Source: Malassezia furfur
Lineage: Eukaryota
Assembly: GCA_052055015.1 (NCBI GenBank)
Contig: JBQJIT010000015.1
Length of the DNA: 64,000 nt
Reading direction: 5' to 3' (one strand)
Shown: positions 1 through 64,000 of the stretch, piece by piece
Layout: every line of letters begins with the position of its first letter
Position numbering within the stretch: position 1 is the first letter of the stretch
Program-made: the position numbers and the translations under genes
Notes under the pieces: generated by a model
The model's input: the letters and a program-made list of their open reading frames with translations, nothing else
Told to the model about the DNA's origin: nothing
Databases searched by the model: none

Positions 1-2
1 TG

Positions 3-1436
3 GCGCCGGCGCCGGCGGCACCGACACGGCCGCCGCGCGCGGATCCGGGTGGTGAGCGCGAGAAAGTTCCCACTGAGCTCCATCCATTGCTCGCGAATCG
101 TGCGGCACAGATTCAGGAACGCTTCAAGGCGCTCGCGCCCAAATTTGCGGCGCTGCCCAATGCGCGGCCAGGCACGTCGGCCGCACGCACCGTGTCGCCC
201 GCACCTGCGCCTGTGCCATCTGCACCCGCAGCGTCCGCGCCCGTTCCTGCCGCGAACCCGTATCTCTCCGCGGAACCCGCTGAAGATGCAGCAGGGCCCA
301 AACGGCGCAGCATGCACCGCTCGCTTCAGTTCCGCCGCCCTGGGCGCTACGTAATGCAGGCCGAGCAGATACGTCGTGAGGAGCAGATGAACGCGCTGAA
401 AGAGCGCATCCAGGAGCGCGCACGCAAGGCGGGGCTCCAGGATGAGCTCGTGGGCGACGAACGTGCATTGCGCCGCCCACCGCCGCCCGACGTCGAGTGG
501 TGGGATGCGCCACTGCTGCCGAGCAAGAGCTATACCGATGTGCCCGACGCCGCCGGCTCCCCACCGGCGCCTGACACGCTCCCGCACCTTGCCGGCCCCG
601 ATGGCCCCCTTGACCACCTCGTGCAGCACCCGATTCCGATCCCGGCGCCCACGGGGCTGCTGCGGGTGCAGCCCAAAGGGGTGATGCTCACCAAGCAAGA
701 GATGAAAAAGATGCGCAAGCAGCGCCGCGCTGCCGAGCAGCAGGACAAGCGTGACCGCATCAAGATGGGCCTGCTGCCGCCCGACCCGCCCAAGGTGAAG
801 CTGTCGAACCTGATGCGCGTTCTCTCTTCCGAGGCGATTGCCGACCCCACCAAGGTCGAGGCGCGCGTCCGCCGCGAGGTTGCGGCGCGGCGCGAGCAGC
901 ACGAGCGCACCAATGCGGAGCGCATGCTCACGGACGAGCAGCGGCAGCAGCGGCGCATGTACAAGACCAAGGTTGAAGAGGATAAAGGCATCTGGTGCCA
1001 GGTGTACCGTATCCGCTACCTCGTCAGCCCGTCGCACAAGTTCAAGGTGCGCAAGAATGCACAGCAACACCACCTTGGTGGTATAGTGATCACGCACCCC
1101 GACCTTGCGCTCGTTGTCGTCGAGGGCTCCGCCAAGGCACTCAAGGCGTACAAGCGCCTAATGCTCGTGCGCATCGACTGGACTGACCCGGGACGCCCGC
1201 GCGAGGGCACGCCGGACGACGAAGCACCGCCGCCGCCGCAGGACGACGTGGACTATGCGTCGAACTCGTGCGAGTTGGTGTTTGAGGGCCCTGTGCGTGA
1301 GCGCACCTTCCCAGGGGGCGTTGTGCGCACCGAAGCCTGCCCGACAGACTTCAAGGTCAAGGAGCTCCTTGGACCCAACCTTGCGGGCTACTGGGAGGTG
1401 GCCAAACGCTCGCTCACTGCGACGCAACTCGACTAG
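3..1436 (+). CDS. PRP3: U4/U6 snRNP protein Prp3 (5' partial; frame open to window edge)
   Basis: VEWWD, HPIPIP, KMGLLPPDPPKVKLSNLMRVL..DPTKVE and the C-terminal VVVEG..YKRLML.RIDW motif are characteristic of Prp3. The frame has no stop upstream of 87. Confidence 0.95.
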   Translation, partial: APAPAAPTRPPRADPGGEREKVPTELHPLLANRAAQIQERFKALAPKFAALPNARPGTSAARTVSPAPAPVPSAPAASAPVPAANPYLSAEPAEDAAGPKRRSMHRSLQFRRPGRYVMQAEQIRREEQMNALKERIQERARKAGLQDELVGDERALRRPPPPDVEWWDAPLLPSKSYTDVPDAAGSPPAPDTLPHLAGPDGPLDHLVQHPIPIPAPTGLLRVQPKGVMLTKQEMKKMRKQRRAAEQQDKRDRIKMGLLPPDPPKVKLSNLMRVLSSEAIADPTKVEARVRREVAARREQHERTNAERMLTDEQRQQRRMYKTKVEEDKGIWCQVYRIRYLVSPSHKFKVRKNAQQHHLGGIVITHPDLALVVVEGSAKALKAYKRLMLVRIDWTDPGRPREGTPDDEAPPPPQDDVDYASNSCELVFEGPVRERTFPGGVVRTEACPTDFKVKELLGPNLAGYWEVAKRSLTATQLD

Positions 1437-1458
1437 TTTGCCTACGTAGGAAGGTATC

Positions 1459-3063
1459 TTAGGCAAACAGGCGGAAACCGTCCGCCACGGGCAGCGCCTC
1501 GGGTGCCTCGGGCGCCGCCTCGTCCGCCTCGGCGTCAGGACGCGCGCCGGCGAGGCGCGCAAACAGCCGCTCCGCCTGGTCGTCGCTCCACGTGACGCGG
1601 GGGATGGGCGGCATAAAGTTTTGCACCTTGTCTAGGACTTGGTACCGGATGCGCCGCCCCTTGCTTGCACGCACATCGACGGCGCGCTTGCGCTTCTTCG
1701 CGTGTAGTGCATCACTGGCAAATGCCGACGTGCCTGCCTGCACCAGCCCGGCATTATCCACCAGGTCACGCAGCAGCTGGGCGTAAAAGTCGCTGTCGTC
1801 AAACACGTCGGCGTCCTGCGCCGAACGTGCATCGGCAGTTTCAGTTGTCGCACCCCCCACACGGTCCACGTCGGTCGCACGCCAAACACGCGTACGCTCC
1901 ACGAGACGCGCAAGACCGTCGCCGGACAGCGCCTGGTCCATCTGCTCCACCACGCCCTGGTTCATCGCACGCAGCTGAAGCTTGGCACCAGGCGCATTGC
2001 GCGAGTCAGGTGCGGCCGCGATCTTGTTTGACCAGCGGCTCAGCAGCATGCGCCGATGCGGCTCAATAGCCGCTTCCAAGTCGCGCACTGCCTTGGACGC
2101 ACTTGCCTCGGTGTTGACGCGTGCGGCGAGCACGTCGCGCAGTGCCGGCAAATTCTGCTCCCAGAGTCGCATGCGGATCGACAACAGTGTACTGGCCATG
2201 TCTTCAAGATCGACCGCCGCAGCGTCAAGCGCTGCTCGTGCTTCGGGCGCTGTATCGAGGCACGCCGCGACGTCGTGGCTGAGCGGCAGACGGCCGACTT
2301 GGGTATTGGTTTTCTGCATCGCGATGCGCGTGCGGAGCGCCTGCTCCCACGCGCGGACCTGTTTCTGGACGTCACGGCCCTTGCGCATGTCTTGGGCCTG
2401 CCGTGTCTGCAGCTGCGCCAGCAGATCGCTGCTGCCACCGCCGGACGCTGCATCGGACACGTCAGCACGCCGCTTGGTACCGCGCGGGGCCGCATCAAGT
2501 GTGCCGCTGAATGCGTCGCTTTCGCTCGCATCCGTGCCGTCGCTGTCGCTTTCGTCGAGCACCTCTTCGTCGTCGCTTTCGGACGACACCTGTCCGTCGT
2601 CGCCATCGTCGTCGTCAAACTCTTCGACTTCGGAGACGTCGTTACCATCGTCGTGGTCAATATGCTCCGGTGCATCGTACGCGTCGCTCTCGTCGCTCTC
2701 GTCGCTCTTCTCGTCTTCCTCGTCATCCAGATCCTCCATAGCTTCATCCTCGTCTTCGTCCTCGTCCGAGACTTCCTCCTCGTCATCGTCACCGAACATC
2801 TCAGCGCGCGAGGTCTTCACCCCGCTGTATCTTCCGCGGTCCAGGGCATCTGAGTCCGTGAGCCGCGCCTTGCGCAGCTTGCTGGCCCCGACGTCGACAT
2901 AGTGGCGCCGCGCGGCCTGCTCAGGCATCTCGTTGTCCGACCCCGACGCGTCTGACGCTGCATCGTTTCCATCCTCATATGCCTGTTCGGGATCGATCGC
3001 TGCGTTAGGTGCGCACGTACTTTCTGGCGCCACGCGCAGCAAGGCGTCCACGTCGAGCGCCAT
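1459..3063 (-). CDS. BFR2: AATF/Bfr2 SSU processome protein
   Basis: Acidic N-terminus, FDDSDFYAQLLRDL and DVRASKGRRIRY...NFMPP (TRAUB domain). Confidence 0.93.
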   Translation of the reverse strand: MALDVDALLRVAPESTCAPNAAIDPEQAYEDGNDAASDASGSDNEMPEQAARRHYVDVGASKLRKARLTDSDALDRGRYSGVKTSRAEMFGDDDEEEVSDEDEDEDEAMEDLDDEEDEKSDESDESDAYDAPEHIDHDDGNDVSEVEEFDDDDGDDGQVSSESDDEEVLDESDSDGTDASESDAFSGTLDAAPRGTKRRADVSDAASGGGSSDLLAQLQTRQAQDMRKGRDVQKQVRAWEQALRTRIAMQKTNTQVGRLPLSHDVAACLDTAPEARAALDAAAVDLEDMASTLLSIRMRLWEQNLPALRDVLAARVNTEASASKAVRDLEAAIEPHRRMLLSRWSNKIAAAPDSRNAPGAKLQLRAMNQGVVEQMDQALSGDGLARLVERTRVWRATDVDRVGGATTETADARSAQDADVFDDSDFYAQLLRDLVDNAGLVQAGTSAFASDALHAKKRKRAVDVRASKGRRIRYQVLDKVQNFMPPIPRVTWSDDQAERLFARLAGARPDAEADEAAPEAPEALPVADGFRLFA

Positions 3064-3236
3064 GGCCGCAAAAAATGTGGACGTCGGAAATGCTTACCTA
3101 ACTCGGCCAGGTGGAAATAGCGCGTGTTCGTGTCGGACTTCGGACCTGCTAGGTCGCGGTTCAGCGACGGAGCGCCGATCAGGCCGAGCATCAGAGGAAT
3201 CGACGACCCCGTCTCTGACGCTGTCAACGGTGTGCG

Positions 3237-4484
3237 ATGGGAAGCTCGGATCCGCCGTGCGCCCCGGAACATACCTCCCACGACTCATCGCCCTCCAGTG
3301 AGGGTATGGGATCTTCGACAGGTGCTCCGTACGACGGGCCCGTGTACCGACCGACCCCTCTCACCGAATCGGTCGTGCTCAAGACGATGGGATCGGAACC
3401 ACCCGCGGCGCCAACCGAGGCAAGACCCGGGAAAGATACGTCGGCGCCACTGCAAGTGCGCTGCTACGGGCGGACACGCGTGCCGACCCCGCACGGCGAG
3501 GTGTTCCTGCATCTGTACCGGAATAACCACGACGACAAGGAACACCTTGCGCTTGTCATTGATCCAGCGCAGAACCAGCCATGGATACAAAAGCGGCAAG
3601 ATGAAGGGATCATGGGTAAGCCACGGCACCTGCGGTCACGGACGCTCGATGCTACATGGCACCCCAATGAGACAGCTACCGAGCGGCTGATCCGCGGCGC
3701 CTACGTCCACCGACTGGGGCCGGCGTGCCAGGAACCGTCGGAGCCAAGCGCGGCCGAGAGTGCCGACCTGGATCTCAACCAGGCATCGTTTGCAAATCCG
3801 CTCGTGCGCATCCACTCGGAATGCTACACGGGCGAGACGATCGGATCCAAGCGTTGCGACTGCGGCGAGCAGCTCGACGAGGCAATTCGACTGATCAGCA
3901 ACTCCACCACCAGGGACCGGCAAGGGCGCAGTGTGCCGCCACGGGGTGTGGTGGTGTACATGCGCCAGGAGGGCCGGGGCATCGGCCTGCTGGACAAGCT
4001 GTTTGCCTACAACCTGCAGGACATGGGCCACGATACGGTCACGGCCAACGTCATGCTGGGGCATCTGCCGGACGCGCGCAAGTACGACATCTCGAGCGCG
4101 ATCCTTAAAGATCTCGGGATCAATGCGTGTCGCCTGCTCACCAACAACCCCGAAAAAATGCAGGCGCTCGCGCGCGAGGGCATACACGTCTCGGAGCGCG
4201 TGCCGGTCGTCCCGAGCGTGTGGAAGGAGCCGGGTCCTACGGCGCGGCGTCTGCAGGACGCGTGCGCGAACAGCACCATCTCGGTGCGGGGCGACGACAC
4301 GCCGCGCACCGACCCCGACCAGGTCGACGACCACGACTGGGAGTCGGAGATTGAGCAGCCTGACAGTTTGACCTCGGGCCTGACACACAGCACCGACTTG
4401 GAACGCTACCTACGCACCAAGGTCGAAAAAATGGGCCACCTCCTCGTGGTCCCGAGCGCAAGCGATTCCGTACAGAGCTTGTAG
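3237..4484 (+). CDS. RIB1: GTP cyclohydrolase II
   Basis: [12 protein letters not shown]...[36 protein letters not shown]. Confidence 0.96.
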
Positions 4485-4487
4485 GCA

Positions 4488-6706
4488 CTAGCTCGCTTGG
4501 TAGGCGAGCCATGCATAATTCCCTATCTCGTGCCCCAGCATGCCGTAGCCGAGCAAGACCTCCATTTTGTGCGAATGCCACCCCACGGTGCCGGGCACCG
4601 AGCCGTCCTGGCGCGCAAGCTGCTCCAGCTCCACGCGCCGCGGATGTTCCGGCGGGAGGTCGCGCACGACCTGCGGCGCGACCGGCACATCCTTCCAACT
4701 CGCCTCTTCGCTTCGCTCGCGGGGCGCGGAGAGCGACAGCGAGCGCGAGCGCATCGTCGGCGCCGGTGGCACACTGCCGGCTCCCCGCATAGGTGACTCG
4801 AGCGGGCGCCGGTTCATCCCGCTCGCGCGGCTCCGCGAGCTGGACCGGTTCAGCCACACGGGCCCCGTACGGCCACGCGTCTCTTCGGTGCGCAGCGCGC
4901 TCGCGTTGCGCGGCTCCTCGGTAAGCAGCGAGCGCGTGGGCGCAGGCGCCGCGCCTCGCCTGACTGCGCCGGCCGACCGCGGTCCTGCACCGGCGGCTCT
5001 GACTCGATGTCCGTCGCACACGGCTTGGGGCCCGCCGCGGTGTCGACCACCCAGCCGCGGCGCCCAGAGCCCCAGACCACCTTCCAGGTGCTGAGCCCGC
5101 CGCGCACCGTGTTTAGCGCGCCGACACTCAGCTCCACGACGCGCAGATTTGTGGGCGCGTGCCAGTCGTCGTCATCGTCCGCGGCGTCGTCCTGTTTCAG
5201 CCCGAGTTTTCGCAGCTGTTGCGCGATCGCTAGCGCCTGGGGTCGCTGTGTACACGGCGCGAGTAGATCGTGGTACAAGCTGACCGCGTGCAAAAAGCCC
5301 GACGGCGAGTGCGCGCCGCAGCTGTGCGATAAGTCGAGCACCTGCACGTTGGGTGCACGGTGCAGCAGCAGGCTTGCCACACCGTCGAGCGTGATACTGG
5401 GGATCGAACCGAGCCCAAGATCGAGAAGCGCCGGCTGCCCGTGGAAGAGCTTGAGCTCGTCGTCGGTCAGTGGGCACCCACCAAGGTCCAGGTAGCGCAT
5501 CGCGCCACTCCGCATGCACGGCGCGCGTTGGATGACCGTGCGCATGTCGTCGGGCGACAGCGGCGTGGGGAACAGCAACGTGCCCTGAAGCGCCAGCTCG
5601 ATCAGGTCCTCTGTGCACGGCGAAAAAAGCAAATCCACAATGCTCTGCGACGTCAGCGCACGGCACCGTGACAGCGACAGGCTCTCGAGGCGCACGTGCG
5701 AGTCGGCGAGCGCCTCGAGCAGACTGGCATCCGCCTTGGTCTGTGACAAATCGAGGTGCGTCAGGTTTGGGAACGCCAAGACAAACGACGACAGCACGTC
5801 GCGCGCCAGCGTCACGCCTGCAAGCCCAAGGCGCTGCAGCGACGGAAAGCTACGCCCATGCGCGCGCACCGCCACGCGCGGCGCCAGTCGTCCGCCCGGC
5901 GTGTCGTCCTGCGTGCGTACACTCGACCGCCCGCGGCCCCGCCTCTCATCGTCTTCCTCGTCTTCCGCTTCGTCCATCTCCTCGTCCTCTTCGGCAAGGT
6001 CGTAGATCGGACGCCGCGCGCGGTCGAGGCGCGGCAAGTGCTTGTCGACAAACTGGTACATCGCCTCGACGAACCGTGGCGACACACAGCCACACAGGTC
6101 GAGACTCTGCAGTGCGTTTTGGGTATCCTTGTTCCGGCCACGCTCAATACTCACGCCCCGCATGCGGCCAGGCAAGCTGCGCGCGCCCCCACGGAGCAAC
6201 AGCGACTCGAGAACCTCCAACGACAACGCACTGTCCATCGTCGCGCTCGAGCCAAACGCGACCAAGCCGGTCGCCGCATCAACCATCGCCTGCAGACGCC
6301 ATGGGGTCACAAAGCGTCGCTCCTTGCTCTCACCGACGGTTCGGCGTAGCCCCATTGCGCGAAACGTTGCAAAGTCAAGCATACGGATCGCCGAGAGCGC
6401 ATTCGTAGAGCTCGTGCGTTCTGCCTCGTCCAACAGTAGCATGAAGCGGTACGGCAGTGTAATCTGAACGCGACGGAAAAGCAGCGGTTGCGAGTACTTG
6501 AGAAAGGTCTTGTTGACGAGGCACAGCGAGTACAGGTCACGTCGCGTCTCATCGACCGAGACCGACACCATCTGCCCGTCATACGCAGCGGACGGCACGC
6601 CCTCAGGGTCCAGCATACGAAGCGTGCATAGCGGAACACAGTTTAGGTATATAATCTCACAGAGCCGCTGCACGATCTCTGCGGGGAGCGGCGTCCCTGG
6701 CGGCAT
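4488..6706 (-). CDS. F-box-like/leucine-rich-repeat (RNI-like) protein, split by a frameshift near 4940-4990
   Basis: N-terminal LPAEIV and repeated LxxLDLS/LxxLxL motifs in ORF 4850..6706. A plausible conserved C-terminus (GWHSHKMEVLLGYGMLG) lies in overlapping ORF 4488..5021 in another frame. Confidence 0.65.
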
Positions 6707-6792
6707 GGTATGTGCGGGTCAGCGGTGTGGGGGAGTCTAAATCAGGCTCCCCCTAATGCCGCCGACCCGATCATCGGGCCTTCGTCTTCGGC

Positions 6793-7717
6793 ATGGCGCA
6801 ACGCTGGCGTCCAGGGATGGCCGAGCGCACGGTGCTCACGCTGCTTCTGTTTGCTCTGCATACCGTGTATGCCGTGTACCGCCTATTTCGGGACATGGTG
6901 CTCGCATTGCCATTGCTTATGGGGCACGACGATGATACCCTGGTTCTGCGCCGAGCCGCGTCCCTGAAAATTCCGGCCCACCTCGCGGTGGTATTCCCGC
7001 TGCCGGCGCACCCCTTGTCAAGCTACGGTGCGACATGGACCTTGTTCTGCGAGAATAGAGCACAACGCAAAACCAGCGACGCACTCTACGACATTTTCCG
7101 ACTCGCGGTATGGTGCGCCTTGCTGGACACTGCCGAATTGTCGGTGTACGACCCGGTCGGTCGCCTGTGTGCCGCCTTCACATCGTTTACACGGCATCCG
7201 GAGACGCTACCAGATACGGTGGGAAATTTGCCGTATGGCTCGTGCGTGGGCGTCACCGTGCATGTGGCCGGTGCGCAAGGTGCCGGGCCATTCTCGCTCT
7301 ATGTACCAATCGCCGACGCGTTGCTCGTCGAGTACCGTGCCCGGTCCAAAGTGGAGCGCCCGCACATCCGTCTCAACGTCTTGTGTGCGTACGATGACAA
7401 GCCACGCATCGTGCAGGCCATGTCCAAGACACGACCGGCGTCGCTCACACCAACGGCTTTCCACGACGCGCTGTTGGCACAGGGCGTCATGACATGCGAC
7501 CCCGACGTGGTCGTCGTGTGTGGGGGGGCATCGCAGCCTTTGGCGTTGCATGGCTTCCCCAGCTGGGCTGTCCGCCTCGCCGACTTGCGGTAGGTTTTTT
7601 TTTTTTTTTTGACACAGCACACTGCCCTACCATGCTTGGCTCGGACGTTGGACCGTGCCCCAGTTCCTCGATACCCTGAAGCACTATGCACGCTCGGAGC
7701 AGCGGTTCGGTGCGTAG
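6793..7717 (+). CDS. NUS1: Dehydrodolichyl diphosphate synthase subunit Nus1/NgBR; intron 7590-7617
   Basis: IPAHLAVV, LSVYD, DPDVV..LHGFPSW. Splicing the 28-nt intron restores the conserved C-terminal ...EQRFGA* (RxG motif). Confidence 0.85.
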
Positions 7718-7748
7718 CTTCTCTATAGACACACCTTCCATAGCACCC

Positions 7749-9104
7749 TCACGCTGCGGGTGCCGGCTCGGCGCGCGCCGGGCCATTAACAGCCGGTGCG
7801 TGGCCCAGGCCGGTGAGGCCGACGGGCAGCATAATCGGCAAGAGGTCCGCGTTGCGGTCGAACAGGTGGTTGTGGCCACCCTCTTCCAGGCGGATGTAGG
7901 TCATCACGGTGTTGCGCGGCAGAACCGCACGCGCACCAGGCAGCAGTCCCTTTTTCTCGGGTAGCGGCGCGCCACGGTGCATCACAGCCTGCACGTACCC
8001 GACGTCGGGCACGTTCGACGACCACACGTGGTACGTCGACTGCCTGTCAAGCGCCTCAAACTGCTTTTCAACGCCCTCGTACAGCTCTTCGCCGTGGCGC
8101 ACAGGAATCACCTCGTCGTTCTCGGCGTGCATCAGCACGACAGTCGGCGGCACCATCGCATCGGGCTGCAGGTGACCATCAACAATCTCCGCCAACGCTG
8201 ACTGCGTGTCAAACGAGTAGTGCAGAAGCTTCTCGATGATCTGCTCGCGGAAGGGGAAGTATTCCAGCCAGCCCAGCAATGGAACGAGTCCGCCCATACG
8301 GAATTCAATGACCATCGGTCGGATCGCCTTGAACGCGGCCAGAAGCACCAGCGCATCGAGCGGCACCTTGTCGCGGTACATGCGCAGAGCACACTGTGTC
8401 GCGACACCCGTGCCCAAGCTCTGTCCCATGAGCGCTAGCGCGGGACGCTTGCCCGACTTGGGATCGAGAGACTTTTCGCGCACATACTGCACCGCCGCGT
8501 ACGCGTCGTTTACAACACCTTCCTCGGTCGGGAAGCTCTCCGAGTCGCCAAAGCCACGGTAGTCGATCGCAATCACATTGGCATTCTGCACCTTGGACAG
8601 CAGTTGGTAGGTGCGCACACGGAATTTCGCGGCACGGTTCAGCGCGTTGCCATGCAGGTACACAAAAGTTGGGTACTCGCGCAACGCACGCTCGTAGACC
8701 TCCTCGGGCAGCTCAGGGTTCTCTTCGTCGACCTGGCCCGCCATCTGATGGTACACCGAGTCGGGCAAGTGGTGCCAAACGCCGATCTTCACACCATCGT
8801 CTGTCGTAATCTGCAGGTTGCGCGCCTGGGCCGCTGCGTAAGTAGGTCACGTACGCTCGAGACCATGATAGTGCGGCTCCGCATAGCGTGGCTGGGTCAG
8901 CATTGACGACGTACCCAAAAAGGATAAGCAATCTTGTGCAGAAAGAGGTAGCTGGATGAGTCGTGCGCACGTACTGCCGCTGGAACTCGGGGATCCCCAG
9001 CACAAACATGAACGCTATGCACGCGCCGCCCGCGGCGAGCGCCTGTGTAAGCCGTGCACGCGTACGTAGAGGTTCATCCGTGCGAGCGTCGACCAGTTGA
9101 CCAT
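7749..9104 (-). CDS. ABHD12/Bem46-like membrane alpha/beta hydrolase; introns 9043-9065, 8952-8974, 8892-8914, 8834-8854
   Basis: YLHGNA, IDYRGFGDS, GQSLG nucleophile motif, HAENDEVIP. Four GTACG..CAG introns (23, 23, 23, 21 nt) join ATG 9104 in frame to the main ORF and give an N-terminal TM segment. Confidence 0.85.
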
Positions 9105-9133
9105 GCTGCGGACGACAGTAGGCTACCACGTGG

Positions 9134-10483
9134 CTATCGAATCTCCAGCCGAAATTCGCGCCGGAGGCGGTCGAGCACGGCAGCGTGGAGCTCATTCACG
9201 TGCTCGTTCTCAAGGTTGCGGTCCATGCTTCGGTAGTTCACGCGGTAGCAGCGACTCTCGCGCTTGGTCTTAGGGTGCACGAACTGGTCGATGCATGCCA
9301 CGTCCTCCACGAGGTCGCCGGCGCAGTCGCGCACCGTCTCAAAAAGGTCGTTCTCATGGAAGGTGCCCGGGAGCCAGAACGAGATGTCCTTGTAGCACGG
9401 CGGGTATTTTGAGTATGGCTTGAACGTCGTGAGCGGCAGCGTACCATCAGCGGGCCGCCCAAACTGACTCAAAAACCGCTTGTCCTCCGACCAAAACAGG
9501 CGAATGTCGGGGATCGAGAACAGCACCATGGCAATCCTCTCAAGCCCCAGACCAAACGCCCAGCCCACCTTATCCGCGAGACCCGCCTGGTTCAAAATTG
9601 GTTGCTGCACGACACCGCACCCAAGAATCTCAAGCCACTTGCCGCGGAACCACACCTCAACCTCGAAACTCGGCGACGTGAACGGGAAAAAAGCAGGGAT
9701 CCAGCGCACCTTGAGCGGCTCTCCCCCCTCGGACTCGACCGCCCACCGCGGCTGAAATAGGCCATACACCAGGGTATTTAGCGTAGCTTTCAGGTGCCGC
9801 ACGGTGAGTTCCGCCGCGCGCGGCGACTGCGCCAGGTGCTGCGCCTGCCATCCGCCCGCTTCGTCGAGCGACACATCGTCGGCAATTTCCATCTGCGCCT
9901 GCGCAAGCTGCGCCTCCATCGCCTCACACTCCTTCTCGACAGAGCCACCTGGGGCAAACGCCGCCTCGTCCCAAACACTAGCGCCCTCCATCTGGTGGAA
10001 GACGGGATAGTGGGAGGAATCGATCTCATCGCGCCGGAACACGTCCGCGGTGAGCAGCCACCGGAGGTGGTTTGCGCGGAACGTTTCCATTTGGTGCGCC
10101 GATGTGTGCGTACGCAGACATGTTCCGCGGTTCACAAAGTAGGTGTCCGACGGACGACGGCCGGGGTGATCTTCGGGGAAACCCAGCTCGTCAAAGTTAA
10201 GGCGCGTCGAAACAACAGGCGAAGGTGCGCGGATCGATTCATACTTGGGCCCAAGGATGCGTTCAATCTCTGTGCGTAGCAAGTTGAGCGGCTGGCCGTC
10301 GAGGTAAGGAAGCTGCGGCGCAGGATGCACCCGGCGCAGGATGGACGCCGGAATGTTGGTATAGTCATCGGTAGGATGCTCGACGCCATTCAGGGTCAGG
10401 GGCGCACGCTGGGCGCTGGATGCGGACACGTGCAAGGTGCGCACCGCGAGGCGCTGCACGGCGCACGCCGGGCGAAGCCACAT
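9134..10483 (-). CDS. MSF1: Mitochondrial phenylalanyl-tRNA synthetase
   Basis: Presequence-like N-terminus, LRTHTSAHQ, FRRDEIDSSHYPVFHQMEG, GWAFGLGLERIAM, and a C-terminal FDX-ACB domain. Confidence 0.97.
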   Translation of the reverse strand: MWLRPACAVQRLAVRTLHVSASSAQRAPLTLNGVEHPTDDYTNIPASILRRVHPAPQLPYLDGQPLNLLRTEIERILGPKYESIRAPSPVVSTRLNFDELGFPEDHPGRRPSDTYFVNRGTCLRTHTSAHQMETFRANHLRWLLTADVFRRDEIDSSHYPVFHQMEGASVWDEAAFAPGGSVEKECEAMEAQLAQAQMEIADDVSLDEAGGWQAQHLAQSPRAAELTVRHLKATLNTLVYGLFQPRWAVESEGGEPLKVRWIPAFFPFTSPSFEVEVWFRGKWLEILGCGVVQQPILNQAGLADKVGWAFGLGLERIAMVLFSIPDIRLFWSEDKRFLSQFGRPADGTLPLTTFKPYSKYPPCYKDISFWLPGTFHENDLFETVRDCAGDLVEDVACIDQFVHPKTKRESRCYRVNYRSMDRNLENEHVNELHAAVLDRLRREFRLEIR

Positions 10484-10536
10484 TCGGATGGAGGTGTGGA
10501 GTCAGTCGGTACCACGATTGTGGAGGGGTCGGTGCC

Positions 10537-11637
10537 ATGGCGGACGAGCCATACAGCGTGACCAGTGCGGCGACCGTGGACCCCGTGGACCATGCCGAGA
10601 CGGACATGGATGTACTCACACGCAAGATTGAGGACCGTGTCACGAACCTCGTTGGTGGCTTCTCGTCGTGGTGGAGCAACGTGAACCAGCAATCGCAGTC
10701 GGCGTTCCAAGCGGCACGCACGCAGATCGAGAAGCAGGGTGGCCTTGTGGCGACCGCCAAGCAGAGCTTCGCGCGGCTCGAAGAGTCAATGGAGCAGGCG
10801 AGCCAGGAGGCGCGCGCCAAAAGCCGCGAGGGGGTACAGCCCACCGAGCTTGGCGAGCCGTATGAGCTGGCGGACGATGCCGAGACGGAGCGTCCGGAGT
10901 CCATGTCGAGCGTTGACAAGGGCAAGCAACCCGCGGAACGTGTGCCAAAGGGCAAGCAGCCCGTGGGACGTATCCCAGCAGAGCCGCCGTCGCTTGCGGG
11001 ACTCGGCACGAGTGCGTGGACCTCGCTACAGCGCCTGGCGCATCTCCCGCAGGTCGCCAAAATCCAAGAGCAGATCTCTCATGCAATGCAGTCGAGCACC
11101 GAGGGCGAGTCGGGCCAGTCGCTTCAGCGTGTGCTCCACGACGCCGAGGCGCTCGTTACGCGGTATGTGCACGATGGTGAAGTGTTTGCGCGCGATGTGG
11201 GCAAAGATTTGCGCGGGCTTCTCGACGATGTGGTTAAGATTGTGCCGCCCGAAGAGGCCGAGCGCATTGCAGAAGACAAGCCCCAGCCCGTTGTGGATGT
11301 GCCCACCGATGCACCTGCCGCTGCCACGAACACGGCCGATGACAAGGTGTATCATACACTTGACGACGCCGACGACTTCCGCTGGGACGACGACGAGGAT
11401 GACGGCGGTGTAGCAATGGACCAGTTCTCGTCCCTACCTCACACCACTCCTACCCATACTACGACCTCTTCCGCCGAGACACCGGTCAGCGAAGGCGATG
11501 CACGGACCAGCGGCCATGGACACAGCGAGAATGCCGTGGCCTCTGGCTCTGTTCTCCCTTCACGTACCGAGACCAGCACCGCGGCCCCGAGTGTGAGCGG
11601 CGCTGGGGCGAACGACTCCGACTCGGACTGGGATTAG
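10537..11637 (+). CDS. Acidic conserved hypothetical protein, resembling fungal Dos2/BSD-family proteins
   Basis: Long ORF with a good ATG context (gccATGg). GFSSWW helix, DDFRWDDDED and terminal DSDWD resemble Dos2-like proteins. No clear BSD core is seen. Confidence 0.55.
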   Translation: MADEPYSVTSAATVDPVDHAETDMDVLTRKIEDRVTNLVGGFSSWWSNVNQQSQSAFQAARTQIEKQGGLVATAKQSFARLEESMEQASQEARAKSREGVQPTELGEPYELADDAETERPESMSSVDKGKQPAERVPKGKQPVGRIPAEPPSLAGLGTSAWTSLQRLAHLPQVAKIQEQISHAMQSSTEGESGQSLQRVLHDAEALVTRYVHDGEVFARDVGKDLRGLLDDVVKIVPPEEAERIAEDKPQPVVDVPTDAPAAATNTADDKVYHTLDDADDFRWDDDEDDGGVAMDQFSSLPHTTPTHTTTSSAETPVSEGDARTSGHGHSENAVASGSVLPSRTETSTAAPSVSGAGANDSDSDWD

Positions 11638-11675
11638 TAGCACTAAGTATTTCTCCACATAACGAACGGGCCAGC

Positions 11676-12127
11676 ATGGACGCCGAGGTGTTCCACGGTA
11701 CGCGTTATGCTCATATAGCGCGTGTCTACGATCTCGTGCGAGATATTCCACCAGGAAAGGTCACAACATATGGTACGTGCTCTGCTCATCCAGGCCACAT
11801 CGCCAAGGTATGTGTAGTGCTCACGTAGCTCGCAGGATACCCCCGCCGTACGTCGGTTTTCTCACGCAGACGCGCGCATGGTTGGCGCCGCGCTTAAATA
11901 CCTTCAAGATACTACCGTGCCATGGCAGCGCGTGGTGGGCTCGGGCGGCGTGATATCCGAGCGTGGCGATGGCGGCGAGGGGGCCGCCTACCAAGCGGAC
12001 CTGCTGCGCTCCGAAGGGGTGGAGGTAGTGCCGGCGCAGAGCGACCGCGGCCGCTGGCGCGTGCACTCGTTTGCCGCATGTGCGTGGGGTACGTGGAGAT
12101 TTCTCACCAGACGGACCTACGGAGTAG
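11676..12127 (+). CDS. ATL1: Alkyltransferase-like protein (ATL, MGMT family); introns 11698-11718, 11773-11793, 11808-11828, 11848-11869, 12089-12110
   Basis: Spliced product MDAEVFHARVYDLVRDIPPGKVTTYGHIAKLAGYPRHARMVGAAL...VPWQRVV. Trp in place of the catalytic Cys marks an ATL. The last intron donor is slightly ambiguous (12080 alternative). Confidence 0.92.
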
Positions 12128-13823
12128 TTCGGGACTGCTTCTCAAGCGCAGCGGCGTATGCGTGCACCTTGGAGCGGTCAACCGTATGTACATAGTACTT
12201 TCCACTCCCCCCCGTCCAGCTGACACACCCAGGGGTGTAGGTACGCTCCTCGACGCGCAGGATCGCGGCAGGGGACGACAACGTACGTTCGGTTAAGCGG
12301 AAGTCGTGGGGGACAAACGAGCGCAAGGAAACCACCATGGCGCCGTCTTTCAAATCGAGGAAGAGCAGGGAGAGGGTATCGTTGGTTTCCGGGCGGAACG
12401 CGTAGTTATTAGCCACCACCAAGTCGGCATCCCGCAGCGCCGCCCGCACATGCTCCGACTCGGTGAAGTCGGCGCACCACGTCTCCATCGGACCGCCACG
12501 GAGGTGCCACAGGTGCCAGCGTGCGCGCGCCTCCTGCAACTGTGCAGCGGCGAGCTGCGCAGGCACAGGCATGTACTCGCAGCCGTAGGCACGACACCCC
12601 GTTTGCATCGCGGCCTGCACCACGAGGTTACCAATGCCGCTCCCGAGGTCGACCAACACCGACTCGGGGCCCAGCTGCGCAAGCCGGCAGATCTCACTGA
12701 GAAACGGAGGGAGCATTTCGCCATACACATTGTCCGAGAAGGCCTCGTACTGCTTGAGCTTTTCAACATGTGGTGCAGCTGCACGCGCGTACACTTGGTC
12801 CTGGATCGTGCGCCAGACCGTTTCCGGCACGCCTTCGCGCTCGCCGAGGGACTTGAGGTGCTGCTCCATTATCCCCTCGTCTTTCAATTTGCGTAGCGCC
12901 GCATTAAAGCGATGCACGGTGCGTACAAACAGCGGCCCATGTCGCCGGTTGCGCGCCTTGGTGAAGGAACGGAGGATAGGGTCGGCGTCCAGGTCTTCCG
13001 ACTGGCTCATTGCCATGGGCGACGCCCGGTCGACGCGGCTCGGTGTCGACGCACGCGAGGCAGAGGCATGGTCTATGCTCGGCATGCGTGAACGGGTGTT
13101 GCGCCAATCGGTCAACAGTGCACCAGCATTGCTCGACACGTCCAGCGCATCCAGCGCGCCAAACTCGGACTGATGCGAGGGTGGAACGTAGTGCGCCACG
13201 ATCGCACCAACCGTCCGCAGTAAGTCAGAGATGGGATCGTACTCGTCGGTGTCACGAGGGACGAGCAGAGGGAATCTGGGTCAGGCAAAGCGCACGTACT
13301 CTTCTGAGGCGCCTTGGGAGGGGTACTCAAGCGAGACCACCGTGGTGTCGTCAAGATTTTCGAAGAATGCGCCATACTTGCACGTCGATTCGCGCACAAG
13401 CGCACGGCTTGAGATCGGTGGGGCAACGGTGTATGCTGCATCCGGCACAATGGGCCGCGAAACAGCGTAGTGGAACGGAACGCCCGGCCGCTGGTCGAGC
13501 ACGGACCGCGGCGACGCGTCGCGGTCGGGCGTGCGCATGACTGCCTGGACACGCTTGTGCTCCTTCTTGATGCGCTTCTTGGGCTGCTGTGCTGCGGCGC
13601 CGGAGCGCGCGGCCGCAGCGGTCGTAGCACGCGCCTGGGCCTGTGCGGCTTCGGCGCGCGTCGACTCGATGCGCTGGCGCACTGCGTCGGGGAGCGCATT
13701 GTGTCGCACCGCAGTCGGCGCTTTTGTCCGCGTTGGGGGCGCCGCCTGCGAAACACGCGCCGTGGTCACCACCGCCCGGCCCTGTGCACGCTCCTTCGGC
13801 TTCGCCCCACCAAAGAAGTCCAT
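12117..13823 (-). CDS. DOT1: Histone H3K79 methyltransferase; intron 13276-13299
   Basis: YEAFSDNVYGE, VDLGSGIGN, VVANNYAF, VSWT. A 24-nt intron removes the in-frame TGA that separates the two ORFs. Confidence 0.95.
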
Positions 13824-13838
13824 CGAGGGAAGGTGGTA

Positions 13839-13846
13839 TCACGTGA
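13839..13846. promoter_or_regulatory. Palindromic E-box TCACGTGA in the 51-nt DOT1/CMK1 bidirectional promoter
   Basis: Perfect 8-bp palindrome between divergent ATGs. The same CACGTG core recurs in other promoters in the window. Confidence 0.55.
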
Positions 13847-13874
13847 CGAGGTGTGTCCGCGCCCATCCCCCACG

Positions 13875-14959
13875 ATGGCGACGAACGCAGGAGCGCAGCG
13901 CCCTGCAACCGTGCCGTGCGCGTACAAGACGGGCCGAACGCTCGGCCAGGGAACATATGCCGTACGTGGCATTCACTTACGCAGGTGGTCAAAGAGGCGG
14001 TGCACATCGAGACTGGCAAGTACTACGCGTGCAAGGTCATTAGCAAGAGCCTCATGCGCGGGCGCGAGCACATGGTGCGCAACGAGATCGCGTCGCTGAA
14101 ACGCGTCTCGGTGGACCACAAAGGGATTGTATCGTTGGTCGACTATTTCGAGACGATGAACAACCTATACCTTGTCACCGACCTCTGCCAAGGCGGCGAG
14201 TTGTTCGACCGCATCTGCGAGCGGGGCAGCTACTACGAGAAGGATGCAGCGCAGATTATCCGAACCGTGCTCGAGGCGGTTGAGTACCTGCATGCACAGG
14301 GCATTGTGCACCGCGACCTCAAGCCCGAGAACTTGCTGTTCCGCGACCGCAGCGAGCACTCCGACCTGCTGATTGCCGATTTCGGCCTGTCGCGCATGGT
14401 CGATGACGACAAGATGACGGTGCTCAGCACGACGTGCGGCACTCCGGGGTACATGGCCCCCGAAATCTTCCGCAAGACGGGGCACGGCAAGCCGGTGGAC
14501 ATGTGGGCCATTGGCGTTATTACCTACTTCCTGCTCTGCGGCTACACGCCGTTCGACCGCGACTCGAGCGCCGAGGAGATGCACGCCATCGTGAATGCGG
14601 ACTACAAGTTCGAGCCCGAGATTTACTGGCGCGACGTGTCCGACGAGGCGCGTGACTTTATCCGCCGCCTGCTGACCATTGATCAGAACGAGCGGATGAC
14701 GGCGACACAGGCACTGCAGCACCCGTGGATCCGGCACGCGGGCCGTACCGAAGACGCGGATCAGAAGGACCTGCTGCCGGACATCAAGAGTGCGTTCAAC
14801 GCCAAGCGGACCTTCCGCAAGGCGGTGCATGGCATCCGCCTCGTGAACCGTCTTCGCTCCGAGACCCAGGAGCACCAGCTGGCACGCGCGCACATGGAGC
14901 AAATGCAGCAGCAGGCCCAGGACGAGTCGAACCAGCTCGAACAGGTCTGGGTTCCATAG
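13875..14959 (+). CDS. CMK1: Ca2+/calmodulin-dependent protein kinase I; intron 13962-13984
   Basis: Spliced Gly loop LGQGTYA|VVKE, HRDLKPEN, DFG, CGTPGYMAPE, and a C-terminal CaM-binding helix (KRTFRKAVHGIRLVNRL). Confidence 0.93.
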
Positions 14960-15010
14960 CCTCCACCCGGCGCGACGCCCGCGCACGTGCACCCACGCGC
15001 TTCCACCAGC

Positions 15011-18000
15011 ATGCGCGCTGTGTGGTCTCGGTGGATGCCGTCGCGCAGCCTCGAGTTCTTCGCGACGACCCTTGTATTCCATTTAATCTTTACGTGGTCC
15101 ATCTTTGACATCTACTTTCGCTCGCCCGTCGTGCATCCGGCGCCGCGCTTCGCAGTCGACGCGGAGCAGGCAGGGCCGGCGCCGGCGCAGCGTGCCGTGC
15201 TCTTTGTCGCTGACGGACTACGCGCCGACACGTTGTTCAAGGCGCACGAGCCGGCGCGTTTCCCGGCGTGGGCACAGGCCGACCTTGTTGCGCAGAACGC
15301 GAGCGGTGAGTACTTCCAGGGCACCTTCCTCAGCGCCTTTACGCGGAATGCTTCGACGGAGCAAAAGGCGCACGTCGACGACGCGTTTGCCGCACCGTAC
15401 CTGCACAGCATTGCGGCGTCGTCCGGCACGTACGGTGTGAGCCATACACGCGTCCCTACCGAGTCGCGCCCGGGGCACGTCGCGCTGCTGGCGGGGATGT
15501 ACGAAGACATCAGCGCCGTGACGCGGGGTTGGAAGGTCAACCCCATCGCGTTCGACTCGGTGCTGAACCAGTCGGCGCATACGTACGCATTTGGGTCGCC
15601 CGACATTGTGCCCATGTTTGCGCTCGGCACGCCCTCGGGGCGCGTCGACGCCGCCGTGTACGATGAGGACGCCGAGGACTTCACGAAGGATGCCGTTGAG
15701 CTCGACGTGTGGGTCCTGGACGAGCTGCGCGCGCTCTTTGACCGCGCGCGCACAGATCCTGCGCTCGATGCACAGCTGCGTGCGCCGCACACCTTCTTTT
15801 TCCTGCACCTGCTCGGCCTCGACACCACCGGGCACACGTACGGACCCCATTCACCCGAATACCTCGGCAATACAATCGTCGTCGACGCCATTGTCCGCGA
15901 GGTCGAGCACCTGTTCCGCACGTACTTTGCGGACGAACGCACCGCATACATTCTCACCGCCGACCACGGTATGTCGAAACGCGGTAACCACGGCGACGGC
16001 GACCCAGACAATACGCGTACGCCGATCGTCGCCTGGGGCGCCGGTGTGCCGCGGCCCAAGCGCGCGACCTCGTACGACTTCCCGGACGAAAACTACTACG
16101 AGGACTGGGACCTAGACGCCATCACGCGGCATGACATCGACCAAGCCGACATCGCGCCGCTGCTTGCGACGTGGTTGGGTGTGCCGATGCCGGCCAACTC
16201 GGAGGGGCAACTGCCGCTCGCGTACGTGGACGTCGACCCGGCCTATGCCGCACATGCCGCCCGTGCAAATGCCGAGCAGGTGCTGGAGGTGTACCGCGTC
16301 AAGCACGACCAGCTTGCGGCGCGCATGCGCTCATTTGTGCCGTATGCGCCGCTTGCCGATGCACCGCCGGGCGCCAGCTTTGTCGTGAGCATTACGCAGC
16401 GCATCGACGATGGTGAGTATGACGAGGCGCTCGAAGAGTGTGCTGAGCTGATCCGCCTCGCGCTCCATGGTGCTATGTATCTGCACAAGTACGACGCACG
16501 CACGCTCATGGCCATCGTCGTGCTGGGGTACTTGGGTGTTCTGCTGTACGGCACCACCTTCCTGTTGCACTATGCATTCGACGAACATGTCGCGGCATAT
16601 CAGCTGCGGTGGGCACCCGTGTCCATCGTGGTGGGCGCCTCGGCATACATTGTGCATCTGTTTCTGCGCAACGGCTCGCCCCTCATCTACTTTGTATACG
16701 CCGGTGCATGCAGTGCCGTGTGGATGTTGGTCGCACTGCGTGCGCATGTGTTTGGCGTCGCACTGGCACGCGCGTCGGCGCAGCGCCTGCGCGCGGGCGT
16801 CTCGGAGCGCACCGCACGTACGCAGACGCTCGTGCGCGTAGGGGTATACGCAGCAGTGCTGCTGGCACTCCTCGAAGTCGCCGCATACGGCTATCTGCAC
16901 CGCGCCGCGTGGGCCATCCTGCTGTTGGGCAGTATGCTGTGGCCGTTTACGATGTCGCGCGACTTCCAGACTGCGCATGAGCTTGCGCTGCTTGTGTGGA
17001 TTGTGTGTGCTGTATCCAGCGTCTACTTTATGGTCAAGTCCACCGAGAAGGAGGAGAGCATCACGCAGCTTGTCTTGAGCGGTCTGCTCTTCTTCGTCGT
17101 CGGTGCGGCGCTGTGGACGTGGCCTGCGACCTTTTTCCAAAATGCCGACTATTTGGGCCGCGACAAGAAGGTGTATGCGCGCGCCAAGGCACAGTCCGAG
17201 GAGCAGATGCGCGCGTTGGAGCGCGAGCCCAATGAAGACACCGAGGACCCGGTGGATTTCCTGCCGCGCACACGCCAGGCGCTCGGAGGCCAGCTCCTGC
17301 TCCTGCTCGTCTCGTGCGCCACGACCTCGTCGTCAGCGCACAGCCTGCGGCGCAAGCAAGGTCTGCCGTTCGTGAACCAGGTGCTGGGCTGGCTCGTTTT
17401 GGCACTGTCGCTTAGCGTGCCGTTTGCCGTGGGCTTCCAGCGGCCCAAGGCGCACGGGGGGCAGACGTACGCGCAGCCCAAGCGCCAGCGCCTCATCTTG
17501 CTCGTGTATGCGGTTGCGCCCGTGTTTGTGCTGCTGTCGCTGCGCGACGAGGTCTTTTTCCTGTTTGTCTACACCGTGCTCGTGTTGACCTGGGCGCACT
17601 TTGAAGCCGAGCTGGCACGGCACCGTGCCATTATCGCGGGCACGCCGCGCCCGCCGCCGCGTGGCATGATCTTGGACGACGTGCGTGTGGGTGTGTTCTA
17701 CTTTCTGCTGCTTCACATTGGGTTCTTTGGCACGGGCAACATTGCCTCCATCTCGTCGTTCTACCTGTCCCCCGTGTACCGACTGCTGCCCGTCTTTAGC
17801 CCGTTTTGGATGGCAGCGCTGCTGGTGCTCAAGCTCATTGTGCCGTTCGTCTTTCTATCGGGAGTGCTCGCGACGCTATGCATTGAGCCTACCGAGGGCC
17901 GCGCCTATCCGCCCGAGACCGACCGCGTGTCGATTCTGGCGAGTGGGCTGGGCGTGCGCGATGTCTACATTCCGCTGACGGCCGCTGCGCTCGCTGGTGA

Positions 18001-18172
18001 CGTGCTGGCGCTCAACTTTTTCTTTGCGATCCGCGACACGGGCTCCTGGCTCGAGATCGGGCAGAGCATCACGCACTTTGTGATGGCCAACCTCATGCAG
18101 ATGTACATGCTGGTGATCGCAGCGCTGGCCGCGCACCTGATCGGGGCGCGCACGGCCACCGGATCGTCCTAG
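15011..18172 (+). CDS. MCD4: GPI ethanolamine phosphate transferase 1 (PIG-N)
   Basis: SIFDIYF.SP, ADGLRAD, SHTRVPTESRPGHVA, TADHGMS, GSWLEIGQSITHF. Confidence 0.97.
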   Translation: MRAVWSRWMPSRSLEFFATTLVFHLIFTWSIFDIYFRSPVVHPAPRFAVDAEQAGPAPAQRAVLFVADGLRADTLFKAHEPARFPAWAQADLVAQNASGEYFQGTFLSAFTRNASTEQKAHVDDAFAAPYLHSIAASSGTYGVSHTRVPTESRPGHVALLAGMYEDISAVTRGWKVNPIAFDSVLNQSAHTYAFGSPDIVPMFALGTPSGRVDAAVYDEDAEDFTKDAVELDVWVLDELRALFDRARTDPALDAQLRAPHTFFFLHLLGLDTTGHTYGPHSPEYLGNTIVVDAIVREVEHLFRTYFADERTAYILTADHGMSKRGNHGDGDPDNTRTPIVAWGAGVPRPKRATSYDFPDENYYEDWDLDAITRHDIDQADIAPLLATWLGVPMPANSEGQLPLAYVDVDPAYAAHAARANAEQVLEVYRVKHDQLAARMRSFVPYAPLADAPPGASFVVSITQRIDDGEYDEALEECAELIRLALHGAMYLHKYDARTLMAIVVLGYLGVLLYGTTFLLHYAFDEHVAAYQLRWAPVSIVVGASAYIVHLFLRNGSPLIYFVYAGACSAVWMLVALRAHVFGVALARASAQRLRAGVSERTARTQTLVRVGVYAAVLLALLEVAAYGYLHRAAWAILLLGSMLWPFTMSRDFQTAHELALLVWIVCAVSSVYFMVKSTEKEESITQLVLSGLLFFVVGAALWTWPATFFQNADYLGRDKKVYARAKAQSEEQMRALEREPNEDTEDPVDFLPRTRQALGGQLLLLLVSCATTSSSAHSLRRKQGLPFVNQVLGWLVLALSLSVPFAVGFQRPKAHGGQTYAQPKRQRLILLVYAVAPVFVLLSLRDEVFFLFVYTVLVLTWAHFEAELARHRAIIAGTPRPPPRGMILDDVRVGVFYFLLLHIGFFGTGNIASISSFYLSPVYRLLPVFSPFWMAALLVLKLIVPFVFLSGVLATLCIEPTEGRAYPPETDRVSILASGLGVRDVYIPLTAAALAGDVLALNFFFAIRDTGSWLEIGQSITHFVMANLMQMYMLVIAALAAHLIGARTATGSS

Positions 18173-18342
18173 ACGCTCATTGGACATAGGATTTCGGCCG
18201 AAACGCGGGGGCGCCGGGCGTCGTCGTTCTTCGTCGTCTTTCATTGCGCTGCAGCGCTCGGAACGCCGCGCGAGACTCGCGAGACACCGTGCGGGGCATA
18301 TCACCGATCGCGCAGACGCTCCGTTCGCAGGCACGAGTAGGC

Positions 18343-21300
18343 CTGACGCAACGGGACTCGAGTACGCCGGAGAGGAGCCGCGAAGCGCGTGCGGCAGCAA
18401 GCGACGTTTCGGTACCCGGCATTGCCGAGCGGCAGATCGCCTACCTGGTCTGGCGACTCGCGCCGGACAACTACCAAGACACTCTTCGTGAGTTTACCTT
18501 GCTCGTCGAAGAGTTTGGCCCGCGTGCGCGCACCACACTCCGAACGGAACTGCAGCGTGCTGCCAACGACCAGCCTTTGGCCCAACAAGCCTTGCAGCAG
18601 TGCGCCTCCCTCGTGACGCGCACCATGTTTACCCCCCTGCCCGACGTGGGCGCGTCGTCGCTGCCGCCCGATGCGCCGAGCGCGGCCGTATTGGATGCGG
18701 CCGTAGACCAGCTCGCGCGCAGCCGACAGGCAAAGGCGCCGGCCGCACTCGGTGCCTTTCTTTCCCAATTTCTCGCGGATCCGTCGCATGACGGCCCTGC
18801 GCTTGCGCCGCTCGAGCGGCAGCAGATCTTTTCCGCGGCCAAGGAGCGCGTGGGCGCCGACGTGCTGTCCCAGGCGCTGCTCACGGCCGTGCCCAAAGTG
18901 CCCGCCAAGCGCACTCTGGCGAGTGTGCTGCTCGACCTGGGCCCCGACGGCCTTGTGTCGGTCGAGCTCGCCCGCGCACTACTTGCGCACCTCAAGTGGA
19001 CGTCCGCGTCGGTGCACGACGTGGCGCAGCTGCTCGGTGCGCTCTTTTCCGCACCGGTGGCGGCACAGCGCCCCGTGACCAACTTTGACGCACTTACGCG
19101 CGCGCTGTCGGCGCTCGACAAGCAGCTGGCGTGGGCGCAGGTGATCCGCACGCTCGATGCGCTCGAGTACGCGACGTTTGCGCCGAGCGTCGGCCTCGGC
19201 ATGGGCCTCGCGGCGGTGCTGCTGGCCGCGCCGTCGGCCGACGCGCCGGCGGACGCGAGCGACGCTGCAGTCGCCGGCCTCTGGGGCGTGTGGACGCACC
19301 CGCTGCGCCAGCTCCAGCTGCTGTACAGTCTGCTGGTGCTCGGCGAAGATACCTTTACCTTTACGGCGGTGCACACGCGGCGTGTGCTGACGCTCGACGC
19401 GCTGGCCCAGGCGCCGGCGGTGGTGCAGTCGCAGGCGCAGCATGCCGTCGACTCTACGTGGAACTCTCTGGACCTGATCGAGACGCTGATGGAGCTGGCC
19501 GGGAGCGCCTCGGGCGCCGAGGACGGTGCCGAGGTCGGCAAGGCGGTCACGGCGATCCTCGAGCGTGCGATCAAGACACATGCCGAGCTCGTGCTGCTCG
19601 GTCTGGTGCAGCTGCCGCAGTCGACGAACGCGGTGCACCCCGAGCTGGTGAGCAAGCTGCTCGTCATGTTCCTCGCGGGCCACGCGCAGCAGCAGCTTGT
19701 GTTCTGGCAGCTGTGGCACACGTCGCCGACGCTGCTGCTCGACCTGCTGCTCCGCGTCTACCGCGAGTCGCCGCTGCACCTTGCGCGCATTGTCGAGGTC
19801 GCGCACGAGCTGCAGTTTGTGGACCGCCTGCTCGAGCTGCGCCCGCTGGCATTTGCGCTGGACGTGGCGGCGTACGCGGCGCGGCGTGACTACCTCGCGC
19901 TCGAGCCGTACCTTCAGCGCCTCGTCGGTGAGGGCAGTGAGCCGCACGTGATCCACGCGACGCTTGACTTCCTCGAGGGCAAGGTGAAGGCGGACCTGCT
20001 GCGGCGCGACCCGCAGGTGGAGCCGACGTTTGTGCCGCTGAGCGTGCAGGCGATCGCGACAATCCTGCGTGTGCTGCGTGCGAACGGCGACAGCATGACG
20101 GCGGAGGAGATTGAGCACTTCAAGGTGGTGCGCAACCTGTGCCTGCAGCTGCACCCGCGGCTCATGTCGCTCACGCCCGGCGCTGAGGGCGTCGAGCCGG
20201 GCCTGTCGGTGGCCTCCTTCCCGAAGGAGATCCATCGCGAGGCAGACACATGGTACCGCCAGATGTACGAGGAGAAGACGAGCGTGGACGAGATCATTGC
20301 GCTGCTGCAGCGGTGCAAGCTGTCCGACGACGAGCACGACCACCAGCTGTTTGCGTGCATGGTGCACACGCTCTTTGACGAGCACCGCTGGTTCGAGCTG
20401 TACTATCCCCCGCGCGAGCTGCTGATGACCGCCGTGGTGTTTGGCTCGCTGATCCAGTACTCGCTGATCGACTCAATCCCGCTCGGCATCGCGATCCGCT
20501 ACGTGCTGGATGCGCTGCGCTCGCCGCCGGACTCGACCATGTTCCACTTTGGTGTCCAGGCGCTGCTGCGCTTCCAGGCGCGCCTCGCCGAGTGGCCGCA
20601 GCTGTGCCAGGCGCTGCTGGCGCTGCCGCAGCTGCAGCAGACGCACTCCGAGCTCGTCAACGTCGTGACGCACGCGCTGGCCAACGCCAAGAGCGGCAAG
20701 GTGCCGCCGCCGCCGACGCTCGCCGACGCGCGCAGCTTCGCGGCGATTGCGCCCGACGCGCTGCCCGCCGGGGATGCGCAGCACAAGCCGAGCGAGGAGC
20801 TCTCGGACAAGATCCTCTTCACGCTCAACAACCTCACGACGGCCAACTTTGCGAGCAAGATGCCCGCGCTGCGCGAGATGGTGCAGCCCGGCGTCCTGCA
20901 CTGGTTCGCCAAGTACCTCGTGCTCGAGCGCGCGAGCATCGAGCCGAACAACCACGAGCTGTACATGCACGTGCTGGACAGCCTCGAGCAGCGCGCCGTG
21001 TACCGCTACGTGCTGTACGAGACGTTTGTCAAGCTCAAGAGCCTGCTCGAGTCGGAGAAGACGATGCAGTCGACGTCGGAGCGCACCGTGCTCAAGAACC
21101 TCGCGTCGTGGCTCGGCAGCGCGACGCTCGCCAAGAACAAGCCGATCCGCTTCCGCAACCTGGCGTTCAAGGAGCTGCTCCTGCAGGGCCACGAGAGCGG
21201 GCGTCTGATCGTGGTGATCCCATTCGTGTGCAAGGTGCTGGAGCACTGTGCGTCCTCGGACGTGTTCCAGCCGCCGAACCCGTGGCTGATGGCCGTGTGC

Positions 21301-24300
21301 CGCCTGTTGGTGGAGCTGTACCAGTTTGCGGACCTGAAGCTGAACCTGAAGTTTGAGATCGAGGTGCTCTTCAAGTCGCTGCAGGTGGACCTGCAGGCGC
21401 TCGAGCCGAGCGTCCTGCTGCTCGGCCGCCGCCCCGTCGAGGCCCCGCCCGAGACGCTCGCGGCGTACCCCGGCGCGGCGGCGCTGGCTCAGGGCATGGA
21501 GAAGCTCGCGGTGAGCGATGCGTATGCGCCGGTCGACAAGCTCGGCGCGCTCCTGCAGAACATGGCGCAGTACATCGTGGTGAGCCCGCAGGTGGTGCCG
21601 TACGCGAACCAGGCGCCGTGGAAGCGCGTGCTGTTTGTCGCGATCGAGCGCGCGATCCAGGAGATCATCACGCCGGTGGTCGAGCGCTCGGTGACGATCG
21701 CGTCGATCTCGACGCGCGAGCTGGTCAGCAAGGACTTTGCCATGGAGCCCGACGAGCGCAAGATGGCCGCCGCCGCGCACCACATGGCGCAGAGCATGGC
21801 GGGCAGCCTCGCGCTCGTCACGTGCAAGGAGCCGCTGCGCGTGAGTGTGCTGGCGCACGCGCGCACGCTCTTTGCCGCGGGCGGCGTCACGGAGCAGCAG
21901 CTGCCCGAGCAGGCGCTGCTGCTGCTGGTGCAGGACAACCTCGACCTCGCGTGCATGGTGATCGAGAAGACAGCGATGGAAAAGGCGCTCGCCAAGGTCG
22001 ACGAGGGCCTCGCGGTCGCGTACACCGCGCGCCGCGAGTTCCGCGCGCACGGCCGCGGCACGCTGTTCTGGGACAGCGCCGCGCTGTCGCACTACAGCAC
22101 CAAGCTGCCCGACCCGCTGCGCATTGCGCCGCCCGGCCTGCAGCCCGCGCAGCTGCGCGTGTACGAGAGCCTCGCGATGCCGATGGAGCCGCGCGTGGAT
22201 GAGGTGCGCGCCGCCGAGGCGTACGACGAGATGGCCGTCGCGACGCTCGCGCCCGCGCAGGCGCTCGAGCGCTTCGGCCTGATCGCCGCCAAGCTCGAGC
22301 CGTTCTTTGCCGAGGTCGGCGACACGCAGACGCTCGCGACGCTGCCCACGACGCACTTTGTGCGCCAGGTCTCCCCGTCGCTCACCGAGCTCGTGAGCGT
22401 CGCGGCGCCGCGCGACGACGCCATCCTGCTGCTCGCGCAAAAGGTCGTGCAGCTGTTGTACAAGGCGCCGTCCGACCTCGCACGTGACGTGTGGGTGGCG
22501 CTCCTCGAGCAGCTGTGCGAGCAGTCGCCCAAGGTCGCCAAGGAGGTCACCGCCTGGCTCGTGTTTGCCGAGGACGAGCGCAAGTTCAACGTGCCCGTCA
22601 CCCTCGCGCTCGTGCGCGCGAACCTCGTGGCGATCGCGGACGAGGACCAGCAGCTCGCCAAGCTGCTCGTCCGCACGCACTTCCGCCCGAGCGTCGTCGA
22701 GTTCAGCGCCGCGTTTGCGCGCGCGTGCCTCCGCGAGAAGCTCGCGGGGCGCGCGCAGCTGCAGGGCGTGCTCGGCGCACTCGCGCAGGCCGCGCAGTTT
22801 GGCCGCGCGTCGCCGAGCGTCGCCGCGGTGCTCGAGGAGGCCAGCGAGGGCGCCGGCGAACTGCCGCTGCGCGAGCAGCTTGCCTACTCGTTCGCCAACT
22901 GGGTGCGCGTGTACCAGCAGTCGTCCGCGCCGGAGAAGACGTTCATCGAGTACGTGCGCCAGCTGCAGAGCCAAAACGTGCTCAAGGGCGAGGAGATCAG
23001 CTCGCTCTTCTTCCGCGTGTGCACCGAGGTGAGTGTCGACCACTTCCTCAAGCAGCAGGCAGTCGGCGGCACGCTCGCGAGCGGCCTCTACTCGCCCGTG
23101 GACACGTTCGCCAAGATGATCGTGTACATGGTCAAGTACCACGCCGACCCGCATGGCGTCAACGACGAGGCGGCCAAGGTGCACTACCTCACCAAGATCC
23201 TTTCGATCGTCACGCTGGTCCTTGCGCAGGCGCACGAGGCGCACGGCGCGCGCTTCCAGCAGCGCCCCTTCTTCCGCCTGTTCTCGAGCGTGCTGCACGA
23301 CCTGCACGCCGCCGAGAACCAGCTGCACGGCGCCTACTTTGCCGCGCTGCTCGCGATCGCCAACTCGCTGCACACGCTGCAGCCCTTCTTCTTCCCCGGG
23401 TTCGCGTTTGCGTGGGTGTCGCTCGTGTCGCACCGCCTCTTCCTGCCGCAGCTGCTCGGCGCCAAGCAGCCCGAGGGACACGCGGCGTTCCACCGCCTGT
23501 TCCTCGCGCAGCTGCGCTTCCTCGCGCCGTTTTTGCGCCAGAGCCAGATGCACGACACGACGCGCCTGCTGTACAAGGCGACGCTGCGCATGCTCCTCCT
23601 GCTCCTGCACGACTTCCCCGAGTACCTCGCCGAGCACCACCAGAGCCTGTGCGATGCGGTGCCGCCGACGTGCATCCAGATGCGCAATCTCGTGCTGTGT
23701 GCCTTCCCGCGCACGATGCGCCTGCCCGATCCGTTCGCGGGCTCGCTGCGCGTCACGCAGCTGCCCGAGGCCGCGCACGACCCCGTGGTGGTGTACGACT
23801 TCCACGCGGTGCTCGCGGCGGTGCCCAAGCTGCAGGACGCCCTCGAGGCGTTTGCGCAGCGCCACGCGCCGCCCACATTCCTCACCACGCTCAAGGAGGC
23901 GCTCACGCTGCCCACGCCGCACGGTGCCGAGCCGCGCTACCGCGAGCCGGTGATCCACGCCGCGGCGCTGTACGTCGCCACCCAGGTCCTCGAGGGGCCC
24001 GTGCACCTGCTCGCCGGCGACGCACAGCACGATCCAGTGGTCGAGATGTACACCTACCTGCTGCACGAGCTCGAGCCCGAGGGGCGCTACCTGCTGCTCA
24101 GCGCGGCCGCCAACCAGCTGCGCTTCCCGTCGCGCCACACGGCCTACTTCAGCGCGCTCCTCCTCCTGCTGTACACCGAGGTGAGCGACGAGCTGGTGCG
24201 CGAGCAGGTGCTCCGCGTGCTCCTCGAGCGCGTGATTGTCAACCGCCCGCACCCTTGGGGGCTGCTGTACACGTTTGCGCGCCTGCTCCGCGCGCGCTCC

Positions 24301-24393
24301 GTGCCGCTCCCGCAGGCCCCGCCCGAGATCCACGCGATCCTCGAGCACATTTCCCATCTCTTGGCAGACCGCCCGGCGCAGACCGTGGCATAG
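18343..24393 (+). CDS. NOT1: CCR4-NOT scaffold Not1 (start uncertain: first AUG is 18625, homologous-looking sequence begins by 18421)
   Basis: SDKILFTLNNL, LKNLASWLG, FQPPNPWL, KLNLKFEIEVL, VVERSVTIA, LERVIVNRPHPWGL. Confidence 0.95.
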   Translation: MTQRDSSTPERSREARAAASDVSVPGIAERQIAYLVWRLAPDNYQDTLREFTLLVEEFGPRARTTLRTELQRAANDQPLAQQALQQCASLVTRTMFTPLPDVGASSLPPDAPSAAVLDAAVDQLARSRQAKAPAALGAFLSQFLADPSHDGPALAPLERQQIFSAAKERVGADVLSQALLTAVPKVPAKRTLASVLLDLGPDGLVSVELARALLAHLKWTSASVHDVAQLLGALFSAPVAAQRPVTNFDALTRALSALDKQLAWAQVIRTLDALEYATFAPSVGLGMGLAAVLLAAPSADAPADASDAAVAGLWGVWTHPLRQLQLLYSLLVLGEDTFTFTAVHTRRVLTLDALAQAPAVVQSQAQHAVDSTWNSLDLIETLMELAGSASGAEDGAEVGKAVTAILERAIKTHAELVLLGLVQLPQSTNAVHPELVSKLLVMFLAGHAQQQLVFWQLWHTSPTLLLDLLLRVYRESPLHLARIVEVAHELQFVDRLLELRPLAFALDVAAYAARRDYLALEPYLQRLVGEGSEPHVIHATLDFLEGKVKADLLRRDPQVEPTFVPLSVQAIATILRVLRANGDSMTAEEIEHFKVVRNLCLQLHPRLMSLTPGAEGVEPGLSVASFPKEIHREADTWYRQMYEEKTSVDEIIALLQRCKLSDDEHDHQLFACMVHTLFDEHRWFELYYPPRELLMTAVVFGSLIQYSLIDSIPLGIAIRYVLDALRSPPDSTMFHFGVQALLRFQARLAEWPQLCQALLALPQLQQTHSELVNVVTHALANAKSGKVPPPPTLADARSFAAIAPDALPAGDAQHKPSEELSDKILFTLNNLTTANFASKMPALREMVQPGVLHWFAKYLVLERASIEPNNHELYMHVLDSLEQRAVYRYVLYETFVKLKSLLESEKTMQSTSERTVLKNLASWLGSATLAKNKPIRFRNLAFKELLLQGHESGRLIVVIPFVCKVLEHCASSDVFQPPNPWLMAVCRLLVELYQFADLKLNLKFEIEVLFKSLQVDLQALEPSVLLLGRRPVEAPPETLAAYPGAAALAQGMEKLAVSDAYAPVDKLGALLQNMAQYIVVSPQVVPYANQAPWKRVLFVAIERAIQEIITPVVERSVTIASISTRELVSKDFAMEPDERKMAAAAHHMAQSMAGSLALVTCKEPLRVSVLAHARTLFAAGGVTEQQLPEQALLLLVQDNLDLACMVIEKTAMEKALAKVDEGLAVAYTARREFRAHGRGTLFWDSAALSHYSTKLPDPLRIAPPGLQPAQLRVYESLAMPMEPRVDEVRAAEAYDEMAVATLAPAQALERFGLIAAKLEPFFAEVGDTQTLATLPTTHFVRQVSPSLTELVSVAAPRDDAILLLAQKVVQLLYKAPSDLARDVWVALLEQLCEQSPKVAKEVTAWLVFAEDERKFNVPVTLALVRANLVAIADEDQQLAKLLVRTHFRPSVVEFSAAFARACLREKLAGRAQLQGVLGALAQAAQFGRASPSVAAVLEEASEGAGELPLREQLAYSFANWVRVYQQSSAPEKTFIEYVRQLQSQNVLKGEEISSLFFRVCTEVSVDHFLKQQAVGGTLASGLYSPVDTFAKMIVYMVKYHADPHGVNDEAAKVHYLTKILSIVTLVLAQAHEAHGARFQQRPFFRLFSSVLHDLHAAENQLHGAYFAALLAIANSLHTLQPFFFPGFAFAWVSLVSHRLFLPQLLGAKQPEGHAAFHRLFLAQLRFLAPFLRQSQMHDTTRLLYKATLRMLLLLLHDFPEYLAEHHQSLCDAVPPTCIQMRNLVLCAFPRTMRLPDPFAGSLRVTQLPEAAHDPVVVYDFHAVLAAVPKLQDALEAFAQRHAPPTFLTTLKEALTLPTPHGAEPRYREPVIHAAALYVATQVLEGPVHLLAGDAQHDPVVEMYTYLLHELEPEGRYLLLSAAANQLRFPSRHTAYFSALLLLLYTEVSDELVREQVLRVLLERVIVNRPHPWGLLYTFARLLRARSVPLPQAPPEIHAILEHISHLLADRPAQTVA

Positions 24394-24578
24394 ATAGCGT
24401 ACACGACAACGCATGCACTCTCCAAACACACGTAGCATGCGCACGCCGGCGCGCCATACCGCGCACCGGCGCGCGCCGCACCCGCCGCTGGCGCTCGTGC
24501 GGCACGGGCCTCGGCTCCCGCGCGCGCACCTCCACCCCCGTTCGCGCCGCCGCTATCGAGCCCGGGGACGACGCACGG

Positions 24579-27500
24579 ATGCTCGGCCTCTTCGACGCGA
24601 TCTGGTCGTCCGACGACTTTACGCGGACGTTCCGCCTGAGCGTGCTGAACGGTGTGATCCCCGTGCTCGCGGCACTTGGGGGTCAGCGCGACCGCACGCT
24701 GGCACCGCTACACGCACCACAGGCCGGCCCCCCCGCGCCGCCGCCTGTCCACCTGGCCGCTCGACCCTATCCAGCAGGTCCTGCACCAGGAGAACGAGAT
24801 CATCTTCCGTACGGCGTCGGGCGTGCTGGCCGACGACCCGCGCGTGCATGTGCCGCGCTCGCGCAACCTGAAAAACACCGTCGACCTCGCCTGCGCGATG
24901 GTCCTGGCAGTGATCCACGGCTACGGCGTTACGAGCGAGTACGACCGGTACCACTTCTATTGGTTCCTGGCGTGGCTCTCTGGCTCGAGCATTTCCCTGC
25001 TTGCCTGGGAGACGCGCGAGCCGTTCTGGGCACAGAAGCTGTGCCTTAGCGCGTCTTACGTCCTAGTGATGCTGTGCAATGTGCGCTCCGAGATCCTCGC
25101 GAACAACACCACGCTCGAGTACGACGACCTCGCACAGCTCGTGCTCGGCACGACGGTGCTGGTGCTCGCGCTGTTTGTGCCGTCGCCCGCCGAGCTGCCG
25201 CCGCAGTTGGTCCGCCTGCACACCGACTTCAAGCCGCTGCCCGGCGCCGGAACCCCCGCCGAGATCCCACCGCCGCCCAACTACCACGTGTCGCCATTCA
25301 TGCGCGCGACCTTTTCCTTCATCACGGGCTTTGTCTGGAAGCAATATTGGGAGCCGACGACGCTCAACAGCGTGCCCGAGATCCTCCCGCCGTATCGCGC
25401 GGCATGCATCGTCGGCCTGTCGCGGCGCAACGACGAGACGGTCAATGCGCACATCGCCGGCGCCGCGCGGCAGCTCGAGTCGCTGCATCGGCGCCTGTGG
25501 CGCGCGATCGGCGGCTCGGTTTTGAAGCAGTGGCTGCTGCAGCTCTTCCGCGTATGCTTCCGCATGGGTCCCATTTTGGCGCTCTCGGCGCTGCTCGCCT
25601 TTGCCGAGGAGCGCGACGCGGCTGAACGCATGGGCACGACGCCCCCGCCGCTGCACATGGGCCTCCTGTGGGCGGGGTTGATCTTTGCGAGCCAGATGGC
25701 CGAGTTCCTGTGCGACGTCAACTGCCTGCAGCTCGGGCGCGCGGCGGCGACGCAGGCGCGCTCGCTGATCACCACCGAGGTCTTTAGCAAGATCCTGCGG
25801 CGGCGCATGCACTATGAGACCCGCAGCGGGGCGCCGCGCGACGCGGAGCCGACGCACGATGCGGACGACGGGCGCGTGATCAACCTCGTGTCGGTGGACG
25901 CGACCAAGATCGACGCGCTCATCTCGCTGAGCCATCAGCCGCTGCTCGAGTATCCGCTGACGATCACGCTGTGTGTCGCGCTCCTCTTCCATGTGCTCGG
26001 CGTCGCGGCGTTTGCAGGCATCCTGATCATGCTCCTCGCGACGCCGCTGCAGACGCGCCTGTCGAAGCGCATGTTGGTGGTCCAGGACTTGATTTTGCGG
26101 GCGACGGACGCGCGGCTGCGCCTTGCCAACGAGGTGCTTGCGTGCATCAAGACGGTCAAGTTCTTTGCGTGGGAGACGCCGTTTGTCGCGCGTATGAACG
26201 CCGCACGCGCCGAGGAGCTGCGCATGCTCATGATCGACAACGTGATCAGCGTGCTGAGCAGCCTGCTGTTTGTCGGCATGCCGATGCTCGTGACGCTTGC
26301 CACGTTCGGCATCTACACGCTCGTGCTCGGTGAGGATCTCACCGCGCAAAAGGCCTTTACTGCGCTGTCCATCTTCAACGCAATGCGGGTGCCGCTTGCG
26401 GATCTGCCCGAGCTGCTCGTCGTGACGCTCAATTCATGGGTGTCGATCCAACGCGTCGACACCTTTTTGCGCTCGCCAGACACGGACAAGTACGAGCAGC
26501 AGCTGCACGCGGAAGAGACGCCGGACTCGCTCGGCTTCCGCGCCGCCTCGTTTACGTACGCGGCGCCCGACGCGCCGCGCGACGACGCGCCGAGCGGCAC
26601 GTCCACACCGCGGTTCCAGCTCGTCGACCTCGACTGCCAGTTCCCGCTGCACGCACTCAGCATCGTCGTTGGGCCGGTGGGCTGCGGCAAGACGTCGCTG
26701 CTGCTTGCGCTGCTCGGCGAGCTGCGGTGCACGGCGGGCGCCGTGACGATGCCGCGCGCCATGACGGCCCCGACACTCGGCAGCACGTTTGCGACGCACA
26801 TGGCGTACTGCGCACAGTCCCCGTGGATTTTCAATACGACCGTCCGCGAAAACATCCTGTTCGGCAATGCGTACGACGAGCGGCGCTACCGCGACGTGCT
26901 TGAAGCGTGTGCCCTCGGACCGGACCTTGATATCCTCGAGTACCACGACGCAACCGAGGTTGGCGAGAAGGGCACGTCGCTCTCGGGCGGGCAAAAGGCG
27001 CGCATTGCGCTCGCCCGCGCCTTTTACTCGCGCGCCTCAACGATCCTCATCGACGATGCGCTGTCGGCCGTCGACGCGCACACCGCGCACCACCTCGTGG
27101 AGCGCTGCCTGTGTGGCCCACTCGCGCAGGACCGCACCATCCTTCTCGTGACGCATGCCGTGGCACTCGTCCAGCACCGCGCCGCGTACGCCGTCGCGAT
27201 GGACGCCGGGCGCATCGTCGCGCACGGCACGCCGGCCGAGCTGCGGCGCACGGGCCATCTCGACGACGACACGCCCCCGGACGCCCAGGCGCCGGCGCAA
27301 ACTAGCGACCTGTACGAGGAGCAGGAGCCCGCGAACCAGCATTGGGCTGCCACCCAGCTGCGGCGCGACCGCAAGAACGTCGAGGCGCACGCCGAGCGCA
27401 TCCACCGGCACGCACAGGGCAGCCAGCTGTACCGCGACTACTTCCGCGCGGTTGCAGCGCGCCCCTCCATCGCGGTCGTGCTGTGGGCCGGCATGCTTGC

Positions 27501-29256
27501 CCTGTACGTGGGCGTCCGCACCGCAGACGTGAGTGGCAACGCGTGGCTGCGTCGCTGGGCGCAGTCGTACGTCGACGACCCCGACGATCCGGACGCGTCG
27601 GCGCGCACGCCGCGCTACTACCTCGTGCGCTACGTGCTGCTGGTCGTGGCGTTTGTACTGCTGTCGGGTGCGCGCGACCTGGCGCAGTTTACACTCGCGG
27701 TGCGCGCGTCGCGCCGGCTGTACGCGCAGCTCGTGACCAGCCTGCTGCGTGCGCCGCCGCGCTTCTTTGACGTGACGCCGATCGGACGTATCATGAACCG
27801 CCTCGCGAAGGACGTGCAGACGGTCGACACTGAGATCCGTCCGTCGCTGCGCATGCTCACCGAGGCCATCGTCACACTCTTTGCGATCCTGGCGGTGATC
27901 TGCTGGGCCACGCCGCAGTTCCTCTACCTCGCCGGCTTGGTGCTCGCCGTATACTACGTGATTGGCGCGCTGTACCTTGCCTCATCGCGCGACCTGAAGC
28001 GCATCGAGAGCGTGCAGCGCTCGCCGCTATACACCCTCCTCGGCGAGACACTCAGTGGCACGGTGACCCTGCGCGCGTTTGGCGACACGGACCGCGTCGT
28101 GCGCGAGTGCATGCGCCTGCTCGACAACTCGGCACGCGCCTTCCTGTGCCTCTGGTACGAAAACCGGTGGGTGAGCGTGCGCATCGATGCGATGGGCGCG
28201 CTTGTCACGCTCACCACCGCGGTGCTGCTGCTGTACACGCACGCCGACGCCGCACTGCTCGGCTTTACGCTGTCGTACGCGGTGCTGATCGTCAACACCA
28301 TCTTGCGCATCGTGCGCCGCTACACCATGACCGAGATTACTCTCAACTCGGTCGAGCGCATCGAGGAGTACATCCACGTCCCGCCCGAGCAACAGGGCGG
28401 CGCAGAGCCCCCGGCGCATTGGCCCACCGACACGGGCGGCATCGAGGTCAAGCAGCTGTGTGTGCGCTACGCCCACGAATTCCCGCTTGCACTCAGCAAC
28501 GTGTCGCTCCGCATCGCCCCGGGCGAAAAGGTGGGCATCGTCGGGCGCACGGGCAGCGGCAAATCCACGCTGTCCCTCGCCTTCTTCCGCTTCCTGGAGG
28601 CCGAGTCGGGCTCGATCGTCATCGACGGCGTGGACATTAGCACCATCACGCTCGAGGCACTCCGCCGACGGTTAACCATCATCCCGCAGGATGCGCAGCT
28701 GTTCCAGGGCACGGTGCGCATGAACCTCGACCCGTTCGACGCTTACGACGACGGGGATATGTGGTTTGCGCTGCAGCGCTGCCAGCTCGCGACCAGTGCC
28801 GAGGGTGCCGCGGGCTTCACGCCCACCGACGACAGTGTCGTGCGCTCGCTGGACGACCCCGTCGAGCAGGGCGGCACCAACTTCAGTGCCGGCCAGCGTC
28901 AGCTCCTGTCGCTGGCGCGCGGCCTGCTCAAGATGCGCGACAGCCGCATCCTGATCCTCGACGAGAGCACCGCAAACCTCGACGCAGATGCAGATGCGCT
29001 CATCCAGCGCACCATCCGTGAGCAGATGGCACCCAACGCGACGCTGCTCACCGTTGCGCACCGGCTCAAGACGATCATTGACTACGACAAGGTCTTGGTG
29101 CTCGACCAGGGCAAGGTGCTCGAATATGACACACCCGCCAACCTGCTCGCCAACACGCACACCGAGTTCTACGCGCTGTGCAAGCGCAGTGGCGAGCTCG
29201 ATGCCCTCACCGAAGCCGCACACACCGCCCAGCGCGCACGCCGCCCCCATACGTAG
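24579..29256 (+). CDS. ABCC/MRP-type (Ybt1/Ycf1-like) ABC transporter, with apparent +1 frameshift at G5 24678-24682
   Basis: Two TMD-NBD halves: GPVGCGKT, LSGGQKARI, GRTGSGKST, FSAGQRQL. The N-terminal MLGLFDAIWSSDDFTRTFRLSVLNGVIP lies in another frame but matches the paralogue's DWTPCFRAVVLNGALP. Confidence 0.88.
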
Positions 29257-29311
29257 CGCCCCGCAGATGGCCCCCGCTCCCCTCCACACCGACACGCGCG
29301 GCCTTCGCAGC

Positions 29312-30118
29312 ATGTCGCGCCCGTTCTGCCGCCCGGCGTTCCAGACGCCGCCCGACTTTCACGGACGCACGCTCGTGCTCCCAGTGATCAGCGTCGGCTC
29401 GGTGCCGCAGCTTGCCGTCGACCTGCTCATTCACGCGCCCGAGCTACAGTGTGCGCGCGTCGCTAGCCTCGACGGCGCCGAATGTGTCCCGTTCGTGGCG
29501 CCGTCCGAGGACGGCTCGGCGACCGCCGGCGTGTACACGGCGCTGGACGGTAGGTCCACCCCTGCTCATCCAGTATACCAGGCGCCCGGCTCCGGCCTCG
29601 TGATCGTGCAGCAGCGCAGCCCCGTGCTCAAGGTAGGCGGCCCTCGCACTGACCCAGTCCCACAAGACCCACTTCGCGCAGCGGCTCAAGGCATGGATCG
29701 AGCAGGCAGGTTTTGCCGAGGTACTCATCGTTGCGTCAATGGACGCCGCCCTCCGCACGGATGCCGAGAGGCAGTACGTGCCCCGCGCCTTTAACACAGC
29801 ACCACCCTGTGGAAGCTGCGCCCGCCGCAAGCCACCGACACCGCGCTCGCAAAAGCGGCCGCGCACCTGCCGACGTTTGGCGACACGCCGTTGCCGCCCA
29901 TCCCGGGCGGCGGGATGACGCGCACGTACCTGGAGCACGCGCCACCCACCACGCTCGCCTTGCTCCAGTTCAGCGCCGAGGGCGACAACCGCGGCGATGC
30001 GTATGCGCTTGCGGCCGAAGCCGCGCGCCTGTGCCGCGTTCCCATAGAGAAGTGGTGCGAGCCAGACAGCTGGCGCACGCTGTTTGGGCCCGCTCCCGAT
30101 CAACAGCTCTATGGCTAG
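29312..30118 (+). CDS. Proteasome assembly chaperone 2 (PAC2/PSMG2); introns 29550-29573, 29633-29657, 29774-29799
   Basis: LVLPVISVGSVPQLAVDLLI, VQQRSPVLK, PGGGMTR, FSAEGDN..DA, PDSWRTLFG, terminal LYG. The three introns link the frames. Confidence 0.88.
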
Positions 30119-33010
30119 ACTAGAACACTTTCCGCCAGGCCCGACGTCGGCAGCCGTGCGTGCCCACTGCGCTCGAGCCATGCGTGCGTCCGTGCGGCGA
30201 GGTCCACCGTGTCCGGCGGCATATCGGCCAAGCGCGCCACATCCAGGCCGTGCGATGCACGATTGACCCCAGGGCGCACTTGGTGCGCGTACCGTAGCCC
30301 GCCGTCGTCGAGCCGCTCGAGCGTGGTGCAAAAGAAGGCGACACGCGCCGCCAGCGCCTGTGCCGCATCCGTACTTGCTGCGCGTGCATGCTCGAGTAAG
30401 TCAGCGAGCTCGTAGTAGTGCGTCGCGAACAGCGTGCGGCACGCAATGCGAGTTGCCAGCGTGTGCAGCGTCGCAAACGCAATCGAAAGCCCCACTGCCG
30501 TGTTGGTGCCGCGCCCAATCTCGTCCGCGATCACAAAACTGCGCGGCGTCGCGCGACGCAAAATCTCGGCTGTCTCCGACATCTCGACCATAAACGTGCT
30601 TCGGCTGTGGAATAGGTCGTCTTTGGCGCCCACGCGCGAAAAAATGCGATCCACCACGCCAATGTGTGCGGCCTCCGCAGGGACAAAGCACCCGGCCTGC
30701 GCCAGCACCGCCATGAGGGCATTCTGCCGCAGGAACGTCGACTTGCCGCCCATGTTGGGGCCGGTGACGAGATGCATGCACGCCGTGCCGCCCAGAGCCA
30801 GATCATTCTTCGTGAAGAGCCGTTCGCGTTGTAGTAAGCCCATCTCGACGGCCAAGTGCCGTCCGCCGCGGATGTCAAGCGTGCAGCTCTCGTCGACGGT
30901 CGGTCGCGTGAGGTGCAGCTCTTCGGCGGCCTGCGCAAAGCTCTGTAGTACATCGAGCTGGTCCACGAGCCGTGCATTCCGTCGGATCACCGCTGCGTCA
31001 CGCAGCACATCCTGGCGCAGCATCTCGAGGCTCTGGGCCTCGCGTTCGGTAATCCGTGCCGCGAGTTTTTGTAGCTTGGTCCCGACCTTGGTCCAGGCCG
31101 CGTGGTAGTAGGTTCGCGTCGTCTTGGTCTTGTACGCAAGCGTCAGGCTTTCGTGCGTAATGCCTTTGGTACTGGGAACGTGCACGACATGACCTTGACC
31201 CAGCAGGAACCGCAGCGAGAGCGGCTCCTGGAACTCGGCACGCAGCCCGTTCTCCAGCACACGTGCCTTGCGCCGCAGTGCGTCGTACTCGTCCGTAAGC
31301 GCGCGCAGCACCGGCGATGCATCGGGGCGGATCAGGTGCTCGAACGCCTCGCCCCAATACGGCTCTTCGAGTTCGATTGACACAGCGTTCTTTTTGCGCG
31401 ACGCACGCTTGGCGGGTGCAACGGCATCCTTTGGCGCAGGGCCGCCGCCCCATGCAGCATCGTTGGCCTCCATCAGCGCCTCTTGTCGCTGAATTCGCTT
31501 CTCGATCACGCGCTCGTCGATCGCCTCGCCCAACCGCTCACCAAGCTCGTGTAGCGAGCGAAACTTGCTAAGCATTTCGCGCAGCTCGGTCCATCCCGTG
31601 TCGTTTGCGTGCGCTTCGTTCATCGCTGTGTGAAAGCGGCGCACGATCGCATCGGTGGTGCGCACAAAGTCGCGTACCTCGAGCAGATCCTGCTCGTCGT
31701 TGCGGCGCAGACTGATGCGTTGCAGCGTGCGCAGAATGTCGCCGATGCCTGTGCGCAGCAGCACGCGCAGGTCCTTGCGCAGGAACGCATTTCGAACCAG
31801 CAACTCGACCAGCGCATGCCGCGCACGGATCAGCGGCACCGACGTACTCGGCTGCGTGATCCACTGCGTGAGCAGACGCGCGCCACCCTGTGTCGTGGTG
31901 CGGCGCAGAATGCTGACGAGGCTCCCTCGCACGCTCCCGTCACGGGTCATCTCGCGGATTTCGAGTGCACCGAGCGTCTGTGCATCCAGGTGCATGACCT
32001 GCTCGGTCGGCGCACGTGCCTCGGTGGTATCGATGCCCAGGCCATGCATATGGTCCATCAGGCGGGTCTGTAGGTATACAGTGAGTACAGCAATTGCTTC
32101 GCGCTCGGCATCTGTGTGTAGTTCAGGCGTATACTGCAGCGCGTCGTGTTGTTCGTGCTCACTCGGCGGAGAGATTGTCGCGACGGAAGCATCGGCAGTG
32201 TCGAGAGCCTCGTATAGCAGCGCGTCGTCGCTTTGGGCTCCGGCATCCGTCCGGCGAAACGTGTTGTTCACAAACACCACCTCCCGCGGCTGGATGCGCA
32301 CAATTTCGTCACGCAGCGCGCGCGCGTCCACGCACGTACTCGTGTGAAAGTCGGACGTACTTACGTCGAGCCATGCAAGCCCAAACGTGTTCGACGATGT
32401 ACGCGAAATGCTTAGAATAAAGTTGTTGCTAAACGCATCCAAAAATCGCTCGTCGATCAGGGTACCGGGTGACACGACGCGCGAGACACGCCGCTGGAAG
32501 GTGTCACCCTCTTTGAACTCCTCGCAGATCGCAACGAGGCGCCCTTTTTCTTGGACAAGCACTTTGAGGTACTTGTCCAGTTGGAACAGTGGAAACCCGG
32601 CCATGGGAATCGATTGTCCTGCCCACTTGCGTGTCGCGAGCTTGATACCGACGTCGGCGGCAAGCTGCGGGGCCTGATCAAAGTAGGACTGCGTGAGTCA
32701 GGACGGACGCTTCCAAGCGCACCTCGTAGAATCCACCAACGCGCGTCAGCAAAAGACACGATGGAAACTTTTGCATGTTGTCCCGCACGCATTGCGCGAG
32801 CGGCGGCCATTCGGGCTCAGACGCCGGCGCGGCGTGCTCAGGGCGTGGCCCTACGCTGTCTGGCAGCTCATTCAGCGCAAACGACTCGGTGCGTGGCGCG
32901 TACCTACACACACCGGTCGCAAGCAGGCGCACGGCGGTGTGTACGCGCTCAAGCCGCGTCGCCGCAACGCCGCGCCGCACCGCAAGCCGCGCGCCTACGC
33001 GAAGCACCAT
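30115..33010 (-). CDS. MSH1: Mitochondrial MutS homologue; intron 32689-32722
   Basis: Presequence-like N-terminus, [54 protein letters not shown]. Confidence 0.93.
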
Positions 33011-33090
33011 GCGCGTGTGGAGGTGGGCTGACTAACGCCGAAAAAGCAGCGGCAGCGCATGGCTGGGGCGAACCTTAAATCGGCAACGAT

Positions 33091-36000
33091 ATGCGAGCAG
33101 CGGAGGCGGCGTATGCTGCACTGGGCCGGCCGTGCTGGCTCGATCCGTTTGGCTCACTGGACTGGACTCCGTGTTTCCGTGCAGTGGTGCTGAATGGTGC
33201 TTTGCCCTATGCCGTGCTGGCATGCTCGGCCATTGCGTGGGTGTCGGCCGTCGTCGTAGATAAGAACAAGCGGCGTGAGCACTTTGCGCGCGAGGTTGCC
33301 CAGCTCAACCCTGAGTCGTCCAATTTCTACCAGACGTTCCCCGAATCATCGGAGACGACGCCGCTTGCGCCGCAGCCCACGACCGCGGCTGAGCGCGTGT
33401 TCCAGACGGAGAATGCGGTGGTGATTGACGCGGCGCTCTCCATCAAGGAGGACCTCACGAGCCGCGCGACAGCCGAACACATCGAGCGGCAACACCATAC
33501 GAAGCGCTTGCTCGAGTCTTTTGGCTCGCTTCTCCTCGCCTTGACGCACGTCCTCGGCATCGCACTGCACGTCGAGGATGAGTCGACCTGGCTGCTGTAC
33601 TGGGCATATGCGACAGCGCTCGCCGTGTATTCCATGTGGATGCAGCGCGCATTCTTTGTGCAAAAGACGGTGATCTCGACCGTTTACCTGATTGTGACCT
33701 TGTCGAACCTGCGCACCATGCTGTTGCTTGGTGTACCGCGCAACCAGTGGGTGCTCGCTGTCGTACAGACGGTGCTGGCGTTTGGAATGGCCGCACTGAG
33801 CTACCTGTCACCGCTGACGCAGCGCCCCCCCGGCAAGCTGACGGCGTTGTACGAAACGATGCACAAGCGTACGCTGTATGATGAGCTCCGCACCGCGATG
33901 CCGACGCCACCACGGCTTGCGTCAGACGAGATTGCACCGAGCTACTCGAGCCGGGACGATCCGCTGCCGCCGCCCGAGCAACACGCATCGCTGCTGAGTC
34001 GTGCGCTGTTCACGTTTGTGCAACCGGCGATCATCAAGTACTTCTCGCAGCCAATCAAGTTGGCCGACGTGCCGCAGGTGCTGCTCGGTGACCGTGCAGC
34101 GGCCGTCGTCGCACTCTTCCGCACGAGCGAGAAGCCGGATGTGAAGAACCGCGCAGCTCTGTGGGTGCGCCTCGTCAAGTTCTTCCTGCCGCTGTTTGCC
34201 TACCAGAGCTTCTGTTCGCTGATCTCGACGATTCTGACAATCGTGCCCGTCTTTTTCCTGTCGCGCCTGCTGAACTTCTTCTCGCAACTGGCCGAGAACG
34301 GCGATGCGCCGCTGCACATGGGCGTCCTGTTTGCGCTCGGCATGTTTACGAGCCAGACGCTGCACTCGGTGTTCATGTCGCAGGCGCTTATGACCGGCCG
34401 CCACGTATGCGTTCAGCTGCGGGCGCTGCTCACGTTTGAGATCCTGAGCAAGACGATGCGGCGGAGCATGAGTTTCAAGACGCCCACCGATGCGCCTGCC
34501 GAAGGCGAGGAATCCCCCGCTCCCGTCGAAGAGGGCGCGGCAGGCAAGTCTGGTCCGGCGAGCGACGGCCAGGTGACCAACCTGGTGTCGGTCGATGTGA
34601 ACCGCGTGAGTGAATTTGCTGCCTACACGCACTTTATCGTGCCAGAGCAGCCCCTGTCGGTCGTGCTGAGTATCGCGTACCTTGTGATGCTGCTTGAACG
34701 CTCGGCGGTGGTCGGCCTGTTTTTGCTGATTATTGGCTTGCCGCTGCAGGCCTGGATTACGCGCGTGCTGGTGCATGTACAGGAGCGCATGCTGCATGCG
34801 ACCGACGAGCGCATGAACCTGGCGACCGAGGTACTTGCGTGCATCAAGACGGTCAAGTTCTTTGCATGGGAGAAGCCCTTTGAGGCGCGCATGGAGCAGA
34901 CGCGCACCAACGAATTGCGTCTGCTGCGCCTCAACTTCTTCTTCTCGATCCTGAACCACCTCACGTTCATCGGCATTCCGATGCTCGTTACAATGGCCAC
35001 GTTTGGCGCCCACACGCTGGTCTTCCACCAGCCGCTCACGGCGGAGACGGCATTCACGGCGCTGGCGCTCTTCAACACGCTGCGCCGCCCGCTCGCCGAC
35101 CTGCCCGGCATGATCCACTGGCTGCTGAACGCGGTGGTGTCCGTGCGCCGCATCGACCACTACCTCCAGGAGCCCGACATGGAGAAGTACGAGCAGCTGC
35201 TCGCCAACGTCTCCGAGGACGCCGCGTACAACCCGCCTGTACACACCAAGATTGGGTTTGTACACGCCACCTTCACCTATGGCGACGATGGCTTTGCGCT
35301 CGACGACCTCGACTGCCTCTTCCCCGTCGGCGAGATCAGCTGCGTGATTGGGCCCGTCGGCGCGGGCAAGTCGTCCCTACTGCTCGCGTTGATGGGAGAG
35401 CTGCACCGCGTGCGTGGCACGACGCGGATGCCGTGTCCGCTTGCGCGTCTGTTGCTGGAGCCGGACCCGCAGACGGGGCTGATCGAGTCGGTGGCATACT
35501 GCTCGCAGAGCGCCTGGCTCTTGGGTACCACGGTGCGCCAAAACATCCTGTTTGGCAGCGCGTACGACGAGCAGCGCTACCGCGAGGTGCTCAAGGCGTG
35601 TGCGCTCGAGACCGACCTGGACATCCTCGAGTACCACGATGAGACCGAGGTCGGCGAGAAGGGCACATCGCTCTCGGGCGGGCAAAAGGCGCGCATTGCG
35701 CTCGCCCGCGCGTTCTACTCACGCGCCAAGCACATCCTCATTGATGACGCGCTGTCGGCCGTCGATGCGCACACGGCACGCCACCTCGTGGAGCGCTGCT
35801 TCCGTGGGCCGCTCGCCAAGGGCCGCACCATCATCCTCGTGACGCACGCCGTGACGCTCATGCTCCCTTGCTCGTCGTTTGCGATCGTCATGGACGGCGG
35901 CCGCATTACGGCACAGGGCAAGCCCGCAACGCTGCTTGCACAGGGCAAGATCCGCGAGGCAACCTCGGCGCAGGCCGCCTCCGAAGACGCCGAAGAAACG

Positions 36001-37929
36001 CACGAGGACGAGGCGCTCGCCAAGGTGCGCTGGGAAAAGGCCGAGGAGCGCCGTGCACGCAAGGCGCTCGCGGACAAGAACGAGGAAAAGATCTCGCGCG
36101 AGCAGTCCAGCGCGTCGCTCTACTGGCTCTACATGGGCGCAGTGGCGAAGCGCACGGGCGTCGCCGTGGTCATTTGGCTGGTGCTGGCGGCCTTCTACGT
36201 GAGCATCCGTGCGGTGGACGTGGGCAGCGGCGCATGGCTTCGCAACTGGGCGCGCTCTTACGAGCACGCCTCCGAGACGATTGACGCCCTGATGGGCGAG
36301 GACCAGACGTGGTACTACATGAAGGGCTACGCGCTGATTGTCGGCGGCTTCATCGTGCTCAGCTTTGTGTGTGATGTGCTGCAGTACCAGGCTTCGCTGC
36401 AGGCTTCTGCAAGCCTGTACAACCGCTTGATCCGCGCATTGCTCTTTGCCAAGCCGCAGTTCTACGACAAGACGCCGATCGGACGCATCACCAACCGCCT
36501 GTCGCGCGACATGGAGGAGGTCGACCAAGAGCTGTCGCCGGTCATGCAAATGTCGGTGGAAAACCTCATCTCGCTCGTGGCAATCATTGCCGTGATCTGC
36601 TGGGCCGCCCCCAAATTCCTGCTCGTCCTCTGGCTCGTGTTGGCGATGTACATCACCATCGGTGCGTTGTACCTCGCCTCGTCCCGCGACCTGAAACGCA
36701 TCGAGAGCGTGCAGCGCTCGCCACTGTACACGCTCGTCGGCGAGACCATCTCGGGCATGGTCACCATCCGCGGGTACAGCGACTGTGAGCGCGTCATCCG
36801 CCAGTGCCTCGTGCTCGTCGACAAGTGGAACCGTGCATTCCTGTTCCTGTGGTACGAGAACCGCTGGCTGAGCATCTGCTGTGACGTCTCTGGCGCGGGC
36901 GTCACGCTGCTTGCTGCGCTCTTCCTGCTGTTCGGTAGCGCCGACGCGGCGCTTGCCGGCTTTACGCTGTCGTACGCTATCACGCTCGTGGATGTGGTGC
37001 TGTGGCTCGTGCGTCTCTATTCGGTGGTCGAGATCAACATGAACTCGGTGGAGCGCGTGGGCGAGTACATCCGCATCACCCCAGAGCGCCACGGCGGTAC
37101 GCTGCCGCCCGCCCACTGGCCCACCGACTCGGGCTCCATCGAGGTCCGTGAGCTGTCCGTGCGCTACGGCCCTGAATTCCCGCTTGCCCTGACCGGTGTG
37201 ACCTTCACCATCGCCCCGGGCGAAAAGGTAGGCATTGTCGGGCGCACAGGCAGCGGCAAATCCACGCTGTCGCTCGCCTTTTTCCGTTTCCTGGAGGCCG
37301 AGTCGGGCTCGATCGTCATCGACGGGATCGACATCGGCACCATCACGCTCGAGGCACTCCGCCGCCGGTTGACCATTATCCCGCAAGACTCACAGCTGTT
37401 CAAGGGCACGGTGCGCATGAACCTCGACCCGATCGGCGTATACGACGACGGGGATATGTGGTTTGCGCTGCAGCGCTGCCAGCTGGCCTCGGGGTCAAAC
37501 GACGGACCGTTTGCGCCCGACGCCAACAGCGTCATCAAGTCACTCGATGATCCCGTCGAGCAGGGCGGCGCCAACTTTAGTGCCGGCCAGCGCCAGCTCC
37601 TGTCGTTGGCGCGCGGCCTGCTCAAGATGCGCGAGTCGCGTGTTCTGATCCTGGACGAGAGCACCGCCAACTTGGACAGCGAGTCGGACGCTCTCATCCA
37701 ACGCACCATCCGCGAGCACATGGCACCTGGTGCAACGATCCTCACTGTGGCCCACCGCCTCAAGACGATCATCGACTACGACAAGGTGCTCGTACTCGAC
37801 AAGGGCAAGGTACTCGAGTACGACTCGCCCGCGAACCTCCTCGCCAAGGAGTCTTCGTCGTTCTACCAGCTATGTTCCCAGAGTGGCGACCTCGACCTGC
37901 TCAAGGACATGGCCGGGAAAAAGGTGTAA
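33091..37929 (+). CDS. ABCC/MRP-type ABC transporter, paralogue of 24579..29256
   Basis: 1612 aa with an N-terminal membrane region and two TMD-NBD halves (GPVGAGKS, LSGGQ, GRTGSGKST). Confidence 0.93.
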   Translation: MRAAEAAYAALGRPCWLDPFGSLDWTPCFRAVVLNGALPYAVLACSAIAWVSAVVVDKNKRREHFAREVAQLNPESSNFYQTFPESSETTPLAPQPTTAAERVFQTENAVVIDAALSIKEDLTSRATAEHIERQHHTKRLLESFGSLLLALTHVLGIALHVEDESTWLLYWAYATALAVYSMWMQRAFFVQKTVISTVYLIVTLSNLRTMLLLGVPRNQWVLAVVQTVLAFGMAALSYLSPLTQRPPGKLTALYETMHKRTLYDELRTAMPTPPRLASDEIAPSYSSRDDPLPPPEQHASLLSRALFTFVQPAIIKYFSQPIKLADVPQVLLGDRAAAVVALFRTSEKPDVKNRAALWVRLVKFFLPLFAYQSFCSLISTILTIVPVFFLSRLLNFFSQLAENGDAPLHMGVLFALGMFTSQTLHSVFMSQALMTGRHVCVQLRALLTFEILSKTMRRSMSFKTPTDAPAEGEESPAPVEEGAAGKSGPASDGQVTNLVSVDVNRVSEFAAYTHFIVPEQPLSVVLSIAYLVMLLERSAVVGLFLLIIGLPLQAWITRVLVHVQERMLHATDERMNLATEVLACIKTVKFFAWEKPFEARMEQTRTNELRLLRLNFFFSILNHLTFIGIPMLVTMATFGAHTLVFHQPLTAETAFTALALFNTLRRPLADLPGMIHWLLNAVVSVRRIDHYLQEPDMEKYEQLLANVSEDAAYNPPVHTKIGFVHATFTYGDDGFALDDLDCLFPVGEISCVIGPVGAGKSSLLLALMGELHRVRGTTRMPCPLARLLLEPDPQTGLIESVAYCSQSAWLLGTTVRQNILFGSAYDEQRYREVLKACALETDLDILEYHDETEVGEKGTSLSGGQKARIALARAFYSRAKHILIDDALSAVDAHTARHLVERCFRGPLAKGRTIILVTHAVTLMLPCSSFAIVMDGGRITAQGKPATLLAQGKIREATSAQAASEDAEETHEDEALAKVRWEKAEERRARKALADKNEEKISREQSSASLYWLYMGAVAKRTGVAVVIWLVLAAFYVSIRAVDVGSGAWLRNWARSYEHASETIDALMGEDQTWYYMKGYALIVGGFIVLSFVCDVLQYQASLQASASLYNRLIRALLFAKPQFYDKTPIGRITNRLSRDMEEVDQELSPVMQMSVENLISLVAIIAVICWAAPKFLLVLWLVLAMYITIGALYLASSRDLKRIESVQRSPLYTLVGETISGMVTIRGYSDCERVIRQCLVLVDKWNRAFLFLWYENRWLSICCDVSGAGVTLLAALFLLFGSADAALAGFTLSYAITLVDVVLWLVRLYSVVEINMNSVERVGEYIRITPERHGGTLPPAHWPTDSGSIEVRELSVRYGPEFPLALTGVTFTIAPGEKVGIVGRTGSGKSTLSLAFFRFLEAESGSIVIDGIDIGTITLEALRRRLTIIPQDSQLFKGTVRMNLDPIGVYDDGDMWFALQRCQLASGSNDGPFAPDANSVIKSLDDPVEQGGANFSAGQRQLLSLARGLLKMRESRVLILDESTANLDSESDALIQRTIREHMAPGATILTVAHRLKTIIDYDKVLVLDKGKVLEYDSPANLLAKESSSFYQLCSQSGDLDLLKDMAGKKV

Positions 37930-38121
37930 GCCGTGTCGCCGTTTCCTACGTTTCTCCCTTACGCATCCCCCGCCCGCTCCTTGCCGCCGCGCCATGTGCG
38001 TGCGTCCCTTAGTGTCTTGGAATAAATGGATTTGTCAGCAACACGAACGTGCCCATCCGCCGCAACGTCCGTGCAGTCGGGGAACCGCGCTCGTGGTGAT
38101 CTCCGCGGCTTTGTGTAGGAA

Positions 38122-38862
38122 ATGAGCTCGTCCTTGTTTCTCGCTCGCAGCGCCAGCATCCCCATGGCCCGGATGTACGGGCGCACGGCGATCCAGACCC
38201 CGCTCCTGCGGTCGCTCAATGTCGTGGGCAAAGCCCCCGTCCGCCACGCCTTGCCAAGCCGCTGTATGCCGCACCTGCGCACGCTCGCGACAGGTTCTAC
38301 GCCCCCACCGGCACCTGAACCCACGCGCGCAACGGCTGCAGACATTACCAAGCCGCCCACCCCCGAGTTTGAGGAGCAACCGAAGGGTGGGTTCCGCCAG
38401 CGGCTGCGCATAATTATGACCCGGTATGGATGGTGGGCCGTGGGCGTATACCTTGCGGTAGGCATGGTGGATCTGAGCGTGGTATTTGGATGCGTCCACT
38501 ACTACGGTGGCGAAAAGGTCCGCGAGATGGAGCACACCGTGCGCGGATGGATCGGTTTGGCCAAAAAGGAGGTCGACGATGCCCTCCCGAGCACGCCCTC
38601 GCCGGACACCGAAAAGCCACGACCACTGGTCGCCCCACAGCACGACTCGACCGACATGCAAAAGCTCATCACGCAGCTCTCTGCCGAGTTCGTGTTGGCC
38701 TATGGAATCCACAAAACGCTCCTGCTTCCGCCCCGCGCCGCCATCACAGCCGCCATCACTCCCTCGGTTGTGCGCTGGTTGGCACGGAGAGGATGGAAGC
38801 GAGCAATGCGGGCGGCAGTAGGACCAACGACCACCCATGCAACCAGGCAAGCAGCGCAGTAA
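38122..38862 (+). CDS. Mitochondrial DUF1279/FAM210 (Nat2-like) protein
   Basis: Presequence-like N-terminus, RYGWWAVGVYL and EFVLAYGIHKTLLLPPRAAITAAITP. Confidence 0.85.
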   Translation: MSSSLFLARSASIPMARMYGRTAIQTPLLRSLNVVGKAPVRHALPSRCMPHLRTLATGSTPPPAPEPTRATAADITKPPTPEFEEQPKGGFRQRLRIIMTRYGWWAVGVYLAVGMVDLSVVFGCVHYYGGEKVREMEHTVRGWIGLAKKEVDDALPSTPSPDTEKPRPLVAPQHDSTDMQKLITQLSAEFVLAYGIHKTLLLPPRAAITAAITPSVVRWLARRGWKRAMRAAVGPTTTHATRQAAQ

Positions 38863-39002
38863 ATGTGTTTTGGAAAGGGTAGCAATCGCCTTGCATTTTG
38901 GGCATCATGAAATACACTCGGATCTATAGCGCGTGTGCATAGCACAAAGACTTGGACCGTTGTGCGACGGCATTATGCCGAGGTACGCATAGCGCAAAGT
39001 AT

Positions 39003-39502
39003 TTAGCGGAACTGGGTCAGAACGTCGCTCATCAGCGTACCTTGGCGAAACCAATGTCGTCGGCCTTCTCACGGAAGCACTGACGGCAGATGTTCAGGCC
39101 GTACTTGCGGACGAGACCGCCGTGGTTGCCACAGACACGGCTGCGAGGTTAGTATCGGTAAAGAATGGATACATAGCAGAGCCAATGAGGCGCGCGATGG
39201 CAGAGAGAAAAAAGTCAGGCGACGTTGCGCACGACGTTGTGCGAGCGACGACAGACTCGGATCCGACATAACGTCTTCCGAGGTCATTGCGCAGTCATTT
39301 GCAACGCACATCATACTGCCCAACGCGGAGCCTGACTGAGTTCTCATCTTCTGCCCACGCCGCCACTTGCTCGCTCTGCCTCAGCAAAACATACCACTTG
39401 CGGGAGCCCTTGCCGTAGTTACGCTAGAGACGGTCAGTACACTGCTCCGGTGCCATCGAGAGTACGTACGGGGTGCGAGAACCAAACGTTCGCGTGAGCC
39501 AT
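39003..39502 (-). CDS. RPS29: 40S ribosomal protein S29 (uS14), 56 aa; introns 39424-39469, 39141-39394, 39012-39040
   Basis: Spliced [56 protein letters not shown]. Missed by the ORF track. Confidence 0.97.
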
Positions 39503-39687
39503 CTTGCTGCTGGTTGTTACGGTGAGCAACTTCCGGACGACACGCCGCGGTTTCCTCGCGCGCCGCCGTCGCATCACGTGCAAATGTATATAGAAATCAC
39601 GTGTGTCGAAATTCGTGTGGAGGTCCCTGCGCACAATATGCGGGGTAGCTGCAGCCCGCCCAACTTTTGGGGACGCACTCCGCCAAC

Positions 39688-41179
39688 ATGTCTGGCGCTC
39701 ACCGGCCCAGTGGGCGTCGGCGAAGTGTCAGTACATCGGCCAAAGATCGTTTGCTGCGAGCAAACGGGGCTCAGATACGACCCAGATATGAGCCACTGTC
39801 GCCTTTGGTCAACGTCGTGGCGTTGGTCATCATGGTCCCGCTCACGATCGGGCTGATGGTGATGCTAGTGGGTCTCGTTGTATTTACCATCGGTACGTGT
39901 GACTCCTGATGCAGTTCCGGTTCTGGGTTTCGGTGCTTTCTTTGGTTTGCTCTGTGTATTTCCTGCCACCGTGTACAGCATTGCATGGACCGCCTATTTG
40001 CTCCATGCGCAGCAAGATCGGCCTCCTTACTCGCTTGTCGGTTCACCGGTACTGGCGCGCATGGTGCCTTATCTGCCGCTCGCTCCGCTGCGCTGCTTTA
40101 AGGTAGCTAAAGCGGCACTGTTGTACCTTGCTTCCTGCCTTTACTACCTGCCTTTTGCTAAGGAATGGCTCGTGACATATGTGCTTTACACCCGTGTTCG
40201 CAACCAGGAAGACCCGATTTATGATGGAATCCCCTACGCAATTCCCTTTACGCACCAGGTCCTTGATGTATACCCGCCTCCGCGCAAGGTTCGCGAAGGA
40301 ACGCATGCGCACAACCCCGACTTGACCAACTTTGGGACGCACCGAGGCGCGCCGGTCGTTATCCTCGTACCAGCCCCGATCATTCCTGTTCGCATGCTGA
40401 GCCACCGCAAAACGTACCTACTAATTGCCACCAAACTGCGAGCGATGGGATACTGCGTCGTCGTTCCCGACATCCAGTACTACCCGCACGTGCGCATACG
40501 CCAGTCGATCGGCGACCTGCGCCTGGCATTGAGCTGGGTGGGCGCCCACATTTCAAGCTACGGCGGCAACCCCGCCAACATCTATGCGATGGGCTTTGGA
40601 TTGTCTGCGCACCTCATCACCATTTCGTTGGTGCAAGAAGCCACGGCATTGAGTGAAGCTATTGCGCACCATACGGCGGCGACCATGGGGTTAGAGGGCG
40701 CCGAGCCGATTAACGGACTACTTCGCCAGAAAGGACTCGAAATCTACCTTCCCCAGGTCCGTCTTCCCCAGCTAGCGGGTGTAGTGCTTGTCGCGGGGCT
40801 CAGTGATGTGATCAAGGGCTATCGGCATGAGACGGAGCAAGGGATCGAGCATCTCAGCTATTTGCGTCGATGGACGGGACCTTCACACGCGCAATGCTTA
40901 CTGCATTCGCCTGCACACCTGCTGATGGAGTCGAAGAATGTCCTTGACGCGTCGTTCCTGCCCGCCAAATTTCTGCTAATCCACGGTGGAATGGACACGA
41001 CCATCCCGCTGTACCACTCGGCCCTTCTCCGCACGCTGCTCAACGATTCAGGCGTGGAAGATGTCAAAATGCGCGCCTATCGCAACTTGAAGCATTTTGA
41101 AGCGCTCGCCTGTCTCGCGGACCGCTACTCGCCGTACGCGCGCCAGGTACTCACCGATGTGCGCGAGTTTATTTCCTAG
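39688..41179 (+). CDS. Membrane alpha/beta hydrolase, prenylcysteine-methylesterase-like; intron 39893-39914
   Basis: N-terminal TMs, LDVYP, VVVPDIQYYP, YGGNPANIYAMG, LIHGGMDTTIP. The nucleophile elbow reads GFGLSAH (non-canonical). Confidence 0.7.
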
Positions 41180-41283
41180 GTGCATAGTAGTGCGTCATGG
41201 GACTACCGGAATTAAGGGCGACCTGTGCGCCGCCAACTTCTTCTCTCTTATCGTTGTGACTCGTACGAATCACACTTTCCTCC

Positions 41284-42473
41284 ATGTCCTCTCATCCCGT
41301 TCACCCCCAGAGCACTACGCCTGCCCCGCTCGATGCGAGCCGGCTGAAAGTTGAAAAGAACCCGAAGGCGGGCACTCCGCCGCCGCCCGAGCAGCTCGTG
41401 TTCGGCCAGACGTTCACGGACCACATGCTCGTCGTCCCGTGGACCGCCGAGGGCGGCTGGGGCGAGCCCAAGATCCAGGCATACAGCCCGTTGTCGCTGC
41501 AGCCGAGCTCGGTTATTTTCCACTATGCGCCCTCGCTGTTCGAGGGTCTGAAGGCGTACAAAAACCCCAAGGGCGAAGTGCGTCTGTTCCGTCCGGACAT
41601 GAACGCGGCGCGCATGAACCGCAGTGCCGAGCGCATCTCGCTGCCGGTACGTTACCTGTACTTACTCAGACCTTCGACGGCGCTGAGCTCGTGAAGTTGC
41701 TCAAGAAGCTCGTCGAGATCGACGCCAACTGGGTGCCGGACAAGGAGGGCTACTCGCTCTACCTGCGCCCGACGCTCATCGGTACGCAGCCGTCGCTCGG
41801 TGTGGGCGAGACGAAAGAGGCACTTCTGTTTGTCATCATGTCGCCCGTGGGCCCGTACTACTCGTCGGTCGTCAAGCCCGTGGCGCTCGAGGCCAACCCG
41901 GAGCGCGTGCGTGCCTGGCCTGGCGGCACGGGCAATGCCAAGCTTGGTGCGAACTACGGCCCGTGCATTCTGCCGCAGCGCGAGGCCGCGAAGAAGGGCT
42001 ACCAGCAGAACCTGTGGCTCTTTGGTGATGAGCACTACCTCACCGAGGTCGGCACGATGAACCTGTTTGTGGTGTTGAAGAACGACGACGGAAGCTACGA
42101 AGTGGTCACCCCGCCGCTTAACGGCATGATTCTGCCGGGTGTGACGCGTGACTCGGTGCTCGGCCTGCTGCGTGCGCACGAGAGCGGCCAGTCGCCGTTG
42201 CCCAACCTGCCCAAGATCCACGTGAGCGAGCGCGAGATCAAGATGCAGGAGCTGCAGGACGCCGCGGCGCAGGACAAGCTCGTGGAGGTGTTTGGTGCGG
42301 GCACTGCGGCGGTGATCAGTCCCGTGGACCGCATCGGCTACATGGGCAAGGACATTCATGTGCCTGTCACCAGCTCGGGCTTTGGCCCCGTGGCCGAGGT
42401 GATGCTCAACACCATGTCGGCGATCCAGTGGGGCAAGGTGGAGCACCCGTGGTCGGTGCCGGTGTCGGAGTAG
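41284..42473 (+). CDS. BAT1: Branched-chain amino acid aminotransferase; intron 41647-41669
   Basis: FGQTFTDHML, FEGLKAY, LYLRPT, RAWPGGTGNAKLGANY, EVGTMN, ILPGVTRDS, FGAGTAA. Confidence 0.96.
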
Positions 42474-42504
42474 AGCGTAGCCGCACATCGTTATTAGTCA
42501 TGAA

Positions 42505-43785
42505 CTAGTACATGTCTGCAAAGAACGCCTTGGCATCCGCTTCGGTATCCAGCGTCTCGTCCGGCACCGCGAGCGTCGCCGAAGTCGCGCCGCGCCGCCG
42601 CTGCCCGGGCGGCGCCTCCTCGTCACTCGAGGCTGTGTCGTCGCTCACCTCGACGCTGCGGGCCACGGCAGGGATGTCGACCTGAACGACCGCCTCTTCG
42701 TCCACCTCCTCCTCGTCGTCGGCTTCGAGCAGCGGGCGCAAGTCGGTCAGCTTGCATTCACTCCCGTGACCCAGACTCGCAATGAAGTGGCCCTTCTTGC
42801 GCATCACCTCCACCGGCATCCCGTCGTGGTCCGCAACGATCCCCAGTAGCTTGTGCGGGAAGAGCTGCACCACACGGATTAAGCCATCTGACGAGCCCGT
42901 CAGCACTGTGTCGTCATCCAGCGTGCAGATGGCATCGACACTCGACGGATGGCCAGGGAAGCGGTCAACGTGGTCCAGCAAACCACGCGACGGCGCCCAG
43001 AGCGACAAGATGCCCAATTGTGTACCCACCACGAGCTTCTTGCCACTTCGATGAGAATAGCACGTACCCTTTAATCGCCGCAACCGACAGCAGCTCATCC
43101 TCCTGATCGTCACTCACTTCAACCGCCTTCTTCTTGGACCGCACATCGATTACACTTAACGTGCCATCTCCGCTCGTGCACACAAGCCGGCTGCGTGCAT
43201 CACGGTCTTGCGACTCATCGCGCTTCCGCTTCTGCGCGTGGTCCTTACTGCGCGTGCGCGCTGGCTCAAGGTTGGTGCACCAGAGCAGGTCAGTGATCCA
43301 GTCGGTGTGGTGGTCGAAGGACTGGAGAGGCTTGGCGTCCTCGCTAGCCAGCGCAGGGTCCCAAAGGCGCACAACGCCATTGTCGTCGCCGGTCACAAGC
43401 AAGCGAGCATCCACAGAGAGAATCCGCGAGGGTGCCGAGCTGCATCAGCAAAAGTACCAACGTACTCATGCGCCTTGTTCACGCGCTGCAGTACTTCGCC
43501 TGTGTGTGGATCGAGTGCCATGAGGGAGCCGTCCTTGAATATAGCGTAGATGCGGGATCCATCTACATCAAATGTGACACCGCGGCAGCTCTTGTGAGAC
43601 GGACGCACGCTCCACAGCCGCTTGTAACGCTTCTTGGGCGTGTCGGTTGCTGCATCCTGGTGGACAAGGGCGCTGTAATCAAACAGTTGCACTTTGCCAC
43701 TAATCAGCCCGACAGCAAGCATATGCTTGTCCTCGTCTGGATGAAACGCGACATCGAGTGCATCCGAGGACAGCGCAATGTCCAT
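42505..43785 (-). CDS. JIP5: WD40 protein Jip5/WDR55; introns 43440-43465, 43046-43067
   Basis: WD repeats (TGDDNGVVRLWD, SGDGTL), SDDQEDELLSV, TGSSDGLIR, and a terminal FFADM. Confidence 0.88.
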
Positions 43786-43896
43786 ACTGGCAACGCACCC
43801 ACGCCGACTCGCACGGTCGCAAACGAACGAGCAAGAAGGCGCTGCACGTGATAACCAACTTTTTTCCGTAGCCAAGCGGGGCTGCAGCTTGCCAGC

Positions 43897-45540
43897 ATGA
43901 GTGCCGAAAAAGAGCGGAAAGATGGCGTTGCTGAGGTGAAGGAGCGGAAGGAGAAGAAAGACAAGAAGGAGAAGAAAGACAAGAAGGAGAAGAAGGAGAA
44001 TAAGGAGAAGAAGGAGAAGAAAGAAAAGAAAGAAAAGGACGGGAGCAAAGAAACCAAGAAGGACAAGAAAGACAAGAAGAGCAAGACGGATGCGCCTGCG
44101 GCGGAGGACGCGCCCACGCCTGCGCTTGTTGCACCCAAAGCCAGTGGTGGACCGGTACGTGCACAACTAACCCAGTCGGCGAGTGAAGCGCGCGAGTTCC
44201 TTGAAAAGAACGGCATTACGATGGAGATGCCCGAAGAAAGCACGGATCGTACGCCCCTGCCCATGCTGTCGTTTGACGAGCTGAGCGGCAAGATTGATTC
44301 GCAACTCAAGGACCGCTTCGATGCTGAGGGATTCAAGAAGCCGACGCTCATTCAGTCGTGCTGCTGGCCTGTGATGCTCCAAGGCAAGGACATTGTCGGT
44401 GTCGCCGAGACCGGCTCAGGCAAGACGCTTGCATTTGGTGTGCCCGCGCTGCAGCACGTCATTGAGAACCAGTCGAACAAGAAACTGAAGAAGGCCATCC
44501 AGGTGCTCGTCATTGCGCCGACGCGCGAGCTGGCAATCCAGACGCGTGACAACCTGGCACGGGTCAGCGAGCCGCTTGGGTTCGGTACCTTTTGCCTGTA
44601 CGGCGGTGTGTCCAAGTCGGAGCAGCTGCGTTCGCTGCAGAAGAATGCGTTGCCGGTGAACATTGTGGTCGGCACGCCGGGGCGTGTTTTGGATCTGGCG
44701 CGCGATGGGTCGTTGGACCTCGGCAAGGTCAGCTTCCTAACGCTCGACGAGGCAGACCGCATGCTCGACAAGGGTTTTGAGCCGGACATTCGCGCAATCA
44801 TCAGCATGACCCAGTCGAATGACGACGGGCGCCGTACGAGCATGTTTAGTGCGACATGGCCACCGGCCGTGCGTGGGCTTGCCGAGACCTTTATGAAGTC
44901 GCCGATCCGCGTTACGGTCGGCAGCGACGAGCTCAGCGCCAACCGCAAGGTGTCTCAGGAGGTTGAGGTGCTGCAGGATGGTCGCGAAAAGGAGCGCCGT
45001 CTGAATTCGTTCCTGCGCTCGGTGAATGCGATGAAGTCCTCGGACAAGATCTTGATCTTTGCGCTGTACAAAAAGGAGGCGCAGCGCGTTGAAAACACGC
45101 TGCGCCGTTGGGGGTACCGTGTTTCGGGGATTCACGGCGACCTTAACCAGCACGACCGGATCGCGAGTCTGGAGGCCTTCAAGTCGGGCGAGACGCCCCT
45201 GCTTGTCGCCACGGACGTGGCCGCGCGTGGACTGGATATCCCGAATGTCGAGCAGGTAATCAACTATACCTTCCCGTTGACAATTGAGGACTACATTCAC
45301 CGCATCGGACGTACGGGCCGCGGTGGAAAGACAGGCAAGGCACTCACGTTCTTTACGGATGAGGACAAGGCACATGCGGGCGAGCTGATCCGTGTCCTGA
45401 AGGACGCCGACCAGCCCGTGCCCGAGGCCATGAATAAGTTCCCTACTACCATCAAGCGCAAGACGCACTCGAGCTACGGTGATCACTACAAGGAGCTCGT
45501 TCCTGGAAAAGCGAAAAAGATCACATTCGATGACGACTAG
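43897..45540 (+). CDS. DBP3: DEAD-box RNA helicase Dbp3
   Basis: KEK-rich N-terminus, AETGSGKT, DEAD, SAT, HRIGRTGR, IFALYKKEA, C-terminal KKITFDDD. Confidence 0.95.
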   Translation: MSAEKERKDGVAEVKERKEKKDKKEKKDKKEKKENKEKKEKKEKKEKDGSKETKKDKKDKKSKTDAPAAEDAPTPALVAPKASGGPVRAQLTQSASEAREFLEKNGITMEMPEESTDRTPLPMLSFDELSGKIDSQLKDRFDAEGFKKPTLIQSCCWPVMLQGKDIVGVAETGSGKTLAFGVPALQHVIENQSNKKLKKAIQVLVIAPTRELAIQTRDNLARVSEPLGFGTFCLYGGVSKSEQLRSLQKNALPVNIVVGTPGRVLDLARDGSLDLGKVSFLTLDEADRMLDKGFEPDIRAIISMTQSNDDGRRTSMFSATWPPAVRGLAETFMKSPIRVTVGSDELSANRKVSQEVEVLQDGREKERRLNSFLRSVNAMKSSDKILIFALYKKEAQRVENTLRRWGYRVSGIHGDLNQHDRIASLEAFKSGETPLLVATDVAARGLDIPNVEQVINYTFPLTIEDYIHRIGRTGRGGKTGKALTFFTDEDKAHAGELIRVLKDADQPVPEAMNKFPTTIKRKTHSSYGDHYKELVPGKAKKITFDDD

Positions 45541-45671
45541 TGTACAATGTAGAGATTAACCGCGTGACGGCCAAATAAGCAGGTACAACTGGGGCAACCG
45601 AGAGGTAGGCAAGCCCAAGGGGAGTGATTAGTGAAAAAAAAATAAAATAAAATAAAAAATGATCAAAGGGG

Positions 45672-45678
45672 AAAAAAA
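45672..45678 (-). terminator. RNA polymerase III terminator (T7) of tRNA-Lys
   Basis: Run of 7 T on the minus strand immediately 3' of the tRNA. Confidence 0.8.
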
Positions 45679-45680
45679 TA

Positions 45681-45780
45681 CTCCCAACGTGGGGCTCGAA
45701 CCCACGACATTCAGATAACTCTTCGTAACCGAAGAGACTCTTTTAAGAGTCTGACGCTCTACCGACTGAGCTAGCCGGGA
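45681..45780 (-). tRNA. tRNA-Lys(CUU) with a 27-nt intron at 37/38
   Basis: Acceptor TCCCGGC/GTTGGGA, D-arm GCTCAGTCGGTAGAGC, anticodon stem TCAGA/TCTGA with CTT, T-arm GTGGG TTCGAGC CCCAC. Length is 73+27 nt, followed by a T-run. Confidence 0.95.
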
Positions 45781-45910
45781 TGTGTTCTGCCCGTTCCGGA
45801 CGGGTGCGTAAATATAAGGTGTCTGTACCATCCCTCGCACCTTGCGCCCCAACTCCGATATCCATCTTCTGCGTAGAACGTGCTTTCTACATATATACGC
45901 GCGTGTTTGT

Positions 45911-47830
45911 CTACTCCGAAAGGGACACTGGATTAGCCATGGAGACATACTCAAACTTCCAACAAAGGTCAGAATAAGGCGCTGGCGCAGCTCGACAATG
46001 TCTTCGGGGACCAAGAAAATCAAGGCGCCCAATTTGCGAGCAATGCTGATGGCCAACTTGGCGTTAAGTTTGCACTCTTCCTCGGTGTCGCCGCGATGTA
46101 CCATAGAGTAGTCGACGATACCCTTGCGCATGGTATCGAGCAAGTCCAGGAAGAACCTAGCATTCGACAGGCTCGGGTCGCGGAACGAGCGAACCATCGA
46201 GGTCTTGCCCGCCGCCTTGAGCCGGTTGTTGGCCCACTGGAGGATCTCTGTATCCGAGACCGATTTGCCGCTGCGGGAGAGCTCGGCGAGCGTCTTGGTG
46301 ATGTTCATGCGCATGATCTGCCACACGAGGCCGAGTGTCAGCGTCTTGGCGCCGTCCGTGATATCGGCGCCCTGGATGCCCACCAGCTGCAAGTGGTTTG
46401 CGCGCGCAATTTCGAGGACGTAGTTGGTGTTTTCAACCATCTTGAAACGTGACAGCTCCTGTCCCTCCTTAGGACGCGACACCCGCTTCCAGTTGACCGA
46501 GCCCGGGGCCACCTTGTCGAAGGCCTGCACCAGGATGTTGCCGTCCTTGAGGTCCTCGAACAGGTGGAATACGCCCGGCTGCACGTCCAAGCTGTTGAGC
46601 CACAGCGTAAAGACGCGCGCCTCACGCTCGCCCTCCGCGTCAAAGTCTTCCACGTCGAGCGGCGGCGCATCTTCCACCGGGTCCAGCGACGGCCACGTGT
46701 TGAAGAGCGTCGCGACAAACGCCAGATTGAGTTTGGGGTTGCCGGCAATCATCGATCCGGGCGTAAGGTACTTACGGCACCCGATCGCATCGGCACGTTG
46801 CAGCACCATCTCGGCGCGCGTCATCAGGTCAGGCTCCTGGAGCGGCCGTTTGTCGCAGGCGTCCGGCTTGATCTGGTTGAGCAGGATGGTGTAATTCTCG
46901 CCATCCGACACATCCTTAGAAAAGTTAGACACACGACGCCCCCACTGTGCGGCCTTCAGGTGGTAGTTAAACCAGCGCAAGAGGATTTGGTCGGGCGGCA
47001 GCTTGAGGAAGTCGTCGAGCTCTTCGCCGTCTTCGAGCAGGCGGAACAGTTCAGGGTGGTGCTTCAAGTCGATCTTGCTGAGCAGTCCACGGCGCACGAT
47101 CTGCCAGATCAGGCCCAAAATCAGGTGCTCACGCCCATCGGTGAGATCCTGCGCGCCGATATTCACGACGCTGCACCCAATCGCTTTGGCGGACTGGATG
47201 ACGACGTTGTTGTTCTCAGTCATCTGGAAGTTGTTGGGCCCCTTGCCTCCCTTGCCAAAGTTAAGCGCACGCTCGTCGATCGTATCCGGCACCGCGTCGT
47301 TGATCAGCTTGCTAAGAATCAGACCATCGCGGCACTCGTCAAACAGCTGGAACGTGTCGGTGGGGATGGGGAGCCGAGCGCCGATGTGCGTATCGCCCGC
47401 AAGGCTCATGTTGATGTGCCGTGTGAACTCAGAGCGCTCGTCCTCATTGATCGAATGCTGCGTGGACGCATTGCTGCCGCGCACCGTCACACGACCCTTG
47501 TTCACAACGCCGGCTTCGGCATTGCTGCCCTTGCGGAGGCGGGCGATGAGCTGCGTCAGTAAGGTAGCATACATCAACATAGTCCTCGACCTCGACGCGC
47601 CCGCTCGCGTCCAGGTTGACGTCCTTGAGCGTGGCACGGACCTGGTCGTAGGAGGCCTTTTCGAGGTCTTGCACCTCCTTGACCACCACCTGGCGTTCCA
47701 AGCTGCCCTTCCCATCCACGTCCATCTGGTGGAACTTGTTGATGAGGGACATCATCTCCTCCTGGGAGCTGCGTTAGCCGCGTGCGACGCACAATTGCGG
47801 ATATTTGCGCTGCAGTTTGATGGCCTCCAT
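45911..47830 (-). CDS. SAC6: Fimbrin; introns 47769-47792, 47551-47572, 45928-45950
   Basis: EF-hand N-terminus (MEAIKLQRKYPQFSQEE) and four CH domains (EFTRHIN, LILGLIWQI, LLRWFNYHL, FTLWLNSL, AISIARKLGA). Confidence 0.96.
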
Positions 47831-47927
47831 CGTGGGGCTCGTCGCACGGACGACGTTCCGTGTGTCCACGTGACTGTTCAAAAGTGGGCGTGCTGCCGAG
47901 GGACCACGACGCTGGGCGAGGGGCGTG

Positions 47928-50582
47928 ATGAAGTGTAAGTGGCCGTGCTGACGCAGTCTCCCACAGCTTGCAGCTGAACAGCGTCCCCGAATGGTCGGAC
48001 CAGTACATCAAGTGCGTATGCGCGGCTAACGCAGTTATCAACACCTCAAGAAGCTCATCTACTCGTTTGAGCGTGCGCAGTACACTGCGAACGACGCCGA
48101 GTCCGGTGCGCACCGTCTCGAGAGCGAGTCGGCTTTGCTACTCGATGCATCGCCGTCCGATACGGATGCTTTGTTTGTGCCGCATCTCGATAAGGAGCTG
48201 CGCAAGATCGTCGAGTTCTACTGCCTCAAGGAGAAGGAGCTGGCGGACGACGTGCGCGTCGCCCACGACCACGTTCGTCTCGCAGAGGAGGAATATCAGG
48301 CGTACCCTTCGGGAGGCGAGTCGGACGGCGATGTAAGCGAGGATGGCGACGAAGCGGCGCACTCGCCGCCAACGCGGCGCAAGACGCCGTCGTGGTACAT
48401 GCCGAAACGGCGACGCTCGATCGTGAGCCAAAGCGACAGCGAGGCGCAGCACGCGCAGGGCACCTCGCCCTCTACCTCTACCACGCTTCTACCCGCGTAC
48501 AAGGGGTGGATCAAGACGTTTGGTCGGCGTGGTTCGTTCCGTCGCGGCCGTCGCGCATCGGCAAGCGTCGACCACCGCGCGGATACCGACGTGGCCGGCG
48601 CCGGGGGCACGAGCATGGGCGGGAGCAGCATCGACGAGGCAGGGAGGTCCGTGTGGCTCTCGATGGACGAGTATGCGATCGATGTGCGCATCACGCTCAA
48701 GCGCGAGCTCACCGCTCTGTACACGTCACTCTCGGAGCTGCAAAAGTATACTGAGCTCAACCTCACAGGCATGGTCAAAATTCTCAAAAAGTACGACAAG
48801 ATTACCGGCAGCCAGCTCAAGGACCGCTACGTGGAGCAGGTCGTCAAGGTCAAGTACCCGTTCCAACCGCACGCACATGCACAGCTTGACGCGTACCTCG
48901 CCGAGGTGCTCCAGCTCTACGCGACCGTCGCGACGCGCGGCGACGTCGAACAGGCACAGACACAGCTTAAGGCACAACTGAGGGAGGAGGTCGTGTGGCA
49001 GCGCAACACGGTATGGCGCGAGATGATCAACATCGAGCGGCGTGCGCAGGCGGCGTCGCTCGAGGGCGGCGGCATCGGCACGGCGGCCGGCGACCTGCTG
49101 GCCAAGGAGGCGCTGCCCCCACGCGTGCTGCACACCCCGTGCGGCGACGTGCTGCTGCCCGCCTTTCTGACGACGGGCACGTTGCAACTGTTTGTGTCGC
49201 TGGTGCTGTTTGTGCTTCTGCTCAAGAGCCCCGCGTTCCGCGTGTTTGACGAGGTGGAGGTGCAAAACTGCTTTGCCCTGCTGGTGCTGTGTACCTGCCT
49301 GTGGGTCACCGAGGTGATCCCGCTGTTTGTCACCTCCTTCCTCGTGCCACTGCTCATTGTAACGCTGCGCGTCGCCCGGGTCGAGCACGATGGCGAGCGG
49401 CGGCGCATGACCGCACCCGAGACGAGCAAGTGGGTGTTTCAACAAATGTTCGCGCCGAGCGTCTCGCTGCTGCTCGGTGGCTTTACGCTCGCCGCGGCGC
49501 TGTCTAAGTACGGCATCGACAAGGTGCTCGCAACCCGCGTGCTGCGCCTCGCCGGGACGAAGCCGAGCGTCGTGCTGCTGGCGCACATGCTCGTCGCATG
49601 CTTTGCGAGCATGTGGATTTCCAACGTCGCTGCGCCCGTGCTCATGTTCTCGCTGGTGCAGCCGATCCTGCGCAACCTGCCGCCCAAGTCGCCGTACGCC
49701 ACCAGCCTGGTCATGGGCATTGCACTCGCGTCCAACATCGGCGGGCAGACGTCGCCGATCGCCTCGCCGCAGAACCTCATTGCGCTTGAGTACATGAAGC
49801 AGCCGATCGGCTGGCTACAATGGTTCTCGATCACGATTCCTGTATCGGGCGTGTCGCTGCTGGTGCTCTGGGCACTGCTTCTGTGGTCCTTTGGAAGCGG
49901 CAAGGGCGTCGTGATCAAGCGCATCCCCGAGCCGAGCCATGCACTGGACAAGACGCAGTGGTTCATCTCGGCGGTGTGCATCGGCACGATTGTGCTGTGG
50001 TGCGTTGAGCGCAAGATCGAGTGGATTGTGGGCGACATGGCCATTGTTGCAATCGTGCCGCTTGTGTGCTTCTTCGGGACGGGGATCCTGACCAAGGAAG
50101 ACTTCAACAACTTCCTCTGGACCATTGTGTTCCTCGCGATGGGCGGCATTGCGCTTGGTAAGGGCGTCGACTCCAGCGGGCTGCTCTCGGCGCTCGACCA
50201 CTTCGTGCAGTCGCACGTCGAGGGGCTGCCCCTGTACCGCATCCTCCTCTTTCTCGTCACCACCGGACTCGTGGTCGCGACCTTTATTTCGCACACCATC
50301 GCCGCGGTGCTTCTTGTGCCGCTCGCCGCACAAATCGGCGAGAATCTGTCGCAGCCGCACCCGCGCCTGCTCATCATGGCGACGGTGCTCACCGCAAGCG
50401 CGGCCATGGGGCTGCCCATCTCGGGCTTCCCCAACATGACCGCCATCAACCTCGAGGACGAGGTGGGACACCGCTACGTGTCGGTGCGCACCTTTTTGCG
50501 CGTCGGCATCCCGGCGAGTCTGCTTGCGACCGCGGTGATCAGCAGCGTCGGGTACGCCCTCATGTCGCTGCTCGGTCTGTAG
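47928..50582 (+). CDS. SPX-domain low-affinity phosphate transporter (Pho87/90/91 family); introns 47935-47956, 48012-48034
   Basis: Spliced MKFSHSLQLNSVPEWSDQYINYQHLKKLIY (SPX start), KILKKYDK, SMWISNVAAP, SPIASPQN, SGFPNM. Confidence 0.93.
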
Positions 50583-50612
50583 GTGTCCTTTCGCGGGGTA
50601 TATATGTACAGA

Positions 50613-51953
50613 CTAGGTGCGCGTGTGTCGGTGCGCGAGCCAACGGCCCACCACTTCGAACGAGCCGATCATAATGCCACACGACGGCGCAACCTTGGCA
50701 AGGCGCGGTGTCAGGCCACGGAACACGCCTGTCACGCCCTCGGATGCGACGATGCGGCGCAGCGTGCCAAGCATCGCGTTCGTGGGCTGCGGCGCGCCAG
50801 GGGGGTATCGGTGGTTGCGTGTCTGCGTCTCGGCTTGCAGGCGCGTCTTGACGAGGTCAAAGGGATGCGTGAGGAACGCGGCGACGCTCCCGCTCGTTGC
50901 GCCCACACCAAACGAGATGCCAAACTCTTGCCAAAACGTCGACGTGTGGCTCTCGCCGAAGCCCGCGCCGGTAAACAAGTACTTGCCGCCCTCGTAGCCG
51001 GTGAAGTAGATTGCCGAGAAGGGCACATCGCGCCATAGCGTCGCAGACAGCCCGCGCCACAGGACGCTAATGCCTTTGGTCTGTACGTCGCGGTACAACG
51101 GCTCGAGTACGGAGGCGAACGACGAGCGGCCATGCGACGCCTGCAGCCGCGTGCGCAGCAGCTCGAGCGGCGTGACGAGCGTCGCGGATACGGAGCGCGA
51201 CAAAGCGCCTGACACCAGCGATGCAGCCAGCACCGGCACACGGAACGCGCTCTTCGGCGCCTCGTCCAGATCGTACGGCATGCCCCCGGGAATCTCGGGC
51301 ATACATATTTCGTTCTCGTCGAACATCGACGGCACCGTCGTGATCGGTGGCGCGTCCAGCGACAGCAGCAGCCGGCGGAACGCGTCGTAGCACGTCATGT
51401 ACGTCACCTGCGACGGCACCGTCATCGCCACGGTCGGCACCAGGCCGCGCCACAGGCCACGCCAGCCTTCGGCGCGCAGCACCTTGACGATACCATCCAG
51501 GATGCCGTGCATGCGCTGCTCGTGCAGCAGCGTTTCGACCTCACACACATGTGGTGTGCACTTGCCGGGGTACACGCACGCTGCCTGTCCGTTGGCCGCG
51601 AGCGTCACGGGGAAGGTCGACACGCGGTACGACGCCGAAGCGCGCGACGACCACAACGAGAGGGAGCTGCGCTGCTGCTGCGCAGGGCACGCATGTATTT
51701 CGTGCGCCACGGCACGGGGAGGAGGCGATGACTCGGTCGGAGCCTCGGCGTATCCAGCGTACCCGAGATCGTGCTGCGTCTGCAGACGGGTCTTAACCAC
51801 ATCCAGCGGCGTCACTGCGTCAGGAGGTCACGTACTCAGCACAGACGTCGTGAATGCGCCAACAATCGCGGCAATGGCCCGGTCCGTATGTGACATGGTG
51901 ACATGCACCGGCCCATCGTCCTGGCCGCCACGCGGCTCGGACTGCTGCGACAT
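50613..51953 (-). CDS. MTM1: Mitochondrial carrier, Mtm1/SLC25A39-40 family; intron 51815-51835 (alternative start 51995)
   Basis: Three PxDxxKxR signatures (TPLDVVKTRLQ, TPLELLRTRLQ, HPFDLVKTR), a Cys-containing insert in loop 1, and WRDVPFSAIY. Confidence 0.85.
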
Positions 51954-52056
51954 GTTCGCGACTGCCAGGGACGCGAACGGTGCGGTGGCGAACATCCGCC
52001 GCGGCCTTTTAACGAGCTTATGTAAGAAGGGCCGCCTCCACCACGCGCCCTGGCTA

Positions 52057-53826
52057 TCAGATAGGCAAATCGGCCCCCGCGGCGCCCGATGCTTCGTCCG
52101 ATGTCGCCGCGGCGCGCCGCTCGGCACGCCGCCGGCCCTTGCCTTCGCGCCACTTTTCGTTCTTGGCACTCGCTGAAACGTCGCGTGGGCGGCGCACCAT
52201 TGGCGTGTACTTGGTCGTAGGGCGCAGCGCGCCGTTGCCCAGCGGTACAAGCTGAGCACGCGGCGCCTGCGGCGTCACCAGTGTCGGTACCGGCAGACGC
52301 GGCGTGCGCGACACCTCGAACGACGTGGATGCGGGCAGCGTCGTCGTCGCAGTCGTCGCACTGGCAATCGTAAAGTGACGCAGCAGCTCCGCATGAATCG
52401 CCTCGCGCGTCCACTGCGCGTGCAGATTTGCCGTCGCGCGCAGCGTCGGCGTAAAGTCGAGCGCATCGCTATGCACCGCGTCCATCGCATCGTTCGCACA
52501 TGCACGCCATTGCACGTCATCCTCTCGGAAGCCACACTCCCATAGCATCAGCGGGCGGTCCGCGGCCATCTCGTAGCTGGGCTTCGTCTCGTACACAGCC
52601 AGCGTCTCGCTCACCTTCGGCAGCAAACGCAAGCGCGTGTAGCCGGGCGCATCGTCGTCAAGCATTGCGAGCGCCTGTGCCCGGTCGTGTGCCGCAGCCC
52701 CCGTATGCACATTCACAAGCTCGTCCACAATCGACGGGTCCTCGAGGCGCGCACCAACCAAAAACAGTACCGCCATAATGTTGCGCACTTGGTGATACAG
52801 GAATGCAGAGCCGCGCAGGTTCAACACGTACATCGACTCGGTCGCCTCGGTGTCGGGCATCACCACCGGCAAATCCTGTGCCGTTGGCCACCCGATCGGG
52901 ACCGCGTCGATCGTCGCGCCATCGATGCGGCGAACAAAGTTGGTAATCTGCTTGCTTGCGTCAACTTTGCACAGATTGCGAAAATCGTGCTCACCAAGCA
53001 GCCGCGACGCCGCATCGCGCATCCGTTCCACATCCAGACGATTTGCAAACTGCGAGCCGCTCCCAGGCTGCCAAGCCAGCGCACTCGGCGCTCCTAGCGT
53101 GAAAAAGTACTTGTAGTGCCGGTAGGTACAATCAAAACGCGCAGAGAAATCCGCACGCACCGGCGACCATGCCTGGATCCGGATCGACGGTGGCAAGAGA
53201 CGGTTGAGTGTCGCGACGTAGGGCAGTTCCTCACCAGAACTCAGGCGCTCGGGGGCAGGCATCTCAGCAGCGCTCCCCGAAAAGTTTCGCAACGCCCGTT
53301 CGTCGACACATCGACTGCGCACCCATAACGCAATCACTTGGCCTGCGGCACTCACGCCCGCATCTGTGCGCCCACACCGGCTCCAGCCTGCGCCCTCCAT
53401 ACCCTTTTCCGGGTCCACAAGTCGCGCCGTACACAGCGCCTCCCAAATCGTCTCTTCCACGGTTGGAAGCGGCGTCACTTGCTGTGTCTGCGCGGCGAGA
53501 CCCGAATACCGGCTTCCATCGTAGCAGAATCGCAGTGCAATCTTTCGGCACGGCTGTGCAGAAACATCGAATGGACGTGGCGCTTTGGCTTTGGGCTTGG
53601 CCTCCTCAGTCTCTTCCGAAAACGCGCGCTCGGGTTCTGGCACTGCAAGGTGTGCCGACGACGCCGACGCCTCCAATTGCGCGATTCGTCTCAACAGCTG
53701 ACTACGGGTCCAGTCACCGTAGCGCTCGTAGGCGGTCATGATATGCGTTGTAGGGCCAGTAAAGTAACAACGACCTGCGCGAACCCCTCGTACACAAACT
53801 CCCCACGCCTTTGGCGCTCGAAGCAT
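52057..53826 (-). CDS. DEG1: tRNA pseudouridine 38/39 synthase (second in-frame ATG 53739)
   Basis: RKIALRFCYDG, RCGRTDAGVSA, FSARFDC.YRHYKY, GEHDFRNLCK, GSAFLYHQVR. Confidence 0.93.
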   Translation of the reverse strand: MLRAPKAWGVCVRGVRAGRCYFTGPTTHIMTAYERYGDWTRSQLLRRIAQLEASASSAHLAVPEPERAFSEETEEAKPKAKAPRPFDVSAQPCRKIALRFCYDGSRYSGLAAQTQQVTPLPTVEETIWEALCTARLVDPEKGMEGAGWSRCGRTDAGVSAAGQVIALWVRSRCVDERALRNFSGSAAEMPAPERLSSGEELPYVATLNRLLPPSIRIQAWSPVRADFSARFDCTYRHYKYFFTLGAPSALAWQPGSGSQFANRLDVERMRDAASRLLGEHDFRNLCKVDASKQITNFVRRIDGATIDAVPIGWPTAQDLPVVMPDTEATESMYVLNLRGSAFLYHQVRNIMAVLFLVGARLEDPSIVDELVNVHTGAAAHDRAQALAMLDDDAPGYTRLRLLPKVSETLAVYETKPSYEMAADRPLMLWECGFREDDVQWRACANDAMDAVHSDALDFTPTLRATANLHAQWTREAIHAELLRHFTIASATTATTTLPASTSFEVSRTPRLPVPTLVTPQAPRAQLVPLGNGALRPTTKYTPMVRRPRDVSASAKNEKWREGKGRRRAERRAAATSDEASGAAGADLPI

Positions 53827-53847
53827 GCACACCGACCTTTTTCGTGA

Positions 53848-55444
53848 TCACGTGTTGTGGAGTGCACGGTGGAGGATGTCACTTTCTTGCAGCGCGTGGA
53901 GGACCACGCTGCAAAGCACGGTGGACTCGGCCTGCACGCCCGTTGCGTCATGTTCCAAGATTGCTCCTGCTTCATCATCATGCGTCGCTGCATAGTTGTT
54001 TTGTAGGCGCATTGTGCACAGATGCGCAAGACACTGGCGTGCAAGTGCTGTAGCCGCTGTCGGCTGTCGCTGCTCGACGTCGATGGCCCGTGCGTTAGCA
54101 AACACTTGGTTGACCAACAGCGACCATCCCTTGATAGGAGTGCTGCGGCAAACAAGTACCGCGCCAACAAAAAAGCGCCACAAGCACCAGCTTATGCGCC
54201 CCGTTGCATCGAGGAAGAGCGGTCGCTGCTGATCGCGTGGGGACTGCAACGATACGAGGGCACTCTCTGCAAACGCCTCCGTCGCCGAGTGCTTGCCCGT
54301 GGCATCAACGTGTGTAGGGGTATGCGTTGAGTCCATTGAAGCCAAAAGCAGGGTCAATCCAGGCGTATGGGTATCTTGTGCGGGTGTGTAGGCCAGAAAG
54401 TGGGCTAAGGTACGCTCCAACTCTCGGCGATCAGAGGGCAAGTCGGGCGACCAACTGCAGCGGTCGTTCAGGGTTTTGCTTCCCAGGACAAACCCATACT
54501 GACAAAGAAGCTCGGCATTGCCTAGCTCTCCATATGTATTGATCAGTTCCTCATCGGTGTCGATTTCCTCAACGCAGCGTACGTCGACCGTGTTGGAAAT
54601 CGAGGACGATATAACAGCATGGCAGCTGCCTCGATGCTGCACGCCGCAATACATGCAGACATTTTCCTCTGCTTCGACATGAACATTGTGCATGTCTGTG
54701 TGGTTAAACAAGTCCGCAATGGGTACCATGCATAATCTGAGTGAGAGTCAACGCACGTACCCATGAAAGACGTTCACCACGAAGGCACGACTCGAAACCA
54801 GGGTAAATGCATCCACAAAATTATCAAAAGACAACTTGGAACCGATATTCTCCAGGGTGCTAGCACTGTACCGGTCCCAGTATGATTTCAGCCGCCGCTA
54901 CGTTAGCAGCACACTTACTAAGGAACACCCCGGTTTTAGATTTTTGTCGGCATCCCAAAATTGTGAGGCGCGTTGTACGTTGCGCCATGCCTCGGTCCCA
55001 ACAAACCATACATTGCCTTCCCAGTGCAGAGGCCAACATAATGGAAGTGAGACATACTGGGGGAGGCTCTGGATGTACCCATAGAATTTTGATGCCTTCC
55101 CCAGATGCCGCTCATAGCATAGGCAAAGTGCCAGGTGGAGCGCATCATCTTTGCATTCTGAAACGGCCATTTTGAAGCTGTCACTCTGACCGAGCGCGCT
55201 GCTCCTGGTCGAATAAAGTGCACCGCTAGGAATCCAGGCCACTGGGTTAATATGCGCGCGTACCGACATCGTTTCGCCCGATTCTTTCTTTCGCGCGCAC
55301 GGTCCATGCGCCCGGGCTTGCATTCCATTCAAGGTCTTCATCCATTTCAAGATCTAGTGGCACTTGGACGACCGCTATGCGATCGTCAAGGACCACGCCT
55401 TGTTCTTCGCACCATTCCAGCAGAGTTGCCAAGCGCTGATCCAT
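53848..55444 (-). CDS. SET-domain protein lysine methyltransferase (Rkm3/SETD6-like); introns 55242-55263, 54898-54918, 54737-54760
   Basis: Spliced product has VSSRAFVVNVFHGLCMVPIADLFNH, ELINTYGELGNAELLCQYGF, YGYIQSLP. Confidence 0.85.
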
Positions 55445-55497
55445 TGGTAGGAGCGGGGTATGTGGAGGCAAATGGGCACATTTTCGTAGCTGCGACC

Positions 55498-55941
55498 ATG
55501 TCGTCAAGTAAGACCGTGTATATTGGTGCGTGTTCGGCTTAATGTACAGGCGGAATCGACAAGGACACAACCGAGGAACTCCTCTACCAAGCTTTTGTGA
55601 CCTTCGGCGAGATTAGTGACATTCAGCTGCCACGCGTCTCGGAAGGGGGTAAGTTTTCGACACTCACGCAGCATCCGCAAACCGTGGGTTTGGCTTCATC
55701 ACTTTCTCCCAAGAAGAAGAGGCCGAGGACGCGATCGATAACATGCACCTAAACGAGTTCCGTGGCGTACGTTTAGATCTAATACAGAACGTCATTACGG
55801 TCAATGCAGCGAAACCCCACAAAATTCAGACCGCCGATCCCTGGCGACCTATTTGGGAGACCGAGGTACGTTTCGACACCAACGCAGGAATGGATCAAAG
55901 AATACGGGGCCACACATAAGAGCGAAGATGATACTCGGTGA
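55498..55941 (+). CDS. Stand-alone RRM protein similar to the cyclophilin E (Cyp33/PPIE) RRM; introns 55526-55549, 55649-55671, 55767-55787, 55866-55887
   Basis: Spliced MSSSKTVYIGGIDKDTTEELLYQAFVTFGEISDIQLP..NRGFGFITF..AEDAIDNMHLNEFRGNVITVNAAKP..PIWETEEWIKEY. Missed by the ORF track. Confidence 0.85.
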
Positions 55942-55986
55942 TATGGTGATAGTGTTGCACAGGTGGTATACTATCGATTATGGATA

Positions 55987-56761
55987 TTACAGAAGGCGAT
56001 GGATATTGTCATTCTCCAGGTCCACCAGCGTCTTGGCATCGTACTTTCCATCTTCACGCGGCTGGTCGAGAAGCCTCTGCCACCACTTGAACAAGAACTC
56101 GTTCACGATGAGCTTGAACCACGGCGTGAAGGCCGACGCTGGGTGAGTAAAAAACGTACGATCCAGTTCGTTCATGAGTGTCTTGAGCTCCTCCATCGAG
56201 ACCCACTTCACGTCACACACTTCATTAGGGTTCACATTGAGCGTAACAGGTGTGGTCAAGAAAAGGATATAGTCGACTGTGGTCAGTCGGACAAAGCAAC
56301 ACACCTTCGTGTTCACCCCACAGCCCATCACTAGGCGCCATGTAATGGATGCGCGTGAGGAACTGAATGTCTTTCACATTTACTTGGTCCAAAGCAATGC
56401 CGAGTTCATGCTCGAGCTTCCGCCGCGCTGCGTTTTTGGCACCCTCCTTGCCGTCTAGTTCGGAACGCACCGCCAGCGGGTGAGAGCAGCAGGTGTTCGT
56501 CCACATATTGGGGAACGTGATTTTCTCCAGAGCACGGCGCTGGAGGAGCAACTTGCCCGTCGACGGGTCGAAGAGGAACATGGAGAACGCGCGATGCAAG
56601 AGGCCCTCGCGAATGTTGGTCATCAGGTGGCACTCTTTCTTGCTACCATCGCGCACATAATTGTCGTCGTTGTCCACCACAATGCAGCGCTCCTCCATGA
56701 GGCGGATCTGCTCCTCATCATGTCCCTGAAGAGAGACGTCTTCAGCTGGCGCACCGTTCAT
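55987..56761 (-). CDS. IDI1: Isopentenyl-diphosphate delta-isomerase; introns 56277-56304, 56139-56159
   Basis: [40 protein letters not shown]. Confidence 0.96.
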
Positions 56762-56864
56762 GATCGCGAATCCTTCGTGAGAACGTCGTGCCGTAATCAG
56801 GCGAGGTGAATGTCACGTGCATCCACGGTATGTGTCGTGCGCGCCTAGGCTCACCTTCCTAACC

Positions 56865-57820
56865 ATGGCGTCGAGCACGGACACAATTGACGTCCATCCC
56901 TGGGTCCATCCTGAATTTCGGCCCGGAGATGTCGATAAAATTATCTCGGATGTTGGTGCGTTTTTAGCTAATGCCTAGATCGTTACAACCCCCAAAACCG
57001 CGGCGTCCTGTTGGAATACCTCAACACACAACTGAAGAACGGGACATACGACGCCTTGCCAAACTTGGCCATCCTGAAACTGTACGTACCACACCAAGCC
57101 GGCACCCAGGATGAAATTTTTTTTGTCAGTTGTGAGCGTTGTGGACTCGAGACCCACGCGCGCAGGACGTCTTGTTATTAGCTCTAGCTGAGGCCGCTGG
57201 TTGTTTTGCCAAGGACATGCTGACCACAGCTTCCAACTCAACCCGAACGAGTTCGATTTTGATACCGCTATATATATCCTGGTTAAAGCGCTTATGGCCG
57301 TGCCGTTTGCCGACTTTAGCCTCTGCATTTCGCTCTTGGGCGAAGCCCCTGTCGCTACGCTCACGGCGAACGACAGCGCAAAGAGTACCGGCGCGTCGGG
57401 TATCATCATCGAGCCTGTCATCGCGCATCTTTCCACTCTCTCGACTCTGCTTTTTGAGGCTAAATTCCGCGACTTTTGGTCGTTCTACCAAAGCGCCGAG
57501 TTTGCTGACGTTCGTTCATATACCAGCAAAGCACATGGGTTTGAGGATGCCGTGCGAAAGATGGCTCTCGACAGCGTCCAAAGTACCTTTCGAACCATTT
57601 CGACGGAGCGCCTTGCAAGCTACCTTAACATGCCCGTGGCAGACCTGGAAACCTTCCTTGGGAAGCAGGCCGGGTGGTCTATCTCCAACGGGACTGTTCA
57701 CGTACCAAAAAACCCAGAGAACGACGTGAAGCCCTCCGTGGCCCGCGAGGAGATTTCGCTAGAGAGTACGTGGTACCACACTGACAGTTAGACTTGTCCA
57801 AATTACTGGCGCAGGCATAG
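56865..57820 (+). CDS. Translation initiation factor 3 subunit K; introns 56956-56978, 57082-57229, 57766-57791
   Basis: Spliced VDRYNPQN..YDALPNLAILKLFQLNP, ILVKAL..PFADFSLC, GFEDAVR, PKNPEND. Confidence 0.92.
57100..57197 (+). ncRNA. Intronic box C/D snoRNA, U44(SNORD44)-like, predicted 18S rRNA 2'-O-methyl guide
   Basis: Variant C box AGGATGA at 57108-57114 and D box CTGA at 57188-57191. The 12-nt guide TATTAGCTCTAG (57176-57187) is complementary to conserved 18S CUAGAGCUAAUA. Flanking CGGC/GCCG stem. Lies in an atypically long intron. Confidence 0.8.
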
Positions 57821-57846
57821 CACATCTGTAGAAATTATATTTACGA

Positions 57847-58818
57847 TCATGAGGAGACGCGCCATGTCCCGAGACACTCGATGTGTGCCTCGGTATCCGC
57901 ACTACGCATGACCTTAGCCAGGAACGAGGTCGGGTGAGGGGGTATCGAGGTGGTAGTGTGGTCGGACGGCTTGCATGTAAGCTCAACTAAGAGCAATGGA
58001 TGTCCGTGGGCTGTCGTGGGCACGACGTTGACGATATGCCATCCCGCAGCATCTTGGCCTGCAACTTGCATGAAGAGCATACACTCAAGTGTCGTGCTGA
58101 TTCGATACATTGTCCGTACGGCATCTTGACTTGTTCCCTGCCGGGAGCGGTAGGCCTGCATCAGCGCCGCGACATGGGCATCCCTTGGGTTGCACGTCGC
58201 AACAACAAAGCGCGTCGTGTTTTCTGCGTGAGCATAGGTAGGCATACCGTTGGAGTTTTGGATCCCTCGGACTAGGACTTGTGCGTTACTCAGTTCTGCT
58301 GCAAGCTCCGAACCAATGGCCGCGTCCATGTCGGACTGCAGAAGAGCGACGGCCTCAGCCGTCGACGGAGCTTCCTCGCGCGCCGCATGTGGCAGACGCT
58401 TTGCGAGGAACTGGGAGCATTGCCCGAGCGCCTGGGGGTGACTACGGACCACACGCAGGTTGCCAAGTTGGGCTGTGACATCATGCGAAGCTTGCCGAAC
58501 GATCAGCGCGTGCGCAATACGCAAGTCGACTTCCTCGACGATCTTGAGTGCATGGGGCCCAAATGTGGCCTCATCGCCCAGGCAGGCAAACGTCTCGAGC
58601 ACGGGCCCCTGCACGCTGTTGCTCAGCGGCACCACCACGACGATCGAGTGCGGGGCACGCGGGGCCGGAGCGATGCCTGCCTGCACAGCCGCGTGGATGG
58701 AAGGATGGGCGTGCAGGGTCACCGCATTTCCGCATGCAAACTGCCGCGCCGCCTGGTGTGAATAGGTCCCGAGCGGCCCCAGAAAAGCGACGCTGACGGT
58801 ATCCGCTGGGACCTCCAT
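57847..58818 (-). CDS. PHA2: Prephenate dehydratase; probable in-frame intron 58224-58247
   Basis: VAFLGPLGTYSHQAA, PLSNSVQG, SHPQALGQC, STAEA, IQNSN|ENTTRF. Confidence 0.9.
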   Translation of the reverse strand: MEVPADTVSVAFLGPLGTYSHQAARQFACGNAVTLHAHPSIHAAVQAGIAPAPRAPHSIVVVVPLSNSVQGPVLETFACLGDEATFGPHALKIVEEVDLRIAHALIVRQASHDVTAQLGNLRVVRSHPQALGQCSQFLAKRLPHAAREEAPSTAEAVALLQSDMDAAIGSELAAELSNAQVLVRGIQNSNGMPTYAHAENTTRFVVATCNPRDAHVAALMQAYRSRQGTSQDAVRTMYRISTTLECMLFMQVAGQDAAGWHIVNVVPTTAHGHPLLLVELTCKPSDHTTTSIPPHPTSFLAKVMRSADTEAHIECLGTWRVSS

Positions 58819-59243
58819 GCTGGTTGTACCCACGGCTTGGATGTGGGCGTTACTCGGCGCACGCGCCAAGACCGGCCGACACGTGCGTGCCAGTGCCGAT
58901 CCATCCAGATCGGCATATCACGTGCAAATGTATGTGCGGAGGGGTTGCGGGATGGGGTAAATGGGGCGGAATGTAGGAGGGAAAGTGCATTTTTGTGCAG
59001 GAGACGAATCACATCCGTTGGATCGATATGCGCCGATCATGAAAAACCTGCATGCGATTCGCGATGCACCTTCCTGGCGGCTGCATTTGCGGCGCCAGGA
59101 CATTCCTTGTAAATCACGGGGTCGCAGCTGCGGAAAGACTGGGATGCGCGCCAACCTCATAATAATGGCCCGCGTCGCCTACTGATTCCCTTCACCCCGG
59201 CCACGACTTGCGCACCTAGTGTTCTCTGCAGCGTCCATCCGCA

Positions 59244-60425
59244 ATGCAACTCAGCCTCAAGTTTGTTACCGGCCTTCTGCTGGCCACCAGCGCAGCCTTT
59301 GCTGCCCAGGATGACATTGAAGTCAACCTGCACCGTCGCAACTTGTTCATCAACGCCGGCGACCAGCTCAACATTGAGGCCTTCACCAAGCACCTGGTGA
59401 ATGTCAACAACAAGTACAAGGACGCTCTCGAGAACTTCAAGCGCAACATGGGCCACGACCACCCGCTGCTCAGCATTCTGTTGAACGGTATCAAGCGCGA
59501 CAATGGTCAGGGCAGCCTGTCGCTGACCGATGTGCAGAGCGAGCTGCTGTGGTCGGGCGACGTGACCTACGGTGGTCAGACCTTCGGTATGGACTTCGAC
59601 ACGGGCTCGTCGGACTCGCTGGCGAACCCGGGTGCATACAACCCCAAGAAGTCGAAGACGGCGAAGAACACCTGGTCGACCTTCAGCGCCGCCTACGGTG
59701 ATGGCACCCAGGCCCGCGGTCTTGTCTACACGGACAACTTCGAGATTGCCGGCCTTAAGGCCAAGAACGTTGCCATTGGCCACTCTTACACCAAGTTTAT
59801 CGAGGACCAAGAGCCCGCCCAGGGCATTGCCGGCATGGCCTTCCCCTCGATCCAGACCTTCCCCAAGAAGTACAAGCCGTTCTTTGAGAGCCTCAAGGAG
59901 CAGAAGGCGGTCAAGAGCGGTGTCTTCCAATTCACCCTCAAGGCCGGCAAGGGCTCGACGCTGACGCTCGGCGGTATCGACTCGAGCAAGTACAAGGGCA
60001 AGGTTACCTACGTCGACGTTGACCCTTCGCAGGGCTTCTGGCTTACGGACGCCAAGGTTAACGGCCAGAGCATCAAGGCTATTATTGACTCGGGCTCGAC
60101 CATCATCACCGGCCCTACTGCGCAGGTGCGCAGCGCTGTCCAGAAGATCAAGGGCATGAGCGCCTTTACCCAGGACGGCACGCTGATGTACACTTACGAC
60201 TGCAACCTCACCCCCAATGTGACCATCACTATTGGCGGCACCCCCTTCAAGCTCGGCAAGAACCAGCTCAGCTACGGCCGCACCAACGGCCAGTGTGTGC
60301 TGCCGATCGCTGGTCAGGATGGTCTGCCCCTGAACGCGTGGATCGTTGGTGACACCTTCTTCCAGGGCGTGTCGATCATTTTCGATACCGACAAGAACCG
60401 CATGGGCTTCGCCACCCAGGCCTAA
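59244..60425 (+). CDS. Secreted pepsin-family (A1) aspartyl protease
   Basis: Signal peptide, propeptide ending in KR, catalytic DFDTGS and IIDSGS, WIVGDTF. Confidence 0.95.
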   Translation: MQLSLKFVTGLLLATSAAFAAQDDIEVNLHRRNLFINAGDQLNIEAFTKHLVNVNNKYKDALENFKRNMGHDHPLLSILLNGIKRDNGQGSLSLTDVQSELLWSGDVTYGGQTFGMDFDTGSSDSLANPGAYNPKKSKTAKNTWSTFSAAYGDGTQARGLVYTDNFEIAGLKAKNVAIGHSYTKFIEDQEPAQGIAGMAFPSIQTFPKKYKPFFESLKEQKAVKSGVFQFTLKAGKGSTLTLGGIDSSKYKGKVTYVDVDPSQGFWLTDAKVNGQSIKAIIDSGSTIITGPTAQVRSAVQKIKGMSAFTQDGTLMYTYDCNLTPNVTITIGGTPFKLGKNQLSYGRTNGQCVLPIAGQDGLPLNAWIVGDTFFQGVSIIFDTDKNRMGFATQA

Positions 60426-61145
60426 GAAATTTGTTGATCATCATTGTTGATGGTACGAAGCCCACTCTTGTATCACATTAAAACCTGTTACAGTAGATAG
60501 ACATTTATCTTTCGAGATATCTGAGCTTAGCTAGTTCGACGACCCATGTTCCAATCCAATCGTTCTTTTCCTCTCGATACGCCAATTCGCGACACATGGC
60601 TAGCGCTCGACTGCAACACGAAGATGTGGATGGAATGCCCCCCGCCTTGCACACCCTGTTGCGGGGCTAGGAGCTTGGCATGGCGTGGCGGTGATGCTCC
60701 TTCTTTGGATGTAACCCTTTGTACCCTACGTAACGCATGCGATGCTCATCTTTTACGTCCCGCACGGATCGTAGACTCCATAACCATGGATATGCTCAAT
60801 AATGCAGTGCGCGCATTGGCATGCCATGAGACGAGGTAGTAGACACTGCCTTCGAGCACGAGCCATGGGCCTAAGCACTTGTTCACAAGCGCCATGTCGC
60901 TTTTCCAGGCTTGAAGAGGAATTGACACAAATATGCCACGCGTGCATTGGCTTCTACGAACACAGAGAGGGATCGCTCATTGGGACAAAGGAAAAGGAGC
61001 TCGTGGGCGTCATAGCGTCACTGTACCCTGTCTCTCCGTCCTGGTCTGCGCAAACCGGTTTAGAGTCCTTGACAGATCCTGCTCCTTCCGCTCCAAGACA
61101 AGTTAAATAGAATCGTTGGTACGCTCACCGAGACGCTAACCACCC

Positions 61146-62771
61146 ATGCGTATCACCATCCCTCTTCTTTCGCTCTTTCTCCTGGCCGCGTCCAACGTCT
61201 TTGCTGGTCCGGTTGCTAGCAAGTACGAGACAGGCATTCCCATCAGCCTTCAGCGCCGTGCACGCTTCGTTAGTGCCAACGGCCATGTGAACCTCGTTGC
61301 TCTGACCCGTCATTACAAGGGGCTCGACAACAAGTACTCCAAGAGCCTCGAAAACTACCGTCGCAACACCGGCCACAAGCACCCTCTGCAAGCGCACCGT
61401 CACAAGAAGCGCGAGCACCCCAAGCACGGCCACGGTCACCCAAACCGCAGCCGTGACAAGAGCCGCAAGGATGGTTTCGGCGGCGCAGGCGGCGGCATGG
61501 GCGGCGGTGACTGCCCTGACCTGTGTGGCCCTGACGGCGGCATGGGCGGCGGCATGGGCGGTGGCATGGGCGGTGGTATGGGTGGAATTCCCGACGGTGG
61601 TTCAAGCCCCAGCTCGCCGAGCAGTTCGGGTGGTGGTTCGGGCGGCTCGCCGAGCGGTTCGGGCAGCGGCTCGGGCGACCCGCCGAGCGGTTCGGGCAGC
61701 GGCTCGGGCGGCTCGCCGAGCGGTTCGGGCAGCGGTCCGGGCAGCTCGCCGAGCGGTTCGGGCAGCGGTTCGGGCAGTGGCTCGGGCAGTGGCTCGGGCA
61801 GCGGCTCGGGCAGCGGCTCTGGCTCAGGTGGCTCCGGTGGTGGATCGGACGGCAGCTCGGTCAGCCTTACTGATGTCGCCAATGAGCAGCTGTGGGCGGG
61901 AGACATCACGTTTGGTGGACAGACGTTTGGTATTGACTTTGACACGGGTTCCGCAGACACTCTGGCGAACCCAAGCGCCTACGACCCTCATAAGTCCGAT
62001 ACGGCGCAGAACACTAACCAGCCGTTCCAAACCTCGTACGGCGATGGCACGGCAGCCGAGGGCACCATTTGGACCGACTCATTCCAGATTGCTGGTTTCA
62101 GCGCGGAGAATGTGGCCATTGGTGTCGCGACCCAAGATTTTATCACGCCCGACCAGCAGCCCAGCCAGGGGATTAGTGGCATGTCGTTCCCTTCGCTGCA
62201 GGCTTTCCCTAAGGAATACCCTCCCTTCTTTGAGTCGCTGCGTCAGCAAAAAGTCGTGAACCAAGGCGTATTCCAGTTTACGCTCAAGGCTGGTGAGGGC
62301 TCTGAGCTGCACCTCGGTGGTGTTGACCAGTCCAAGGCTCAGGGCGACTTCAACTGGGCCACGGTGGACCCGTCGCAAGGCTTTTGGGTCACCGATGCGG
62401 CGATCAATGGGCAGCAAATTAAGGCGATTATTGATTCGGGCTCGACCATCATTTCGGGTCCCACTGACGAAGTCGGCGCGCTGATGCAGACCATCCCCGG
62501 CGCCACGCCTTCGCCCCAGGATGGCGCCACTGCGTACCTGTACGACTGTGATAAGTCGCCCGACTTGACGATCACTGTCGCTGGCCTTGATGTACACCTT
62601 TCGCGGGACCAGATGCGGTTCGGTCAGACGCAGGGCAAGTGCATGCTTCCGATCATGGGTCTGGACGGAATTCCTCTGAACGCGTGGATTGTGGGTGACA
62701 CACTCTTCCAGGCAACGACCATCGTCTTTGACATGGATGAGAACCGTATGGGCTTCGCCTTGCAGGCCTAG
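61146..62771 (+). CDS. Secreted A1 aspartyl protease paralogue with a long Gly/Ser insert
   Basis: Signal peptide, DFDTGS and IIDSGS. Colinear with the 59244 paralogue apart from a ~150-aa His/basic plus Gly/Ser segment. Confidence 0.93.
   Translation: MRITIPLLSLFLLAASNVFAGPVASKYETGIPISLQRRARFVSANGHVNLVALTRHYKGLDNKYSKSLENYRRNTGHKHPLQAHRHKKREHPKHGHGHPNRSRDKSRKDGFGGAGGGMGGGDCPDLCGPDGGMGGGMGGGMGGGMGGIPDGGSSPSSPSSSGGGSGGSPSGSGSGSGDPPSGSGSGSGGSPSGSGSGPGSSPSGSGSGSGSGSGSGSGSGSGSGSGSGGSGGGSDGSSVSLTDVANEQLWAGDITFGGQTFGIDFDTGSADTLANPSAYDPHKSDTAQNTNQPFQTSYGDGTAAEGTIWTDSFQIAGFSAENVAIGVATQDFITPDQQPSQGISGMSFPSLQAFPKEYPPFFESLRQQKVVNQGVFQFTLKAGEGSELHLGGVDQSKAQGDFNWATVDPSQGFWVTDAAINGQQIKAIIDSGSTIISGPTDEVGALMQTIPGATPSPQDGATAYLYDCDKSPDLTITVAGLDVHLSRDQMRFGQTQGKCMLPIMGLDGIPLNAWIVGDTLFQATTIVFDMDENRMGFALQA
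61478..61850 (+). repeat. Coding tandem repeats: (GGCGGCGGCATG)n, four 33-nt units (xxPSGSGSGSG), and (GS)n hexamers
   Basis: Directly visible repeats such as CGCCGAGCGGTTCGGGCAGCGG x4. Confidence 0.9.
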
Positions 62772-63209
62772 GCAAGCCTCCCCGTGACATAAATCTGTTT
62801 CCCGTTGTGCGGCCTAGAGGTCGCCTCCTTTCCATTCTAGTTCTTGTTTAGTTTCAATTGATGGGAAATTTTTCTTTCGTTCGTTGAATCAGAGATATGA
62901 AAAGGGTTTAGCATGCGGAATGTTTTGAACTGCGTATTGCCTCACATAATAGAATGCATGGGCCGTGCATCGACATCATTCAGCGCCCGAGTGCTCGACG
63001 ATCATGGCAACGTGGTGGACGGTCAATCACCTCCACTTCATTTTGTGTCTAGAGGCACGTGCGCAGATCTGTTGCGCGGGCGCCTGGCGATCATTGCGAC
63101 GTAACTCGCCGATTGAGGGGTCTGACCTTGTCCAACAAAATTTTGTGCTAAGAATTTAATTATACTCGCATTGGACATTCTGTGCAATCCTTGGCATTGC
63201 ACTGCCAAA

Positions 63210-63998
63210 TCATGAGCTTTCGTCACCGTCGTCGATGGTGTGCGCTAGCGCGTTCACGATGGCATCGCTGACGGCGGCGGTCCCTTTGCGCTGGGCACGA
63301 AGCACCTCGCTGATCATAAACGCAATATCCAGAGACTGTTCATAGTTCAGGCGAGGGTCGCAGTACGTCAGGTATCGCCTCGAGAGATCTTCCTCCGAAA
63401 GCTCCATGCTTCCTCCGATGCACTCTGTCACACCCTCGTCGCCTGTCAGCTCGAGGTGCACGCCGCCCAAGCGACTTTCCTCCTCGGCATGGATCCGAAG
63501 CGAGCTCGTGAGCTCCTTGACGATGTCACTAAACATGCGTGTCTTGATGCTCGGGTTCAGCGGCGATGAAATCGTATTGCCATGCATAGGATCGCAGCAC
63601 CAAATGACCAGACCATTGTGCTGCGAGTTCTTCACCGCACGGATGTGCGCCGGAAGTAGGTCGTTGATCTTTTTCGCGCCGTAACGCGAAATTAGCGTCA
63701 CGCGCCCTTTTTCAAGGTCGGGGTTGACAATGTCCAGGATCCGAATGAGGTCCTCGGCAGACATGGACGGACCCACTTTGATGCCGATGGGGTTACGGAT
63801 GGACCGGAAGAACTCGACGTGGGCGCCGTCCGGCTGGCGCGTGCGGTCGCCGAGCCAAATTGTGTGGGCAGACAGGTCGTAGGGCCCCTGTTCCGTGTCG
63901 CGCGTCAGCACATTTTCGTATTCGAGCATCAGCCCTTCGTGGCTCACAAAGTAATCCACAGTGCTGAGTGCATTGCTGGCGTGCCTGCCAGGGTCAGC
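63210..63998 (-). CDS. Class II DAHP synthase (5' partial; frame open to window edge)
   Basis: SHEGLML.YE, SAHTIWLGDRTRQ, NPIGIKVGP, CDPMHGNT, GGVHLELTG..VTEC, CDPRLN. Confidence 0.95.
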   Translation of the reverse strand, partial: ADPGRHASNALSTVDYFVSHEGLMLEYENVLTRDTEQGPYDLSAHTIWLGDRTRQPDGAHVEFFRSIRNPIGIKVGPSMSAEDLIRILDIVNPDLEKGRVTLISRYGAKKINDLLPAHIRAVKNSQHNGLVIWCCDPMHGNTISSPLNPSIKTRMFSDIVKELTSSLRIHAEEESRLGGVHLELTGDEGVTECIGGSMELSEEDLSRRYLTYCDPRLNYEQSLDIAFMISEVLRAQRKGTAAVSDAIVNALAHTIDDGDESS

Positions 63999-64000
63999 TC

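Follow-up and report, generated by a model that had tools for sequence, protein, structure and literature searches.

Forty-four GT-AG introns, spread over 21 of approximately 35 genes, were curated in a 64-kb stretch of Malassezia furfur DNA (hereafter the window). They are probably ordinary U2-type spliceosomal introns, compacted down to the limit of what splicing tolerates, and the data from the window require no unusual splicing machine. Their ends, donors and branch sites, and the proteins restored by their removal, are those of U2-type GT-AG introns. Judging from its sequence, the host belongs to the furfur/brasiliensis group of Malassezia: among named proteins, those of M. brasiliensis (91% and 96%) and M. 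furfur (83%) matched the window best.

Intron lengths and support for individual introns

The curated set confirmed that the short introns in the window are real. Ten introns were 21 nt long, eight 22 nt, nine 23 nt and six 24 nt; the rest comprised seven of 25–29 nt and single introns of 34, 46, 148 and 254 nt. The mean length was 32 nt against a median of 23 nt, the commonest lengths were 21–23 nt, and density was approximately 1.3 introns per gene. Lengths showed no bias towards multiples of three (remainder classes of 16, 14 and 14). All introns but one lie within positions 7590–58247, for which a preliminary description had reported 42 introns, 31 of them of 21–24 nt and eight of exactly 21 nt. 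Our curation of the same interval yielded slightly higher counts (43, 32 and nine, respectively) and recovered both the seven introns of 25–29 nt and the identical four longer ones. The remaining intron (21 nt) lies outside this interval, at 3000–3020.

Covering both strands, a strict, model-free motif scan found 30 matches of 20–24 nt, where 100 block shuffles predicted 3.1. With relaxed criteria there were 36 matches of 21–24 nt (5.1 expected) and 15 of 14–20 nt (9.1 expected); the motif stood approximately tenfold above shuffles at 21–24 nt only. The segments could in principle be assembly errors or artefacts of fitting gene models to GC-rich sequence, which yields many spurious ORFs, and initial gene-finder runs were indeed strongly over-spliced. 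The signal matrices of the gene finder were trained on 20–24-nt motif matches; its length prior was flat over 12–70 nt, with a slight advantage to short introns from its correction for how many branch positions are possible. Such an origin has almost no probability, however, given the length-specific excess over shuffles, the exact absence of seven of the segments from orthologous genes of another species, and comparative or homology support for 38 of the 44 introns. The other six were called from ORF restoration only (four) or splice signals only (two).

Contigs L002 and L004 of another Malassezia species were used for comparison. Their orthologues both showed seven exact, intron-sized gaps with aligned flanks, corresponding to fimbrin introns 1 (24 nt, 47769–47792) and 2 (22 nt, 47551–47572), both on the minus strand; SPX-domain transporter introns 1 (22 nt, 47935–47956), which follows a 7-nt first coding exon, and 2 (23 nt, 48012–48034), both on the plus strand; the mitochondrial carrier intron (21 nt, 51815–51835, minus strand); intron 3 (24 nt, 54737–54760, minus strand) of a gene at 53848–55444 that has no Pfam match; and NUDIX gene intron 2 (21 nt, 56139–56159, minus strand). 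Two further junctions, those of introns 1 (22 nt, 55242–55263) and 2 (21 nt, 54898–54918) of the same minus-strand gene at 53848–55444, were spanned by a continuous L002 reading frame that aligns over them. Six orthologous introns were retained in L002/L004 with lengths of 24–31 nt, and the window copy was the shorter in five of the six. Thus, fimbrin intron 3 (23 nt, 45928–45950, minus strand) is 31 nt in both contigs, and introns 1 (24 nt, 55526–55549), 2 (23 nt, 55649–55671), 3 (21 nt, 55767–55787) and 4 (22 nt, 55866–55887) of a small plus-strand RRM protein gene are 25, 26, 25 and 24 nt in L002, respectively, with Pfam RRM_1 continuing over the junction of intron 2. NUDIX gene intron 1 (28 nt, 56277–56304, minus strand) is 27 nt in L002. 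Fimbrin intron 2, whose position is common to other fungi, where the intron measures 53–58 nt, is an old intron that has shrunk. Evolutionary loss and shrinkage, like the introns themselves and their geometry, are matters of observation.

For several genes, spliced models were aligned with homologous proteins. The minus-strand ABHD12-like lipase, with introns 1 (23 nt, 9043–9065), 2 (23 nt, 8952–8974), 3 (23 nt, 8892–8914) and 4 (21 nt, 8834–8854), gave a gap-free alignment with orthologues from Malassezia and Ustilaginales, and reading through intron 4 leads to an in-frame stop. The plus-strand eIF3k model, with introns 1 (23 nt, 56956–56978) and 2 (148 nt, 57082–57229), likewise showed no gaps when aligned with Malassezia and Ustilago eIF3k. 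Introns 1 (24 nt, 29550–29573), 2 (25 nt, 29633–29657) and 3 (26 nt, 29774–29799) of the PAC2 proteasome chaperone gene, on the plus strand, gave gapless junctions, with no junction gap against 10 of 11 aligned homologues, the 10 being those that cover the junction. In the plus-strand alkyltransferase-like (ATL) gene, the spliced model fits the M. brasiliensis ATL1 protein at introns 1 (21 nt, 11698–11718), 2 (21 nt, 11773–11793), 3 (21 nt, 11808–11828) and 4 (22 nt, 11848–11869); introns 2 and 3 are followed by exons of 14 and 19 nt, and in the exon after intron 4 Pfam DNA_binding_1 begins at profile position 32. Support for ATL intron 5 (22 nt, 12089–12110, plus strand), which has strong signals, is partial: the uninterrupted relative P0124 fits the spliced junction, and the M. 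brasiliensis annotation is unspliced there.

Other junctions were placed by structures or domain profiles. Ribosomal protein S29, on the minus strand, has introns 1 (46 nt, 39424–39469), 2 (254 nt, 39141–39394, the longest in the window) and 3 (29 nt, 39012–39040); splicing yields a 56-aa model whose exon 3 corresponds to residues 22–54 of 56-residue S29 chains. No Rfam match was found within the 254-nt intron or within the 148-nt eIF3k intron. The exons flanking the intron of a CaMK-type protein kinase (23 nt, 13962–13984, plus strand) align next to each other on DCLK1 chains (residues 8–33 and 35–279 of 5jzn_A, the short exon with an E-value of only 0.04), and those of the branched-chain aminotransferase (23 nt, 41647–41669, plus strand) end at residue 110 and begin at residue 111 of 1ekf_A. 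With the minus-strand WDR55 gene, exon 1 ends before intron 1 (26 nt, 43440–43465) at position 95 of the Pfam WDR55 profile, while at intron 2 (22 nt, 43046–43067) exon 2 ends at position 189 and exon 3 starts at 191, with a split codon between. The unspliced Pfam PDT alignment of prephenate dehydratase needs an 8-residue insertion exactly at its intron (24 nt, 58224–58247, minus strand). Removal of the MutS homologue intron (34 nt, 32689–32722, minus strand) restores the frame; the exon after it matches the MutS_I profile from position 29 onwards, and Pfam and PDB searches with the exon before it found no match.

Three introns called from ORF restoration only are a 28-nt intron with a T16 run (7590–7617, plus strand), which links two ORFs in different frames in a gene without a Pfam family; a DOT1 intron (24 nt, 13276–13299, minus strand), whose removal takes out an in-frame stop between two coding ORFs; and an intron of an esterase-like gene (22 nt, 39893–39914, plus strand), whose removal restores the frame and takes out a stop. 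Splice signals identified the 21-nt introns of the AATF/TRAUB-domain gene (3000–3020, minus strand) and of a DEAD-box helicase gene (44155–44175, plus strand), both multiples of three that can be read through without a stop.

Splice signals and their spacing

The searches were restricted to GT-AG ends, other intron types being outside their scope, and all 44 introns have a 5' GT and a 3' AG. An extended GTRNGT-type consensus was present at the 5' splice site: G1, T2 and G5 were invariant, while A3 was found in 38 introns, C4 in 32 and T6 in 36, and 23 donors read GTACGT. None of the 44 donors was of the U12 type (ATATCC or GTATCC; branch site TCCTTAAC). Every branch adenosine was assigned by motif; CTNAY was present in 39 introns, the others having TTAAC (two), TTGAC, TTAAT or CCAAC, so that all but the last conform to YTNAY. 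Exactly 5 nt follow the branch adenosine in 35 of the 44 introns, and in the remainder 4 nt (one intron), 6 nt (three), 7 nt (three), 8 nt (one) or 10 nt (one). These observations agree with the preliminary description, which had noted GTACGT-like donors, a branch motif whose A usually lies 6 nt from the 3' end, and the lack of a polypyrimidine tract, for which there is no room after the branch point. Its figure of approximately 15 nt from 5' splice site to branch point proved to be the minimum: the smallest position of the branch adenosine was 16 from the 5' end, with 15 nt before it, and 12 introns had it there. Two introns with the adenosine at this position and longer tails are 22 and 23 nt long. 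The spacer between donor and branch motif was 6 nt in 12 introns, 7 nt in seven, 8 nt in nine, 9 nt in six and 10–14 nt in six.

Intron 3 of eIF3k (26 nt, 57766–57791, plus strand) bears on the distance from branch point to acceptor. Here the second AG is used, and an AG 3 nt past the branch adenosine is skipped. Models with the intron spliced at 26 nt, spliced at 22 nt or retained were compared, and the conserved C-terminus of the orthologues was obtained from the 26-nt model only; the 22-nt and retained forms, which did not reproduce it, were ruled out. Skipping of the AG at +3 points to a minimum branch-to-AG distance.

In these terms each short intron is nearly all signal: a 6-nt GTACGT-like donor and a 6–9-nt spacer lead to the CTNAY branch site, which is followed by N-Y-A-G. 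The 21-nt minimum is made up of two distinct minimum distances, the first requiring the branch adenosine at position 16 or later and the second placing the 3' AG 5 nt past that adenosine. From general knowledge of spliceosome structure, these distances may be steric limits of a normal spliceosome, against which deletion bias or selection for compactness would pile introns as against a wall. A floor that splits into two independent minima fits such a combination of ordinary steric limits and compaction. Splice sites would have to be recognized over the intron instead of the exon, since some internal exons measure only 14 and 19 nt.

Nature of the length minimum

The preliminary description had instead suggested a length-measuring, possibly remodelled spliceosome. 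In such a scenario, early recognition factors, for example SF1/BBP, U1 proteins or the large subunit of U2AF, would be lost or altered in the lineage, and a fixed ruler of approximately 21–24 nt would define introns. That 33 of 44 introns fall inside a 4-nt span is consistent with this proposal, as are the 5 nt after the branch adenosine, too little for a polypyrimidine tract, and the spacing in 21-nt introns, where the donor hexamer and the branch pentamer are just 6 nt apart and the usual U1 and branch-binding footprints would be expected to abut. The length-measuring element, however, is not supported by the comparison of longer introns and orthologues. Donor, branch and acceptor signals are the same in introns of 21 nt and in those of 25–254 nt, lengths of orthologous introns differ between species, and the floor consists of two separate minima. 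Because these signals are common to the introns of 34–254 nt, and because orthologous introns measure 24–31 nt, the data indicate a wall and not a ruler; splicing at a fixed length is not supported, the introns being spread over 21–254 nt and not confined to a narrow band. Likewise, the length distribution is one-sided, a wall and a tail without a peak, and spacer counts fall off from their minimum in the same manner. The sole splicing factor encoded in the window is PRP3, whose two Pfam domains are both full-length. We therefore regard a remodelled spliceosome as improbable, and compaction of ordinary introns as the better account.

The floor itself was derived from 44 introns in 64 kb. With so small a sample, the true genome minimum could be lower and rarer, shorter introns simply absent from the window; 21 nt is no universal limit, since introns of 15–16 nt are described for Stentor in PMC13644364. 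An in-frame 18-nt candidate with weak signals in the prephenate dehydratase gene (58065–58082) may also be such an intron. None of the 15 motif matches of 14–20 nt qualified as a credible intron. Against a sampling effect, counts drop from 10 introns at 21 nt, the commonest length, to none at 20 nt or less. Moreover, in six introns a second GT resembling the consensus lies 4 nt downstream of the donor, and its use would give introns of 17–20 nt and would shift the frame in all six; in the lipase and in the gene at 53848–55444, orthologues confirm the outer donor. A sampling effect is thus unlikely, though less so than a remodelled spliceosome.

It is conceivable, and we put this forward tentatively, that Malassezia of the furfur/brasiliensis group splices at a hard two-part limit, with the branch adenosine at position 16 at the least, the AG at +5 and an AG at +3 ignored. 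If so, the median intron length of a free-living or commensal fungus would be 23 nt, equalling that of the record-holding animal parasites, while its donor and branch signals would still be strong, it would have more than one intron to a gene, and 14-nt exons would lie between two introns of 21 nt. This combination would break the published rule that very short introns have degenerate signals. It may need altered early recognition, in which no U2AF-type factor reads a polypyrimidine tract and the donor and branch sites are engaged in sequence, not together.

Comparison with published short-intron systems

Very short Malassezia introns are already documented. Table 2 of PMC5389616 gives 5,350 introns in 4,493 genes for M. 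sympodialis, with a mean of 30 bp and RNA-seq support for 99%, a density that resembles the 44 introns per approximately 35 genes of the window. The median in M. restricta is 30 bp (PMC9241646, Table 1), and a review of the genus refers to 'very short introns' (PMC7426719). Published Malassezia are alike in genus, in their compact genomes and in having GT-AG introns only a few tens of bases long; the window median is, on the other hand, below the published means and medians, and below the mode of the further Malassezia contigs analysed, which is approximately 25 nt. The earlier point that such lengths call for special gene-finder settings accords with the minimum intron of 10–20 nt stated for Malassezia annotations in PMC6473144 and PMC5389616. 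Our literature searches, which covered text, turned up no paper stating the intron floor or branch geometry; a length distribution is shown as a picture in Supplementary Figure S8 of PMC5389616. A full-text count of a 2026 paper on lineages with introns below 30 bp gave zero mentions of Malassezia in the text counted (PMC13644364).

Encephalitozoon and Trichomonas, intron-poor parasites to which the basidiomycete yeast Malassezia is unrelated, also have short introns with strong signals, but they have very few, in contrast to the density in the window. Comparable lengths at a likewise relatively high intron density are described, in PMC13644364 and PMC2483917, for Paramecium (approximately 25 nt), the Bigelowiella nucleomorph, dicyemids, myxozoans (a median of 22 bp in some) and Stentor (15–16 bp). 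According to section 15 of PMC2483917, 5' sites are weak in ultra-short-intron lineages and a branch signal cannot be detected, whereas in the window G5 is invariant and CTNAY is present in 39 of 44 introns. The ciliate/nucleomorph-type pattern, a 5' site that is weak beyond GTA and no branch signal, was therefore not seen; the signals are strong. Introns that are short, fairly numerous and strongly marked place Malassezia outside the two classes set out in that paper. The intron-poor yeasts treated in the same source (Irimia and Roy, 2008; PMC2483917) likewise have a strong branch consensus and a narrow branch-point-to-AG distance, although their introns, unlike those of the window, are not particularly short.

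Gene models and the intron set

Protein searches placed the host in Malassezia, with M. brasiliensis as the best named match for the lipase (91%) and the alkyltransferase-like (ATL) protein (96%), and M. furfur for eIF3k (83%). The window contains tightly packed eukaryotic genes at 57–68% GC per 4-kb block, and Pfam searches of open reading frames (ORFs) identified about 30 of them, among them PRP3, NOT1, two ABC transporters, a MutS homologue, fimbrin, a DEAD-box helicase, eIF3k and two secreted-type aspartyl proteases. Genes were modelled with a finder that used a codon-usage score from twelve long ORFs and a flat intron-length prior. Early dynamic-programming runs over-spliced or merged adjacent genes; later runs were hand-curated from the sequence. 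The codon score, whose training ORFs came mostly from the GC-rich part, gave weak values for low-GC genes. GC content was 61–68% in 1–32000 (average ~65%), compared with ~57% in the last 12 kb (52000–64000).

The resulting 21 multi-exon models run from ATG to stop with no internal stops and contain 44 introns. Lengths were 21 nt (10 introns), 22 nt (8), 23 nt (9), 24 nt (6), 25 nt (1), 26 nt (3), 28 nt (2) and 29 nt (1), followed by four longer introns: 34 nt in the MutS homologue (32689–32722), 46 and 254 nt in ribosomal protein S29 (the latter at 39141–39394, minus strand), and 148 nt in eIF3k (57082–57229, plus strand). Introns above 100 nt were confined to these two translation genes, S29 and eIF3k, and Rfam detected no snoRNA or other known RNA inside the 254-nt or the 148-nt intron. 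Multiples of three were not favoured (16, 14 and 14 introns in the three classes modulo 3), and half of the 16 introns with such a length carry an in-frame stop. The shortest internal exons, 14 and 19 nt, both lie in the ATL gene, and the initial coding exon of the SPX transporter has just 7 nt. A preliminary description of this DNA had reported 42 introns between 7590 and 58247, limits that correspond to the first base of a 28-nt intron and the donor base of a 24-nt intron; we count 43 in that range. The 21–24-nt class has 32 members rather than 31, and nine rather than eight introns are exactly 21 nt, while the seven introns of 25–29 nt and the four longer ones agree in both counts. That description is borne out almost intron for intron and, as judged from sequence, the introns are confirmed as real.

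Comparative or homology support was obtained for 38 of the 44 introns. Spliced models were gap-free at the junctions for lipase (against Malassezia, Ustilago, Pseudozyma and other orthologues), for eIF3k (against M. furfur, M. japonica, M. vespertilionis, Ustilago and an agaric) and for PAC2 (against the 10 of 11 homologues spanning its junctions). Of the five ATL introns, four were gap-free in the alignment to M. brasiliensis ATL1, and the fifth was only partly supported. When exons were searched singly, WDR55 continued from Pfam profile position 189 to 191 across the junction, the two sides of the branched-chain aminotransferase (BCAT) junction fell on residues 110 and 111 of 1ekf_A, and the kinase exons on residues 33 and 35 of 5jzn_A, the E-value of the 29-residue kinase exon being weak (0.04). 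The S29 model has 56 residues, and its exon 3 matched residues 22–54 of 56-residue chains. Left unspliced, prephenate dehydratase required an 8-residue insertion in its Pfam alignment at the intron site. Pfam returned no match for 19 of 32 exon queries, including the first exons of the MutS homologue, BCAT, kinase and mitochondrial carrier, and exon 1 of the MutS homologue also had no match in PDB. ORF restoration was the sole basis for four introns (7590–7617, 13276–13299, 32689–32722 and 39893–39914), and splice signals for two (3000–3020 and 44155–44175).

Several candidates were set aside. Signals were weak, and the ORF did not require splicing, at 4955–4977 (23 nt), 11430–11489 (60 nt) and 38778–38846 (69 nt); at 46891–46928 and 47555–47582, which are antisense shadows of fimbrin; and at 57125–57165 with 57174–57229, for which the single 148-nt intron was substituted. 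With respect to acceptor choice, 47935–47966 (32 nt) was displaced by a 22-nt form that fits an exact gap in the other species, and 58184–58247 (64 nt) by a 24-nt form. For the first ABC transporter, a plausible N-terminal exon lies in a frame different from that of the main ORF (24579–24775, plus strand). The sole GT–AG join, a 28-nt stretch at 24747–24774, begins with the atypical donor GTCCAC, and was left out of the intron count because it lacks the otherwise invariant G5; an unusual intron, a frameshift and an assembly error are all possible explanations. The two ABC transporters (24658–29253 and 33079–37926, plus strand) are paralogous, have two genes between them, and are both long uninterrupted ORFs.

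Splice signals and the 21-nt lower limit

Both strands were scanned for a donor GT[AG]NGT followed by CTNAY as the branch motif and then by an AG within a length of 16–79 nt, with 100 block shuffles as control. This strict scan gave 30 matches of 20–24 nt where 3.1 were expected, the remaining lengths being at background. A looser scan gave 1, 0, 2, 3, 2, 4 and 3 matches at lengths of 14 to 20 nt (1.0–1.9 expected per length), 11, 8, 10 and 7 at 21 to 24 nt (1.2–1.4 expected per length), and one at 25 nt. The short-intron signal is genuine and sets in abruptly at 21 nt. The 15 matches of 14–20 nt comprised six inner GTs of real introns, five sense-exon, three antisense and one intergenic match. 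Three of the sense-exon matches shift the frame; the other two, 18 nt and in frame, lie in the profile-aligned part of WDR55 and in the prephenate dehydratase gene. None of the 15 is a credible intron, with 58065–58082, in frame and 18 nt, left as a weak possible candidate.

The short introns are laid out as a 6-nt donor, a spacer, a CTNAY branch pentamer and a short tail ending in AG. Of the 44 introns, 23 have GTACGT as donor, and G1, T2 and G5 are invariant; CTNAY is present in 39, and the acceptor is CAG in 37, TAG in six and AAG in one. Between donor hexamer and branch pentamer lie 6 nt (12 introns), 7 (7), 8 (9) or 9 nt (6), with single introns reaching as far as 14 nt, and pyrimidine enrichment of the spacer is only mild (31% T, 26% C). 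The branch A, assigned by motif, is followed by exactly five bases in 35 of 44 introns, and its distance from the 5′ end has a minimum of 16, reached in 12 introns. In two introns the branch A stands at position 16 and the tail has 6 or 7 nt, for totals of 22 and 23 nt. The 21-nt length is thus the sum of two separate minima, 16 + 5, and not a measured total.

Two further kinds of site bear on these distances. In eIF3k intron 3 an AG occurs 3 nt past the branch A, and use of the next AG gives an intron of 26 nt. Comparison of the 22-nt form (57766–57787), the 26-nt form and retention revealed that only the 26-nt model restores the conserved C-terminus of the orthologues, and the 22-nt acceptor was rejected. 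This is direct evidence that the AG must lie at some minimum distance from the branch. At the other end, a further consensus-like GT lies 4 nt inside the donor (GTACGTGCG-type) in six introns: 3000–3020, 8952–8974, 13276–13299, 48012–48034, 54737–54760 and 54898–54918. Use of the inner GT would leave introns of 17–20 nt and shifts the frame in all six; where orthologues discriminate, in lipase and at 54737–54760, the outer GT is the one used. These six are natural test cases for donor choice.

The preliminary description had taken the tight length mode to suggest a special, length-measuring spliceosome. We found no support for this proposal: long introns bear the same signals, orthologous introns can be longer, and the length distribution is one-sided. 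The introns resemble standard major-type introns, with recognition across the intron, and nearly all bases of the short members are part of some signal. A physical lower limit combined with a drive to compactness would produce a one-sided distribution, and would equally give long introns that carry the signals of the short ones, as well as longer orthologues. The 16-nt and 5-nt distances may then represent steric limits of an unaltered spliceosome. Any reading on U1, U2AF or SF1 could only be inferred, PRP3 being the only splicing factor in view.

Intron loss and shrinkage within Malassezia

Metagenome contigs from another Malassezia species (L001, L002 and L004) were retrieved by scanning with a fimbrin exon. 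Their fimbrin is 81% identical in protein to that of the window and their GC content is 55–56%; L002 and L004 share 93.5% DNA identity, and both are syntenic with 45.6–56.8 kb of the window, the interval covered by comparative DNA. A three-way DNA alignment, in which the exons on either side were matched, showed seven of the predicted introns to be exactly missing from both L002 and L004: fimbrin introns 1 and 2, both SPX-transporter introns, the mitochondrial-carrier intron, 54737–54760 and 56139–56159. In the gene at 53848–55444, two further junctions were spanned by a single continuous L002 reading frame. Six introns were kept at the same sites with similar signals and different lengths: the four of an RRM gene (25, 26, 25 and 24 nt in the other species compared with 24, 23, 21 and 22 nt in the window), one of the NUDIX gene (27 compared with 28 nt) and fimbrin intron 3 (31 compared with 23 nt).

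Nine of the 15 intron positions compared are therefore exactly intron-less in the other species, which indicates precise loss. With six positions kept, and no introns unique to the other species in the proteins compared, these data point to intron turnover in the genus that is both fast and precise. Precise loss also fits the published intron counts of 2,150 for M. restricta and 5,350 for M. sympodialis (PMC9241646; PMC5389616). Other fungi (~60% protein identity) have an intron of 53–58 nt at the position of fimbrin intron 2, so at least some of the tiny introns are old introns that have shrunk.

Relation to the published record, and further features of the window

Very short introns in Malassezia are already known, and the present results overturn no current knowledge. 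In M. sympodialis, 5,271 of the 5,350 introns, of mean length 30 bp, were reported as supported by RNA-seq, with a mapping range of 10–2000 bp (PMC5389616); for introns of M. restricta, a mean of 37.2 bp and a median of 30.0 bp were reported (PMC9241646). Malassezia genes have been described as having 'very short introns' (PMC7426719), and a minimum intron length of 20, later 15, has been set in Malassezia annotation (PMC6473144). Lineages with the shortest introns have been characterised by weak signals and intron-poor lineages by strong ones; Encephalitozoon and Trichomonas have short introns with strong signals, but are intron-poor (PMC2483917). Lineages with introns below 30 bp have been listed as ciliates, microsporidia, dicyemids and myxozoans, with 15–16 bp in Stentor (PMC13644364), and a full-text search of that paper found no mention of Malassezia. 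Full-text literature searches likewise found no paper stating a length floor or branch geometry for Malassezia. Three aspects may be noteworthy: the median of 23 nt in the window lies below the published means and medians of the genus; the lower limit separates cleanly into 16 + 5; and introns that are short, fairly numerous and strong in signal form a combination not discussed in the relevant passages of the comparative papers cited.

Gene calling in such genomes fails unless introns as short as 21 nt and exons as short as 14 nt are permitted. Six database proteins for this DNA or close relatives (P0001, P0003, P0006, P0121, P0131 and P0133) are simple ORF calls that start within genes or include intron-encoded residues; four of them, P0001, P0003, P0121 and P0133, run through introns or end early. 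Such entries can mislead homology searches. Malassezia is a genetically tractable yeast (PMC7426719; PMC5654937), and one with introns at a sharp lower limit would offer a convenient system for studying minimum spliceosome spacing, with 16 nt to the branch and 5 nt to the AG as a concrete, testable prediction.

Other features of the window were recorded. The gene for PRP3, a U4/U6 snRNP protein (3–1436, plus strand), is cut by the window start and has no intron in its visible part; both Pfam domains are complete (PRP3 domain, profile 1–220 of 220; C-terminal domain, 2–138 of 138). An Rfam tRNA match (45681–45780, minus strand; 100 nt, 52.2 bits) lies just beyond the fimbrin end, is 94% identical to L002 and is of a size that would accommodate a tRNA-type intron; ARAGORN made no tRNA call, this one included. 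The match accounts for the overrun of the long fimbrin ORF past its true stop. In the NOT1 frame (18190–24390, plus strand) the first ATG occurs only at codon 145, and the whole stretch that follows the upstream PIG-N gene, as far as 18625, is free of ATG. The sequence preceding that ATG resembles conserved N-terminal protein; a non-AUG start, a mis-assembly or an extra exon missed here may account for it. The neighbouring aspartyl protease genes (59220–60422 and 61140–62768, plus strand) are both long uninterrupted ORFs.
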